In this document: positions 1 to 64,000 of the stretch, piece after piece
Layout of the letters: each line of letters opens with the position of its first letter
Numbering within the stretch: the stretch's first letter is position 1
Source: Eledone cirrhosa
Lineage: Eukaryota
Assembly: GCA_964016885.1 (NCBI GenBank)
Contig: OZ024744.1
Coordinates: 94,054,001-94,118,000, forward strand
DNA length: 64,000 nucleotides
Direction: 5' to 3'
Translations under genes and position numbers: made by a program
The notes under the pieces: model-generated
The model's database searches: none
The model's input: the letters and a program-made list of their open reading frames with translations, nothing else
What the model was told of the DNA's origin: nothing

Positions 1-3000
1 GTTTTTGTCATGAAGCATTTCTTGAAGTTTTATTATGGTTTCAATGTTAGTTTCGGACGAAATAGAGTTTCTCATCTCTGCCTGCTCCTGATAGTTTCCA
101 ACGAAGTATAACTGAAGAAATTGGGGATCCTTTTCTGCCAGAGGCTGAATAGACCCAATCAAGTGTAGATCTGCCCCTGGACCTTGAAAGTTGGCATGAA
201 CCCACATTTCGAGGCAAACTTTGCTCCGAGGGATGTCATCTGAAACGCGGAATTGTAGTGGCGGATATTACGCAGAAACTTCCATGATTCCTCCGTCGTG
301 TTTGTCAACAGGAGTTGCAATGTCTCTGGAGGGTCGTGAATAGGAGGTAGTCTAACTTTACCGCTTGAACAACACATTCCATCTCTCTCCCCTGGCCACT
401 TTTTCGTACGACAAAACTGGCAAGTAGAGGTCATTTCCCCAATTTGAATATCTGCATGAATGGCGTAGCTGGAGGAGGGGTCGTAGTTAAAGGCCTTCAA
501 CAACCATCATGAATTGCAAGTCCTAGAAATGCTACGTAACGATGATCGCCGCTGTTCACTTTACAGAAGTTGGCCACATCGTTGCTCTATGGATTCAGTA
601 TTTCGTGCAGCAGCAGTGGCAGCAGCATCCCAGCTTCGACAAACGGCACGTCGTCCTTTATCCTCTCGAGCGCGAGCGGCAGCATCTTTGTTCCGTCGAA
701 GTTCACACCGACTGTCTTCCTCCTCCGCTCTTGCAGCTGCCGTCTGCACAACATTCTGTGAGAGCCTAATCACAGTCGCATTTACATCTTCGGTGAGACG
801 CCTTCGCTTAGACCTACTTGCATCATTAGATAATCAACCAATGAAAGTTCCTTTCTTGGGAGGCTTTGTTTTTAGAAAATTAACCAGGGAGAATGATACA
901 TAGTGGACAAATAACGTTTAAGTAAGCAAATCTAAACACGGATATAATTGTGAAAAAATATGATAAATCTATGTGGTCTGAGAAAGTGGATATGTTTTGC
1001 AAGATTTTGTGTACCAGTCAAATTTCAGGTTTTAAGTTAGGGGCAATGCAGTGTACGGACTACCTGTGATAAAGGAAATTAAATAGTGTGGCTACAGTGG
1101 TAGGTATATAAGTGTCAGTATGTTGGTTCAGTTCGAACATAGCAATAAGTAAGTACTAACCATTGAAAGGATACAGGCAAAAATGGCCGAAAAATCACAG
1201 CATGATAAACTGGAACCTTATGACCATAAACACATTAACTAAACCTCCTTTAAGGTGACAAATGTTGAAGAAGCATGCATTTCAGAAACATGGGGTAGCT
1301 TATGAGAGTACGCATGTAAAGAAACCTACCACTTGTCAAAAGCCAAAAAAGAAGTGTGATCCTAGGTCAGACTTGACCGATATAAATAGGAGTGATTTCG
1401 CTCAATGAACAACACTCGAGTTGTCTGATTGCTGAGATAATACAAATAAGTGTGACGAAATCTACTGAACACAACTCACTGATGTGTGGTTGGCCAGAGG
1501 TCGCCATTTCGCACTTAATTGAGGAGACAACCGGGTGCAAAAACTAATCAATCATTTGCACAGTTTAGGCATGAGTGTGAAATAGCACAATCCACATACA
1601 GTAGGCGTTAAAATTTACACCTGAGTTAAATCGCGCTTTCTTGGTTAGGAGAGTGAAATGACGCCAAAGTTCGAGGAAAAGAATTTAACTCCCCATTCCG
1701 CACTTAATTGTGGTGCAATTACACGGGAGAGACAACCGGGTGCAAAATTAAATTCAATCATCCTAAAGTTAACTAAACAAACTAAAGTTAAGTCAGAGGG
1801 ATTTAAAAATTCGCTACTCCATTTGTAGGACATGAGTAACCGATGCGTCAACTTTCGTTTAAATTGACTTTTATTTCCAGAAGTTGAAATGCTTTGCTGC
1901 GACCATAATATGAACTTTAAAAGTGGTCCAAAGGGGCTCACTGCCCTCCCTAGGGGGTTCCCTTGCAAAATTCAAGTGATAACAAATGTGTGGTGCTTTA
2001 TCTTATGGCAGGAAATAACCATTTCATTTAGTTTTTGTAAGAATCAAGTATAAACTCCCGAAGTTATGGTGCTTTTTTATTGTGGCAGTTGGAACTTTTA
2101 TAGGTTAATGAACTGGGCTCATTGTCCCCGAGGGGTCCTCTTGCTGAATTGAAATGAAAGTAAATGTGCCTCACTGTATCTTCATCTGTAGTACATGAAT
2201 AACAACTAAGTCGAAACTCATTTTATTGGACTACCAATTATGGAAGCTATGACGCTTTACTGCATTACAATGACGCTTTGCTGCATTCAATAAATGACTC
2301 GCCGGGGTTTACTGCCCCCTGGAGGTCCCCTTTGTTCCGGGTATAGACAAGTGTCTTGAACATCATCTTTAGGCAATGGGTAACCAATATGTCCGGTAAA
2401 GTTAAAATCGAAGGTAAACTTCAAAAGTTATCAGGTACTAATACAGTGTTAATGTGAACTTCAATAGATAAGTCGAAGGGGCTTAGTGACACCCCCATCC
2501 CCGCTCCCCGGGCCCCCTTGATACGTTCAAGTAAAAGTTCATGTGTTCACCTTCCTATATAAGCCATGGGTAACCAATACGTCTCGCTTTGTGAAAACCA
2601 AACACCAACTCAAGCAGTTATGATGTTTTGTTGCATTGATGATATGAACTTCAACATTCATCAAGTCAGTTTACTGCCCCCCAAGGGGTCCCCTACCTGA
2701 ATTTCTGTGCAAGTGCAAGCCTGCAAATTTATTTGTAGGCCATAAGCAAACAAAAGATTAATTTTGGTGAAGATGGGAGGCAAACTGCAGGAATTATGGG
2801 GCCTTTATGCAGTAGTACTGCTGACTCCAAGCGAGAGGCTTAAGGGGGTTATCTGCCCCTGGGGGAGGGGGCACCCACACAATCGATGTACGGAAAAATA
2901 AAATAGCCTACGACGCATAATAGGACTTCAGAAACCTATGTATCAAATTTGGTGCAAATCGGTTGTAAAATGTAGAAATGCATGGGGTTACACAGACAGA

Positions 3001-3029
3001 CAGACAGACAGACATCTGTTTTATATAGA
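1..3029 (-). mobile_element. Helitron copy 1 (5' part; runs off the left edge), with disrupted N-terminal RepHel ORF pieces
   Basis: ORF 159..503 (CQFCRTKKWPGERDGMCCSSGKVRLP..FLRNIRHYNSAFQMTSLG) is the typical Helitron Rep N-terminal zinc-finger region. The 5' end on the minus strand reads A|TCTATATAAAACAGATGTCTGTCTG at 3029. Colinear with 16185-18738. Confidence 0.9.
1930..2990. repeat. Diverged ~180-bp tandem units in the Helitron 5' non-coding region (also at ~17690-18700)
   Basis: A GGGCT..ACTGCCCC..GGGGTCCC-like motif recurs at ~1933, 2114, 2304, 2478, 2668 and 2843. Confidence 0.6.
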
Positions 3030-3306
3030 TGATGAAATACGTAGGATGTAGTCTAGAACAATTATAAAGAGAAAAAGGGGCTAGAGTATCTCTTAGCTGG
3101 AGTTCTTTAAGAGGATAATCCTCTTATATGCTAAGCAAACACACACCATAATGGACGTGTCTCTCATTGAAACATATCAACAACTTAACGATGTTTCTTG
3201 TGTAACCTTTGCTTAAATGCAAAATATTGTCTCATGAAACTATGCCTGCTTAAGTTAGGATTATGTAACAACACACTAGCATTATATATGTATATATGAT
3301 GGCAGG

Positions 3307-3418
3307 GGATTGGCAGTATCGGTAGAGGGTTGGACACCACGGATAGAGTTAAGGCCCTTGCCATTCTGAGTTCAAATCCCGCCGAGGTTAACTTGTGCCA
3401 AAAGTAGAAACAATTATA
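3307..3418 (+). mobile_element. tRNA-derived SINE, internally deleted
   Basis: A-box-like TGGCAGTATCGG, B-box GAGTTCAAATCCC and tail TGTGCCAAAAGTAGAAACAATTAT. Same family as 24410-24595. Confidence 0.7.
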
Positions 3419-3499
3419 TATGTATATAGATTGATAGATATATGTATATATATATATAAAAATATAAATAAAAAAATAAAATATGTATGAAATTTGTAT

Positions 3500-3601
3500 G
3501 AAACCTATGTATGAAATTTGGTGCAAATCGGTTGTAAAATGTAGAAATGTATGCGGTTACACAGACAGACAGACAGACATCTTCTGTTTTATATATATAG
3601 A
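3500..3601 (-). mobile_element. Isolated Helitron 5'-terminal fragment
   Basis: Near-identical to 2931-3029 and 18648-18738, including the (CAGA)n tract and TC terminus. Confidence 0.8.
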
Positions 3602-3678
3602 TTGAAGTAAAAACTAACAGGTGCGTGTGTTTTCATTGGCAACATGACCCTCCCAAAATATAACAAATATATATATAT

Positions 3679-3720
<42 letters not shown>

Positions 3721-4081
3721 ATATGTGTGTGTAAACAAGATTCGTTGTCTTACGGAGTATTAAGAAATTTAAAAATATATTCTCCATTGCCACAATGCAG
3801 ATAACTACAAAACATCTGTGTCGACCTTTTTTCATCTCCAGGAGTAACTTTACGCAATTGCGCTGGGCCCCCTCCAGTGGATGGCCCCAGCGGCGACAGA
3901 TGTAGCAATATATTTGTGCCTTCTGATGAGCTTTGTAGTTTTAAGATGGTTAGATTATTTTTAATTTAATACCTGTATTCCAATTACTTGCACCAAGTTG
4001 ACTTTTATATGTAAAATTGGGGTTTGCTGTGTATTCTAATCTTAAGAAAAGAAAAAAGAGAAAACCATATGCTGTACTTAC

Positions 4082-4204
4082 TCAAAATAAACATCTGAGA
4101 TGTCAAAACTTTTTTCTTCGTCATCATAAATTTCTTCTGATTCTGAAGAAGCTGTACTACCTTCAGCAGACGGTTGGTAGACTTCCATCCACGAATTGTA
4201 ATAC
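4082..4204 (-). CDS. EIF2AK4: GCN2-like eIF2-alpha kinase exon (subdomain IV and start of the kinase insert)
   Basis: tttcag|G..TTTTGA|gtaagt, 123 bp, phase 2-2. Translates (R)YYNSWMEVYQPSAEGSTASSESEEIYDDEEKSFDISDVYF, matching the eIF2a-kinase RYYN(A/S)W.E motif plus acidic insert. Confidence 0.88.
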
Positions 4205-4334
4205 CTGAAATAGTAAAGATTTTTTTATCACTAGCTTTATTTTCAACGCACTGATGCATATGTGTGTATGTGCATATGCATTTGGGTATGTGCATATGCG
4301 TACATTTATATGTATGAGTATATAAATATAAATG

Positions 4335-4757
4335 TGCAAACACAGACACACTCACAAAAATACACATTCAGACATACATTCACGCAAACACACATATACA
4401 TTCAGACACACACACATTCACACAGCACAGACACACGCATACATTCACACAGACACACACATACATTCTCACAACACATACGCATGCATACATTCAGACA
4501 CACACATACATTCACACAGACACACACATACATTCACACAGACTCACACTTACATTCACAGACACACACATACATTCACACAACACACACACACACACAT
4601 ACATTCACAGATGCACACATACATTCACACAACACATACACACATACATTCACTCACAACACATACACACATACATTCACACAACACATACACACATACA
4701 TTCACACAAACACATACACACATTCACACAAACACATACACACATACACACATACAC
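4335..4757. repeat. Compound (CA)/(CACATACATT) microsatellite
   Basis: Low-complexity CA-rich tract; explains the H/T-rich ORFs. Confidence 0.9.
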
Positions 4758-4974
4758 TGCATAACAAATGGAATGCCAGCCGCTATTTTGCTATAGCTTT
4801 TTAACCACCCCCTTCCTTTCTATTACACCCACATACATTCATGCAGGCGTAAAGAGAGAGGAGTAGTATGAGGTAGTCAAACTACTCCTCTCTCTTTATG
4901 TGTTGTGACAGTATCGCAGAAATTTATATAGAGATTTCTAATTGAAACACAGATGATAAATGAATATTATCAAA

Positions 4975-5061
4975 GGTATGACTGAATGGTTAAGGAGCTT
5001 GCTTCGTAATTATTAGATACCAGGTTCAATACCACTGTGTGACATCTTGATGAAATGTCAT
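4975..5061 (+). mobile_element. Degenerate tRNA-derived SINE head
   Basis: TGACTGAATGGTTAAG..GGTTCAATACCACTGTGTGACAT. Paralogous head at 5986-6075. Confidence 0.55.
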
Positions 5062-5962
5062 TTGAGTTAATTTCCTTCCCTTTACACCATTAATGGTTGT
5101 GATCCCACTCTGAGGTATCTTGGGCAAGTATCTTGAGTTACTTTTCCTTCCCTTTACACTATTAATGGCTGTGATCCCTCTATGTGGTGTCTTGGGCAAG
5201 TATCTTGAGTTACTTTTCCTTCCCTTTACACCATTAATGGTTGTGATCCCACTCTGAGGTATCTTGGGCAAGTATCTTGAGTTACTTTTCCTTCCCTTTA
5301 CACCATTAATGGTTGTGATCCCACTCTGAGGTATCTTGGGCAAGTATCTTGAGTTACTTTTCCTTCCCTTTACACCATTAATGACTGTGATCCCTCTATG
5401 CGGTGTCTTGGGCAAGTATCTTGAGTTACTTTACCTTCCCTTTACACCATTAATGACTGTGATCCCTCTATGCGGTGTCTTGGGCAAGTATCTTGAGTTA
5501 CTTTTCCTTCTCTTTACACCATTAATGGCTGTGATCCCTCTATGTGGTGTCTTGGGCAAGTATCTTGAGTTACTTTTCCTTCCCTTTACACCATTAATGG
5601 TTGTGATCCCACTCTGAGGTATCTTGGGCAAGTATCTTGAGTTACTTTTCCTTCCCTTTACACCATTAATGGTTGTGATCCCACTCTGAGGTATCTTGGG
5701 CAAGTATCTTGAGTTACTTTTCCTTCCCTTTACACCATTAATGACTGTGATCCCTCTATGCGGTGTCTTGGGCAAGTATCTTGAGTTACTTTTCCTTCCC
5801 TTTACACCATTAATGACTGTGATCCCTCTATGCGGTGTCTTGGGCAAGTATCTTGAGTTACTTTTCCTTCTCTTTACACCATTAATGGCTGTGATCCCTC
5901 TATGTGGTGTCTTGGGCAAGTATCTTGAGTTACTTTTCTTTCTCTTTACACCATTAATGGCT
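5062..5962. repeat. 72-bp minisatellite, ~12.5 copies, with 360-bp higher-order structure
   Basis: Unit CCATTAATGG(T/C)TGTGATCCC..TCTTGGGCAAGTATCTTGAGTTACTTTTCCTTCCCTTTACA. Variant order B-A-B-B-C-C-A-B-B-C-C-A. Confidence 0.95.
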
Positions 5963-5985
5963 GATAGCTTTACATGTAAATGTAA

Positions 5986-6165
5986 CATGGCTGAATGTTT
6001 TAGAGGTTCACTCTGCCATCATTAGGTCTCAGGTTCAATACCACTGTGTGACATTTTAGGCAAGTGTCATTTACCATAGCTTCAGGGGGACCCGTGTCAT
6101 TTACCATAGCTTCAGGTCAACCCATGTTTTGTGAGTGAAATTGGATTGATATGAAGGAGAACCAT
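5986..6165 (+). mobile_element. Degenerate tRNA-derived SINE
   Basis: TGGCTGAATGTT..GGTTCAATACC B-box followed by a CORE-like TTAGGCAAGTGTCATTT. Confidence 0.55.
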
Positions 6166-6204
6166 TATATATTCTTGAAAGTATTATAAAGAAATTTTCA
6201 ATAT

Positions 6205-6395
6205 TACAAGGGTCAGGCTGAAAAGAGACCAAGATACTCTCATGGAATGATTAAATGAGGTTTATTTTTCAATATAGTCCCTAGAAAAGCAAAATGCACT
6301 TATTAATAAGAGTTGAAATTAATGCATGCAAGATTTTACAGCTCTAGCATCACTCCTTCTTAGTCAGCCTATGAACTTTTCAGCCTACTCTTATA
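6205..6395. mobile_element. Mariner-like MITE
   Basis: Imperfect TIRs TACAAGGGTCAGGCTGAAAAG / CTTTTCAGCCTACTCTTATA with TA ends. Confidence 0.45.
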
Positions 6396-6744
6396 TTCAT
6401 TATTATTTATTTACGGGGTCGATAAAATAAAGTACCAGTAATGCACTGGATAATTGTGGCCTTGTGCCAAAAGTAGAAACAATTATTTATTTATCATTGT
6501 ACCAATGATTAAGAAATTCACTTCAGGTCCTGAGCCTGATCCTAACCCTAACTGTACGAGTAATTCAAAGGGCAAGCCTTGTTACACACAGTGTCAGGCT
6601 GAATCTCCCTGCCCTGAGAATTACATTAAGATCCATTCCAAACATATTGTATCTAAACTATAATAAAGTAAGGAGCGCGGGACTGCGTACGGTTTATAAT
6701 TTTTTATCCCATTAGTAAAATAAGTTGGATTACTTTGAATAAAT

Positions 6745-7150
6745 ATCATCATCATCATCATCATTGTTTAACGTCCATCTTCCACGCTAACATGGGTTTG
6801 GACGGAAATTTTCCCACTTGAGGCAAGATTGGTTGTCTTGCTCGTATAGGACTGTCTGGTGGGTTTTCTACGGCTGGATGCCCTTCTTAACACCAACCAC
6901 GTTTACAGTGTGGACTAGGAGGTTTTTACCGTGTTATCTACACGGCCACATTACAGTGTGGACTGTGTGTTTTTTTGTCGTGACACCTACACAACCTCAT
7001 TTATTTCGGACTGGATGTTGTGGTACCAACATAACTTTACATCGAAAGGGGTGGTGTGGATGGGGTCGGGGTAGTGGGATGGAGGTGTATTTTGGTAAGA
7101 GGTGCCTACTGACTGTAGGTTTCGCTTTGCACTTAGGCAAGGCGGGTCTT
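6745..7150 (-). mobile_element. 3'-terminal fragment of RTE family B (end of ORF, long 3' UTR, (GAT)n tail)
   Basis: Reverse complement of 7130-7150 (AAGACCCGCCTTGCCTAAGT) matches 63979-63998. Contains GTTAAGAAGGGCATCC and the RTE 3' end before (TCA)n. Confidence 0.8.
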
Positions 7151-7504
7151 GAATATTACATAATTTATCTACTAAATTTTGTGGCTGTTGATTAAATATA
7201 TCTTGTTTATTTAAAGATTCACTTCTTTAAAATTTCTGAAATGTCAACACTTCCAGTTGGCCATCGCTTAAATAAACATACTAATTTTCTCCTAATTCAG
7301 TTTATATATAATATCGTCTTTTTTTAATGTATCATGGATTACGTTACTGATTAAATAAGACAGGGTAACGCAACCTTCATTCAATTTCTATGTATTATAT
7401 ATTGTCAATTACGATTTTATTTGATGTATATACCTGCGTATAATATCAATATACACACTACACATGCTAGCAGAAAACCACCTGAAGGGTGGTTTTTCTG
7501 CTAG

Positions 7505-7980
7505 TATACATAAACAAGTTTGACGCTTGTGTGCAAAGTACAATGCTGCATGACAGTGAAAGATGGGCAGCGATTGCAGAGGACATGCGTAGACTGGAGA
7601 GAAATGAAACAACCACGCTTCATTGTAAATGTAAATGTGAGAGAAAGGCAGGACTTGGATAAACTAAGGGAGAAACTGGGTTTAAGAGGAATCTGAAGTG
7701 GTGTGTAGGAGAAAAGATTGCATTGGTACAGACATGTGATGCACATGGATGATGATCGCTGGGTGAAGGAGTGCCAGGAAATCCCAGTGGAAGGAAGCCG
7801 CAGTAGAGGTAAACCAAGAAAGTCCTGGGAAGAGGTGATGAGAGCTGATCTCAAATCACTGAGACTCACAGGGGTGATGATTAACAAAAGCGGTGAGTAG
7901 AAAGATACTGTGCCGAGAATGACCCATCTAACCCATGCAAGCATGGAAAAACAGATATAAAAACGTTTATGATGATGATG
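7505..7980 (+). mobile_element. 5'-truncated, decayed RTE LINE
   Basis: ORF 7718..7900 (HWYRHVMHMDDDRWVKECQEIPVEGSRSRGKPRKSW) and (GAT)n tail. Confidence 0.85.
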
Positions 7981-8085
7981 GAGTCATTTCAATTGACTAA
8001 ATCCCTCTAAGGCAGTGCTGTAGAATGACTGCAGTCTAATGCCTGAAACCATTATAAGGATAAGAGAATAAAAGAGTAGTAATAC

Positions 8086-8210
8086 CTGACAATATTTTCA
8101 TGGTTCAGTCGAGATAGTAGCTTCACTTCTGTTGTGATGTTCTTAAAATGTCTGATGTTTGAATGTATAATCTTAATAGCATAGTGTCTCATATCCATTT
8201 TGTTCTGTAC
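8086..8210 (-). CDS. EIF2AK4: GCN2-like eIF2-alpha kinase exon (subdomains II-IV)
   Basis: ttgcag|GTA..GTCAG|gtatt, 125 bp, phase 0-2. Translates VQNKMDMRHYAIKIIHSNIRHFKNITTEVKLLSRLNHENIVR, closely resembling GCN2 VQNKLDG..YAVKRI..EVTLLSRLHHENIVR. Confidence 0.92.
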
Positions 8211-8420
8211 CTGCAATAAATATATTTATTATTATTAGTATTATTAGTATAATCGAAGGATCAGTTCCAGAAAGCACTGTAAAGGTGTTATTGCATTCAA
8301 TGGAGATTATGTTTTGCAGAATAAATAAATTTTAGTTTCAATATGTTGTGCCATTTTCATTTAAAAAGTTTTTCTAAAGACTTTATTGCCACACCAAGTA
8401 TATATATATATATATATATA

Positions 8421-8690
8421 TAATGTATAATAAACAATACAATATAATTACCTCATTACCAGAGGTTTCCCGAATAAGACGAATACGAAAAACGTCCTCA
8501 TTCGTTCCGTCGGACAAGGCAATTTAAAACGAATGAGGACGTTTTTTGTATTTGTCTTATTCGGGAAACTTCTGGTAATGAGGTAATTATATTGTATTGT
8601 TTATTATACATTAAATTTTGCTCTGGTACTTACATAGAGCACTCTTCACTCCTATGACTTTTTCAATTTTCAACGGAAACTTCAATACAT
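8421..8690. mobile_element. PLE pLTR-like fragment with 86-bp fold-back and degenerate hammerhead, in a (TA)n tract
   Basis: Arms 8421-8506 and 8528-8613. Minus strand reads GCCTTGT-CCGACGG-stemII-GAAAC-CTCTG-GTA-ATGAGGT. Confidence 0.6.
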
Positions 8691-9034
8691 ATATATATAT
8701 ATAAATATATATATAAACAATTATATTTATGAAGTTTTGAGCAAATTATGAATTATTTTGAATGTATGTTAGCTTAAAGTAAACTGATTGAACACAGTTT
8801 TTTTTACTCTGGAAAAATAGTCTTTATAAGTTGAGCATAGAAAACCCTAGAGGTGCGAAAAAAGTGAACAGTGCTGCCTGTGAGACTTGAACTCACATCT
8901 GCCATATGCCGAACAGCTTTGCTACCTATTACACTAAAGCAGGCTGATCAAATTTTTCCTTGATTTTAAGCATTATCTAGATGTAAATAAATGGTTGTAT
9001 TTATAAAGCGTTGAGTGAATTATGAATTTTTAAT

Positions 9035-9035
<1 letters not shown>

Positions 9036-9065
<30 letters not shown>

Positions 9066-11860
9066 CCGTTTTTCGTCCGTTCTTCCATGCTAGCTTGGGT
9101 TAGACGGGTTGTCCTGTTGTGGGCAGTGTCTGGTCGGCTGACCATGCCTTGCTCATACAGGAACTGATTCTGGCTTGATTTCTACAGCTGGATGCCCTTC
9201 CTAACATCAACCTTATTTACAGTGAGTGCTGGGTGCTTTTTCCGTGGCGCCTCCACGACCACTTTACAGTGTGGGCTGGCTGCTTTTTTGCCGTGGCACC
9301 TCCACGACCACCTTGCAGTGAGAGGGTGTGGGGGCATATTGTCTATATGCTTCAGCTTGTACCCATGGGAGGTCGGGTACTCTGTATTACTGTGTGACGC
9401 CAGAGGTCACGGTCGCGTGTCATTGCCTTTGAGAGGTGTAATTGGGTAAGGTCGGCTTTTATCACCTCATCCCAGGTTTTCTTGGGTCTCTCCACTCCAC
9501 GGTTTCCATCAACTTCTAGTGCTCTGCACCTTTTTATGCAGCTGTCATCCTTCATACGCATCACATGTCCATACCAACGCAACCGCCTCTCCTGCACACA
9601 GCATTTGATTCCTCTTATGCTCAGTCTCTCTCTCAATTCATTTATGCTTTGTTGTTCGCATATATTACTATTACACATCCATCGGAGCATGCAGGCTTCG
9701 TTTCTTTCTAATCTACGTAAGTCTTCCACCTTCAGCGCCCAGGTCTCACTACCATGTAACATTGCTGTTCGGATACACGCATCATACGGTCTGCCTTTCA
9801 TTTTGAGGGAGAAGCCTTTTGCAGCTAGCAGTGGCAGTAGTTCCCTGAACTTCTTCCATCCCATTCTTACCCTAGTTATTGTACTTTCTGAACACCTACC
9901 TCCACAGCTAATTTGGTCACCTAGGTAGCAGAAGCTGTCTACTGTTTCTACAGAGCCCTCCCAGAGTTTGGTGGTACTTGATTCTTGTGGCTGTTTGCTG
10001 CTTGCTGTCCCAGCACAGCTGCTACATGTGAAGCCTACATTCTTAGTTAAGCTTCCTGAGATCCCGCTACATCTCTTGTGTAGAATGGAGTTCCTACATA
10101 CACCTTTCCTACATACTGAGCAAGGCCATTTCCCTGAGGCGATCTGGGTTCTGTCTTCTCGTCTACTTACAAGGACCTTAGTCTTTGTCATGTTGACTTT
10201 TAGACCCTTTCTTTCTAGTCCCTGCTTCCATGTTTGGAATTTCTTCTCTAGTTCTACCCTAGATTCAGCTATAAGTGTGAGGTCATCTGCATACAGGAGT
10301 TCCCATGGGCATCCGGTCTTAAACTCCTCTGTTATTGCCTGCAGGACTATGATGAACAGGGGAAGGCTAAGAACAGAGCCCTGGTTGACACCAACCTGTA
10401 CGCTAAATTCCTCGCTATACTCATTGTTAATCCTAACTTTGCTGACTTCTCCCCTATACATGGCTTGTAAACTTTCACAAGCCATTCATCTACTCCTAGT
10501 TTTCTAAGAGCCCACCAGATTACAGCACGTGGAACTCTGTCAAAGGCTTTCTCGAGATCGACGAATGCCAAGTAGAGTGGCTTTTACCTGACACAAACCC
10601 GAACTGTATTTCGTCTAGATCAATTCGCTCTCTGATTAGTTGCGCTATTACTTTTTCTGTGACCTTCATGACCTGGTCAATTAATTTAATGCCTCTATAG
10701 TTTCCCCTATCTAGGGCATCACCTTTACCCTTGTAGCAGTTAATGATGATGATGCTGCTACGCCAGTCCTTCGGAATGACCCCATTCTGTATGACTTGGT
10801 TTACTATCTGGGTGACCAAAGTGTGTCCCACCGTTCCAGATGCTTTCGGCAACTATTTCCGAAGGCCCGGCCGCCTTGCCCGTCTTCATGTCTTTGATTG
10901 CCTTACTTATTATACTACCTTCAACTTGCACTGCTGGTCCTTCTATTGGGTCAATGTGGGGGAGACTGTCTTTCTCCCAATTATTCTCCTCATTTAGTAG
11001 CCTTTCATAGTGACACTTCCAAGCTACCTTCTTATCAGCGTCAGTGATGGCAAGTACACCATCATCATTAAGTACACACTTCTCCCCGACAACATCAGCC
11101 ACAGGTTTCATCTGTCACCTTCAGCAGGTTCGCTTTCAGGAATTCCCACTGTTCCTTTATAGTGTACGACTCTAATTACTCTTCCTTACTATCAAAAGCA
11201 TCAAGTAATATGCTTTTAAATTTATGACTGACTGTGGCGTCCTTTAATTTCCATATTTTTCTCCTGAGGATAGTCCTCTTCTGTTGTCGAATACGTCTCG
11301 TCCTGACTATGAGGTCGCTAATTATGAGTCTATGTTGAGATGTGCATTCTTCATGGGGGAGGGATTTAGTGTTTACAACAGACACTCTGTCATGTCTTCT
11401 GGTAAGGATATAATCTACCTGGCTTGTGTGTTCCCCCGATCTATAGGTGATCAAGTGATTGTCTCATTTTTTGAAGTTAGTGTTACAGATAGTTAGGTTA
11501 TTTGCGTCACAGAATTCCAGCCTTCCTCATTTCTAGTACCAAACCCATAGCCTCCATGGATTCCGTCATAGCCGTCACAATGTTGTCCAACGTGACCATT
11601 TAGGTTGCCAGCAATAATTATATAGTCACTGTCGGTTATTTGGGAGGTAGTGAGCATCAGTGTCTCATAGAATCTGTCTTTTATAGTGCTGGGCAGTCCG
11701 GATTGGGGTGCGTACGCAGATATTACTGTCACCGTAGTTCTATTGAGGACAAGTCTTATTTTAATTATTCTGTCGTTCACTTTCTAAAAATGGATACCTT
11801 TCTTAATATCAACCAATTTACAGAGTGTACTGGGTGCATTTTATCATGGCACCAGCAAAC
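9036..11860 (-). mobile_element. RTE LINE family B, near full-length but frameshifted and internally deleted
   Basis: APE fragments (SAYAPQ, IAGNLNGHVG), RT (FVDLEKAFDRVPR, QGSVLS, LLYADD), RTE C-terminus, long 3' UTR and (GAT)n tail at 9036-9065. Confidence 0.9.
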
Positions 11861-11925
11861 AGGAAGTAAAACAACAATAACTGGAATTTCCTTTAAAATT
11901 ACTCAAAATAAAAAATAATTCTTAC

Positions 11926-12050
11926 TTTTATAACATTTCCAAAACCACCTTGTCCTAAGAATTCAATGACTTCAAATTCATTTTTAAACCGAGGAGTACT
12001 TAAAGCCCATCTATATTGTTGTTTTAATTCTTTTTCTTCATCTTGGCTAT
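11926..12050 (-). CDS. EIF2AK4: GCN2-like eIF2-alpha kinase exon (subdomain I glycine loop)
   Basis: atgtag|ATAG..ATAAAA|gtaag, 125 bp, phase 1-0. Translates SQDEEKELKQQYRWALSTPRFKNEFEVIEFLGQGGFGNVIK (compare GCN2 SRY..EFEEL..LGKGAFGAVIK). Confidence 0.92.
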
Positions 12051-12248
12051 CTACATGTTGAAAAGAAAAGAAACCAAAAATAAAACATACAAATTTTATC
12101 AGAATTTAACCCTTTTATTACTATATTTCTAATTAATTATTTTAAATTTTAATTAATTAATTAAGAATTTGTAAAGTATTTACTAAAATTATAATTTCAT
12201 TAAGGTAGTATTTATAAACATAATGTTCTTATATAAAATGACCATATA

Positions 12249-12448
12249 CCGTATATACTCAAATGTAAATCGAACCCACTCACCCCACCCACATTTTATG
12301 TCTGAGAAATAGGGGAATATCCAAACTCAGTTTAAAAACCCAAGCAGCTAATCAAAATATTGTTTAGATGATGTATATAAACCAATCTCCCATTTTGCCA
12401 TCGATTTTTTGGTAACATATTCCTCGGCTTATATTCCAGTATATACAG
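12249..12448. mobile_element. Tc1/mariner-superfamily (Tc2/pogo-like) MITE
   Basis: TA-flanked imperfect TIRs CCGTATATACTCAAATGTAAATCGA / TCGGCTTATATTCCAGTATATACAG. Confidence 0.6.
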
Positions 12449-12612
12449 TATGTTATATTCGAACATAGCTTACTAAAAGATTCTTGCGTAAAATCATGAC
12501 AAGAGTTATTTAGATAAATACTAGCAGAGGTACCCAGCGTTGCCCAGTATAACTCTCAATGGAGAAGTCGGTCAAATGAACCAAAAGACTTCCGTTAAAC
12601 ACGACTATAGAA

Positions 12613-12897
12613 GTAACAATTTATAGTTGGTGGCCCTGAAGAGGACCTTTGAACGTTTACTTTGAAATATCTCAGTGGCGGTGCTGCCAGCAAAGACGAC
12701 TCCGATGGTAACAATTTATAGTTGGTGGCCCTAAAAAGGACCTTTTAACATTCACTTTGAAATATCTCAGCGGCGGTGCTGCCAGCAAAGACGACTCCGA
12801 TGGTAACAATTTAAAGTTGGTGGCCCTGAAGAGGGCCTTGGATCGTTCACTCTTAAAAGTCTCAGTGGCAGAGCTGTCAGCAAAGATGACACCCATT
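12613..12897. repeat. Three 95-bp tandem units in the Helitron 3' region
   Basis: GTAACAATTTA.AGTTGGTGGCCCT starts at 12613, 12708 and 12803. Confidence 0.9.
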
Positions 12898-13281
12898 AGA
12901 GGTAGCCGCCCTTAAGAAGTCCTTAACACCACTTTGGTGTGTCGTATTTGCTTTGCTTGTTATTTGAGATTGTAACCTAGAAAAGCATGTCACAGTCGGT
13001 GGCCACAAAAACGCCCTTGGCAAGATCATGCTGGAATGTCAAAAAAATGTGTAAATAAGATGTAGGGGAAAGTAGATCAATTAGGTTAAAACTACGGAAC
13101 ATCGATAGCAAAGCGTAATAGCAACATATAAATGCGGAAAACGGAGACATTGAACATTTATAACGTATAGCAAAAGCAGCCTCAGAGGCGTATGTGGTAC
13201 AGCAAATGTAAGCACTTATACAGAAAAAAAAACAGCGATTACTTGTTGGCAGATGGGGTGCCTACATAACTTCTTTATAGA

Positions 13282-16200
13282 CTATATTTGGGTTTTCTCG
13301 CGAGTTGCAAAAGCAAATAGGTTATGTCGGCTCCCCACTCGAGAGCAGCCAACATATAGTTGACCATGGGAGAAGAACGGTTCTTCTAAATTAAGCCCTA
13401 CGACCGTCAGCGTCTGACCCTGTGATTTGTTAATCGACATGGCGAAACTGAGTCGGAGAGGGAATTGCAGCCTTCTGAATGTGAAAGGAATGTTTTTACC
13501 GGATGGAATGAGAGGTATCCTTGGTATGAAGACAGTATCCCCCTTACCACATCCTGTAAGTATTGTTGCCTCAATAACATGAGGCACTGCCTTTTGGACG
13601 ACCAGACGCGTGCTGTTTAAAAGCCTTCGGGGTTCCAAATTCCTGAGGAGCATGACAGGGACACCTTTCTTAAGTCGCAGTAAGTGTGATGGCAATCCGG
13701 GAGGGTCTAGGGAGTTAAGAAATTCTGTGGGGTAATTAACAACTTCGTCTGGATCAGCCATAGAATCAAGGGACTTGTAGACATGCAGGTTTCCAAGCAA
13801 GCACAGCATGAGCTGTTCATTGATGTTTCCAGCTATGTGGTTTTTTGAAGCCAATATTGCGCGTTCACACAACCACTCTTGATTTGTGTAGTTCTCCTCA
13901 AGATTAGGAAAATGAGACGTCCGTAACTCAGCAATTGACTTAATGCATCTACAAATCCCTGTGAGGTCCGCTGCACCATCTCCGTTGAGTGGGACTTTGC
14001 CATCTCCCAACGGCAAAATGGCAGCAGCAAAACCTGCTGATGTTTCATCACCTTGCAGTTGTGCTCTCATGTTTGTTGTAAGTGTCAGCTTTCTTACATA
14101 ACGCCAATGTGGGGATTCCTTAAGGGATTACAGCCAGAGTCTGTCGGAAGTCCCCAGATAACAGGAAAGTGACACCTCCCATTGGTTCTTGACAGTCCCT
14201 GATGCCTCTGAGTGACCGGTCTAATGCCTCGAAAGCCGCCTTGTGGGCCATTGTGCATTTGTCCCAAACAATTAGTAGGCAACGCTTTAACACCAGTGCT
14301 TTTCCAGAAGACTTGCTGATGTTGCACGTGGGTGTCTCAGATGATGCCACGTTGAGAGGAAGACTGAAGGCAGAATGGGCCGTCCTGCCACCAGGCAGCA
14401 AAGTTGCTGCAATGCCGGAAGAAGCCACGGCCAATGCGATGTTTCCATGTTGCCTCACTGCAGCGATTAAAAGTTGATTACAAATGTTTTGCCCGTGCCT
14501 CCAGGTGCCTCCAGGAAGAATATACCCCCCCCCCTCCCCGATTACGGATGGAATCAACAACAATGTTGTAGGCTTGTTTTTGATCCATTAGAAGTTTTGG
14601 TTCATTTTCTTCAACATATCTTTTGAGTTCATCGACATCATATGACGTTTCACGTATAATGTCGCTGGGAATGTCAGATGGCGCATCTCGATGTGCTTGC
14701 GGAAGCCCATATTTCTCCAAGACATCTCCACCCATTGAAGCCACTCTGTCTTCAATATCGATCAGAGCTCTGTTATATATAGCGTCTGAAAAGCCGACAT
14801 CTAAGTTTGGAGATTGCAATTGAGCGAGATGCCTATATTCGTCTGCGAAATTATCTTTAAACTTTTGCCATAAAGAGTAAGGATCGCTCAATTCACAGAC
14901 TTCAAGCAGGCTTCCCTGTACGTTCCGCAGATGTATCCATTGACCGTTCTCAGATGAGTGAAGGTGGTCGGCCCTCTCACCTCATGAAGCAGAAGTCGCA
15001 GGTAGAAGCATTCGTGTTGGGTAGGGTGGACCGTATAAACTCGCCCAAGGCAATAGTCGAATTTGATGCCTGGATATCCAACCACCTCTTGCCCTACCTT
15101 CCATCGTAGCCATTTTGTCTGATTCCATGTATAGTAAGACGGTATTTCAGAATACAGCAGAGTTCGAGCGAAGTTGTCGTGTTGACAAAGATTGAAAAAA
15201 GCAGTGAGTGTAGTTTCCTTTGGTGAGATCGCTAGCTGAGCAGCTGTTGCATCGTTGAAATACACCCGTTGACCGTTTTCAAGGTGAATGGCAAGTTAAT
15301 GACGGGGTGTCGTTGGTGCAGTGGGAAGCCAAAAAGGCTCCAAAAGGCTTCATTGCTGCTAATGTATCGGCCTGCTTGGTAGTCAGATACCTCGTCTCTA
15401 CTGTTTTCATGACGAAGACCAAAGACGGCAGCATCCAATCCCTTGTTTATGTACTTACAAACGTATTTAATTGATTTTACTGAGTTTCATAATTCGACGT
15501 TTATATGGGCGTTGAACGCTTTCAAGAGGAGGGGGCAATATGGCACTATACAGCTGTTGTTGAATTCGCGTTCGCCAACCTTTGCTGTGAACCCACCGTC
15601 TTCAGGTCTCCTGCACCTATACAATGGATATCTGTCACCGCCAGTCTGTGTTTCCTGTAAAAACGGCCTGGGATATCATTTTGTACACTTTCCATCGTGT
15701 ATGCACGGGGACGTCATATTGAGTCCATGTCCGCAAGGACCATGGACCATGTTTGATTGACTATAGAGAAGAGGTCCTGGTCAATCTACGGATCAGGTAG
15801 TTCGGCAGAAATGAATTTGTCGATGTAGTTTGAACTGATTTTTGTAACCAACCAAATCAAGATATGGGCATGCGGCAGCCCTCGTTTCTGCCATTCAACC
15901 GTGTACATGTCGCACCTGACAGGCCTAAAAACCTCTCTTTTCTTTAATAAATCAATTAATTTGGATAATTTCAGGCGAAACACTCATAGTGCTGTCTCAG
16001 TGCTTTAGAATGATATTTGTCTTGTTGTGCTGTTCACCACAAATAACTGCAGCAATCTCATTGCATGTTGGTGTGTTGAACCGACCAGCATGTTCTCCAG
16101 ATGGCCTTCGGTCAGCATGTATGACCACACTAAAGTTTGGGTTGGTAGCTGTTTCCAAAGCGTACTTGAAACTACGAACATAGCTGTTTTTGTCATGAAG

Positions 16201-16640
16201 CATTTTTTGAAGTTTTATTATGGTTTCAATGTTGGTTTCGGACGAAATAGAGTTTCTCATCTCTGCCTGCTCCTGATAGTTTCCAACGAAGTATAACTGA
16301 AGAAATTGAGGATCCTTTTCTGCCAGAGGCTGAATAGACCCAATCAAGTGTAGATCTGCCCCTGGACCTTGAAAGTTGGCATGAACCCACGTTCCGAGGC
16401 AAGCTTTGCTCCAAAGGATGTCATCTGAAACGCGGAATTGTAGCGGTGGATATTACGCAGAAACTTCCTCTGCTCTTGCAGCTGCGCTCTGCACAGCATT
16501 CTGTGAGAGCCTGATCGCAGTCGCATTTACATCTTCGGTGAAACGCCTTCGTTTAGACCTTCTTGCATCATTAAATAATCGACCAATGAAAGTTCCTTTC
16601 TTGTGGGGGGCATTGTTTTTAGAAAATTGACCAAGGAGAA
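13282..16640 (-). pseudogene. Helitron Rep-helicase pseudogene
   Basis: Fragments with EWQKRGLPHAHIL (HUH), ASSGIAATLLPGGRTAHS, GDFRQ, QFPLRLSFAMSINKSQGQT and HGQLYVGCSRV. Many stops and frameshifts. Confidence 0.92.
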
Positions 16641-18556
16641 CGATAAATAGTGGACAAATAGCGTTTAAGTAAGCAAATCTAAACACGGATATAAATTGTG
16701 GAAAAATGTGATAAATCTATGTCAGAAAAAGTGGGTATGTTTTGCAAGATTTTGTGTACCAGTCAAATTTCAGGTATTAATTTAGGGGCAATGCAGCGTA
16801 CGGACTACCTGTGATAAAGGAAATTAAATAGTGTGGCTACAGTAGTAGGTATATAAGTGTCAGTATGTTGGTTCAGTTAGAACATAGCAATAAGTAAGTA
16901 CTGATCATTGAAAGGATACAGGCAAAAATGACCGAAAAATCACAGCATGATAAACTGGAACCTTATGACCATAAACACATTAACTAAACCTCCTTTAAGG
17001 TGACAAATGTTGAAGAAGCATGCGTTTCAGAAACATGGGGTAGCTTATGAGAGTACGCATGTAAAGAAACCTACCACTTGTCAGAAGCCAAAAAAGAAGT
17101 GTGATCCTAGGTCAGACTTGACCGATATAAATAGGAGTGATTTCGCTCAATGAACAACACTCGAGTTGTCTGATTGCTGAGATAATACAAATAAGTGTGA
17201 TGAAATCTACTGAACACAACTCACTGATGTGTGGTTGGCCAGAGGTCACCATTTCGCACTTACTTGAGGTGCAATTAAATGGGGGAGACAACCGGGTGCA
17301 AAAACTAATCAATCATTTGCACAGTTTAGGCATGAGTGTGAAATAGCACAATCCACATAGAGATGGCGTTAAAATTTACACCTGGGTTAAATCGCGCTTT
17401 CTTGGTTAGGAGAGTGAAATGACGCCAAAGTTCGAGGAAAAGAATTTAACTCCCCGTTCCACACTTAATTGTGGTGCAATTACACGGGGGAGACAACCGG
17501 GTGCAAAATTAAATTCAATCATCCTAAAGTTAACTAAACAAACTAAAGTTAAGTCAGAGGGATTTAAAAATTCGCTACTCCATTTGTAGAACATGAGTAA
17601 CCAATGCATCAACTTTCGTTTAAATTGACTTTTATTTCCAGAAGTTGAAATGCTTTGCTGCAACCATAATATGAACTTTAAAAGTGGTCCAAAGGGGCTC
17701 ACTGCCCTCCCTAGGGGGTTCCCTTGCAAAATTCAAGTGATAACCATTTTGTTTAGTTTTTGTAAAAATCAAGTATAAACTCCCGAGGTTATGGTGCTTT
17801 TTTTTATTGTGGCAGTTGGAGCTTTTATAGGTTAATGAACTGGGCTCATTGTCCCCGAGAGGGTCCTCTTGCTGAATTGAAATGAAAGTAAATGTGCCTC
17901 ACTGTATCTTCATCTGTAGTACATGAATAACAACTAAGTCGAAACTCATTTTATTGGACTACCAATTATGGAAGCTATGACGCTTTGCTGCATTACAATA
18001 GCCAAATTCAATAAATGACTCGCTGGGGCCCACTGCCACCTGGGGGGGGGGGGGGGGGGGGGGGGCTTGTTCCAGGTATAGACGTCTTATGTCTATATAT
18101 GTCTTCAACATCATCTTTAGACAATGGGTAACCAATATGTCCGGTAAAGTTAAAATCAAACGTAAACTTCAAAAGTTATCAGGTACTAATACAGTGTTAA
18201 TATGAACTTCAATAGATAAGTCAAAGGGGCTTAGTGCCCCCCCCCCCCGTGTCCCCTTCCTTTATAAGCTATGGGTAACCAATACATCTCGCTTCGTGAA
18301 ACCCAAACACCAACTCAAGCAGGTATGACGTTTTGTTGCATTAATGATATCAACTTCAACAATCCTCAAGTCGGTTTACTGCCCCCCAAGGGGTCCCCCC
18401 CCCCCTACCTGAATTTCTGCGAAAGTTTATTTGTAGGCCATAAGATAACAAAAGATTAATTTTGGTGAAGATGAGAGGCAAACTGCAGGAATTATGGGGC
18501 CTTTATGTAGTAGTACTGCTGACTCCAAGCAAGAGGCTTAAGGGGGTTATCCGCCC

Positions 18557-18591
<35 letters not shown>

Positions 18592-18741
18592 CCACACAAT
18601 CGATGTACGGAAAAATAAAATAGCCTACGACGCATAATAGGACTTCAGAAACCTATGTATGAAATTTGGTGCAAATCGGTTGTAAAATGTAGAAATGCAT
18701 GCGGTTACACAGACAGACATCTTCTGTTTTATATATATTGG

Positions 18742-19350
18742 CTAGCAGAATGGCCCGGCGTTGTTCGAGATTTGCTCTAGGGTTCTTATATATTTGATAT
18801 ATATTTATCCTTATCGAGTCTCGTGAAATAAATAGGTTTGTTTATATTTTGTGTATGCAAAAATATCTGTACACAAATATATAATTATATATATATATTA
18901 AAATAACAGATTAAAGTTTAATCAAAGAATCGCTGCTTTCACCCTTAACGGGATCTTCTGAAACTAAAAAAATCAATCTGTGAACGCAGAAGTAAATATT
19001 TCGAAAAACGTTACACACTATATATATACACACACTATATATACATATATACACACACATATAGCGTCATAATGTCGTAATACAGTCAGCCAGACATACA
19101 GACAGATATTATAAGGGCGCAACTTTATATCTATGTATCTATCTAAAAAGAAAGACTAAGAATTATAGAGAGAGATCGCTAAATAGCCTAATTTGGTCCC
19201 TAGGACATAGAAAATTTGAAAATTTGAAAATTTGTTCAAAAACACTCACACGACCATAAGTATTACATGTGTTAAGTTTGAAAACAATCGATTGCGTGAT
19301 TCTCAAGTTTTAGGGAGTCAGACAGACATTCTCTGTTTTAGATATATAGA
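18742..19350 (-). mobile_element. Short non-autonomous Helitron abutting the 5' end of copy 2
   Basis: CTAG at 18742 with a degenerate CCCGGCGTTG hairpin. 5' A|TCTATATATCTAAAACAGAGAATGTCTGTC at 19350. Confidence 0.75.
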
Positions 19351-19889
19351 TAAACACTTTAACATTTTCATAACCATATTTGGAGGGATTTAGTAATATA
19401 AGTAACTTTCTCTTTATTAAGCTGGTATTTGGAACATATCTTAACAAAGTTCCTGTCAAAATTTTATAAATTAAGACAGGAAGTTTTTAGATAAAAATAA
19501 AAGGGTCTTGTAGCCCAGCACCAGGGACAGTTTCAGTGGTTTGGTATCAAAAGAAGCTGTCCATCAATCCCATACCCCTGCAGAACTTTCCACATCAACT
19601 CCCATGGAATGTGGTCATATACCATTTTGTGGTCTACAAAACAAGCATATGCCACTTAGTAATACTTCCACGATTTCACAACCTGCTGCAGTGTGAATAT
19701 TTGATTGGCTGTGCTGCATCCAAGGTGAAAACCACACTATTCATCAGCCAGCTTGACTCAACAATATCCCTACATCTCTTTGCCAGACATTTAACATAGA
19801 CTTTACTAGAGATCTAATCTAATCTAATCTGGCCGAGTTTACACTCACAAATAAAAAGAACCAGGACCGCCCCTAGGAGCATTGGATTT

Positions 19890-20220
19890 GGTGTACTTCA
19901 TATTTGTTTCTGTTGCTGAATACAATCAGGGGTCACTGCTTCTCCTGAAGGTCAATAGTTCTCTTCTAACTCAATCGGGAGTGCCTTTCCATTGTCAATT
20001 TGCAGTGATCATCTGCAAAGCCACATTGTTCTCAGAACCACTACACCAGTCTGTCGATGCGTGCAGCTGGAACTACTGCCAACCATTGATTTGGCAGGAT
20101 TGCAACTCATTTCTACAGCTGAGTAAACTGGAGCAACGTGAAATGAAGTGTCTTGCTTAAGGACACAACACATCACCCGATTGCAAGCCCAATGCTCTAA
20201 CCACTAAGCCATGCGCCTTC
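19890..20220 (-). mobile_element. tRNA/CORE-like SINE
   Basis: Minus strand GGCGCATGGCTTAGTGGTTAGAGC head and CCTTAAGCAAGACACTTCATTTCACGTTGCTCCAG core. Confidence 0.7.
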
Positions 20221-20720
20221 CCCTTTTTTAATGAGGAGATCGCTCTATAATTGTAACAATCTCTCTTGTCTCTCTTTTTGAAAAGGGCTTTTAATATCTT
20301 GGAATGAATTTCGTCCTCCTCAGAAGGCTTGCCACATTTGAGCTATTTAATTGTTCTTGTGACCTCAGCCTTAGAGAGGTTAGTCCTCACTTCCAGAAGC
20401 ACCTCATGTACTTCAGAAGATGCAACTGTGACCATAAATAAGACCACCAAAACACTGTACTATGGCCAGAAACAATAAAGGCATCCACACCACATTGTCC
20501 TTTGCATGTGATAACAAGGGATGCATTCAAGCCTGTTCGAAAAACATATTGCCATCCCCATCTAACGGTGCAAGAACTGTGACCTGTTCTGGGAGGTATG
20601 AGATGGACACACATAGGTTACGTATGCCAAAACCTCAGAAAGGATCTGGAAGGGAGCAAACCTTGACAATTGGTAACTCTAAATAAACTAGAGGCAGAAA
20701 AAAAAAACATAAATTCTTAC

Positions 20721-20746
20721 CTGAGTCTTGAAATATATGAGATTTA
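20721..20746 (-). CDS. EIF2AK4: 26-bp microexon of the GCN2-like gene
   Basis: ttttctttttctaattgcag|TAAATCTCATATATTTCAAGACTCAG|gtaaga, phase 2-1. Exactly bridges the phases of the flanking exons; reads KSHIFQDS. Confidence 0.72.
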
Positions 20747-20925
20747 CTGCAATTAGAAAAAGAAAATTTCATTAAAAATTTTTAATATGATAATTTTTAT
20801 AGAATAGTCTAATTCAAAAATAAAATATACTCAAATGTTAACAGCAGCTTTACTAGTGGACAGCTCAATATTTTGCCAATTTTCACCAACTTCAAATTCT
20901 ATGTAAATGAGGTTCTAAAATATTT

Positions 20926-22386
20926 TTACTTTGGAGGTTTATATTACACCAGTTTCACTTTGGAGGTGTATATTACATCAGTTTCACTTTGGAGGGGAAC
21001 ATTACACCAGTTTCACTTTGGAGGTGTATATTACATCAGTTTCACTTTGGAGGGGAACATTACACCAGTTTCACTTTGGAGGGGAACATTACACCAGTTT
21101 CACTTTGGAGGTGTATATTACATCAGTTTCACTTTGGAGGGGAACATTACACCAGTTTCACTTTGGAGGGGAACATTACACCAGTTTCACTTTGGAGGTG
21201 TATATTACATCAGTTTCACTTTGGAGGGGAACATTACACCAGTTTCACTTTGGAGGGGAACATTACACCAGTTTCACTTTGGAGGTGTATATTACATCAG
21301 TTTCACTTTGGAGGGGAACATTACACCAGTTTCACTTTGGAGGGGAACATTACATCAGTTTCACTTTGGAGGGGAACATTACACCAGTTTCACTTTGGAG
21401 GTGTATATTACATCAGTTTCACTTTGGAGGGGAACATTACACCAGTTTCACTTTGGAGGTGTATATTACACCAGTTTCACTTTGGAGGTGTATATTACAC
21501 CAGTTTCACTTTGGAGGGGAACATTACACCAGTTTCACTTTGGAGGGGAACATTACACCAGTTTCACTTTGGAGGTGTATATTACATCAGTTTCACTTTG
21601 GAGGGGAACATTACACCAGTTTCACTTTGGAGGTGTATATTACATCAGTTTCACTTTGGAGGGGAACATTACACCAGTTTCACTTTGGAGGTGTATATTA
21701 CACCAGTTTCACTTTGGAGGTGTATATTACATCAGTTTCACTTTGGAGGGGAACATTACACCAGTTTCACTTTGGAGGTGTATATTACATCAGTTTCACT
21801 TTGGAGGGGAACATTACACCAGTTTCACTTTGGAGGTGTATATTACATCAGTTTCACTTTGGAGGGGAACATTACACCAGTTTCACTTTGGAGGGGAACA
21901 TTACATCAGTTTCACTTTGGAGGTGTATATTACATCAGTTTCACTTTGGAGGTGTATATTACACCAGTTTCACTTTGGAGGTGTATATTACACCAGTTTC
22001 ACTTTGGAGGTGTATATTACATCAGTTTCACTTTGAGGGGAATATTACACCAGTTTCACTTTGGAGGTGTATATTACACCAGTTTCACTTTGGAGGTGTA
22101 TATTACACCAGTTTCACTTTGGAGGGGAACATTACACCAGTTTCACTTTGGAGGGGAACATTACATCAGTTTCACTTTGGAGGTGTATATTACACCAGTT
22201 TCACTTTGGAGGTGTATATTACACCAGTTTCACTTTGGAGGTGTATATTACATCAGTTTCACTTTGAGGGGAATATTACACCAGTTTTACTTTGAGGGGA
22301 ATATTACACCAGTTTTACTTTGGGGGGGAATATTACATCAGTTTCACTTTGGAGGGGAACATTACACCAGTTTTACTTTGGAGGTG
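20926..22386. repeat. 29-bp minisatellite, ~50 copies
   Basis: CAGTTTCACTTTGGAGG(GGAAC/TGTAT)ATTACA(C/T), contiguous with no spacers. Confidence 0.97.
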
Positions 22387-23190
22387 GAATTTGTTTTTCA
22401 AGTTTTGAATGAATACGGCCTTCAAAACGGTCAGGGATTGATAAAAAAATCATTACATAATGGAGTTGTGAAACATAAACTATACTATAAATGATAATTA
22501 AAACATTTTAAATATCAAAATATTAAAACTTTATAAATATATTCTCCATTCATGAGAATTTCAAAACCAAAGCATTTAAACCTTGCCTCGGCTTCTAAAT
22601 CGAGTTTGGATTTTTGCCCAAAGCGTATATGTAGTGTTTTATTTAATGTTTAATTTTTATACACATTGTTTGGCTTTCCAATCATCTACGTTTTTATTGT
22701 ATGTAAACTTCCCCCTTTGTATTTGTCCCCTTCTTTTGTGCCCCTGTGGCTAATAAAGAAATATATCTATATACTACTAAAACTCTGTGATTGTGTGCTT
22801 GTCTGCAATTTAATACAGCAAAAATGGCACATAATGGGAAAATACTTTGAAAAGAAGTTGCTCCTGAAATGGGAACACAAATGGAATAAAACAAGTTACG
22901 CGTAAATTGGGGGCACGGGTTCCCGAGATACAGGGTTCTTCTGGGTACCTTCATAAACAGAGAAAGGGAAAGATAGAGAGAAAGAGATAGTGGTTGTGAG
23001 AAAGTAGATTGAAAGAGAGACATAGAGAGAGAGATATGAGACAGAGAAGGAAAATGAAAGAGAGAGAGCTGTAAAAATTATTTTTAAGTGAACATGATTT
23101 TAAAAAATATATTTTTAAGTGAACATGACCCAATGGGTCACGGGTATAATTTAAAACTATTATAAAAAAACAATTTTAATCCATACATAC

Positions 23191-23273
23191 TTTTTTCTAT
23201 CTTCTTTTATTTTATCTTCGCTCTGTACCAACAATTTATCATCCTCCATATTTAGCTTCGTTTGTGCTTCAGG
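23191..23273 (-). CDS. EIF2AK4: Charged-linker exon of the GCN2-like gene
   Basis: gattttag|CCT..AAAA|gtatgt, 83 bp, phase 0-2. Translates PEAQTKLNMEDDKLLVQSEDKIKEDRK. Confidence 0.7.
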
Positions 23274-23309
23274 CTAAAATCAAAAGAAAGAAGAATAATA
23301 TATTGATAT

Positions 23310-23458
23310 AATATAAATTTAAATAATTTTGAAAACCATACAATGCATTAGAAAATTAAAGATGCTGAGATAACAATAAGGTAAAAGTCTATTGTTTTCT
23401 CAGCACCTTTAATTTTCTAATGCATTGTATGGTTTTCAAAATTATTTAAATTTATATT
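23310..23458. repeat. Fold-back inverted repeat (~61-bp arms, 27-bp spacer)
   Basis: AATATAAATTTAAATAATTTTGAAAACCATACAATGCATTAG.. and its reverse complement at 23398-23458. Confidence 0.9.
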
Positions 23459-23639
23459 TCCTATTCAACAACGCTTCAAGCAAACACTCTGTTATTGATA
23501 TAATGTCTTACTGTACTGTATGGTAGTAACGTTCATAACAAATTAATAACAATATTAGCAAGATGTACTGAAAATTCATAAAATTCATAAAATCTGTGTA
23601 ATTCAATTCTGTCTTATTCAACTGGCACGCAGCTGGATA

Positions 23640-24290
23640 ATGGTTGCCTGCATACGGGAGTTTCACTGAGGCTCGGACTCCGGATCTGTGAGCCACACAA
23701 ATGTCACTGTGGATCCACCATAGAATCTTTCAGCCTCCACCCGCTTTCCTGTTGCTACAGTGTCAGCCACCTTCCACACCATGCTGTTCTCAAAGAGGCC
23801 ATAGAGCATGGCTTGAAGGCTGCAGGTTTTCCCTCTCAGCTCGAGCCAGTGAGGCTGGACCAAGGGGATGACAAACCGCCAGATGGCATGACCATCTTCC
23901 CGTTCCGCGATGGTAAACCTATTGTCTGGAATGCCACATGCAGTGACACACTCTCCAGTGGCAACCTGGTGCAGTCTGCGACTAACCAAGGCATTGCTGC
24001 ACTTCATGCTGAAGAGAGCAAACTCTCCAAGTATTGGTCGCTCTCCAACAGGTTTGCAGTCGAGCCCCTAGCAGTGGAGACTTCTGGTGTCCTTGGCCAT
24101 AGGGCCACCTCCCTACTCATAACCATAAGCGCAGAGTTGGCTACCCGCAGGTGTGAGCCTCGCAAGCTGGAATGCCTTTTCCAGCACATCTCCCTCACCT
24201 TCCTCCGGGTAAATGCCTTCTCTATTCTGCCTGCCGGGCCCATGGGGCAGCCAGCGCGTAGGACCTCATTTAACTCATAATAGTGAGAGA
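23640..24290 (+). mobile_element. 3' fragment of a CRE-clade non-LTR retrotransposon (zinc finger plus restriction-like endonuclease)
   Basis: HKCHCG..H..SC zinc finger, then LEP..D.KPPDGMT..P..G..VWNAT..DT..AE.SK..KY..F..PLAVETSG..G..FQHISL..RVNA, the characteristic CRE C-terminus. Confidence 0.8.
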
Positions 24291-24409
24291 TCGGGAGATC
24301 GGGAGATAGTGAGGCAATGAGAATGGGAGTTTGGTTCCTCGGTGTTCGAACCAATTTATCACTAGTTAGAATAGTGACCTTTTTTTGCTAACTATATATT
24401 ATTATTATT

Positions 24410-24595
24410 TTGGCAGTATCGGTAGAGGGTCGGACACCATGCTTTGCAGCATAGAGTTACGGCACATTATATTCTGAGTTCAAATCCCGCCGAGGTTAAC
24501 TTTGCCTTTCATCCTTACGGGGGTCGATAAAATAAAGTACCAGTAATACACTGGGATAATTGCTGGCCTTGTGCCAAAAGTAGAAACAATTATTA
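24410..24595 (+). mobile_element. tRNA-derived SINE
   Basis: A/B boxes, body TTTGCCTTTCATCCTTACGGGGGTCGATAAAATAAAGTACCAG and the same tail as 3307-3418 and 6414-6490. Confidence 0.8.
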
Positions 24596-24884
24596 TTGTT
24601 GTTGTTGTAGTTGCTACGAGTGGAGGGAAGCTGTGGTGGAAATGACCCAGCCAACACATGCAAGCATGAAAAAAAACCAGGCGTTAAATGATGATGGTGT
24701 TGTTGATGATGTTGTTGTAGCTTATTCGGGTGATTATCTACCAACCTAATATTATTTCTCTCTAATAATAAAACTACATGTCTTTTTTAATATATTCTGA
24801 GTATGTATAATGTGCATAAATATGTGTAAGTATTTGTATGAAAGGATGTCTATCTGTATATGTATGTGTGTGTATCTAGTGTCT

Positions 24885-25160
24885 AAGTCTAAAGCCTGTC
24901 TCAAGTCCAGAAACTCACCAGGCCAGTGTTTATCCCAGTTTCCATGGCGTTAAGCAACTGAGTGTACAATACCCACCCCTGGACAGGATGCCAGTCCATC
25001 GCAGCGATTTCTGATACTCATTTTCAGTTGAGTATACAGGAGCAACATGAAATGAAGTGTTTTGCTCAAGAACACAACACACTACCCAGTCCAGGAATTG
25101 AACTCACAACATTATGGTCATAAGTCCAACACCCTTACCACTAGGCCATGTGCTTCCATG
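24885..25160 (-). mobile_element. tRNA/CORE-like SINE
   Basis: Minus strand GCACATGGCCTAGTGGTAAGG..GAGTTCAATTCC..CTTGAGCAAAACACTTCATTTCATGTTGCTCC. Confidence 0.75.
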
Positions 25161-25437
25161 CGTGTGTATGTGCATGTGTATATGTGTATGTATGTGCCTA
25201 CATGTATATGTGTGTAGTATGTGTAAGTGTATGTGCATGTGTGTATGAGTGTCTGTCTGTCTTTATCGCATGTGTGTGAGTGTATCTATGTATGTGAGTG
25301 TGTGTGTAATGTATGCATTGCTACATACACATCCACCTGATATACATTCTTTACCAAGTCTTATTTATTCTCAAGATATTTAAATAAACCAATTTAAATA
25401 AAATGAAGGAAATATACAAATGAAATCAAAATTTTAC

Positions 25438-25500
25438 CTCGTTTATTTGCTTTATGATATCATTTTTTCGTTTTTTCACTTTATCTTCGAGAATTTTATT
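25438..25500 (-). CDS. EIF2AK4: Charged-linker exon of the GCN2-like gene
   Basis: tttttttctttttaag|AAT..GAG|gtaaa, 63 bp, phase 0-0. Translates NKILEDKVKKRKNDIIKQINE. Confidence 0.68.
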
Positions 25501-25576
25501 CTTAAAAAGAAAAAAATAATAATAAACAAACAATTATGGTAAAAAATAAAGTAATTGTTTAATTAACAAACTTATA

Positions 25577-26025
25577 TTAACCCTTTAGCATTTACATTAC
25601 TCTATATTTACTATTATATTTTCATGGAAAAGGCTTTACCTTACATAATACCTTACATAATATCAAATCTATGAGATTTTATATTATTTATTTTGAGAAC
25701 AATACCTTAACATTAGTATGAGTGGCAGGTTACAGCCAGTTTCAACAGAAAGAGGTGAGAAAATGGTGGTTGGATGTGGTCAGTTTAAATACTAAAAGGT
25801 TAACCCTTTAACATTTACATTACTCTATATATACTATTGTATTTTCGTGGTAAGAGGTTTTATCTTGTGTAGTTATCTCACATAATATTGAATCTATGAG
25901 ATTTTGATATTATTTATTTTGAGAACAATTCATTAATATCAGCATGAGAGGCAGATTACAGCCAGTTTGAACAGAAAGAGGTAAGAGCTGGTCGGATATG
26001 GCCGGTTTAAATACTAAAGGGTTAA
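25577..26025. mobile_element. Tandem dimer of a piggyBac-type MITE sharing a central TTAA
   Basis: TTAA|CCCTTTAGCATTTA..TAAATACTAAAAGG|TTAA|CCCTTTAACATTTA..TAAATACTAAAGGG|TTAA; units ~219 bp. Confidence 0.8.
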
Positions 26026-26124
26026 AACATGTATGTGAGCAGCATGGACTTATGCACTTGAACACACAAATGTACAGACATGGAATGGGCCTCAGATTTG
26101 CTGACGTGTGTTCCAGTTATTTGG

Positions 26125-26385
26125 GTCATATCCGGCCAGAACTTTCTCACCTCTTTCAGTTCAAACCAGCCATAACTGACCACTCATACTGATGTTAAGG
26201 TATTGTTCTCAAAATAAATAATATCAAAATCTCGTAGATTTGATATTATGTGAGGTAAAGCCTTTACTGTGAAAATATAATTGTTTCTACTTTAGGCACA
26301 AGGCCAGCAATTACCCAGTGCATTACTGGTACTTTATTTTGGTTTACTGTGAAAATATAATAGTATATATAGAGTAATGTAAATG
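26125..26385 (-). mobile_element. Third, inverted partial MITE copy interrupted by a SINE 3' fragment with target-site duplication
   Basis: TTTACTGTGAAAATATAAT is duplicated at 26263 and 26343 around a minus-strand SINE tail. Confidence 0.7.
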
Positions 26386-26675
26386 TTGAATGATTAAACT
26401 TGGGATCTTATGAATGAAAAACAAACTTCTTAACCATTCAGTTATGTCGCACCCACAGTACACACACACACATATACACAAACACACACAAACACACACA
26501 TAATGACATTTTCCTTGAACCTGCAATAACTGATCTTGGTTTACTCTTCTTCAATTATCAGTTATATATATTATGCTTATCCTCATAATCCACCAGGCCA
26601 TAACAGAAGGGTTTATAACCAGCCAACCATAGGAACTAGTACTAAAAGCTGAATCAGTAGAAAATCTAAAGGTCT

Positions 26676-27172
26676 ACATGTGATGCGTATGAAGGACAAC
26701 AGCTGTATAAAAAAAAGTGCAGAGAGATCAAAATTGATGGAAGCTACGGAGTGGGTAGACCAAGAAAAACCTGGGGCGAGTTGATAAAAACTGACCTTGC
26801 TCACTTACACCTCTCTAAGACAATTGTCACTGGATCGAGATCTTTGGCGCTATGCAGTTGTACAGAAGACCCGCCTTCCCTTGCATACAAACTTAAACCA
26901 ACAGTCAGTAGACACCTCTTAACCCAATATACACCCCACGCCACACACCATACTCCCATTTCCGTAGGTGACATGACAAAAAGCACCCAGTCCACGCTGT
27001 AAAGTGGTCGTATAGGAGACACAGTAAAATGGCTCCCAGTCCACACTGTAAATGTGGTTGGTGTTAGGAAGGGCATCCAGTTGTAGAAAACCTGCTGGGG
27101 ATAGTCCTGTACAAGCGAGACACGGTCTCCTGACCAATCTTGCCTCAAGTGGGACAAAACCGTCCATCCCTC
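26676..27172 (+). mobile_element. 3' fragment of RTE family B with long 3' UTR
   Basis: GRPRKTWGELIKTDL C-terminus, then GGTTGGTGTTAGGAAGGGCATCCAG module and RTE 3' end. Confidence 0.8.
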
Positions 27173-27917
27173 CATCCGTCACGGTCACTTTATATAGAGA
27201 GGGGGGAGCACCAAACAAGACATATGTACATAGATAGAGAGAGAAAATAAAACACCATGTCTTTTTGAAGTGTCAGAAAGAGGTAGATAGAGAGAAAGTT
27301 ACGACATCGACCTCATCTACATAGAGAAGGGGAGAGCCAAGCAAGAGATATGTACATAGGGAATGATGTGTGTTTTCGAGGTGACAGAAAGCAGTAGCTA
27401 GAGAGAGAGTTATGACTTCCCCCTCCTCTATATAGAGAGAGGTGGAGTGCCAAGTGAAAGAGATGTGCATAAAAAGAGAGAGAAAAGGAACATCATTTGT
27501 TTAGAGAGAGAAAGAGAGGGTTTGTGTGTGATAGAAAGATGGAGAAGATGTCGCTCTCATCTAGAAAGTAAGAAAGAGGATATGATCCTGTCCTATCAGA
27601 AATACGACCATCCTAGATATAGAAAAATAGTGGAGTTAAAAGCCCCATTCTGTGTACCCAGACTAAACTACATACACACAAGAGGTGTGATAAGATTATA
27701 CACAGGTTAACAGATGGTTGTCAGATCAATTTCATAAAAATTAGCATAAAATGTTCATACAGTAGCAGGCTGTGTGAAAAAGTAGCCCAAAATTAAAACT
27801 TGGGTAATAAATTATATATATATATATATCATTATCATTGTTTAACATATGTTTTCTCTGCTAGCAAGGGTTGGACAATAGTATTTATATCAACAGTTTG
27901 ACATGTTACTGCATTAC

Positions 27918-27956
27918 CAGCAGTTTCAAAACAAATATATCTATCTCTTCAGATGT
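27918..27956 (-). CDS. Possible further upstream exon of the kinase gene (tentative)
   Basis: ttttacttatttccag|ACATCT..CTGCTG|gtaatg, 39 bp, phase 0-0, TSEEIDIFVLKLL. Compatible in phase only. Confidence 0.3.
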
Positions 27957-28059
27957 CTGGAAATAAGTAAAATTAAAAAAACAAGTTGGAGAATGCAGCT
28001 TAGTGTCTGAACCCCCTTATAATGAGACACTAGAAAAAAGATTTAAGGAAAAGCATAAC

Positions 28060-28400
28060 GTAATTTTACCCTCCATTTAATGTCAGTGTATCTACAAATA
28101 TAGAACTTCTTGTCTCTAATATACTTTCCAAATAGCCACAAATACCACAATCACTTCAACACACATACTGTTAAGATTACTTATTCCTGTCTAGATAGCA
28201 TCATTCCCCTTCAAAAATATTATTTTTTTCATTTTTCTTCTTCTTACTCTCATCTATTATTCTATTTTTCCTTTTAATCTCATCTTCTGATAAAAGATTA
28301 ATGTCTGAAACATCAAGACTCTTTTCTTACTATATCTAGCATTAAACTAATATAATGTTTATCTTCATTTGTTTCATTGTGTTGTCTATCCATTTACTTT
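28060..28400 (+). mobile_element. Old PLE remnant with degenerate hammerhead
   Basis: Encodes FYPPFNVSVSTNI and FNTHTVKITYSC (compare FFNPPFNLNVSTNL..NKNTIKISYS at 53580-53720). TCTT-CTGATAA..GAAAC-ATC-AAGA near 28285. Confidence 0.55.
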
Positions 28401-28438
28401 TCACATACATATGTGTGTGTGTGTATGTATATATATAG

Positions 28439-28769
28439 AGGCACATGGCTTAGTGGTTAGAGCATTGGGCTTGCAATCAAAAGGTTGTGAGTTCAATTCT
28501 CAGATCGGGTGATGTGTTGTTTCCTTGAGCAAGACATTTTATTTCACATTGCTCCAGTCTACTCAGCTGTAGAAATGAGATGGGGTCCATATCATTCCAC
28601 TGCAAAGTGGTCATGGAGGTGCCACGGCAAAAAAGCACCCAGCACTCACTGTAAATGAGGTTGGTGTTAGGAAGGGCATCCAGCTGTAGAAATCATGCCA
28701 GAATCAGTTCCTATCCCACCCTTGTAAGCAGGGAAAAGCAGACGTAAAATGAAATGGTGATGATGATGA

Positions 28770-28773
<4 letters not shown>
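28439..28773 (+). mobile_element. Full tRNA-CORE SINE with bipartite RTE-derived 3' part
   Basis: tRNA head, CORE-like CCTTGAGCAAGACA, RTE-UTR motif GGAAGGGCATCC, RTE 3' end GCAGGGAAAAGCAGACGTAAAATG and (GAT)n. Confidence 0.85.
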
Positions 28774-28804
<31 letters not shown>

Positions 28805-28847
28805 GGAATACTGTTGGCTTCTTGCTACAATACTTTCTATACCTTTC

Positions 28848-28906
<59 letters not shown>

Positions 28907-29371
28907 CATGTATATATATATATATATTTACGTTGCATTACTACCATGTTGTTTGTTTCCTTTCCTCTGTTTTCCTCTGACCCGATAACTTAATTTAGTT
29001 ATCGCTGGCACTGATTTTAGGTATCTAGTCTTTAATGCAAAGAAATACCAACGATAATCAGCAGGCTACTGATGAAGGACATTCTTGTTTCTCGGTCTAT
29101 TTTTATTCATATATATACATATATATATATATAAAATGAAGTTAATATGGCCACGGGTACTAAGTACCCCTGGAAATATATAGGTTGTCTATGATACAGG
29201 GCTGTTCAATGGTATTAATTTGACATACCAGAACTATGTTTTGTGAAGCGAAACCGTTCGGTAAAAGCACTGGAGTGAGTAAATATTTAAATTATATTTT
29301 TTAATTTATTTTTTTAAAATTGTTTGAATTTTGCTTGTTCTGCTTATTTCAATACTATATATATATATATG

Positions 29372-29711
29372 TCATCATCATCATCATCATTTTACATCCG
29401 CTTTTCCCTGCTTGCAAGGGTGGGATGGGAACTGATTCTGGCATGATTTCTACAGCTGGATGCCCTTCCTAACACCAACCTCATTTACAGTGAGTGCTGG
29501 GTGCTTTTTTGCCGTGGCACCTACACGTCCACTTTGCAGTGGAATGATATGGACTCCAGTCCCTATCATCTCATTTCTACAGCTGAGTAAACTGGAGCAA
29601 TGTGAAATAAAGTGTCTTGCTCAAGGAAACAACACATCACCCAATCTGAGAAATGAACTCACAACCTTTCGATTGCAAGGCCAATGCTCTAACCACTAAG
29701 CCATGTGCCTC
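29372..29711 (-). mobile_element. Same SINE family, opposite orientation
   Basis: Reverse complement aligns along the whole of 28439-28773. Confidence 0.85.
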
Positions 29712-29742
29712 CATATGTGCATATATATATATATATATATAT

Positions 29743-29934
29743 ATAGGAACCAGTAAGACCCCGACAGCTGAGCTCAAGCCGTTTCGACGGCTAATTCTGG
29801 ACAGAATTAGCCGTCGAAACGGCTTGAGCTCAGCTGTCGGGGTCTTACTGGTTCCTATTACCCACTCTACTACCTCAAGTATTGAGTACTTTGGTGCGTT
29901 ATGGTCCACCTGGTTCCTTACCACATTTCCTTCG

Positions 29935-29938
<4 letters not shown>
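29743..29938. mobile_element. pLTR-like fragment with a perfect 56-bp fold-back centred on a hammerhead stem II
   Basis: Arms 29743-29798 and 29803-29858, loop GGAC. The right arm holds GAAAC-stemIII-GTC. Confidence 0.7.
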
Positions 29939-29967
<29 letters not shown>

Positions 29968-29995
29968 AACAAAAGATGGTTGAAGGAGTTCCATG

Positions 29996-30066
29996 TATTT
30001 TATTATGCGCATTTCAAAAACAAATATCATCATGCAATAATATTTGTGTTTTCATCAGATAAAACA
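29996..30066 (-). ncRNA. Type I hammerhead ribozyme (inverted pLTR copy)
   Basis: Reverse complement of 31526-31596. Confidence 0.8.
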
Positions 30067-31525
30067 GGAGAACATGATATGAAGGCTAAAAAACACTTGT
30101 GGATAGTTCAGTTTTAAATCAACATATGAGAAGTAGTTTTAGATTGATGTGTGATATTGGGAAAAATATTTTATTTAGAGGGGGGGGGGGGATGAAAAAA
30201 GCTCGTCTTTATAACCATCATTCATCTTTTAAATACAAACTTAAAAGAACCAACACGGCTCTCTCAGAACTCATATGGTCCTTGAAAGACAAAAACATTA
30301 AATATAGCATCTTTTGGAAGAAGGTCTCTTCTGCGTCTTCATGCTTGAACAGTTCTCTATCTAAAATCTGCAATCTCTGTCTAAATGAAAAATTTACCAT
30401 TATCTCTAATCTAGATTCTATAATAAATAGACGCACTGACTTGTTTTCTATCTGCTTGCATAAATTCCATAAAACATTTCACAAAGTATACAGCTAATAT
30501 TCAATTCTTTATCAATTTAGAATCTTTTTCTCAAAGGCACATATATATATATACACTTCTTTTAAAAATATACCCATCTTTCTACCTTATTTCAAAGGTT
30601 ATTATACATTCTATAATACTTGTTTACTCATTACTCTTACTCTATATCACCTTGTAAAATCCTTCGTAAACATATACATTTTTTTTTACGCTAGATTATT
30701 CATCCTCAATTCATTATTCTTTTCTCCCTATCATCTAACTCATTATTCTCAATACATATTAACATTTTCTTTTTCTTCGCACATATTATCAAATCCTTCA
30801 ATATACAAACCTTAACTTTACATTATTTTTCTCAAATCCTTCAATATACAAACCTTAACTTTACATTATTTTTCTCTTCGTTAATTTTCAAATTTCCATA
30901 ATACTTGTTGACTCTTTCTACATCACCCATATTTATCACTTCCTTTTCTTCTCTTCTAATATCTAACCCCTAATCTGTACCTTTTCTCACTCTTGCCTAA
31001 CATAGAATCAATTATTACATAATACAACACATTCTTACTCTATATCACCCTATAAAAATCCTTCGTAAACATATACATTTTTTTTGACGTTAGAATATTC
31101 ATCCGCAATTCATTATTCTTTTCTCCCTATCATCTAACTCATTATTCTCAATACATATTAACTCCTTCTCTTTCTTCGCACATATTTTTCTCTTTTTCTC
31201 TTCGTTAATTTTCAAATTCTTTTAATTTATACATTATCTTCCAACGGTTTTCAACCTCTCTATATAAAACAATATATCTTTCTCAGTTATAAAAACTATC
31301 TCTCTCTCTCTATCACCCATCTCTCCTCCTATCTCATCCTTCCTCACTATACTCCTCTCTCTCCACCTTCACTCTCATCTCCTCCCCTTTTTTCATCTTT
31401 TCCACCCCACCCTCTAAATAAAATATTTTTCCCAATATCACACATCAATCTAAAACTACTTCTCATATGTTGATTTAAAACTGAACTATCCACAAGTGTT
31501 TTTTAGCCTTCATATCATGTCCTCC

Positions 31526-31596
31526 TGTTTTATCTGATGAAAACACAAATATTATTGCATGATGATATTTGTTTTTGAAATGCGCATAATAAAATA
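31526..31596 (+). ncRNA. Minimal type I hammerhead ribozyme
   Basis: TGTTTTAT-CTGATGA-stemII-GAAA-TGCGCA-TA-ATAAAATA, with a palindromic stem III. Confidence 0.85.
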
Positions 31597-31722
31597 CATG
31601 GAACTCCTTTAACCATCTTTTGTTCTTATATATTATGTATACTCCAGTCCCACAAACTGTAGAGTGCTTCTTATCCGATATCTGCATTGCTTTATTGTAC
31701 TACAATAAAACTCACCTCCTAC

Positions 31723-31768
<46 letters not shown>

Positions 31769-31871
31769 TAAGATGTATGGTAGGTCGTATGTGAATCGCG
31801 ATGATCACGTCTGACTTACCAAATATGTGACGGTAGCTAGTTAAGCTCTATGCGTATACGCATAGCAGAAA

Positions 31872-33941
31872 TATTAGTGAAAAAGAACAAAGGAACTATT
31901 ATGACATTTTAACAAGTTTATTGCCGACAGCCGTTTCGTCCAACCATATGGTGGGACTTTTCAAGGCATATAACATGTGACTGTAAGATCATTATCTACA
32001 TCAACGTATCACTCAAGGCTAGCAGTTTGAAATTGTGGTATACATCAGCAGTTCGGCTTGTATAGTTGGGGTCTATATTCTAAGGGGGCTCTTTTATATT
32101 AGTTGTCGGGGTCAGGGATTGAAGGTTAAAAATTAGATAATATATAATTTACGCATTAACAGTAAACTAAAAGACTTGGGGTCCCGTAGAAGCACCTTAA
32201 AAAATCCCTCAATAAGTGCATAAAGCTTACAGGCTCCAATAAACCTACTAAACTAGAAGAAATTAAGAGGCTAATAAAATAAAAAATAAAAATATAAAGT
32301 TTCCCTAGAAAAATATATAAAGTTTCCTATGAAATTCCTTCTAGAGAAAAAAGTTTTTTTCCGAAAGAAAAAAACTTTCTTCCCCCGAGATCATGTTTAC
32401 AAATTTCAGAAAACTTACGAAGTTTTGATATTTCCTACTGTGTTGAAAGAAACTAATCAATTAAAGGTTAATTCAAAGAGCCTTCTATAGTTCTCTCAGA
32501 AAAGGCCCCTTTAATATTTTTAATAGGAACCTCCTCCGAGAGACCCTTCGAAGAATTAAAATTTTAGAGAGCCTTTAAGGATATATATAAAAACGAATTG
32601 AGGAAAACTATACATTAAAAGTTAAAAATTACGGTATTTGGGATATCCGAGGAATTTTCCAAGGGCTGCTTCAACAGATACAACTTAGGCATAATATATA
32701 CAATAATTTAAGTAATTTAAGTAATTTAATTAGGGAGCAATTCAAAGAGTTTATCAAGTTGGGCAAGATTAAAGAGAGTGGTAAATAAGAAAATACATAA
32801 GCAAAAAGACAATAATTATAAAATGTATTTTTAAGAAGGTATAAGGTAGCTTCAGTAATCTAACAATGTATTATCACAAAAAATTATTATAAAATTATTG
32901 ATACAGGATTAACAAAGACATAATAATATATATTCCTGCCTAATTAACAAGTAATCAAAACACTATTAACAGTCAGGCAAAATTAGCTCAGGGATATCCC
33001 GCGCTCGGATACTTTACACACACACAGCAACACATAGGATTAGCACAGACACAATGGTATATTCCTGCCTAATTAACAAACAATCGATTAACAATTGATG
33101 GTCAATAAAATGAACTCAGGGATATCCCGCGCACGGATATTTACATACATACAACAGGATGAACAGTACTGGTGACCGTGTGGGCGCGATATCCATTATA
33201 CGTATGTAGTCATCTGCATAGCTCCAGGCACAGCTGGTGTTGTTTAAAAGTTCATAGTTCACGGATCAACTGGGATTCACTATCAGCTGCGTGGACTCTC
33301 TGGGAGATGTACCTGTGGTTTCAATAGCTAGTGGTTGCTGGGTGTGGTCCTTTCGATCTTTTAGTTTCAGGGGTTGCACGCTTTCGGCCGGTTCTAAGTC
33401 CAAGGTCTTGCTACATAGGATGTATTGGTCTACATGCCATATTGGTAAAAAAACCAGTGTGGATTTGACTGGGGTGGTATATTACGAACTCCAAGCCCAC
33501 ACGCGACTGGTCAAAAGCGAAGGGCTGTCCCCTCTTTGTTTGCTGTATGGGTCGGTTCCAGCTTAGATGGTGGTCGTGTTATCCATATTCCGTCAGCCCT
33601 GTATATTCAAGACAGATCAGGGTATATATTTGCGGGTATGGTCCGGCGTCTACGTTATCCAGAGGGTCTCACTTGTGGTACTTTCAAGTTCGCATGTCAA
33701 TCCCTGACCCCGACAACTAATATAAAAGAGCCCCCTTAGAATATAGACCCCAACTATACAAGCCGAGCTGCTGATGTATACCACAATTTCAAACTGCTAG
33801 CCTTGAGTGATACGTTGATGTAGATAATGATCTTACAGTCACATGTTATATGCCTTGAAAAGTCCTACCATGGGGTCGGACGAAACGGCTGTCGGCAATA
33901 AACTTGTTATAATGTCATAATAGTTCCTTTGTTCTTTTTCA

Positions 33942-33947
<6 letters not shown>
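31872..33947 (+). mobile_element. ORF-less PLE-type element with inverted partial pLTR
   Basis: 31872-32125 is the reverse complement of ~33695-33947. Degenerate hammerhead TGCC-TTGAAAA-GTCC..GGAC-GAAAC-GGCT-GTC-GGCA at 33851-33897. (TA)n at the right end. Confidence 0.7.
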
Positions 33948-34030
<83 letters not shown>

Positions 34031-34034
34031 GCAG

Positions 34035-37000
34035 AGGTTAAATTTAATTTGTTAGGATTCAACAAGCTTAAAAATGTTTATAACTGATATAGGCCAGGAT
34101 TGCCTAAAAAGTCTCAAAAATAATATAGAAAGCTTTGAAAAAACGGAAAAAATTCTAGTTAAATCAGATAAAACCAAAATCTTTATGGAATGCAAAAGGA
34201 TAATTACAATGATCTTATATTGAAGGAATTAAGGAAGAATTTCTTCAGTATAAGATCATTGTAATTATCCTTTTGCATTCCATAAAGATTGTTGGTTTTA
34301 TCTGATTTAACTAGAATTAAGGAAGAATTACAAAAGAGCAACCAGTGATGACCTTGAAAAACTAAATACGGAAGCTTCTTATATAATGCAAGAATTAGGC
34401 ATCGAAAATAGGACTCAACCCTTCATACCTAGGAAACCAAAAATTAATATGAAGGACCATAAAAGAAATTTTGAAATTGAATTACCAGTTAGATTGATTG
34501 CACCATCTAAATCGGACCTTGGCATACTTAGCAAGAATATTTTAGATAGAATCATACCACAAATTAAGGAATTATCTTATTTAAAATTATGGAATGGGAC
34601 TAACGAAGTTATCAAATGGTTTAAAGACATTAAATATAATTATAATAATAAGTTTATTCAATTGGATATTGCTAATTATTACTCATCCATCACTCCTAAT
34701 CTACTTAATAAAGCACTAACATATGCATTTAAATATACAGATTTAACTAGTAATGAAATGCTAATTATATTAACTGCACGTAAAACATTAATTAAATTTA
34801 ACAACCACCTCTGGACTAGAGCAGATAGAGATAATAATTTTGATATTACTATGGGATCATCTGACTCGGCACAAATAACGGATCTTGTGGGGCTTTTTAT
34901 TAACAATACTTTACATAGGAAAATACCGGAGATGACCAGTGGTTTATATCGTGACGATATGCTATTACTTATACAATGTTTTAATTGCCTTAATCTTAAA
35001 GTAGAAGTAGAGAATAATTATAAAATAGTTAATTTTTTAGATGTAACTTTAAACCTTAACACTGGTCTTTATTATCCATTTCATAAAATCAATGAGAATC
35101 TAAACTATGTTAACTTTAATTCCAATCACCCCAGATCCGTTAAAAACACCATTGTAAATTCTGTGCAGCAACGTATTTCTAGAATTTCAGCTAATGAAAA
35201 TATATTTGAAAATAAGCACAATATTATAACAAAGCATTAGGTAGAGCAGGCTATAGTAATAAAATTAAATACATTGATAATAAGGATGTGCCAACTAACC
35301 ATAAATATAAATATTATAATAGAAAACCTTACACTAACTCGAAAACCAAAAGAAGAAATAGAACTAGAAATATATTATGGTTACCTCCCCCTTTCTCATT
35401 AAGTATTAAAACTCCTATTGCGAAATTATTCTTTAAAGCTCTAGATAAATGCTTTCCTAGACATATTATTAAACTATCATACTCCACCACTATGAATTTA
35501 GCGCAGAATATTAATAGAATTAATAATAGAAACTTAAAACCTAGCCAGAATACCATTAATACCCCTAGCAATATCCAATATAATGTTACGGCTCCCAGTA
35601 ATTTAAATTTAGATAAATGTAATTGTAGAAATATATCTAACTGTCCTCTAAATAATAATTGTTTAGTTAAAAATATAGTAGACAATTGTAATGTATAAAC
35701 AAATGTAAACTCCTTTAATTATGTAGGCTCTACCTCCACGGACTTTAGTTGCGTTTTAATAACCACAAATGTTCTTTTACGAATATCGGTAAAAAATCTT
35801 CAACTTCTCTATCTAACTTACTATGGGACCTGAAATCAAAGAACATTAACTATTCTTTACTTTGGAATATTATCTCCAAAGCTCCTTCATACACGGCTTT
35901 ATCCCAAAATTGCTCTCTTTGGGTCGAAGAAATATTCTTTATACTAAAAAGTAAGAACTCTATTAATTTGAGGTATAATTTATCATTTAAATTCAACTTT
36001 TAAATATATATATAAAATGTAATATACGACTTATCTCTTTTACATAATGTCTTCTATATCCATATATGATTCATATACTTAATTTATTTTCTATTATTTC
36101 ACCTATCAATAGATTATAAAATTCCTTTATGACTGTTTGAAACTCCTTTAAGGAAAATTTTTTCTTGAAAAACTTACTGAAGGGTTTATGAAAATCTTTT
36201 AAAAATTCCTTTGAAGGATATAGAAAAACTATATTTTTATATTTTTATATTTTTATATTCTTATATTTTCAAAACGTTTAAGATATATATCCAAATGTTT
36301 ATATATATGTGGAAAAACATGTTTTTTTTTTTGTATATATGTGGAGTAACCTATGGTTTATGCTTTAAATATATTCTTATGAAAATTTTTTTAAATGCTC
36401 TAACTTTATAGCAAGTAAATTTATGACTTCGTATAAAATAACATATGGTTCATGTTTTAATTACATTCTTAAGATAGAAAATTTAACTTCTTAACTTTAT
36501 AGCATTTAATCCTTAGAGTCATCTGAGTTCTTAAAAAAATCACTTATAACTTCCTTTACGCTCCTTTACTGTTTTTATAACTAAGTGGTTATTCTTTTGT
36601 AAACTCTCGAAAGTTTTCCATAAATTTAGAATTATTTAGATATTTTAAATTTTGACTTACTACTTTTAATTAATAAAATAAACTATAATATATATTTTTA
36701 ATAATTTATAATCCTTAACATACACATTTAAACTAATTATTAAATTAAACTAAACCTCTAATCAAATTTTTTTCAACCTATCATTATAAATATTATAATC
36801 AAAACATCACGAATCCTGCATTATAAATATTATTCCTCCACGCTATCCTCATTTCTTCTTTCCTCTCACGTAAATATACTTACGCTGTATTTGTCCTTTG
36901 TAACTAATATGTTCTCTCACTTAAAAATATAATTACGCTCTCCTCTCGTCACACTATTTTCACTGTCAAAAATATATAATCATTCCTTCTTTTTTCTTTC

Positions 37001-37335
37001 TTTCTTTCTTTTTTTTTTCTCTCTCCCTCACAATATCACCTTCTTCCAACAGTTTAATTTAAATAAACCGTTATCTTTTAAACCTTTAGGACACTCATTT
37101 GCATACTCAATCATAACTTTCTATCACCCTCATGAAAAATATATCTCCACTATCCAGGAAGCTCCAACTATTAAGGTTGTCTTTTTTCAGGGTATGTCAA
37201 TATTTATTTATAAAACTGATCTATATTATATTTTATCTGATGAAAGCACACCATAATTTATCTTGGTGTCCTTGAAATATGTATAATGAAATAAATATGG
37301 TTTTATAAATATAGTTTCCATTTGTTAATATATCG
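34035..37335 (+). mobile_element. Hydra-type Penelope-like element, disrupted
   Basis: RT with KDHK, QLDI..YYSSI, TMGS.DSAQ, GLYRDD and FLDV. Linker CNCRNISNCP (CxCx5C), GIY-YIG remnant (YVGSTST) and 3' hammerhead. Lies between (TA)n tracts. Confidence 0.88.
37229..37293 (+). ncRNA. Type I hammerhead ribozyme in the PLE 3' pLTR
   Basis: TATTTTAT-CTGATGA-AAGCACACC..GGTGTCCTT-GAAA-TATGTA-TA-ATGAAATA. Confidence 0.75.
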
Positions 37336-37370
37336 TATATATATATATATGTATATAAATATATGTGTAT

Positions 37371-40300
37371 ATCATCATCATCATCATCATCATCATCATT
37401 TTACGTCCGCTCTTCCCTGCTTGCAAGGGTGGGACGGGTCTTATTCAGCACAGCATCTCTCCACTCGTCACGGTCCCTCGTCATCTCCACCGTGAGCTTC
37501 AATGATCTGAGGTCTGTTCTCACCACCTCCGCCCATGTTTTTCGTGGTCTACCTCTACCACGTCTTCCTTCAACTGGCATTTTCTGGCACTTCTTCACCC
37601 ATCGGTCATCCTCCATGCGCATCACATGTCCATACCACCTCAGTCTCCTCTCCCGTACACTACATTCTATCCCTCTCAGACACAGTTTCTCTCTCAACAC
37701 ATTTATGCTGGGTCGTTCACGCACATTTACACTGCACATCCAACGGAGCATGCTTGCCTCATTTCTCTCCAGCCGTCGCATATCTTCTGCGGTAGCTGCC
37801 CATGTCTCACTACCATGCAGCATCGCGCTCCTCACACAGGCATCATACAACCGGCCTTTCGTACGCAGGGAGAAACCCTTCTTCGTCAACAGAGGAAGCA
37901 GCTCCCTAAACTTCTTCCAACCCGTCCTTATTCTAGATACTATGGCCTCGGAACACCCTCCTCCCATGCTAATCTGATCTCCTAGGTACCGGAAGCTATC
38001 CACCACTTCTATAGCGCCCTCTCGCATTTGAAAAATGTGTCTATCAGTGCGACTTCTACTGTCTAATTTCCCTGTACATCTACTGCATACATATTTCTCC
38101 CTACCTGTTAGTTTGCCTGCTATCCCGCTACATCTCTTGTGTACCCAGGACCTACATTGTGTGCATTTTATAGAATTTATGCCAGTTCCTTTTCTGCATA
38201 TCGAACATGGCCATTTCCCTGACGGAATCAGGGTTTTGTCCTCTTTTCTACTCATCAACACTTTTGTCTTAGCTAGATTTACTCTCAGTCCTCTTGCTTC
38301 CAACTGCTGTTTCCATAGCCGGAATTTATTCTCTAGCTCCTCTACTGATTCTGCCATAAGAGCCAGATCGTCAGCATAGAGAAGTTCCCATGGACAGCCA
38401 GTCTTAAACTCCTCTGTTATGGCTTGGAGGACTATAATGAACAAGAGCGGGCTGAGGACCGAACCCTGATGTACTCCTACTTGTATCTGGAATTCCTCAC
38501 TAAACTCCATTCCTACCCTGACTTTACTGAGAGTACCTCTGTACAAAGTTTGCACTGTCCTTACAAACCATTCCTCAACACCCAGCTTCCTTAGGGACCA
38601 CCAGATGACAGATCGGGGTACCCTATCAAAGGCCTTCCATAGGTCAACAAAGGCTAAGTATAGTGGCTTATTCTTCTCTAAGAACCTCTCTTGCATTTGT
38701 CTCACCAAGAAGAGGGCATCTGTTGTACTCTTCCCAGGCACAAAACCAAACTGCATCTCATCTAGTTTGACCCTTTCTCTAATTAGTTGTGCTAAAATCC
38801 TTTCTGCCACTTTCATAACCTGATCTATCAGTTTTATACCCCTATAATTGCTCCTCTCCAAAGCATCCCCTTTACCTTTGTAGCAATTTATGAGAATACT
38901 GCTGCACCAGTCTTTGGGTATGACACCACCATATATAGCCTGATTGATTATGCGTGCAACCAGTTTAGTGCCTACGTCCCCTGATGCCTTCAGCATCTCA
39001 GCAACTATTCCCGATGGTCCGGCCGCCTTACCATTCTTCATTTCCCTAATCGCCTCTTGGACCCTATATTCGTCAATCTCAATAGCTGGTCCCTCTGTCG
39101 GATCTACCAAGGTTAATTTTTCTCTCTCCCATTCGTTCTCCACATTCATCAGTCTCTCATAATGACATTTCCAGGCCTCCTTTTTCTGGTCATTCGTGAC
39201 ACTAAGTACACCGGCATCATCCCGGACACATTTATCACCAACAACATCCTGATTTGCATTGACACACTGCCTTGCAATGTGGAACACCGCACGCCTCTGA
39301 TCTTCCCGTCGCAGAACATTGGCAAACCTCCTACTCTCTGCCTCCCTGCGTGCTAAGTACACCTGGCGTCTAGCTTCTCTCTTAGTGGCTGTATATTCTT
39401 CCCTACTCCCACCCTTATTCCAAGCCTTCCATGCTAGTCTTTTGTCTCTAATAGCCTTATCTACACTGCTGTTCCACCACCAGGTCACTCTCTGTCTGGT
39501 TGGAGCTCTGCTCCAGCCACAGGTTTCATCAGTAGCCTTCAGCAAGTTGTCACGTAAGAACTTCCAGTTATTATCTATGTCATACGTCTCTAAATCGTCT
39601 TCTTTTTCGTCATATACATCTTGAAGGGCTTTCCTAAATTTGAATTTTAGTGAAAGGTCTTTTAGCTTCCAGACCTTTCTTCTCCACACCTTCCTATATG
39701 TCTCATTCCATCTCTTGCTTACTGAGATATCACTAACAACTAACCTATGCTGTGGGGTACATTCTTCCCCAGGGTATGCCTTGGTATTAGACACTATCTG
39801 CCTGTCCCGCTGCCTAACTAGCAGGAAGTCAATCTGGCTTATGTGCTCACCAGATTTGTAGGTTATTAGGTGATTGGCAGGTTTCTGGAAGTTTGTGTTG
39901 CAAATAGTCAATGTACTTGCATCACAAAATTCAAGAAGTCTCACTCCTTCATTTCTTGAACCATAACCGTGCCCACCATGTACCCCAGTGTAACCATCCT
40001 GGAGCTGTCCAACATGACCATTGAAGTCTCCTGCTAGCATAACGATGTCTCCGTCCTCTGTCATTGTGGTTGTTTGCAAGAGTTGCTCATAAAAGCAGTC
40101 TTTCTCATCTTTGCCTAGGCCTGCTTGGGGAGCATAGACCGAGATGATTGTCAGTAGTCTCCTACCTACAACTAATCTAAGCTTAATTATTCGATTACTA
40201 ACTCGAACTACCTCTATTGTCTTATTGATCCATTTCTCAGCCAGGAAAATGCCTACTCTCCCTAACCCATCATCCTTACCTACCCAGAATAGCTTATAGC

Positions 40301-40660
40301 TAAGACGCTTGCCTACAACTAGTCTCGCAGAGGCACCTCTCCATCTCACCTCTTGCACGCAGCACACATCCACCTGCCTTCTCTCCAGCATCTCCGCTAT
40401 TTCAGCAGATCTACCTCTGAGAGTGCCAACATTAAGTGTTGCAACTCTGAGATGCGACGTCTTCATATTTTTCTATGCTGTTTTGTTGCTGTGCTGATAA
40501 GCTTTTTGGCATTGATACACTGGTTGGATGCCCTTCCTAACACCAGCGCCACTTTACAGCATGGACTGGGTGCTTTTATTTGTGCCACCAGCACTAGAGA
40601 GGATGTCTTACTAGACTCAAGGGCCCTCTCTACCCCTCCATTTTACAGCATGGTCATTTA
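37371..40660 (-). mobile_element. Full-length RTE LINE (family A)
   Basis: ~190-bp 5' UTR with GTGTTAGGAAGGGCATCC, a single intact ORF, and a stop directly followed by the (GAT)n tail. Confidence 0.95.
37401..40466 (-). CDS. RTE LINE polyprotein: APE endonuclease, reverse transcriptase, Cys-rich zinc-finger module
   Basis: 1021 aa without stops: TLNVGTL..QEVRW..YAPQ..GDFNGHVG..IDF..QHRLV; QGSVLSPLLF..YADD; CSIC..CTQC..HKRC..CSRC. Confidence 0.95.
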   Translation of the reverse strand: MKTSHLRVATLNVGTLRGRSAEIAEMLERRQVDVCCVQEVRWRGASARLVVGKRLSYKLFWVGKDDGLGRVGIFLAEKWINKTIEVVRVSNRIIKLRLVVGRRLLTIISVYAPQAGLGKDEKDCFYEQLLQTTTMTEDGDIVMLAGDFNGHVGQLQDGYTGVHGGHGYGSRNEGVRLLEFCDASTLTICNTNFQKPANHLITYKSGEHISQIDFLLVRQRDRQIVSNTKAYPGEECTPQHRLVVSDISVSKRWNETYRKVWRRKVWKLKDLSLKFKFRKALQDVYDEKEDDLETYDIDNNWKFLRDNLLKATDETCGWSRAPTRQRVTWWWNSSVDKAIRDKRLAWKAWNKGGSREEYTATKREARRQVYLARREAESRRFANVLRREDQRRAVFHIARQCVNANQDVVGDKCVRDDAGVLSVTNDQKKEAWKCHYERLMNVENEWEREKLTLVDPTEGPAIEIDEYRVQEAIREMKNGKAAGPSGIVAEMLKASGDVGTKLVARIINQAIYGGVIPKDWCSSILINCYKGKGDALERSNYRGIKLIDQVMKVAERILAQLIRERVKLDEMQFGFVPGKSTTDALFLVRQMQERFLEKNKPLYLAFVDLWKAFDRVPRSVIWWSLRKLGVEEWFVRTVQTLYRGTLSKVRVGMEFSEEFQIQVGVHQGSVLSPLLFIIVLQAITEEFKTGCPWELLYADDLALMAESVEELENKFRLWKQQLEARGLRVNLAKTKVLMSRKEDKTLIPSGKWPCSICRKGTGINSIKCTQCRSWVHKRCSGIAGKLTGREKYVCSRCTGKLDSRSRTDRHIFQMREGAIEVVDSFRYLGDQISMGGGCSEAIVSRIRTGWKKFRELLPLLTKKGFSLRTKGRLYDACVRSAMLHGSETWAATAEDMRRLERNEASMLRWMCSVNVRERPSINVLREKLCLRGIECSVRERRLRWYGHVMRMEDDRWVKKCQKMPVEGRRGRGRPRKTWAEVVRTDLRSLKLTVEMTRDRDEWRDAVLNKTRPTLASREERT

Positions 40661-41542
40661 AAAAAAAAAAAAAAAAAAAAACTTATTGACACGACTCACA
40701 CACTAATACTCATGCATACAAACCACAACCACACATACCAACACTCATTCATGCATACAATCACGTACACCACTCACAAACATATATATATATACATATA
40801 TTACCGACAGTACTGATACAAAATCAAAATCAAAGTCAAAATCGTCAAAATCACTATCATGTCAACTGTTGACCTTTCCCAGTCCAGTTCGGCTTGTATA
40901 TAATAACAATAACAATAATAATTGTTTGTTTACGCTGGTAATGGCGGTGGTGGATGGTGTCAGTGTGGTGGTGGTGGATGGTATCAGCGTGGTGGTGGTG
41001 GATGGTCAGTGATGGTGGTGGCAGTTGTTGGTGCTGTAGTTGTTACTGTTGTTGTTGTCCTTCATTTCACTGCTGCTGTTGCTGCAGACAATGGTGTTGA
41101 TGCTGTTATTGCTGTCGCATATATACAAATACATACACACACATTCAACACAGACGATGGTGTTGTTGCTGTTGTTGTTGTTGTTGTTGGTGTTGTTGTT
41201 GTAGTTGTTGCTGTGTTGAAATCTGGTCGCATCCACTGAGATATACATATACACACACATACACATATGTATATACACATACATACATCAAAAGAGAGTC
41301 AGCAGTATGTCAACAGGGGACAGGACAGCGACCTTAGAGTAATGTGGTGATGGTGGGGAGCGAGTGTAGGCGTTATTGTTATTGTGGTGACGGGGGGGTC
41401 AGTGAGATGTTACAAGTTCATAGATCACTTCTCTCTTTTCCTCTCTCTTCAAAATTTTGAATTTATGGCCTTTTGCAATGGCGGACAAGTATATATAATA
41501 TATATATATATGAAGCAAAGAAAAGAAAATTTTCACTGATAT

Positions 41543-41845
41543 GAAAGATTTCCTGGTAGAAGTTCAGGTGTATTCAGTGATTGGTATCCAGTTTCGGGGT
41601 ATCCAATTAGAAAATCCAACGAATCTTTAAGAGGGGTCCACGCAACCATTGATATATATATCTATATATGTAAAATGCAAGCAGAAATGACAACGAAAGA
41701 TTTCCTGGTAGAAGTTCAGGTGTATTCAGTGTTGGTATCCAGTGTTGGGGTATCCAATTAGAAAATCCAACGAATTTTTGAGAGGGGCCCACGCAAGCAT
41801 ATATATAGATATATATATGTATATATGCAAAATGCAAGCAGAAAT
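41543..41845. repeat. Tandem duplication, ~152-bp unit, two copies
   Basis: GAAAGATTTCCTGGTAGAAGTTCAGGTGTATTCAGTG at 41543 and 41695. Confidence 0.85.
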
Positions 41846-42070
41846 AGAAATAGCAACACATATACTAATGAACATACATTAAACACAGAGGGACTGTAAA
41901 TGATAATAGCAATATCTAGATATAAATATATAAATGTACATATCTCTATTGGTCTCATAAATTTTAAATTTTCTCTTTCCTCTTGTGTGCGTGTAGCAAC
42001 ACGTGGTTGTGTGTTGCTGCTTACTCTAGCAGAGCCCAAGAAAACGCGTCTTGCCCTAACAGCTGCTGCT

Positions 42071-44385
<2,315 letters not shown>

Positions 44386-44570
44386 AATCAAAATATTAAC
44401 AAAAGTAGACATTCGTGTGATCAAGTATATTTTATTATACATATTTCAGAGGTACTGAGCTAACTTCAACAGTTCGTCCTCATCTATTGTAAAACTCATT
44501 CTTTGATTTATTCATTGAACCTTGTTTAACCTTTAAATATATATGTATATATATATATAAATATAACCTT

Positions 44571-44616
<46 letters not shown>

Positions 44617-44871
44617 TATATACATATATATAAATATATACATGCACACATACACACAAATATACACAGAGGCACATACACACACACATACACATATATC
44701 TATATATATATATATCCATACATAAATACACCAACACATATATATATATATATATATACATACAAATATAAATGAGAGGTATTGTTTTAGCAAGAAGCTA
44801 ACGGCATTCTATAACATATATGCGACTATAACGTCAAGATGGGAAAAGTAGTTAACGAAAGATTTACATGC

Positions 44872-44902
<31 letters not shown>

Positions 44903-45270
44903 CGTAGGTGTCACGACAAAAAAACACACAGTCCACGCTGTAAATGTGGCCGTGTAGGCAATACGGTAAAAACCTCCCAGCCCCACACTGTAAATGTGGT
45001 TGGTGTTAGGAAGGGCATCCAGCTGTAGAAAACCCGCCAGACAGTCCACGCTGTAATGTGGCCGTGTAGGCAACACGGTAAAAACCTCCCAGCCCCACAC
45101 TGTAAATGTGGTTGGTGTTAGGAAGGGCATCCAACTGTAGAAAACCCGCTAGACAGTCCTATGCGAGCAAGACAACCACTCTTGCCTCAAGTGGGAAAAC
45201 CCCCGTCCAAACCCATGCAAACGTGGAACACGGACGCTAAACCTGATGATGATGATGATGATGATGATGA
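44903..45270 (+). mobile_element. RTE family B 3' UTR / bipartite non-autonomous element with ~112-bp internal tandem duplication
   Basis: CAGTCCACGCTGTAA..GGAAGGGCATCC..GAAAACCCGC occurs twice, then the RTE 3' end and (GAT)n. Confidence 0.8.
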
Positions 45271-45551
45271 TACATATATATACACATACACATACATACA
45301 TACATACACACACACATACATACACACATATATATATACACATAGATGCATACGTACTCACATATAAAAGGATACATATGCACACATACAAATAAAAATA
45401 AATAATCATAATAGGCCATCACATAAAAAATAAGGATTAAGAAAATAAAAAAATAAAAAAATAAAAAAATAAAAAAATAAAAAAATAAAAAAATAAAAAA
45501 AATAAAAAAAAATAAAAAAATATTATTAAGTTGACAGCGATACAAGACGGC

Positions 45552-45600
<49 letters not shown>

Positions 45601-45876
45601 TTTCATTTATTAGCCACAAGGGCCGACATGTAGGGGACAATACAAAGACAGGGACAGCGGGGGTTTACAATAAGGTCGAGTAAAAGTGCACAATGGCAAG
45701 ACTAATTTAACAATGAAAATATAAAAATATAAAATAAACTATGCATAAATATAACAAAATAAATTCCCCGATAGGGGGTGGACGACCCTGGGGTGATTCG
45801 GGTACCCCACCAATCCTGAACCACCCTGCGCTTCTAGGGCACCCAGGAGAGCACCCCTCTCCTCAAGTTAGCCAGC

Positions 45877-48800
45877 CTATAGGCGCATGGTCAGAGTAGG
45901 CCCATTCACACGAGCCATTCTCGCCACATTCACCCACCTTTTAGCAAATGTACTGGGGGGCAGCACTTCTCTCTCCACCCTCACCCTCCTTTCCAGGTGA
46001 AACTTTAAGAAGTTGATGAGGGATTGGCCGAAGAGAAAAGTGTCTGTCTTTAGTCCTTTCAACCTGGTCCACCATATAATCTCTTTCGTAACTGCCACCA
46101 GACAGAGGAATATTTCCTGCCCTTCCTGACCTAAGGAAGGTGGCGGGCTTCACTATGGACTCGGCCGATAGCCGGATTCGTTCCACACGCGACAGTAGCT
46201 GTTCGACATAACTCCACAAGTCAGTAATGCACGGACATTGGACAAGTGCGTGCAGAACGGTTTCGTCGTTCTGTACGCATCTTGGGCAGGTCCGTCTGAC
46301 AGCACTTCCGTGCCTGTAGAGTTTATCCCGAACCGGCAGTGACCCCCCCGGTAACACTGCCAAGCGAGAGATTTCTGGAAATTGTCCATCGTCCCCGGCT
46401 CAAAAGTCCTCCGGTACAGACTGGTCAGTTCGACTTCGTTGAGGCCCAAAGCTTCTCCGAGTGCGTCATCGCACTTGCCCACCACTAATCCTTATAGAAC
46501 TCGAGAGTGGAAGTTCCACTGATCGCATTGCCCGCTTGGTAGAGGGCAGTGAGTGCCTGGCAACATTCCAGGTGCCAGTCACCCAGTCTCGGTCTCTTCT
46601 TGACCCAGGACTGCAGCTCAGTCAAAGAAATGAGCTGCGGAAAGGCCCGTCTGATAAACGGCGACCACACCTGTTCACCATTGAGGCAGAATATCTGGAG
46701 ATGTCGCAGCCTCAACGCATGTCTGCGCATCATTAGCCACGGCATGCCCAGCCCTCCGCGTAGAGGGTGCTGGCAGCAGATGGACCACCTCACCAACGGA
46801 ACTTGTCCCCTCCACAAGAATTTGAAGAGGAGCCGTTCCAACTTGACGAGGCGCGGACGGGGGCAAGGCACGACGGTTAGGCGGTAGTAGATGACGGACG
46901 CGATGTATGCATTCGCCACCTCCGCGCGACCTTTCAGTGATAGCTTTCTCCCAGCCCGTTTTTGGGTGAGACTGGCTACTCTGCTCGTTACCTCGTCCCA
47001 ATTCTTTTCCACCTGGAGGTCTGGTCCGAACCAAACCCCGAGCAACTTTACCGGTCCGTCCGTCCAGCGCCCCACGACGCTGTTGGACAGCATGGGCTTG
47101 CCTCTCCAGGTTCCGAGCTGCAAGCCCACCGACTTTTCCGGGTTAAGTTTGGCTTCTGTCAACCTTTCATATTCCTTCAATAAGGTGCCAACCACCTCGA
47201 TTTCTGAGGTGTTCGACACCATCACGGTGATGTCGTCAGCATAAGTCGACACCGCCTTTCCACGTCCCGGTTCGAGCGGGATGCCCTGCAACAGCTCTAG
47301 CTTCCGCAGGAAAGGCTCGAGAGTCAATACGTACAGAAGGGAAGAGAGAGGGCACCCTTGACGGACCGATCGGGAGAGCCAAAATGGTTCCGAGAGGTGG
47401 CCATTAACCTTGACCACCGAGCGTGTCCCTCTTGTTCTCATCTTTCCTTATCAGCGTCACCACTCCCCTGCTCACAGAACTGGGAATACTCCCATTCTGC
47501 TGCCAGTTGCAGTAGAGTGCTTCGAGGAGTTCGGAGAACAAGTCTGGCATATTTACGTAAAGCTCGTAGGGCAGGCCATCCAAACCGGGTGACTTGCGCC
47601 TCATGCAGCCAACAAGGGTGTCCTGAATTTCGGCTGAAGTAATCGGCCTTTCGCAGCGCTCAGCGTCGACCGTCGAGATGCGCGGCAAGCCGTCAAGGTA
47701 GGGACTGAAATCCGCTACTCTCTCTGACTCGCCACTCTCCCTGAACAACCGAGCAAAGTGCTGGCGAAAGGCCTCACACATCCGCTTGGAATCGCTTATC
47801 TCGTGTCCGTCTCGGTCCGCCAAAGACCGAATTGTGGTTTTATTACCACGCTGCGCCTCCACCACGCAGGCCCATCGAACAGCTTTAGTTCCCTCGTTTC
47901 TCAGCGCACGCGCCTTAGCTCTGACAATGCAACCTTCGTGTTTGGCATTGAAGAAATGGTCTAATGCCATTCTCGCCGCTAGCACATCAGTTGCGATGCC
48001 ACTACAAATAGCCTCGTCTAACTTATCTACCAGCTCCCCCTCCTTTCTATTTTTCTCTAATGCTAGTTCTTTGCTGAACTCTATCGAAGTTACTCTAATC
48101 TCTCTTTTGAGAGCCCCTCACCATCTGTTGTTCATGAACCCCCCTGTCAACTTTTGCTTAACTAACTTGTTGACTCGGTCCCTGTAAGCCTTACGTGCCG
48201 GAAATGACATGTTCAGCTTCCAGTAACCCAGTCCTAACCTACGCGTTTTATTTAGGTCGACCGTACAGATCACAAATTTGTGATCTGAATAGGCGACCGT
48301 TTTAAAAAGTGGACAGCCCACACTATTTCTATCTATTTTCCTAATGAAGATCCTGTCTATATACAATCTAGATGACCCCATCCGGTTGGTCCATGTCCAT
48401 ACTGGCACATTGGGGAAATCTAGTCGATACCTGTCAGACAGTTGGAACTGGCTGAGTAGGTGCTTGAGGCTTTTGCACCCCCCGCTCCTATCGGCTACTC
48501 CCACACAATCCCAGCGTGCGTCTAAGATGCCATTCCAGTCCCCCGCTAACAGTAAAGAGCGAGACGTACCCAGAAAGGTCTCCAGGCGCCTAAAGAAGTC
48601 AGGTCGTCCGGCCCCTCTAGGGGCGTAGATGGCCAGCAGTCTAAAGGCACCACCTTCGCTACTGCTCACATCCAAGACCACCAACTTACCGTCCGGGTCC
48701 CGGAAGATCGACCTTACCTCGAGATCCAGTCCTTTCCTAAACAGCACTGCCACCCCACCCCCCATACCCAGCCTGCTAACAGATGTGAAGATCTGATAGT

Positions 48801-48960
48801 CGTCGAAAATGGGGGCTAGTGCGCGCGTGTCGGAAATTCTGGTCTCACTGACGGCAATCACATCCATTTCTAGCGACCGGAGGTCGTTGAGCAGGCGACC
48901 CTGCTTCCAGGGTGACCCCAGGCTGCGAACATTTAAACTTCCTACTCTTAATATGGCCAT
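45877..48960 (-). pseudogene. Tx1 ORF2 (APE endonuclease, RT, C-terminal CCHC), disrupted
   Basis: SLNVRSL..SET..YAP..GDWN..IDR..SDH; KSPGLDGL; RQGCPLS..YADD; CPRC..ET..H..C. Nonsense codon at 48118, internal deletion near 47430 and further frameshifts. Confidence 0.9.
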
Positions 48961-48969
48961 ATTGGTAAG

Positions 48970-50814
48970 CTAAGAGAGAGAGAGGGAAGGTTTACTTACC
49001 TCTCGAGTCTTGTGAAGGTCGGGTGGTTCGACCTCCATGGTTGGTGGGGTTTCTTTTGGGAACCCCTTTAAAAGTCTTGATGTGGGTTTCACATTCGGAG
49101 TTCCCACGTCTTGAGGAAAGCTCTCTCGAATTTCTTTGAAGGAATTGAGTGACATTCGGGCCAGAAGCAAATCTTCTGGCACGCAAAATGTGCTCACTTC
49201 AAAAATCTCCCCCTCTGTTTGAATGTCCTCGCTTCGCGCTAAGAGGGCCATCAGTTTATCGTTGGCCCTTCTGACAAGCACGAAGTTTTTAACATTTTGT
49301 TGGTGTGGTTTTATTTGTTTTTGTTTTGGTGAAGGTGGTGGCGATGGTTTTGGTGGTGTTGTTTCGGGTATGTCTATGTTTGTTGTAGGTGTGGTGTCTG
49401 CAATTTCAGGTATTTGTGTGTTTATTTGTACTTGTGTTTGTTTAGGTTGTTTGCGTTTCAGGGATTGTGGGGGTGGTGTCGATGTTGCTGTTGGTGCTGA
49501 TGTTATTGGGGAAGTGTTTGCGTTAGTGGTGTCTGTATTTTTTGTTGTGTGTGTTTTTGTGTTTTGTTGGGGCTTTTTTTTTGTGAGTTTTCTCTGTTTT
49601 TTTGCACTTTTGGGTTTTCCTTCATCTTCGCTGCTGGAAGACAAAGGGTCTGTAGCTGTGAGTGTCTCTGTGTCTGTGTGTGCGTTTATTGTTTTTGTTG
49701 ATGTTGATTTTGGTGGTGGTGGTGCAGCTTTCCGTGCTGACACTGGCGTTGGCAACAAAGGAGGTTTGCGACCCCCTGCATTTTTGCGCTGAGGGCAGAA
49801 GACTTGCAGATGCGTTGCTTCCCCGCAGACAAAGCAGTGTGGCCTTCTTCCGTCAATCATTAGTTGGATTGTTGTCCCATCCTGCAGGCGGGCAAAATCC
49901 GGGATGTTATTCATATCTTCCGGTTTCATTTGGAGAAGAATCTCCAAATCCATTCCGGACCAGTCCTCTCTCTCTGTCCTTTTGATGTCTAGGAGGGCAG
50001 TGTCTGTCCCCTCCTCGATTACGCATCCCAGCAGCCACCATATGTTCATTCCTAGTGGGATGTTGGGAATGCGTACTTTCGCTGTCCTTTTACCCATATA
50101 GGATGGATGCATGATAATGCGTTCCGTTCTGCAGGGGGTCACCGAGTGCTTAATAGCGAGGGCCTCGGTTTTGAACAGTACCGAGATGGTACCGAACTGT
50201 TTGCCTCTTGCTTTGTACTCTATGTTACTTCCGATGTACTCCAAAGCAGCCTCTAGCTCTGCTTGGCTCGCAAGTTCCACTTTTCGTATCTGCACCGAAA
50301 TACATCGAAAGAGCACCATCCTCCTTTGCATGGCCGCTATTGCCTCATCCGGGATGGTCAGGTTTGCCCAGGACTTCTCCCGTTTAATTAGCCTCCACGC
50401 TTTGGCCAACTGTTCGTCTTTATCGCTAATATCAATATCAATATTCAATAAGCGCTTTGTTTTTGCTGCTGCTGCAGCAAATGTGGTGTTTCTGATGCTC
50501 TTATTGTTGTTGTTGTCATTCTTGCTGTTGCCACCGCCATCCTTGTTTACATTGAAGCTCTCGGTGTTATTGTCGTTATTGCTCTGAGTTGTTGTTGTGG
50601 TGGTGGTGGTGGCGGTGGTGGTGATGTTGTTTTCAGATGATACTGATGCTATCACAGAAGGTTGTGATGATAGCTTTTGTGTTTTGCCTTCACATTCAGT
50701 AGAGTGGATGACAGGCATGACTGTAGCCGTCATAGTCGTGGTGAAATCTACAGTGGCTGCCTTTAAACTTTTGACCTGAACGTTGTTTACCATTTCAAGG
50801 TCGAAAATTTCCAT
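48970..50814 (-). CDS. Tx1 ORF1 nucleic-acid-binding protein with CCHC zinc knuckle
   Basis: 614-aa open frame with CFVCGEATHLQVFC and low-complexity T/P/K regions. Confidence 0.85.
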   Translation of the reverse strand: MEIFDLEMVNNVQVKSLKAATVDFTTTMTATVMPVIHSTECEGKTQKLSSQPSVIASVSSENNITTTATTTTTTTTQSNNDNNTESFNVNKDGGGNSKNDNNNNKSIRNTTFAAAAAKTKRLLNIDIDISDKDEQLAKAWRLIKREKSWANLTIPDEAIAAMQRRMVLFRCISVQIRKVELASQAELEAALEYIGSNIEYKARGKQFGTISVLFKTEALAIKHSVTPCRTERIIMHPSYMGKRTAKVRIPNIPLGMNIWWLLGCVIEEGTDTALLDIKRTEREDWSGMDLEILLQMKPEDMNNIPDFARLQDGTTIQLMIDGRRPHCFVCGEATHLQVFCPQRKNAGGRKPPLLPTPVSARKAAPPPPKSTSTKTINAHTDTETLTATDPLSSSSEDEGKPKSAKKQRKLTKKKPQQNTKTHTTKNTDTTNANTSPITSAPTATSTPPPQSLKRKQPKQTQVQINTQIPEIADTTPTTNIDIPETTPPKPSPPPSPKQKQIKPHQQNVKNFVLVRRANDKLMALLARSEDIQTEGEIFEVSTFCVPEDLLLARMSLNSFKEIRESFPQDVGTPNVKPTSRLLKGFPKETPPTMEVEPPDLHKTREVSKPSLSLS

Positions 50815-51091
50815 AATTTTCTTTTGGTAGGGAAGCGATTTTTTTCGAAAGTTTTAAAAATAAATCTGAATATTCGGGCTTAAAGCCCGAATATTGAGAG
50901 GTATCCCTCTCTTTAAATCAAGATGTGTACCTTAAGTTTCGTTAACGACAAGAAAATACAAAAAAAGACACTTTAAAACAACTTAAAGTTACGAACCTTT
51001 TCCCCCGCAGATTTGTACTGTCTTCACACATAATAATAATAATAATAATAAATGACCAAATGCATGTGGTAAGCAAATGCACAAAAAAAAC

Positions 51092-51164
<73 letters not shown>

Positions 51165-51477
51165 GTGTACATACACACACACACACATATACACATGCGC
51201 ACACACACACATATATATATACACACACACATACGCATACATAAAATATACAAGCACACCCCATACATATAAACACAGCACAGACACAAAAGAGTAATAT
51301 ACATACAAATACATATACACGCACACATAAATGTATACAACCACATACACACATATAGTAAAAGTTTCTTAAAGATAAAAACATAAATATAAACTATAAA
51401 GTTTCATACACACATACGCATAAGTACGTACACACACACGCACATACACATATATATATATACATATATACATGTAA

Positions 51478-51508
<31 letters not shown>

Positions 51509-51631
51509 GACACACATATATATATATATACACATACACGCACACATATACATAATTATATACATACATACACACATATACGATACCATCAACACTATAC
51601 ACACAGAGCTGGCATATCTAAGAACTGACTA

Positions 51632-51687
51632 ACTGCCTGATGAGGTCATAGCCATTCAATGGCTATCATCGAAATATATATAGCAGT
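51632..51687 (+). ncRNA. Type I hammerhead ribozyme upstream of the PLE ORF
   Basis: ACTGC-CTGATGA-..ATAGCCATTCAATGGCTAT..-GAAA-TATATA-TA-GCAGT. Confidence 0.8.
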
Positions 51688-51728
51688 AAATAAAGGATTA
51701 TGAGTTCATGCAATTGACTTATGTTTCG

Positions 51729-51821
<93 letters not shown>

Positions 51822-51947
51822 AATATATTAAAAAAATTATTTTCAATTTTATGTATATATATATATATATATACATAACTATAAATAGTATCTTTAATAT
51901 TATTAACTGCTCCATACTGTTGAGTTAACATACATTAAATTACCAGT

Positions 51948-54405
51948 ATGCTGATCAAAGACTACCTTCCTATGTCTACTAAGAACATACCAATACCATC
52001 TAAAGATACATATGAAAAATTATTGATCAATAGTGTCAACTCGTTTATCAATAGAGTGAGATGGAGGACATTCCATTATGATAAAAACAGATCTAACAAA
52101 ACCAATGATACTAACAAATTTGACTCTTTCGGCTTTAAAACTTTCAGAAGTCCTCCTCACAACACATTATTAAACTCTTTTGAAAATGACCTAATAAAAC
52201 TAGTTAAGAACATTAAATACAAAAAGCATCGTAATAGAAACAACACCTTCTTAAACAAACTTAACTCCTCTATTAAAGGATTCAATACAAATAATAAAAT
52301 TATAGTACATGCAGATAAAACTAATAATATATATAGCCTAGATTATGATACATATAGAAAATTTATATATAAAGAACTACATAGGAGCTATAGGAAAACT
52401 ACTATTAAAAACCTACAAGATATTAATTTGGAAGGCCGTAGTATAGTGTGTAAATTGGGACTTCAGAGACATACACAGCCATACACCCCTAACCCCCCAA
52501 GATTCTCGCTGAAGGACTATAAGGAAGATTTCATTAGTAACCCTTCGATAAGACTAATCTGCCCTTCCAAATCTGACATTGGTATTATCAGTAAGAAAAT
52601 ATTAGATAGAATCATCCCACAGATTAAGCACAAAATATATCTTAACCAGTGGGGAAATACAGGTGAAGTGATTGAATGGTTCAAGGGTATTAAAGAGAAC
52701 AAAAATAAATAAATAAAAATTTATACAGTTTGATATCAATTCATACTACACCTCTATTTCCCCTATCCTATTAAATAAGGCACTAATTATGGCCATGAAC
52801 AATAGTGACCTGACTAGATCCCAGATTGACATCATACTTGCGGCCCGAAAAACCATAATTACATTTGAAGATCAATTATGGACCCGCAAGGATACGCACA
52901 ACAACTTTGACATAACTATGGGATCTAGTGACTCAGCGCAGGTCACCGGTTTGGTGGGCCTATATCTACTAAATGAAATCCATAAAGACCTACCCTACCT
53001 CAACGGTGGTTTATACCGCGATGATGCACTACTCCTTATAGACTATACAAAATTTAATATAGAAAAAACTAGGAAACTATTACATAAAATTTTCAAAAAC
53101 TTCAACTTAAGTATCACCATAGATAAAAACACTAAAAATGTTAACTTCCTTGATGCTACCCTTTACCTAGACTCTAAAATATATACACCCTTTCATAAAC
53201 CAAACGAAAAACTACTTTATGTAGATACCAATTCTAACCACCCTAAATCCATATTAAACTCAATCACTAAAGGAATATCTAATAGAATCTCTAATCTATC
53301 TTATAACGAAACCATAATTAACAATAATTCACAATACTATAATCAGGCATTAGTTAAATCAGGCCATAATAATGGGATTGAATTCCTATCTATGAAATCA
53401 CATAGTTACAACATTATTTCTCACAATATGGCCATGAGGAAATATAATAATAAAAATAATAGCTCTAATACGAAGGGTAGTATCAAACTTAACTTGCACC
53501 AAAATAGACACCAAAATAATATTATAAACAGAAATACCTCAATAGATATTATAAAAAACAAAAATAGAAGAACTAATACATTTTTCAATCCCCCTTTCAA
53601 TCTAAACGTCTCTACCAACTTACTTAAGGTTTTCTTCTCAATCCTAGAAAAAGATTTCCCATCTGGCCACAAATACCATAATCTTATAAATAAAAATACC
53701 ATTAAAATCTCTTACTCTACCACACCTAACATAGCATACCATATAGCTAGTAGTAATAAAAGAAAGATTAATACTTATTATCAACAAATTAAAACACAGC
53801 AGGAGGTAAACTTTCAGAACAACAAAATAACTACAAATCCTAATAGCAATAGTAATAATAGTAATAACACTAATGAAATCAATAACATTAGGAACAACAA
53901 CCAACATAGCCCTAATACTAACCCTAGCAACCAGACTTCTACACAACATAATAACCGGCAAGATAACATCCAAAATAAATGCAACTGTAGATCAAATAGA
54001 ACTTGCCCTTTAGGTAACAACTGCTTAATCAAAGACATCACTTACTCCTGCACGGTCAACACTAACGACTCTTCTAAAACATATATAGGCTCTACTTCGA
54101 ACTGCTTCAAGACGAGATACAACTCGCACCTCCACTTTTTCAAAAAACACAATCTAGCCAACTCCACTTCACTATCTAGCTACATACACTATCTAAAAAC
54201 TAGGAATAGAACATATACACTTCAATGGGAAGTAGTAGGTAGGGCTGCATCGTATAAACCACCTAATAAATTTTGTAACCTCTGTCTCCTAGAGACCCAT
54301 ACTATCTTTTCGAATCTTAACCTCCTAAATAAAAAATCGGAAGTGTTTGCATCATGCCAGTACCGCTTCCGACACTCAATCCATAGCTTTAAACCTAGTA
54401 TATAA
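51948..54405 (+). pseudogene. PLE RT/GIY-YIG ORF broken by a single indel in an (AAAT)n run at ~52700-52720
   Basis: KNIPIP..RVRW, ADKT, KDYK, GLYRDD, CNCRSNRTCP (CxCx5C), TYSC..YIGSTS..KTRYNSH, FCNLC. Confidence 0.9.
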
Positions 54406-55898
54406 CAATGTCAGATCTGAACTCATCACCACCATTAGCACTTCACCCATAAGACTTGCCTTCCACCGCTGCAACACACTCTTTGATTCACCCTTTCCTC
54501 TACACAAACCATTTTTATCTCTAACATTATATTCTAGAAATATTCTTATAGTCACCACCTGTTAATATAATTACTTTAGATTACTTATAATTATATAGTG
54601 ATTAAAATATAATATAATATATATAAACTTTAAATATTAAATGTAACATTGAATTATATATACATTTATAATTAAATGTATAAATTAATAACATTGTATA
54701 TAAAGGATTAATTTATTAACATAAGGAATTTATCTAACTTAAATGTAATATGGAACAATGAATTATATATACACATTTATAATTAAATGTATAAATTAAT
54801 AACATTGTATATAAAGGATTAATTTATTTACTCAAGCGATGTATCTAATTTATCATGCAAACAGCTATACGTTATTCCATATCTTACCAAATATTGGGTA
54901 GACAACAATCTAATGAAACCTTTAATATATTATGCGAGAGTAGACTGTATTTGAAATTAAATATAAATATATAACATTTTGTATAAGGGATTCAATTGTG
55001 GCACTATATAATATTGGGTAGACAACAATCTAATGAAACCTTTAATATATTATGAGAGAATAGACTGTATTTAAAATTAAATATAAATACATAACTTTTT
55101 TATATAAGGGATTCAATTGAGGCACTATATAATGTCTATTAGAGCAAGGAATTTAATTATTATAATGAGCTAGTTACCTCCCCTTACGCATTAGCTCCCC
55201 TTAATTCCATATCCACTTCCGGATATTAAACCGTTGAAAATTCTCGCAGTAGAACAACTCTAATCCATAAATATGGATATATGGATAAAATAACACCAAG
55301 TTACAATCCATTACTATAACAAACATTCAATACAAATATAACTTAACATATGTAATGGATGTGAAATCTGTAACTTTCATATTCTACACACATACAAATT
55401 TGAACTATACAGAAAATATCATCGCATTGCACCCACCATAATACACTAACATATTCGCTTATAGTGCTTGTATTTCATGTAATACCTTGCCATACAGTAC
55501 TCATATAAGCATGATTCATTTGCTTGTTCCATTCCTTTATATATGACTAACGCATGTACTATCTCTTTAATTTAATTATTAGACTATAATTATAAGACTC
55601 TTGTATTATCTGTCGCATGTATTCCACCCGTTGCTTTTAATTTTAATTTTTAATTTTTAATTTTTAATTTTTAATTTTTATTTTTATTTTTATTTTTATT
55701 TTTTATTTTAATTTTAATTTTAATTTTAATTTTAATTTTAATTTTAATCTTAATTTGAATTATTGTACAATTCTCGTATAATATATGTCGCATCCATTCC
55801 ACCCTGTAAACATGAAACTGTTGTCCACAACATCAATATATATGTATCTGTATGATTCTTCAGTTGAATAGGAGGTTAATTATATGTACAAACATTGA

Positions 55899-55952
55899 TA
55901 ATGCTCTGAGGACTCCAAGCCTAAGTTTGGAAGAAGCAATTGTCAGCGATTA
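55899..55952 (+). ncRNA. Hammerhead ribozyme variant (GAAG in place of GAAA)
   Basis: TAATGCT-CTGAGGA-CTCCAAGC..GTTTGGAA-GAAG-CAATT-GTC-AGCGATTA. Confidence 0.6.
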
Positions 55953-55987
55953 AATGTTTTAAACATAACTTTGATACTTGTGTAATC

Positions 55988-56019
<32 letters not shown>

Positions 56020-56287
56020 TATACATATATATATATATATATACATACATATACACATATATATATACATATATATATACATAAAAATAAAGGGAAGGAA
56101 GCGGTATTCAAATAGTAGGGCACACGACAAATAAAAAATATAAAGGTATAAATGTTTATAGCTGATTAAGAGCACTCAACAGTCCTGGTGCAAATAATCA
56201 ATAAAAGTAAGCATTAAAAAACTGTGTATGTAATTATGCATATACATACAAAACCATACACACACACACTCACAACCAACTACATAC

Positions 56288-56318
<31 letters not shown>

Positions 56319-56484
56319 TATAGAAATTGGAATAAATGCTCTGAAATAGCGATATATATGTGAATATAGACATAGAATATTCGAAAATATTCTGTATGTT
56401 TATAATAAACATTTTGAAGACCTAATCGCTATAGAATAGAATACGTCACGTATTACAATTAGATTCTCGATAAAAGCAAGGGAA

Positions 56485-56527
56485 GTAATCTACGCGTTTC
56501 ATTCTCGTTAGAAATCATCAGGACTAC
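56485..56527 (-). ncRNA. Minimal type I hammerhead (also 56795-56837, 57105-57147, 57415-57457)
   Basis: Reverse complement reads GTAGTC-CTGATGA-TTTCTAACGAGAAT-GAAA-CGCG-TA-GATTAC. Confidence 0.85.
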
Positions 56528-57796
56528 ATATCCAGTGCTTTTATCGAGAATGACACAGCTAGAGACTTATAGAATACTTAGCTGTGTACAGGAACTGGTT
56601 TGAAAGAGCGGTTGCCGGTCCGGCAGAAATTAGAAATTGGAATAAATGCTCTGAAATAGCGATATATATGTGAATATAGACATAGAATATTCGAAAATAT
56701 TCTGTATGTTTATAATAAACATTTTGAAGACCTAATCGCTATAGAATAGAATACGTCACGTATTACAATTAGATTCTCGATAAAAGCAAGGGAAGTAATC
56801 TACGCGTTTCATTCTCGTTAGAAATCATCAGGACTACATATCCAGTGCTTTTATCGAGAATGACACAGCTAGAGACTTATAGAATACTTAGCTGTGTACA
56901 GGAACTGGTTTGAAAGAGCGGTTGCCGGTCCGGCAGAAATTAGAAATTGGAATAAATGCTCTGAAATAGCGATATATATGTGAATATAGACATAGAATAT
57001 TCGAAAATATTCTGTATGTTTATAATAAACATTTTGAAGACCTAATCGCTATAGAATAGAATACGTCACGTATTACAATTAGATTCTCGATAAAAGCAAG
57101 GGAAGTAATCTACGCGTTTCATTCTCGTTAGAAATCATCAGGACTACATATCCAGTGCTTTTATCGAGAATGACACAGCTAGAGACTTATAGAATACTTA
57201 GCTGTGTACAGGAACTGGTTTGAAAGAGCGGTTGCCGGTCCGGCAGAAATTAGAAATTGGAATAAATGCTCTGAAATAGCGATATATATGTGAATATAGA
57301 CATAGAATATTCGAAAATATTCTGTATGTTTATAATAAACATTTTGAAGACCTAATCGCTATAGAATAGAATACGTCACGTATTACAATTAGATTCTCGA
57401 TAAAAGCAAGGGAAGTAATCTACGCGTTTCATTCTCGTTAGAAATCATCAGGACTACATATCCAGTGCTTTTATCGAGAATGACACAGCTAGAGACTTAT
57501 AGAATACTTAGCTGTGTACAGGAACTGGTTTGAAAGAGCGGTTGCCGGTCCGGCAGAAATTAGAAATTGGAATAAATGCTCTGAAATAGCGATATATATG
57601 TGAATATAGACATAGAATATTCGAAAATATTCTGTATGTTTATAATAAACATTTATATATATCGCTATTTCAGAGCATTTATTCCAATTTCTAATTTCTG
57701 CCGGACCGGCAACCGCTCTTTCAAACCAGTTCCTGTACACAGCTAAGTATTCTATAAGTCTCTAGCTGTGTCATTCTCGATAAAAGCACTGGATAT

Positions 57797-57839
57797 GTAG
57801 TCCTGATGATTTCTAACGAGAATGAAACGCGTAGATTAC
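57797..57839 (+). ncRNA. Minimal type I hammerhead (also 58107-58149, 58417-58459, 58727-58769)
   Basis: GTAGTC-CTGATGA-TTTCT-AACG-AGAAT-GAAA-CGCG-TA-GATTAC, nested inside a 16-bp outer stem. Confidence 0.88.
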
Positions 57840-58889
57840 TTCCCTTGCTTTTATCGAGAATCTAATTGTAATACGTGACGTATTCTATTCTATAGCGATT
57901 AGGTCTTCAAAATGTTTATTATAAACATACAGAATATTTTCGAATATTCTATGTCTATATTCACATATATATCGCTATTTCAGAGCATTTATTCCAATTT
58001 CTAATTTCTGCCGGACCGGCAACCGCTCTTTCAAACCAGTTCCTGTACACAGCTAAGTATTCTATAAGTCTCTAGCTGTGTCATTCTCGATAAAAGCACT
58101 GGATATGTAGTCCTGATGATTTCTAACGAGAATGAAACGCGTAGATTACTTCCCTTGCTTTTATCGAGAATCTAATTGTAATACGTGACGTATTCTATTC
58201 TATAGCGATTAGGTCTTCAAAATGTTTATTATAAACATACAGAATATTTTCGAATATTCTATGTCTATATTCACATATATATCGCTATTTCAGAGCATTT
58301 ATTCCAATTTCTAATTTCTGCCGGACCGGCAACCGCTCTTTCAAACCAGTTCCTGTACACAGCTAAGTATTCTATAAGTCTCTAGCTGTGTCATTCTCGA
58401 TAAAAGCACTGGATATGTAGTCCTGATGATTTCTAACGAGAATGAAACGCGTAGATTACTTCCCTTGCTTTTATCGAGAATCTAATTGTAATACGTGACG
58501 TATTCTATTCTATAGCGATTAGGTCTTCAAAATGTTTATTATAAACATACAGAATATTTTCGAATATTCTATGTCTATATTCACATATATATCGCTATTT
58601 CAGAGCATTTATTCCAATTTCTAATTTCTGCCGGACCGGCAACCGCTCTTTCAAACCAGTTCCTGTACACAGCTAAGTATTCTATAAGTCTCTAGCTGTG
58701 TCATTCTCGATAAAAGCACTGGATATGTAGTCCTGATGATTTCTAACGAGAATGAAACGCGTAGATTACTTCCCTTGCTTTTATCGAGAATCTAATTGTA
58801 ATACGTGACGTATTCTATTCTATAGCGATTAGGTCTTCAAAATGTTTATTATAAACATACAGAATATTTTCGAATATTCTATGTCTATA

Positions 58890-58957
<68 letters not shown>

Positions 58958-58967
58958 CATATATATA

Positions 58968-60705
58968 ATTTAAATACAACGTCAAACGTAACTTTGTCGA
59001 ATGTTCATAACACCAATCTAAATCAGGAAACTATAGTTCCTATTGTAAATAACTTCTCCAATCCAATTCCTTCTACAAATAATACTAGGTCACTTGTTAA
59101 TAACTCTGGTAATTTCTTTAATCGTAATTGTAATTGCCCTGTTAGACCTAAATGTCCTCTTAATAACCAATGTCTTGATAAAAATTTAGTGTATGAATGT
59201 AAGGTTATAACTGGTACTAATTCTTTTACCTATTTTGGTTCCACTTCCACTTCCTTTAAAGCAAGATTTATAATCACAATTCGTCTTTTAAATACCAACT
59301 TAAAAGAACTAACACGGCACTCTCTGAACTCATATGGTCCTTAAAAGACAAAAATATTAACTACAACATCTCTTGGAGGAAGGTTTGCAACGCCTTTCCT
59401 TACCGGAATTCTTCCCTATCCATATAATCTCTGCCTAGCCGAAAAATTTACCATATTCTCTAATTTTAATTCTATAATAAATAGACGTACGGATTTATTT
59501 TCGCTCTGCTTGCATAAATCCCATAGAACTTTCCATGCAGCTAATATCTCAATACCTAATTAGTTTAAAATCTTCTTTTCTCAAACGCTTTTGTATCTTT
59601 TACAAATATACCCATCTTTCTACCTTATTTCAATATATTATATTATACAATTTACTCATTCTATGTCCTTAGCGGTCCCCTATCTTTCTTCTTTTTTATC
59701 CTTTTTCTTTTTTAATTTCTAATCTTTAATCTGTAACCTTTACTTCTCAATTGCTTCTTAATTCATATTATTACTCACTATAGCATTTTCATTTTTCCTT
59801 ATATTCTTAACCATACAAACTATATTTGTAATATATACTAATATTACCATTAGTAAATTTTGTAAACATATATATTTTTTGACGTTATATTTTTTCTTCC
59901 TTAAATTTTCTTCTTTCTTCTCTCCTTCCGTGCTCGTATTAAACCTATTATTTACTTTTACATATTACAATACATAAAAACAAACTTAAACCCTAACTAA
60001 TTCCTCTAAGTTCATAATTCATTTAATCTCTCCTTCATTCACCTTATATCCTTAATATTAATATTTTAATAATACATATTAATAAATTTTTTTTTCGCAC
60101 ATATTATTAAACCATTCAATTTATAAACCTTAAATAAATACTATTCTTAATTCCTTTTTCTTTAATCATAAACATCACCATTCATAAACCTCATTAACTT
60201 TTAATTTCAAAATCATTTTTAAATTATCTATTATCTTACAACGTTTTTTTATTATTTCTCTCTGTGAGACAGTGTCTCTCAGTATTAAAGGCTATCTCTC
60301 TCTCTCTCACTCATTTCTCCTCCTCTCTCATCCTTCCTTCTTATACTCTCCCCCGTCATCCTTTATTTTCTTTCTTCCTCACCCCCCCCCCCCCCCCCCC
60401 ACCCCCCACCCCCCTTTCCCAATCTCATATATCCATCTTACTTTATTTTTCATATGTAGATTTAACACTTCACTGCTCGCAAGTGTTTTTTAAGCTTCAT
60501 ATCATGTCTCCCTATTTTATCTGATGAGAACGCAAATATCATCCCATGATGATATTTGTTTTTGAAATGCGCATAATAAAATACATGGAACTCTTTTAAC
60601 CATCTTTTGATCTTATATTATTTATACTCCAGTCCTATAAACTGTTGAGTGCTACTTATTCGATATTTGCATTGCTTTATTGTGCTACAATAAAACTCAC
60701 CTCCT
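58968..60705 (+). mobile_element. 5'-truncated Hydra-type PLE (linker, GIY-YIG and pLTR), related to 29963-31723
   Basis: CNCPVRPKCPLNNQC..VYEC..YFGSTST; the 3' end is homologous to ~31430-31723. Confidence 0.85.
60513..60583 (+). ncRNA. Minimal type I hammerhead ribozyme
   Basis: TATTTTAT-CTGATGA-stemII-GAAA-TGCGCA-TA-ATAAAATA. Confidence 0.85.
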
Positions 60706-61239
60706 ACATATACATATATACACAAATATATACATATATGTATATATATATACACACACACACACTAATATACACACACACATAAGTACAAAGGGTTACA
60801 ACACCACATAAATAAATACACACACGCACACATATAAACACACACATATATATATATACATATAAACATATATATAAAAAATTTTTTACATACATATACA
60901 CATATATATATATATGCATACACTTATATACACATATACACGACAACATACATACACGTAAAATTAATATCTAAAAATCAAAAGGGGGTGGGTATGTAAA
61001 GGGTAAGGTAGAGAGTAGGTGGGAATAAGGAAAATAAAAAGTTAAAAAATAAGAGATTAGGGAGAAAGAGAAAATAAGGGTACAGAAAGTGAGTTCAGAG
61101 AGTAATAAAGGTCGTAGTAGATGTAAGGCGTAAAGAGCAAAGAAATTCAAGGTGGTTAAGTCATCGTAGCAAAGAAGAAGTTCATTATTATTATTATATA
61201 TATAAAGAAATCATTATTATTATTATTTTTATTTTAAAT

Positions 61240-61462
61240 TTTGCCGTCTTGTATCACTGTCAACTTAATAATATTTTTTATTTTTATTTTATTTTTTTAT
61301 TTTCTTAATCCTTATTTTTTATGTGACGGCCTATTATGATAATTTATTCTTATTTGTGTGTATGCATATGTATCCTTTTATATGTTAGTACGTATGCATG
61401 TGTGTGTATATATATATATATGTGTATGTATGTGTGTATGTATGTATGTATGTGTATGTGTA
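61240..61462 (+). repeat. Dispersed repeat, inverted homologue of 45270-45552
   Basis: GCCGTCTTGTATC.CTGTCAACTTAATAATA..GGCCTATTATGAT..GCATATGTATCCTTTTATATG is shared. Confidence 0.75.
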
Positions 61463-61512
61463 TGCAAGCAGGGAAAAGCGGACGTAAAATGATGATGATG
61501 ATGATGATGATG
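61462..61512 (+). mobile_element. ~50-bp extreme 5'-truncated RTE family A or SINE tail
   Basis: GCAAGCAGGGAAAAGCGGACGTAAAAT(GAT)n, identical to 43442-43479. Confidence 0.75.
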
Positions 61513-61529
61513 TATATATATATATGTAT

Positions 61530-64000
61530 ATCTAACTTCAAAAAACGAGACAAATCACTTGATCACCTATAGATCAGGGGAACACGCCAGTCAGATAGAT
61601 TATATCCTTACCAGAAGACGTGATAGAGTGTCTGTTGTAAACACTAAATCCCTCCCCCATGAAGAATGCACCTCCCAACATAGACTCATAGTCAGCGACC
61701 TCATAGTCAGGACAAGACATATTCGACAATAGAGGAGGACTATCATCAGGAGAAAAATATGGAAGCTAAAGGACCCCACAGCCAGTAATAAATTTAAAAG
61801 CATATTACTTGATGCTTTCGACAGTAAGGAAGAGCAATTAGAGTCGTACAATATAGAGGAACAGTGGGAATTCCTGAAAGCTAACCTGCTGAAGGCGGCA
61901 GATGAAATTTGTGGCTGGAGCAGGCCTATAGGCAGGAGGAGAGTAACATGGTGGTGGAATAGTAAGGTGGAGGAGTCAATTAAGGCCAAAAAGCAGGCTT
62001 GCAAAGTATGGCGGGATGGGGGAAGTAGAGAAGACTATCAAGTGGCCAGGAGGGAAGCTAGGAGACAAGTGTACTTCGCAAGAAGGGAAGCAGAGGAAAG
62101 AAAGTTCAAGCATGTTCTACAATGCGAGGACCAAAAACGTGAGGTGTTAAGGATTGCTAGGAAATGTGGAAAGGAAAACCATGATATTGTCGGGGAGAAG
62201 TGTGTCCTTAATGATGATGGTGTACTTGCCATCACTGACGCTGATAAGAAGGTAGCTTGGAAGTGTCAATACGAAAGGCTACTAAATGAGGAGAATAAAT
62301 GGGAGAAAGACAGTCTCCCCTACATCGATCCAATAGAGGGACCAGCAGTGCGAGTTGAAGGTAGTAAGGCAATCAAAGTTATGAAGACGGGTAAGGCGAC
62401 CGGGCCTTCGGAAATAGTTGCTGAAATGCTGAAAGCATCTGGAACGGTGGGACACACTATGGTCACCCGGATAGTAAACCAAGTCATACAGAATGGGGCT
62501 GTTCCGAAGGACTGGCGTAGCAGCATCATCATTAACTGCTACAAGGGTAAAGGAGATGCTCTTGATAGGGGTAACTATAGAGGCATTAAATTAATCGACC
62601 AGGTCATGATGGTCACAGAAAAAGTAATAGCGCAACTAATCAGAGAACGAATTGATCTAGATGAAATGCAGTTCTGGTTTGTGTCAGGTAAAAGTACCAC
62701 AGACGCTCTTTTCATTGTACGACAACTACAAGAGAAGTACCTAGCTAAAAGTAAACCCTTATACTTAGCTTTTGTTGACTTGGAGAAAGCCTTTGACAGA
62801 GTCCCCCGCTCCATTATCTGGTGGGCGTTTAGAAAACTAGGTGTTGATGAATGGCTTGTGAGAGCTATACAAGCCATGTATAAAGAAACAGTCAGCAAGG
62901 TTAGAATTAACAAGGAATATAGTGAAGAGTTTAGTGTAAAAGTTGGTGTTCATCAGGGCTCCGTTCTTAGCCCCATACTATTTATTATTGCCCTTCAGGC
63001 TATAACAGAGGAGTTCAAGACCGGCTGCCCATGGGAACTCCTATATGCAGATGATCTAACGCTCATAGCTGAATCAATGGCTGAACTAGAGAAGAAATTC
63101 CAAACATGGAAGCATGGCCTAGAATCAAAAGGCCTTAAAGTTAACTTGTCTAAGACTAAAGTTCTAGTTTGTAGGAAGGAAAATAGGGCACCGATCCCAT
63201 CTGGGAAATGGCCATGCTCAGTGTGTAGGAAAGAAGTAGGCAGAAACTCCATTTTATGTCCCAAATGCAAAGTATGGGTGCATAAAAGATGTAGTGGGAT
63301 CACAGGTAAGCTAACTAAGAATATAGATTTTATATGTGGCCGGTGCTCTGGTGCAATAAGTAGCAGCAAGTGCCCACAGAATACTAGCTCATTCCATTGC
63401 ACAGATGATACTATAGAAATAGTGGACATCTTCTGTTACCTGGGTGACAAAATCAGCAGTGGGGGAGGGTGCTCTGAAAGTACAGTAGCTAGAGTCAGAA
63501 CGGGATGGAAAATGTTCAGAGAGCTTATACCACTATTGGCCGCTAAAGGGTTCTCTCTAAAAATGAAAGGCAGGCTGTATGATGCCTGCATACGAACAGC
63601 AATGTTACATGGCAGTGAGACCTGGGCATTGTGTGCAGAGGATATACGCAGACTGGAGAGAAATGAAGCGTGCATGCTCCGCTGGATGTGTAATAGTAAT
63701 ATACGTGAACGGCAAAGCATAAACGAACTAAGGGAGAAATTAGGATGTTGGGATCAGATGTTGTTTGCTCGAGAGACGACTACGTTGGTACGGTCACGTG
63801 ATGCGCATGAAAGACGACAGCTGTATAAAAAGGTGCAGGGCGATAAAAATAGACGGTAGCCACGGAGTAGGCAGACCCTGAAAAACCTGGGACGACTTGA
63901 TAAATTCCGACCACACACACTTACACCTCTCCAAGACAATGTCACTGGACCGAGATCGTTGGCGCCACAGTCATACAGAAGACCCGCCTTGCCTAAGTAC
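61530..64000 (+). mobile_element. RTE LINE family B, 5'-truncated, running off the right edge
   Basis: ORF 61967..63859 with RT motifs and Cys-rich module; upstream APE remnant with stops; homologous to 9352-11490. Confidence 0.92.

Follow-up and report, generated by a model that had tools for sequence, protein, structure and literature searches.

Can the starvation-stress kinase GCN2 dispense with its pseudokinase domain, and what would such a loss mean for the way the kinase is switched on? Work on yeast regards the domain as essential, work on human cells as important. Current papers leave open what it actually does and which of the two, tRNA or ribosome, truly activates GCN2 (PMC12867742; preprint 10.64898/2026.09.09.750423). 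The 64-kb stretch of Eledone cirrhosa DNA analysed here (the window) bears on this directly: a preliminary description read six minus-strand exons in it as a GCN2-like kinase gene apparently without pseudokinase, possibly a divergent paralogue or isoform with a different activation logic. Our own reading, to which we give a probability of about 0.5, is that coleoids have a sole GCN2 that lacks the pseudokinase and would act as a partly de-repressed eIF2-alpha kinase, less dependent on tRNA and P-stalk than its yeast and human counterparts.

The gene in the window

The exons were joined at AG acceptors and GT donors on the minus strand, translated, and aligned to three relatives: the 1201-residue protein P0004 of Octopus vulgaris and the Argonauta hians protein P0005, both named 'eIF-2-alpha kinase GCN2-like', and the cuttlefish-like protein P0007. 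Listed in the direction of transcription, the exons and the intron contents are:

25438..25500, minus strand: GCN2 exon 1, last part of the charged linker that follows RWD; 63 nt, phase 0-0, P0004 aa 168-188, 18/21 identical
23191..23273, minus strand: GCN2 exon 2, linker; 83 nt, phase 0-2, AG/GT, P0004 aa 190-218, 14/28 identical
20924..22390, no strand: 29-bp tandem array (~51 copies), which takes up most of intron 2
20721..20746, minus strand: GCN2 exon 3, linker; 26 nt, phase 2-1, P0004 aa 219-226, 4/8 identical
13282..16452, minus strand: intron 3, PIF1-helicase reading frames in a decayed state; PF05970 E 5e-37, PF21530 E 2e-15
11926..12050, minus strand: GCN2 exon 4, linker end, RFxxEF helix and kinase Gly-rich loop; 125 nt, phase 1-0, P0004 aa 227-269, 37/42 identical
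9352..10485, minus strand: intron 4, reverse-transcriptase frame from a decayed LINE; PF00078 E 6e-13
8086..8210, minus strand: GCN2 exon 5, beta3 Lys (YAIK), alphaC Glu and HENIVR; 125 nt, phase 0-2, P0004 aa 270-311, 38/42 identical
4082..4204, minus strand: GCN2 exon 6, beta4 and first part of a shortened acidic kinase insert; 123 nt, phase 2-2, P0004 aa 312-351, 35/40 identical

At the sequence level, the gene structure proposed at the outset holds in all its parts, with an acceptor and a donor at each exon, matching phases and a join of 181 codons free of stops. The resulting peptide is 79% identical to P0004 aa 168-351 over 184 columns (E 3e-94), 61% to P0005 and 41% to P0007, colinear with them and without a large gap. 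Counted exon by exon against P0004, conservation is higher in the kinase exons (88-90% identical) than in linker exons 2 and 3 (50%); Gly loop, beta3 Lys and alphaC Glu are intact, and a search with exon 5 matches GCN2-like proteins only. The kinase starts 77 residues past the start of exon 1, in line with the described linker that reaches the catalytic domain within ~80 residues. The 26-nt exon 3 is required for the reading frame between its neighbours and lies at the site where the pseudokinase sits in other molluscs. In exon 6, NSW leads on to DVYF, and the APP..SVEWS segment of the insert is missing. The PIF1-helicase frames of intron 3 fit a Helitron-like element and lie outside the GCN2 product.

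RWD exons, kinase C-lobe exons and the HisRS-like domain are absent from the 64-kb window, and the window's own protein is absent among the protein matches found. We infer the exon junctions and the gene copy number in E. cirrhosa from its relatives.

Is the pseudokinase really missing from the introns? A profile was built from 22 pseudokinase domains of lophotrochozoans and run on all six frames of the window; it gives nothing below E 9 from 12051 to 25437, between exons 1 and 4. Over the whole window it matches exon 5 alone, which belongs to the true kinase (E 0.004); a kinase N-lobe profile finds exons 4, 5 and 6. With spiked 40-residue pseudokinase pieces from distant GCN2s, 29 of 48 were recovered at E<0.05, a power of about 60% per piece; from each of the two proteins that diverge most, only one piece in six came back. 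At this power the earlier statement that no pseudokinase exons were found in the introns stands. Very divergent short exons can escape such a search, as exon 1 itself illustrates with E 10 against an RWD-linker profile, and the junctions in the window are read from the sequence. Nevertheless, we regard pseudokinase exons concealed in the introns, or lost from the assembly, as scarcely credible: there is no pseudokinase signal at this power, the window aligns to its relatives without a gap, and the same short form occurs in four independent proteins, one of them on a transcript-sized contig. A pseudokinase further upstream, which the preliminary description had considered, is excluded in the relatives because exon 1 maps 45 residues past the end of their RWD domain (Pfam 13-123 in P0004).

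Short GCN2s in cephalopods and elsewhere

The fourth relative is P0006, the EIF2AK4 of Sepia pharaonis. Its linker and kinase are incomplete and its C-terminus is foreign, probably through a gene-model error, and it was used for motifs only. P0007, which is 88-97% identical to it, is encoded as a single unbroken frame of 1204 residues by contigs no longer than 4186 nt and so presumably stems from a spliced transcript. All four proteins are built from RWD, linker, kinase and HisRS-like domain (PF13393), with the pseudokinase absent; P0004, P0005 and P0006 are direct orthologues of the window gene and have the same short architecture. This continuous arrangement, together with the 79% identity to the Octopus protein, bears out the identification of the locus as a GCN2-like kinase. 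Among solved structures the best match of P0004 is human GCN2 (E 7e-170), ahead of PERK, HRI and PKR; the pseudokinase region of that structure stays unmatched save for weak kinase cross-similarity.

With canonical GCN2/EIF2AK4 (human, PDB 8t7t; Saccharomyces cerevisiae Gcn2, PDB 9f58) the cephalopod forms share the order RWD, linker, split kinase with insert, HisRS-like and C-terminal domain. They also share the kinase motifs: HRD, DFG and the two activation-loop threonines (equivalents of T899/T904) are kept in all four relatives, and AlphaFold2 predicts a canonical kinase fold for Octopus (pTM 0.75). In contrast, they lack the pseudokinase and have ~330 residues less between RWD and kinase. 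The distance from a post-RWD motif to the Gly loop is 126-138 residues in cephalopods and 419-502 in 116 other GCN2s (119 of 120 proteins parsed), and chitons, snails and bivalves retain the pseudokinase. Further differences are an insert of half length without the segment corresponding to human 695-723, the loss of the motif-2 Arg and, in octopods, the loss of the HisB Arg. So far the short entries of O. vulgaris, Argonauta and Sepia have only been named; our literature search found no paper that remarks on their missing domain.

Cephalopods are not the only organisms with such a form. Plant GCN2 is not known to have a pseudokinase domain, and the domain is absent from an arthropod-like clade (P0194, P0200 and P0210, with P0194 falling into GCN2 clusters of the ESM Atlas) and from four non-animal-looking proteins (P0241, P0254, P0293 and P0322). 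In the latter two groups, RWD is joined to the kinase by a linker of 76-152 residues. All of these proteins retain GGR(Y/F)D and, unlike cephalopods, the motif-2 Arg. A union of the arthropod-like clade with the cephalopods is rejected by the AU test (p 0.0004), which makes the two losses independent events. Two single short proteins beside long relatives, P0213 and P0218, may be mispredictions and were left out of the tally of lineage losses. P0265, P0279 and P0319, pseudokinase-negative by score, have spacers of 245-524 residues and were dropped. Two papers, PMC12867742 and PMC5851622, make only passing allusion to pseudokinase-less GCN2s.

Orthologue or second copy

Does the short gene represent cephalopod GCN2 itself or an additional copy? 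In trees under LG+C20 the cephalopod short forms are one clade (100), nested among animal GCN2s within Mollusca (90, 87) and Lophotrochozoa (98, 99), where the support for the mollusc placement is SH-aLRT only. Their branch is about four times longer and their composition deviates. FastTree grouped them with three long-branch proteins, P0225, P0226 and P0292 (93), a grouping that is likely long-branch attraction: LG+C20 undid it for both retested proteins, and P0292, outside this retest, has non-cephalopod best BLAST matches.

Because the short forms fall inside Mollusca and the protein searches showed no full-length cephalopod copy among the matches listed, the gene is probably the GCN2 orthologue after a loss in coleoids, and the divergent paralogue or isoform considered earlier is disfavoured. 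A long GCN2 with a cephalopod name is absent from the best 120 of 1062 matches (7999 candidates scored), where it would be expected because every other mollusc long form found scored high enough. It is also absent from all 73 matches of a pseudokinase search, which recovered six of ten named long mollusc GCN2s, the query included. All nine matches of that search without a species name were placed with bivalves, arthropods or fish, and none of 141 further long or truncated proteins has a cephalopod best match.

A duplication within the cephalopod stem would yield the same tree, and a duplicate released from constraint typically shows such a fourfold longer branch and erosion at sensing positions. 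The short gene could then be a fast-evolving copy beside a conventional full-length GCN2 outside these collections, the more so as the searches cover the best 120 of 1062 matches and reach a mollusc recall of six in ten. We consider this unlikely, as three species with annotated proteomes yielded the short form only and no long protein lacking a species name joins the cephalopod clade. The sequences lead us to favour with good confidence a single pseudokinase loss in the coleoid ancestor. Our searches found no Nautilus GCN2 in the protein collections, so the event is dated to coleoids or to an earlier cephalopod.

How might the domain have been lost? Two human introns, before c.744 (phase 2) and before c.860 (phase 1) as variant names show, have the same phases as the ends of the 26-nt exon (2-1). 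A frame-preserving deletion of an exon block may therefore be suggested; a search for the remaining human boundaries found none.

Activation of a GCN2 without pseudokinase

The divergence of the cephalopod proteins affects all domains and not the sensing ones alone. Identity to other molluscs is 34-38% in RWD and 53-56% in the kinase C-lobe, compared to 51% and 72% among molluscs, and octopods and cuttlefish share only 41% of the HisRS-like core and 27% of the C-terminal domain. One could interpret this fast divergence as decay of a gene under relaxed selection with a minor role in stress signalling. This is very improbable given that Octopus and Argonauta are 70-87% identical in every domain, that catalytic motifs and activation-loop threonines persist in all four proteins, and that the window frame is open with intact splice sites and far better conservation in kinase than in linker exons.

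Pseudokinase loss alone requires no new activation logic, because human GCN2 without this domain is still activated by ribosomes (PMC6421407). Two additional sequence arguments, residue losses and the loss of a kinase-loop segment, lend support to the putative different logic that the preliminary description had suggested. The first concerns the HisRS-like domain, whose residues were read from the relatives, outside the window. Of 169 long animal GCN2s, 167 have the motif-2 Arg (human R1144, yeast R1120), in place of which the four cephalopod proteins have H, Y, I and I; the HisB Arg (GGRYD) is present in 166 of 169 and replaced by N and S in the two octopods. Cuttlefish forms keep GGRFD. Motif-2 and HisB residues are needed in yeast and human GCN2 (PMC11363354, PMC4335047, PMC6421407): in an F1143L/R1144L mutant, neither the binding of tRNA nor activation by the P-stalk is left, and O. 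vulgaris has N and A at two HisB positions at which Ala substitutions abolish yeast function.

The second argument concerns the kinase insert, which has 69-77 residues in cephalopods (39-40% D/E) and a median of 148 in long forms. The Trp after the NSW motif is found in 159 of 168 long forms and in none of three cephalopod forms, with the caveat that the segment varies in long forms as well (nine of 168 without Trp; a chiton insert of 89 residues). By sequence, human 695-723 maps to the segment absent from window exon 6 and three relatives. A single preprint reports this segment to be auto-repressive, its deletion giving high constitutive activity. AlphaFold2 models the insert as disordered in Octopus and in the Haliotis control, which shows no auto-repressive strand either, so the models do not tell the two apart. 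In engineered human GCN2 the single changes were assayed, removal of the pseudokinase or of 695-723; cephalopod proteins combine both deletions naturally, and this combination, motif-2 change included, is known from sequence.

Cephalopod GCN2 is therefore likely to be switched on differently from the yeast and human enzymes, since both the pseudokinase and residues that those enzymes need for activation are gone. A mechanism that we would put at even odds is one of offsetting losses. Two positive inputs, pseudokinase and motif 2, would have disappeared, and their absence might be offset by a lost brake, namely the auto-repressive loop segment together with a very divergent C-terminal domain. 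The likely remaining controls would be recruitment to GCN1 on ribosomes through RWD and binding of the substrate to the acidic insert.

Alternatively, the same gene after the same loss might be regulated in the ordinary way, with a dispensable pseudokinase and compensating changes thanks to which stalled ribosomes or uncharged tRNA could still activate the kinase by way of the HisRS-like domain. The ribosome-activated human constructs fit this, as does the domain itself, which is full length and retains the H/W interface and several conserved Glu and Arg positions. GGRFD in cuttlefish and the other short GCN2s with intact motif 2 point in the same direction. Harder to reconcile with it are three different residues at a motif-2 position that is nearly invariant elsewhere, the behaviour of the F1143L/R1144L mutant and the HisB exchanges in O. 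vulgaris. Ordinary regulation is the less probable reading.

If cephalopod GCN2 is indeed partly de-repressed, nutrient-stress signalling in these animals could not be assumed from mammals. A stronger version, which we offer as doubtful, is that coleoids rebuilt their only GCN2 as a sensor-stripped kinase with no pseudokinase, a broken motif 2 and a deleted auto-repressive loop, so that their integrated stress response would read uncharged tRNA and stalled ribosomes unlike that of yeast or mammals. Whether such a kinase goes together with massive A-to-I recoding and the octopus rRNA break in one remodelling of translation is a matter of speculation; GCN2 is not mentioned in PMC13321053. A natural deletion across an animal lineage, together with the loss of the motif-2 Arg and the proposed auto-repressive segment, offers a ready-made test of GCN2 models, for which the GCN2 of bivalves or snails and the short forms of the arthropod-like clade, in which motif 2 is retained, are natural controls.

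Gene structure within the window

Six exons of a GCN2-like gene lie on the minus strand, numbered in order of transcription; exons 1–3 encode linker and exons 4–6 the kinase N-lobe.

Exons of the GCN2-like gene
25500–25438, minus strand, exon 1, phase 0-0
23273–23191, minus strand, exon 2, phase 0-2
20746–20721, minus strand, exon 3, phase 2-1
12050–11926, minus strand, exon 4, phase 1-0
8210–8086, minus strand, exon 5, phase 0-2
4204–4082, minus strand, exon 6, phase 2-2

All six have AG at the acceptor and GT at the donor side, their phases match, and once joined they read through 181 codons without a stop, which bears out the structure proposed in the preliminary description. Exon 5 as sole query matched four proteins, each of them GCN2-like, and the cephalopod gene is already annotated as such in databases.

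Proteins matched by exon 5
P0004, Octopus vulgaris, 1201 aa
P0005, Argonauta hians, 1207 aa
P0006, Sepia pharaonis, 995 aa
P0007, cuttlefish-like Logan protein, 1204 aa

The window peptide aligns with residues 168–351 of P0004 at 79% identity and without a large gap, and is 61% and 41% identical to P0005 and P0007, respectively; by similarity, the DNA would come from an octopod. Identity to P0004 is 88–90% in the kinase exons and 50% in linker exons 2 and 3, which, judged by sequence conservation, is the pattern of a maintained gene. Within the window, no RWD exons were found in the 38.5 kb upstream and no C-lobe exons in the 4 kb downstream, so that only the middle of the gene is covered. At 56321–58800 a 310-bp tandem unit flips strand near 57655, with arms of more than 1.1 kb that are 100% complementary. 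This array may be a fold-back read or a misjoin, either of which could account for the missing upstream RWD exons.

The introns among the exons contain PIF1 helicase and reverse-transcriptase remnants as well as tandem arrays; two related PIF1-bearing, Helitron-like copies occupy two of the gene's introns (1–3100 and about 12500–19350). On the opposite strand of intron 5 (6153–6206, plus), 18 codons are 72% identical to residues 756–773 of the HisRS-like domain of P0004. With 28.9 bits, this match is borderline: reversing the window gave 28.5, and none of 60 shuffles exceeded 28.1. It may be due to chance or be a short piece of exon in inverted orientation.

Absence and probable loss of the pseudokinase

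The same description had suggested that the pseudokinase, canonically placed between charged linker and kinase, is missing, and this is supported. In all four relatives, Pfam finds an RWD, a single split kinase and a HisRS-like domain. Between the post-RWD motif and the kinase Gly loop lie 126 aa in P0004 and 138 aa in P0007, compared to 419–502 aa (median 458) in 116 other GCN2s; of 120 proteins 119 could be parsed, and the exception, P0005, has an equal spacing by profile (101 vs 102 aa). A profile from 22 lophotrochozoan pseudokinase domains matched only the true kinase exon 5 in the window (E 0.004), the three introns between exons 1 and 4 yielding no match below E 9, while a kinase profile recovered exons 4–6. 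When 40-aa stretches of distant pseudokinases were spiked in, the search found 29/48, but only 1/6 from either of the two proteins that diverge most; an ordinary pseudokinase exon block would therefore be unlikely to escape it, whereas a very divergent one may. The pseudokinase-less GCN2 of the window is judged real. Transcript-level support comes solely from a relative: P0007, whose frame is uninterrupted although its contigs do not exceed 4186 nt, and which is 88–97% identical to P0006, is read as a spliced cuttlefish transcript.

Is this a paralogue or isoform, as had been suggested? Chiton, gastropod and bivalve GCN2s possess the pseudokinase, which is therefore ancestral for molluscs. In LG+C20 trees, with SH-aLRT supports only and a long cephalopod branch of deviant composition, the proteins of cephalopods are monophyletic (100) and fall inside Mollusca (90, 87) and Lophotrochozoa (98, 99) but outside the group of gastropods and bivalves. 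Their root-to-tip length is about 2.2, versus about 0.5 for chiton or abalone. FastTree had grouped them with three other long branches, a grouping undone by LG+C20 for the two retested. No cephalopod-named long form, that is, one with a pseudokinase, occurs among the best 120 of 1062 matches to P0004 or among all 73 matches to the abalone pseudokinase, a search that recovered 6/10 named long mollusc proteins among P0004's listed matches. The nine unnamed proteins among the latter matches group by tree with bivalves (two), arthropods (six) and fish (one), and none of 141 additional proteins, long or truncated, had a cephalopod protein as best match. Protein searches found no Nautilus GCN2. By these trees and protein searches the paralogue or isoform reading is not favored, and the short form is probably a single orthologue that lost its pseudokinase, although an identical tree would result if the gene had been duplicated along the cephalopod stem. 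Two clinical papers fix the phases of the human introns around c.744–859 as 2 and 1, which would fit deletion of an exon block but does not prove it.

The architecture is not unique to cephalopods. Among the best 150 representatives, 98 carry RWD and pseudokinase, 20 the pseudokinase without RWD, 15 neither domain and 14 RWD without pseudokinase; three lack the kinase N-lobe. Three of the 14 were dropped for long spacers. The remaining 11 comprise two cephalopod proteins, a clade of three, two singletons, perhaps mispredicted, and four non-animal-looking proteins. Plant GCN2, too, is not known to carry the pseudokinase. The clade of three divergent proteins (P0194, P0200, P0210) is sister to insects (99), and its union with cephalopods is rejected (p-AU 0.0004); this separate origin implies at least two losses in animals. 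The clade keeps motif 2 and GGRYD. Two GCN2 entries from oyster (P0129, P0131), about 2170 aa long, additionally contain photolyase/cryptochrome domains (PF00875, PF03441), from either a fusion or a merged gene model.

A literature search confined to sources outside subscription journals and book chapters returned no publication describing GCN2 without its pseudokinase in any animal, cephalopods included; the available text of PMC12867742 and PMC5851622 only alludes to pseudokinase-less GCN2s. GCN2 goes unmentioned in the accessible part of an octopus ribosome preprint (PMC13321053), and to connect the gene with RNA editing or with the rRNA break would be speculation.

Possible consequences for regulation

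Cephalopod GCN2 differs from long animal forms in two further respects. The HisRS motif-2 Arg is present in 167/169 long animal GCN2s and in 10/10 other proteins examined that are short or carry a spacer, but the four cephalopod sequences have H, Y, I and I in its place. At the GGRYD Arg (166/169), the two octopods have N and S, O. vulgaris also replacing the Asp by A. These residues were taken from the relatives, their positions lying outside the window. According to the available text, tRNA binding and activation by ribosomes and P-stalk need yeast Y1119/R1120 and human F1143/R1144 (PMC11363354, PMC6421407), and yeast R1325A and D1327A abolish function (PMC4335047). Secondly, the kinase insert is shorter, with 69–77 aa (39–40% acidic) against a comparison median of 148 aa, and lacks the segment that maps to human 695–723 (numbering offset of one, checked on motif-2 residues). 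A Trp past the NSW motif occurs in 159/168 long forms and 0/3 cephalopod forms, and in exon 6 of the window NSW is followed by DVYF after a similarly short stretch, as in its cephalopod relatives. Deleting human 695–723 is described as giving high constitutive activity (preprint 10.64898/2026.09.09.750423). In AlphaFold2 models, the insert is disordered and shows no loop strand in the Octopus protein and in the Haliotis control alike. The catalytic motifs and the two activation-loop threonines are intact, and an Arg and an acidic residue are also retained at the positions of yeast R594 and D598, which act in the kinase dimer.

The yeast pseudokinase is portrayed as a positive allosteric element, unneeded for catalysis, dimerization or GCN1 binding (PMC4014428, in part); in human cells its dimer interface reportedly aids ATF4 induction (PMC12867742), and in vitro it appears mostly dispensable for ribosome activation (PMC6421407). 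From sequence, we put at roughly 0.5 the probability that cephalopod GCN2 is a partly de-repressed kinase. Two activating inputs, the pseudokinase and HisRS motif 2, would have been lost together with one brake, the insert loop segment, leaving RWD-GCN1 recruitment and substrate binding to the acidic insert as main controls. The main rival, a less likely one, is an ordinarily regulated enzyme in which compensating changes offset these losses; in its favor, the HisRS-like domain has not been shortened, GGRFD persists in cuttlefish, and divergence affects sensing and other domains alike.

Other elements of the window

Two long open LINE frames, at 37401–40472 (minus, 1023 aa; this one looks intact) and 61733–63859 (plus, 708 aa), match endonuclease, reverse transcriptase and PHD finger in Pfam. 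AT-rich frames of 309, 257 and 562 aa at 34311–35240 (plus) and 51939–54405 (plus) have no Pfam match; by eye, they presumably resemble Penelope-like retroelements.

Follow-up and report, generated by a model that had tools for sequence, protein, structure and literature searches.

The closest described relatives of the sequence analyzed here are the animal non-LTR retrozymes (Cervera and de la Pena, 2020, PMC7229834; Li, Clavereau and Pollet, bioRxiv 10.64898/2026.07.22.740005). Like the family reported here, they consist of noncoding tandem units of ~300 bp with low GC content and one type I hammerhead each, they have no LTR features, they reach thousands of copies, and a Penelope-type element (PLE) has been proposed as their helper. 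Rolling-circle copying with the aid of a PLE has already been put forward for animal retrozymes (PMC7229834, PMC7761336). Expression and circles have been demonstrated for published retrozymes, whereas they are predicted for the present family. The published arrays are described there as head-to-tail, whereas in about 90% of those analyzed here the arms stand head-to-head and the tail follows a fixed rule; the word "inverted" is absent from the main text of PMC7229834, and the available passages of bioRxiv 2026.07.22.740005 contain neither inverted arms nor tails. The retrozymes of the 2020 paper carry a hammerhead of canonical size with contacts between loop 1 and loop 2, whereas the unit here has a minimal, PLE-like form; minimal forms are also admitted as retrozymes in passages of bioRxiv 2026.07.22.740005.

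PLE insertions provide the second point of comparison. In published accounts, they often include an inverted, 5'-truncated copy and a tail of 30-40 bp, often at one end only (PMC8557442, PMC3846280), and a PLE from the anole nicks each strand of an AT-rich target and extends it, with two internal initiation sites on the RNA that flank the tail (PMC11167929). The insertions analyzed here resemble those of EN+ PLEs in their head-to-head structure, their tail at one end, their (TA)n targets, their microhomology joins, and the presence of a hammerhead near an end (PMC3846280, PMC8557442, PMC11167929). They differ in having no ORF and in arms that are concatemers of a single 310-nt unit. The nonautonomous PLEs of the Chlamys group (for example, MRC1) are described as algal and mostly without hammerheads, and their 3' ends are similar to those of their autonomous partners (PMC8557442), whereas no such partner was found here among the PLE families examined. 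In hammerhead viroids, each polarity of the monomer has a ribozyme, whereas the unit here has one in a single polarity and ribozymes occur on both DNA strands only through the inversion, so that the term "viroid-like" in the original prediction was an overstatement. During L1 twin priming, the two strands of the target both serve as primers for reverse transcription, the second of them engages a linear RNA at a variable internal position, and the resulting 5' inversion is joined by microhomology; the present insertions differ in that both start sites are fixed and each arm is longer than one template. The family works like a nonautonomous PLE.

The window (the whole 64-kb stretch of DNA that was analyzed) contains two perfect runs of period 310 on opposite strands, 56321-57654 (minus, 1,334 bp) and 57655-58893 (plus, 1,239 bp), with which the output of TRF is consistent (310 x 4.3 at 100% and 310 x 4.0 at 99%). 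The features of the array are as follows, the term "tail" being taken from work on PLEs (excerpts of PMC8557442, PMC11167929).

56288..56320, no strand: A-run and (TA)n remnant of the target on the left (from the sequence)
56321..57654, minus strand: left arm, 4.30 identical 310-bp units, with a tailed outer end (unit position 39) and an inner end at position 256
56321..56360, minus strand: 40-nt "tail," an unpaired overhang present only at the left end, reaching from one inferred start site of reverse transcription to the other
57600..57654, no strand: 55-nt spacer of the inverted repeat, enclosing the center of the palindrome
57655..58893, plus strand: right arm, 4.0 identical units, with its inner end at unit position 1 and its outer end at 309 (short, untailed)
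58894..58967, no strand: (TA)n remnant of the target on the right (from the sequence and TRF)

The segment 57655-58893 is the exact reverse complement of 56361-57599, and the geometry proposed earlier for ~1.2 kb of perfect dsRNA is borne out by this perfect inverted repeat of 1,239 bp. The two arms meet head to head at 57654/57655 with no insert and no microhomology, and the ribozyme-sense strand of each arm is directed away from the center of the palindrome (leftward in the left arm and rightward in the right arm). The unit is 310 bp long with a GC content of 34.5%, which places it within the range used for retrozymes (150-450 bp, GC <50%), and no ORF of at least 120 aa lies wholly within the array. 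The claim of eight identical noncoding 310-bp units between (TA)n tracts was upheld (4.30 on the minus strand and 4.0 on the plus strand), as was the presence of a hammerhead in each: there are eight cores, four per strand, in 8/8 complete copies.

The hammerheads and the neighboring RNA elements map as follows.

57797..57839, plus strand: minimal type I hammerhead, with further copies at 58107-58149, 58417-58459, and 58727-58769
57415..57457, minus strand: hammerhead of identical type, with further copies at 57105-57147, 56795-56837, and 56485-56527
57773..57861, plus strand: hammerhead stem I prolonged by a further 16-18 bp, a pairing in which related families show compensatory changes
57929..57948, plus strand: hairpin immediately preceding the start site of the short end, conserved in related families through compensatory changes

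Each hammerhead comprises a stem I of 6 bp, CUGAUGA, a stem II of 4 bp with a U.U base, GAAA, a palindromic CGCG stem III, which amounts to 2 bp in the window, and UA; the predicted site of plus-strand cleavage lies after 57833 (unit position 179/180), as in the original prediction. A search of Rfam returned no hammerhead match, either at the gathering score or at E values up to 10, and the ribozyme call is therefore based on the core motif, the stems, and covariation. A 32-nt pattern for one ribozyme haplotype had 4,225 exact matches in the genome and its reversed control had none, so the occurrence of the ribozyme is not due to chance. The 47-nt ribozyme motif folded by itself no better than shuffled sequences (z -0.3); the fold of the stem I extension gave z = -5.85, and 0/200 shuffles were equally good.

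When 22 related units were aligned, 18 of the 32 pairs proved to have changed on both sides, a number reached in none of 500 shuffles and far above that in slid controls, although the structure was derived from the alignment on which it is tested, which favors it, and the shuffle result is made to look stronger by relatedness among the units. The 12 core nucleotides carried no change fixed within any array, and those fixed changes that fell within the ribozyme lay at N7 or in loop 2, converted the U.U to A-U, or kept the pairing of stem I. By these patterns, selection acts on the RNA structure of the unit, and the ribozyme core is under purifying selection. The longest invariant stretch across related families is a 12-mer within the tail, and this 12-mer and the hairpin at 57929..57948 are candidate elements for recognition by a reverse transcriptase (RT). 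Older sister families have units of ~315-322 bp with the same layout, mostly occur as one or two units, are often palindromic, and share 67-69% identity with the unit over its length (three full-length alignments). A signature of A-to-I editing was also looked for and was unsupported (A>G 9 versus T>C 7 among array-fixed changes and 12 versus 24 among singletons; p = 0.14).

The array in the window belongs to a family and is not a one-off: a conserved 31-mer of the unit had 18,696 exact matches genome-wide, and unit sequence occupies at least 5.8 Mb of the 3.0-Gb genome. Ends joined to TA were counted 1,201 times in the tailed form and 735 times in the short form, both counts being lower bounds because only some end variants were queried. 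The tailed ends give at least 1,200 young, dispersed insertions; the analyzed sample contains about 10 units per palindrome, and this value combined with the unit count suggests roughly 2,000. By the resemblance of its repeats, the host may be an octopod. High copy number and tandem noncoding hammerhead units back the assignment to a retrozyme-type family that had been made from the window alone. The sequence agrees with retrozymes in repeat size, GC content, one hammerhead per unit, and noncoding, dispersed insertions free of LTRs; the ribozyme is not of canonical size.

We analyzed 133 arrays (the array of the window and 132 from contig C1), most of which were chosen by their end pattern. 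Arms had a median length of 3-5 units and reached 23 or more. Head-to-head orientation was found in 119 arrays and tail-to-tail orientation in none; the remaining 14 had a single arm, but two of these run beyond the stretch that was fetched and one adjoins an N gap. In samples unselected by ends, 9/10 and 12/13 arrays were head-to-head. The palindrome is the normal form in which this family is inserted.

The outer ends follow a simple rule. One arm ends at unit position ~306-8, and the other ends 30-40 nt beyond, at positions 32-41, with position 34 used in 73 of 117 tailed ends. Each insertion has one short and one tailed end in 117 of the 118 palindromes in which both ends were seen, and in 76/77 arrays unselected on both ends; in the sole exception, one arm stops at position 25, which is a shortened tail. 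Inner ends, by comparison, are scattered around the unit. No insert was present at 90 of 117 junctions between arms, and the 86 junctions with an overlap of <10 nt had on average 2.0 nt of microhomology, versus 0.76 nt for random joins; some other junctions hold short templated inserts. TA-rich repeats were present at both ends in 10/10 arrays picked by the ribozyme pattern alone, one of which has (TACA)n on one side. Because the ends lie in (TA)n, any target-site duplication is hidden.

An inverted head-to-head copy, a tail of 30-40 bp at one end, and a (TA)n target are the marks of PLE insertions, and the retrozyme arrays carry all three. Autonomous PLEs of the same genome served as an internal control. 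In a very young family encoding a 1,218-aa protein (20 loci), the one-tail rule held at 15/15 loci with both outer ends seen, and it held at 2/2 in a Hydra PLE family encoding an 832-aa protein. PLE-type mobilization, as originally proposed, is thus backed by an end rule that is shared with the autonomous PLEs of the genome (17/17), and we consider it very probable that twin priming of the PLE type made these insertions. Pfam gave no informative match for any PLE protein examined, and a PDB sequence search with the 832-aa protein gave no match.

Two PLEs flank the array.

51637..54405, plus strand: left neighbor, a Hydra-clade PLE (delimited also as 51939-54405) with DKT and CxCX5C motifs and its own hammerhead at 51637
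58968..60620, plus strand: right neighbor, a 5'-truncated Hydra-type PLE consisting of the endonuclease end only, with a different hammerhead at 60521

The original prediction correctly placed a Hydra-type PLE remnant on either side and went on to suggest both as helpers. The latter suggestion is not supported: the ORF of the left element is broken by a stop and a frame change near 52710, the right element is a fragment, and neither is similar in sequence to the 310-bp unit. The neighboring PLEs are insertions independent of the array, and a match to either of two tested PLE proteins occurred at only 18 of 70 array loci; that arrays and PLEs come to lie near each other reflects the (TA)n targeting common to both.

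We looked more widely for a helper that matches the unit. Comparison of the unit by blastn with the window and with 30 PLE loci including 1.5-kb flanks, with 20 loci of 10 kb containing Hydra-type elements, and with 20 loci from the family of the 1,218-aa protein detected only further retrozyme copies. Four exclusion patterns designed for relatives outside arrays yielded 110 loci, none with an adjacent ORF, and we read these loci as array variants or older sister families; a fifth pattern matched 148 times. The start-site region matched the 1,218-aa family no better than shuffled sequences did (127/500). No autonomous PLE with a matching end or pLTR was found in a partial survey of families that covered the copies in the window, the 830/832-aa Hydra elements and their relatives, and the 1,218-aa family. 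Were the unit merely the pLTR of an autonomous PLE, it would be contiguous with an RT-EN ORF, but the arrays analyzed consist of unit sequence up to the (TA)n, an inner junction, a gap, or the edge of the locus.

Variation within and between arrays bears on the nature of the template. Among the 121 arrays of at least 3 units, we found 38 haplotypes, 28 of which were seen once. Substitutions fixed within an array were shared by both arms in 167 of 196 cases, and a deletion unique to one array was carried by 22/22 of its units. Of the variants that differ within an array, 139 of 156 were singletons, versus 60 expected had growth been gradual, an excess that may be inflated by assembly errors. 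The near-clonality of the arrays, their differences between loci, and the excess of singletons fit arrays that were written at once from one monomer. Variant density, moreover, does not rise with array length. The template is most simply taken to be a covalent monomer circle, and array clonality and the haplotype bottleneck support as probable the circular template that had been predicted. Three arrays require more than a single monomer circle: in L079 and L089, a variant is limited to the outermost unit of both arms, and in L072, two haplotypes are mixed within the array. In L048, L065, L095, and L096, higher-order patterns reveal that the array grew locally at a later time.

Taken together, these observations favor a non-LTR retrozyme inserted by a PLE, with both nicked strands of a (TA)n target priming rolling-circle copying of a circular 310-nt monomer; on balance, we think this account is probably correct. 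The palindrome in the window would then likely be a genomic parasite that was copied around an RNA circle by a borrowed Penelope enzyme. An array would be transcribed, the transcript would be cleaved by its hammerheads, probably as dimers formed through the CGCG palindrome, and the monomer would be closed by a host ligase. A PLE protein, perhaps as a dimer, would bind near the conserved hairpin and tail, and both target strands would be nicked. One 3'-OH would initiate at the short site and the other at the tail site, each going around the circle a varying number of times; the 3' ends of the two cDNAs would be joined through microhomology or a short templated fill, and second strands would be made. 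Some long arrays would expand locally afterward. A more specific formulation, in which all ~2,000 insertions are twin-primed rolling-circle events carried out by a PLE RT/EN pair on one ribozyme-made circle, from fixed sites ~35 nt apart with one per nicked strand, could equally well prove right or wrong.

The most serious alternative keeps PLE twin priming but replaces the monomer circle with a multimer, either a donor-array transcript that stays linear and uncleaved or a circle of several units, so that the ribozyme would matter only occasionally. Internal initiation would turn each unit of such a transcript into a start point. In vitro, the anole PLE needed no ribozyme cleavage and used unprocessed RNA as its main substrate (excerpts of PMC11167929), and 8/9 Xenopus retrozymes failed to cleave in vitro (passages of bioRxiv 2026.07.22.740005); the ribozyme of the present unit is minimal and weak. 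The mirrored variants in the outermost units of L079 and L089 and the mixture in L072 also fit a multimer. However, daughters copied from a linear multimer would always be shorter than their donors, yet arms reach the lengths given above; so many internally homogeneous haplotypes would require frequent bottlenecks of a single unit; and the ribozyme core is under purifying selection. We regard a multimeric template as doubtful.

Repeated copying of a linear, cleaved monomer by end-to-end template jumps, in the manner of telomerase and with no covalent circle, is unlikely. The RTs of PLEs are sister to telomerase RT (excerpts of PMC8557442), jumping would account for the clonality of the arrays, and the short templated inserts at some junctions show that jumps happen. 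Such jumps might leave traces at the ribozyme cut, yet none of 16 sporadic indels in ~660 units fell there, and inner ends are not enriched at this point (5 of 234 within 5 nt of it). The lack of a pile-up of either kind argues against both a nicked and a jumped linear monomer.

There is a slim chance that PLE-type insertions of one or two units grew later by slippage or unequal exchange and were homogenized by conversion. Growth of this kind has been proposed for retrozyme arrays in passages of bioRxiv 2026.07.22.740005, and the higher-order patterns in the four long arrays named above are of the sort that it produces. Against it stand the excess of singletons and the lack of a relation between variant density and array length (rho -0.09, n = 48); moreover, 16 of 48 arrays of at least 1.5 kb contain no internal variant, and both inverted arms would have to have expanded independently.

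The monomer circle copied from two primers also has to be set against the explanation in the original prediction, a strand switch in the middle of copying. Single priming followed by a strand switch or by fold-back on the nascent cDNA, as in the self-priming described in excerpts of PMC3846280, would accord with the short microhomologies and inserts at junctions and with a few near-symmetric junctions (L058, L092). A fold-back copy, however, cannot outgrow the arm that serves as its template, yet where the arms of the 117 arrays differed by >1 unit, the short-ended arm was longer in 37 and the tailed arm in 50. As either type of arm may exceed the other by this much, neither is a fold-back copy of its partner. 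Both outer ends also lie at fixed sites, and with palindromes in 119 of 133 arrays, a switch in mid-copy is not supported; two target-primed runs fit better, because the outer ends are fixed and the arm lengths are unequal in both directions. Fold-back is largely refuted by the arm lengths, unless arrays expand after insertion much more often than the variant spectrum permits, and we give it hardly any weight.

An assembly or long-read fold-back artifact, to which the perfect identity of the arms might point and of which no outside-run piece across the window's own center, among the pieces listed, can relieve this locus, is very unlikely because the flanks are unrelated and unmirrored and the ends differ by a fixed rule, and also in view of locus-specific junctions and of contigs with minus-to-plus joints from run X5, although X5 may be the assembly's own sample.

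In these contigs of X5, 14 joints from minus to plus occur at differing positions of the unit and with a depth of 3-27, and none of them is that of the window. In all, 20 public runs (18 organism labels, 17 studies) contain 0.65-1.00 of the words of the unit. Run X1 yielded a 340-nt contig that matches one unit plus 30 nt with no differences, as expected from any perfect tandem or circle. X1 and X5 gave no sign of horizontal transfer, and both also cover the host repeats that flank the array. No RNA run was present among the listed public runs containing the unit, and no match to the unit was found in viral or metagenome contigs.

The component parts of the favored account are known, since rolling-circle copying with a PLE helper has been proposed and the inversion and tail of PLE insertions have been published. 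We found no description of head-to-head, tailed retrozyme concatemers in a literature search, which misses most subscription papers and Repbase. What appears from this search to be new is the combination: retrozyme concatemers with a PLE footprint, a nearly strict one-tail rule, and two independently extended arms. The enzyme that moves retrozymes, and the circle as its template, have so far been argued from co-occurrence and from pLTR similarity, according to excerpts of PMC7229834, PMC7761336, and bioRxiv 2026.07.22.740005; here, the retrozyme insertions themselves bear the PLE footprint and are numerous enough for statistics.

The end rule yields a prediction for the unsolved insertion pathway of PLEs, namely that within one insertion the start site differs between the two target strands. 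The in vitro study of the anole PLE reports no strand difference (PMC11167929). Because its start sites are mapped, the 310-nt template allows a direct test of the prediction, and it may represent a minimal PLE cargo. For the host, the recent, perfect inverted repeats, which total at least 5.8 Mb, may also have consequences for dsRNA silencing, for editing, and for the stability of the genome. If about 2,000 twin-primed rolling-circle events did occur, a single mechanism would account for the circle of the retrozyme and for the tail and inversion of PLEs, and a circular-RNA lineage would have kept its structure over a long divergence without an evident sequence-matched helper. Every landing would then write a perfect inverted repeat on the kilobase scale, seeding potential long-dsRNA loci across the genome.

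The array region of the window is a nest of TA-targeting insertions, and the left flank of the array (56084-56290) resembles the 3' terminus of a further Hydra-type Penelope-like element (PLE) on the minus strand. The window also contains the following features:

8872-8943 and 28446-28503: a weak tRNA-like match in each, likely a SINE head
9352-10485, 37401-40472, 46485-50853 and 61733-63859: LINE-type reverse transcriptase and endonuclease frames, two of them with a PHD finger
13282-14127: Pif1 helicase fragment
30058 (-), 31534, 37237 and 60521 (+): PLE ends carrying a further hammerhead family, with a long stem II and a palindromic UGCGCA stem III
55907-55950: decayed hammerhead at the closing end of the left Hydra PLE

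Further elements were found at other genomic loci (L-numbers):

L063:1-470, L098:8100-8660, L102-L121, L236:9019-9333 and L252-L281: older sister retrozyme families
L121:310-480, L160:6837-7205 and 8660-8770, and L234:8100-8560: a further palindromic, TA-inserting hammerhead family
L161:950, L163:1611 and 7772, L037 and L040: a frequent minimal-hammerhead element in short tandem copies
L232 (G000:C28:57246500-57256400): example of an autonomous PLE family of 1,218 aa
L152-L162 and L170: Hydra-type PLE families of 830 and 832 aa

The sister families, whose units are about 315-322 bp long, share the tail region and hairpins with the 310-bp unit. In many of them, a U3-A8 pair replaces C3-G8 in the hammerhead core, and the insertions in (TA)n are likewise often palindromic. 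The further TA-inserting family has a hammerhead core and stem II that nearly match those of the unit and a tail of about 70 nt, and no ORF was seen in it. The hammerhead of the minimal-hammerhead element shares the architecture of the unit's ribozyme, with a U.U-based stem II and a palindromic CUAG stem III.

The 1,218-aa PLE family, whose open frame has an N-rich insert and a C-terminal endonuclease, is very young, and all 150 copies that were scored match a 177-aa endonuclease query at 98-100%. It follows the one-tail rule (one outer end is short and the other is longer by the tail), with a tail of 45-60 nt. The 830- and 832-aa families are young and intact; head-to-head ORF pairs are frequent in them, and their tail is unusually long (about 160 nt).

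Near-identical unit sequence is present in public sequencing runs X1-X20 (18 organism labels, 17 studies), which may reflect relatives, contamination or transfer. A decayed unit copy is amplified at least 19-fold within a larger repeat cluster (G000:C14:25.02-25.32 Mb; L211-L229). Complex insertions at L042, L051, L061 and L065 suggest template jumps or repair capture: among them are internal deletions, an inversion junction that occurs repeatedly and, at a single junction, a foreign insert of 272 nt.
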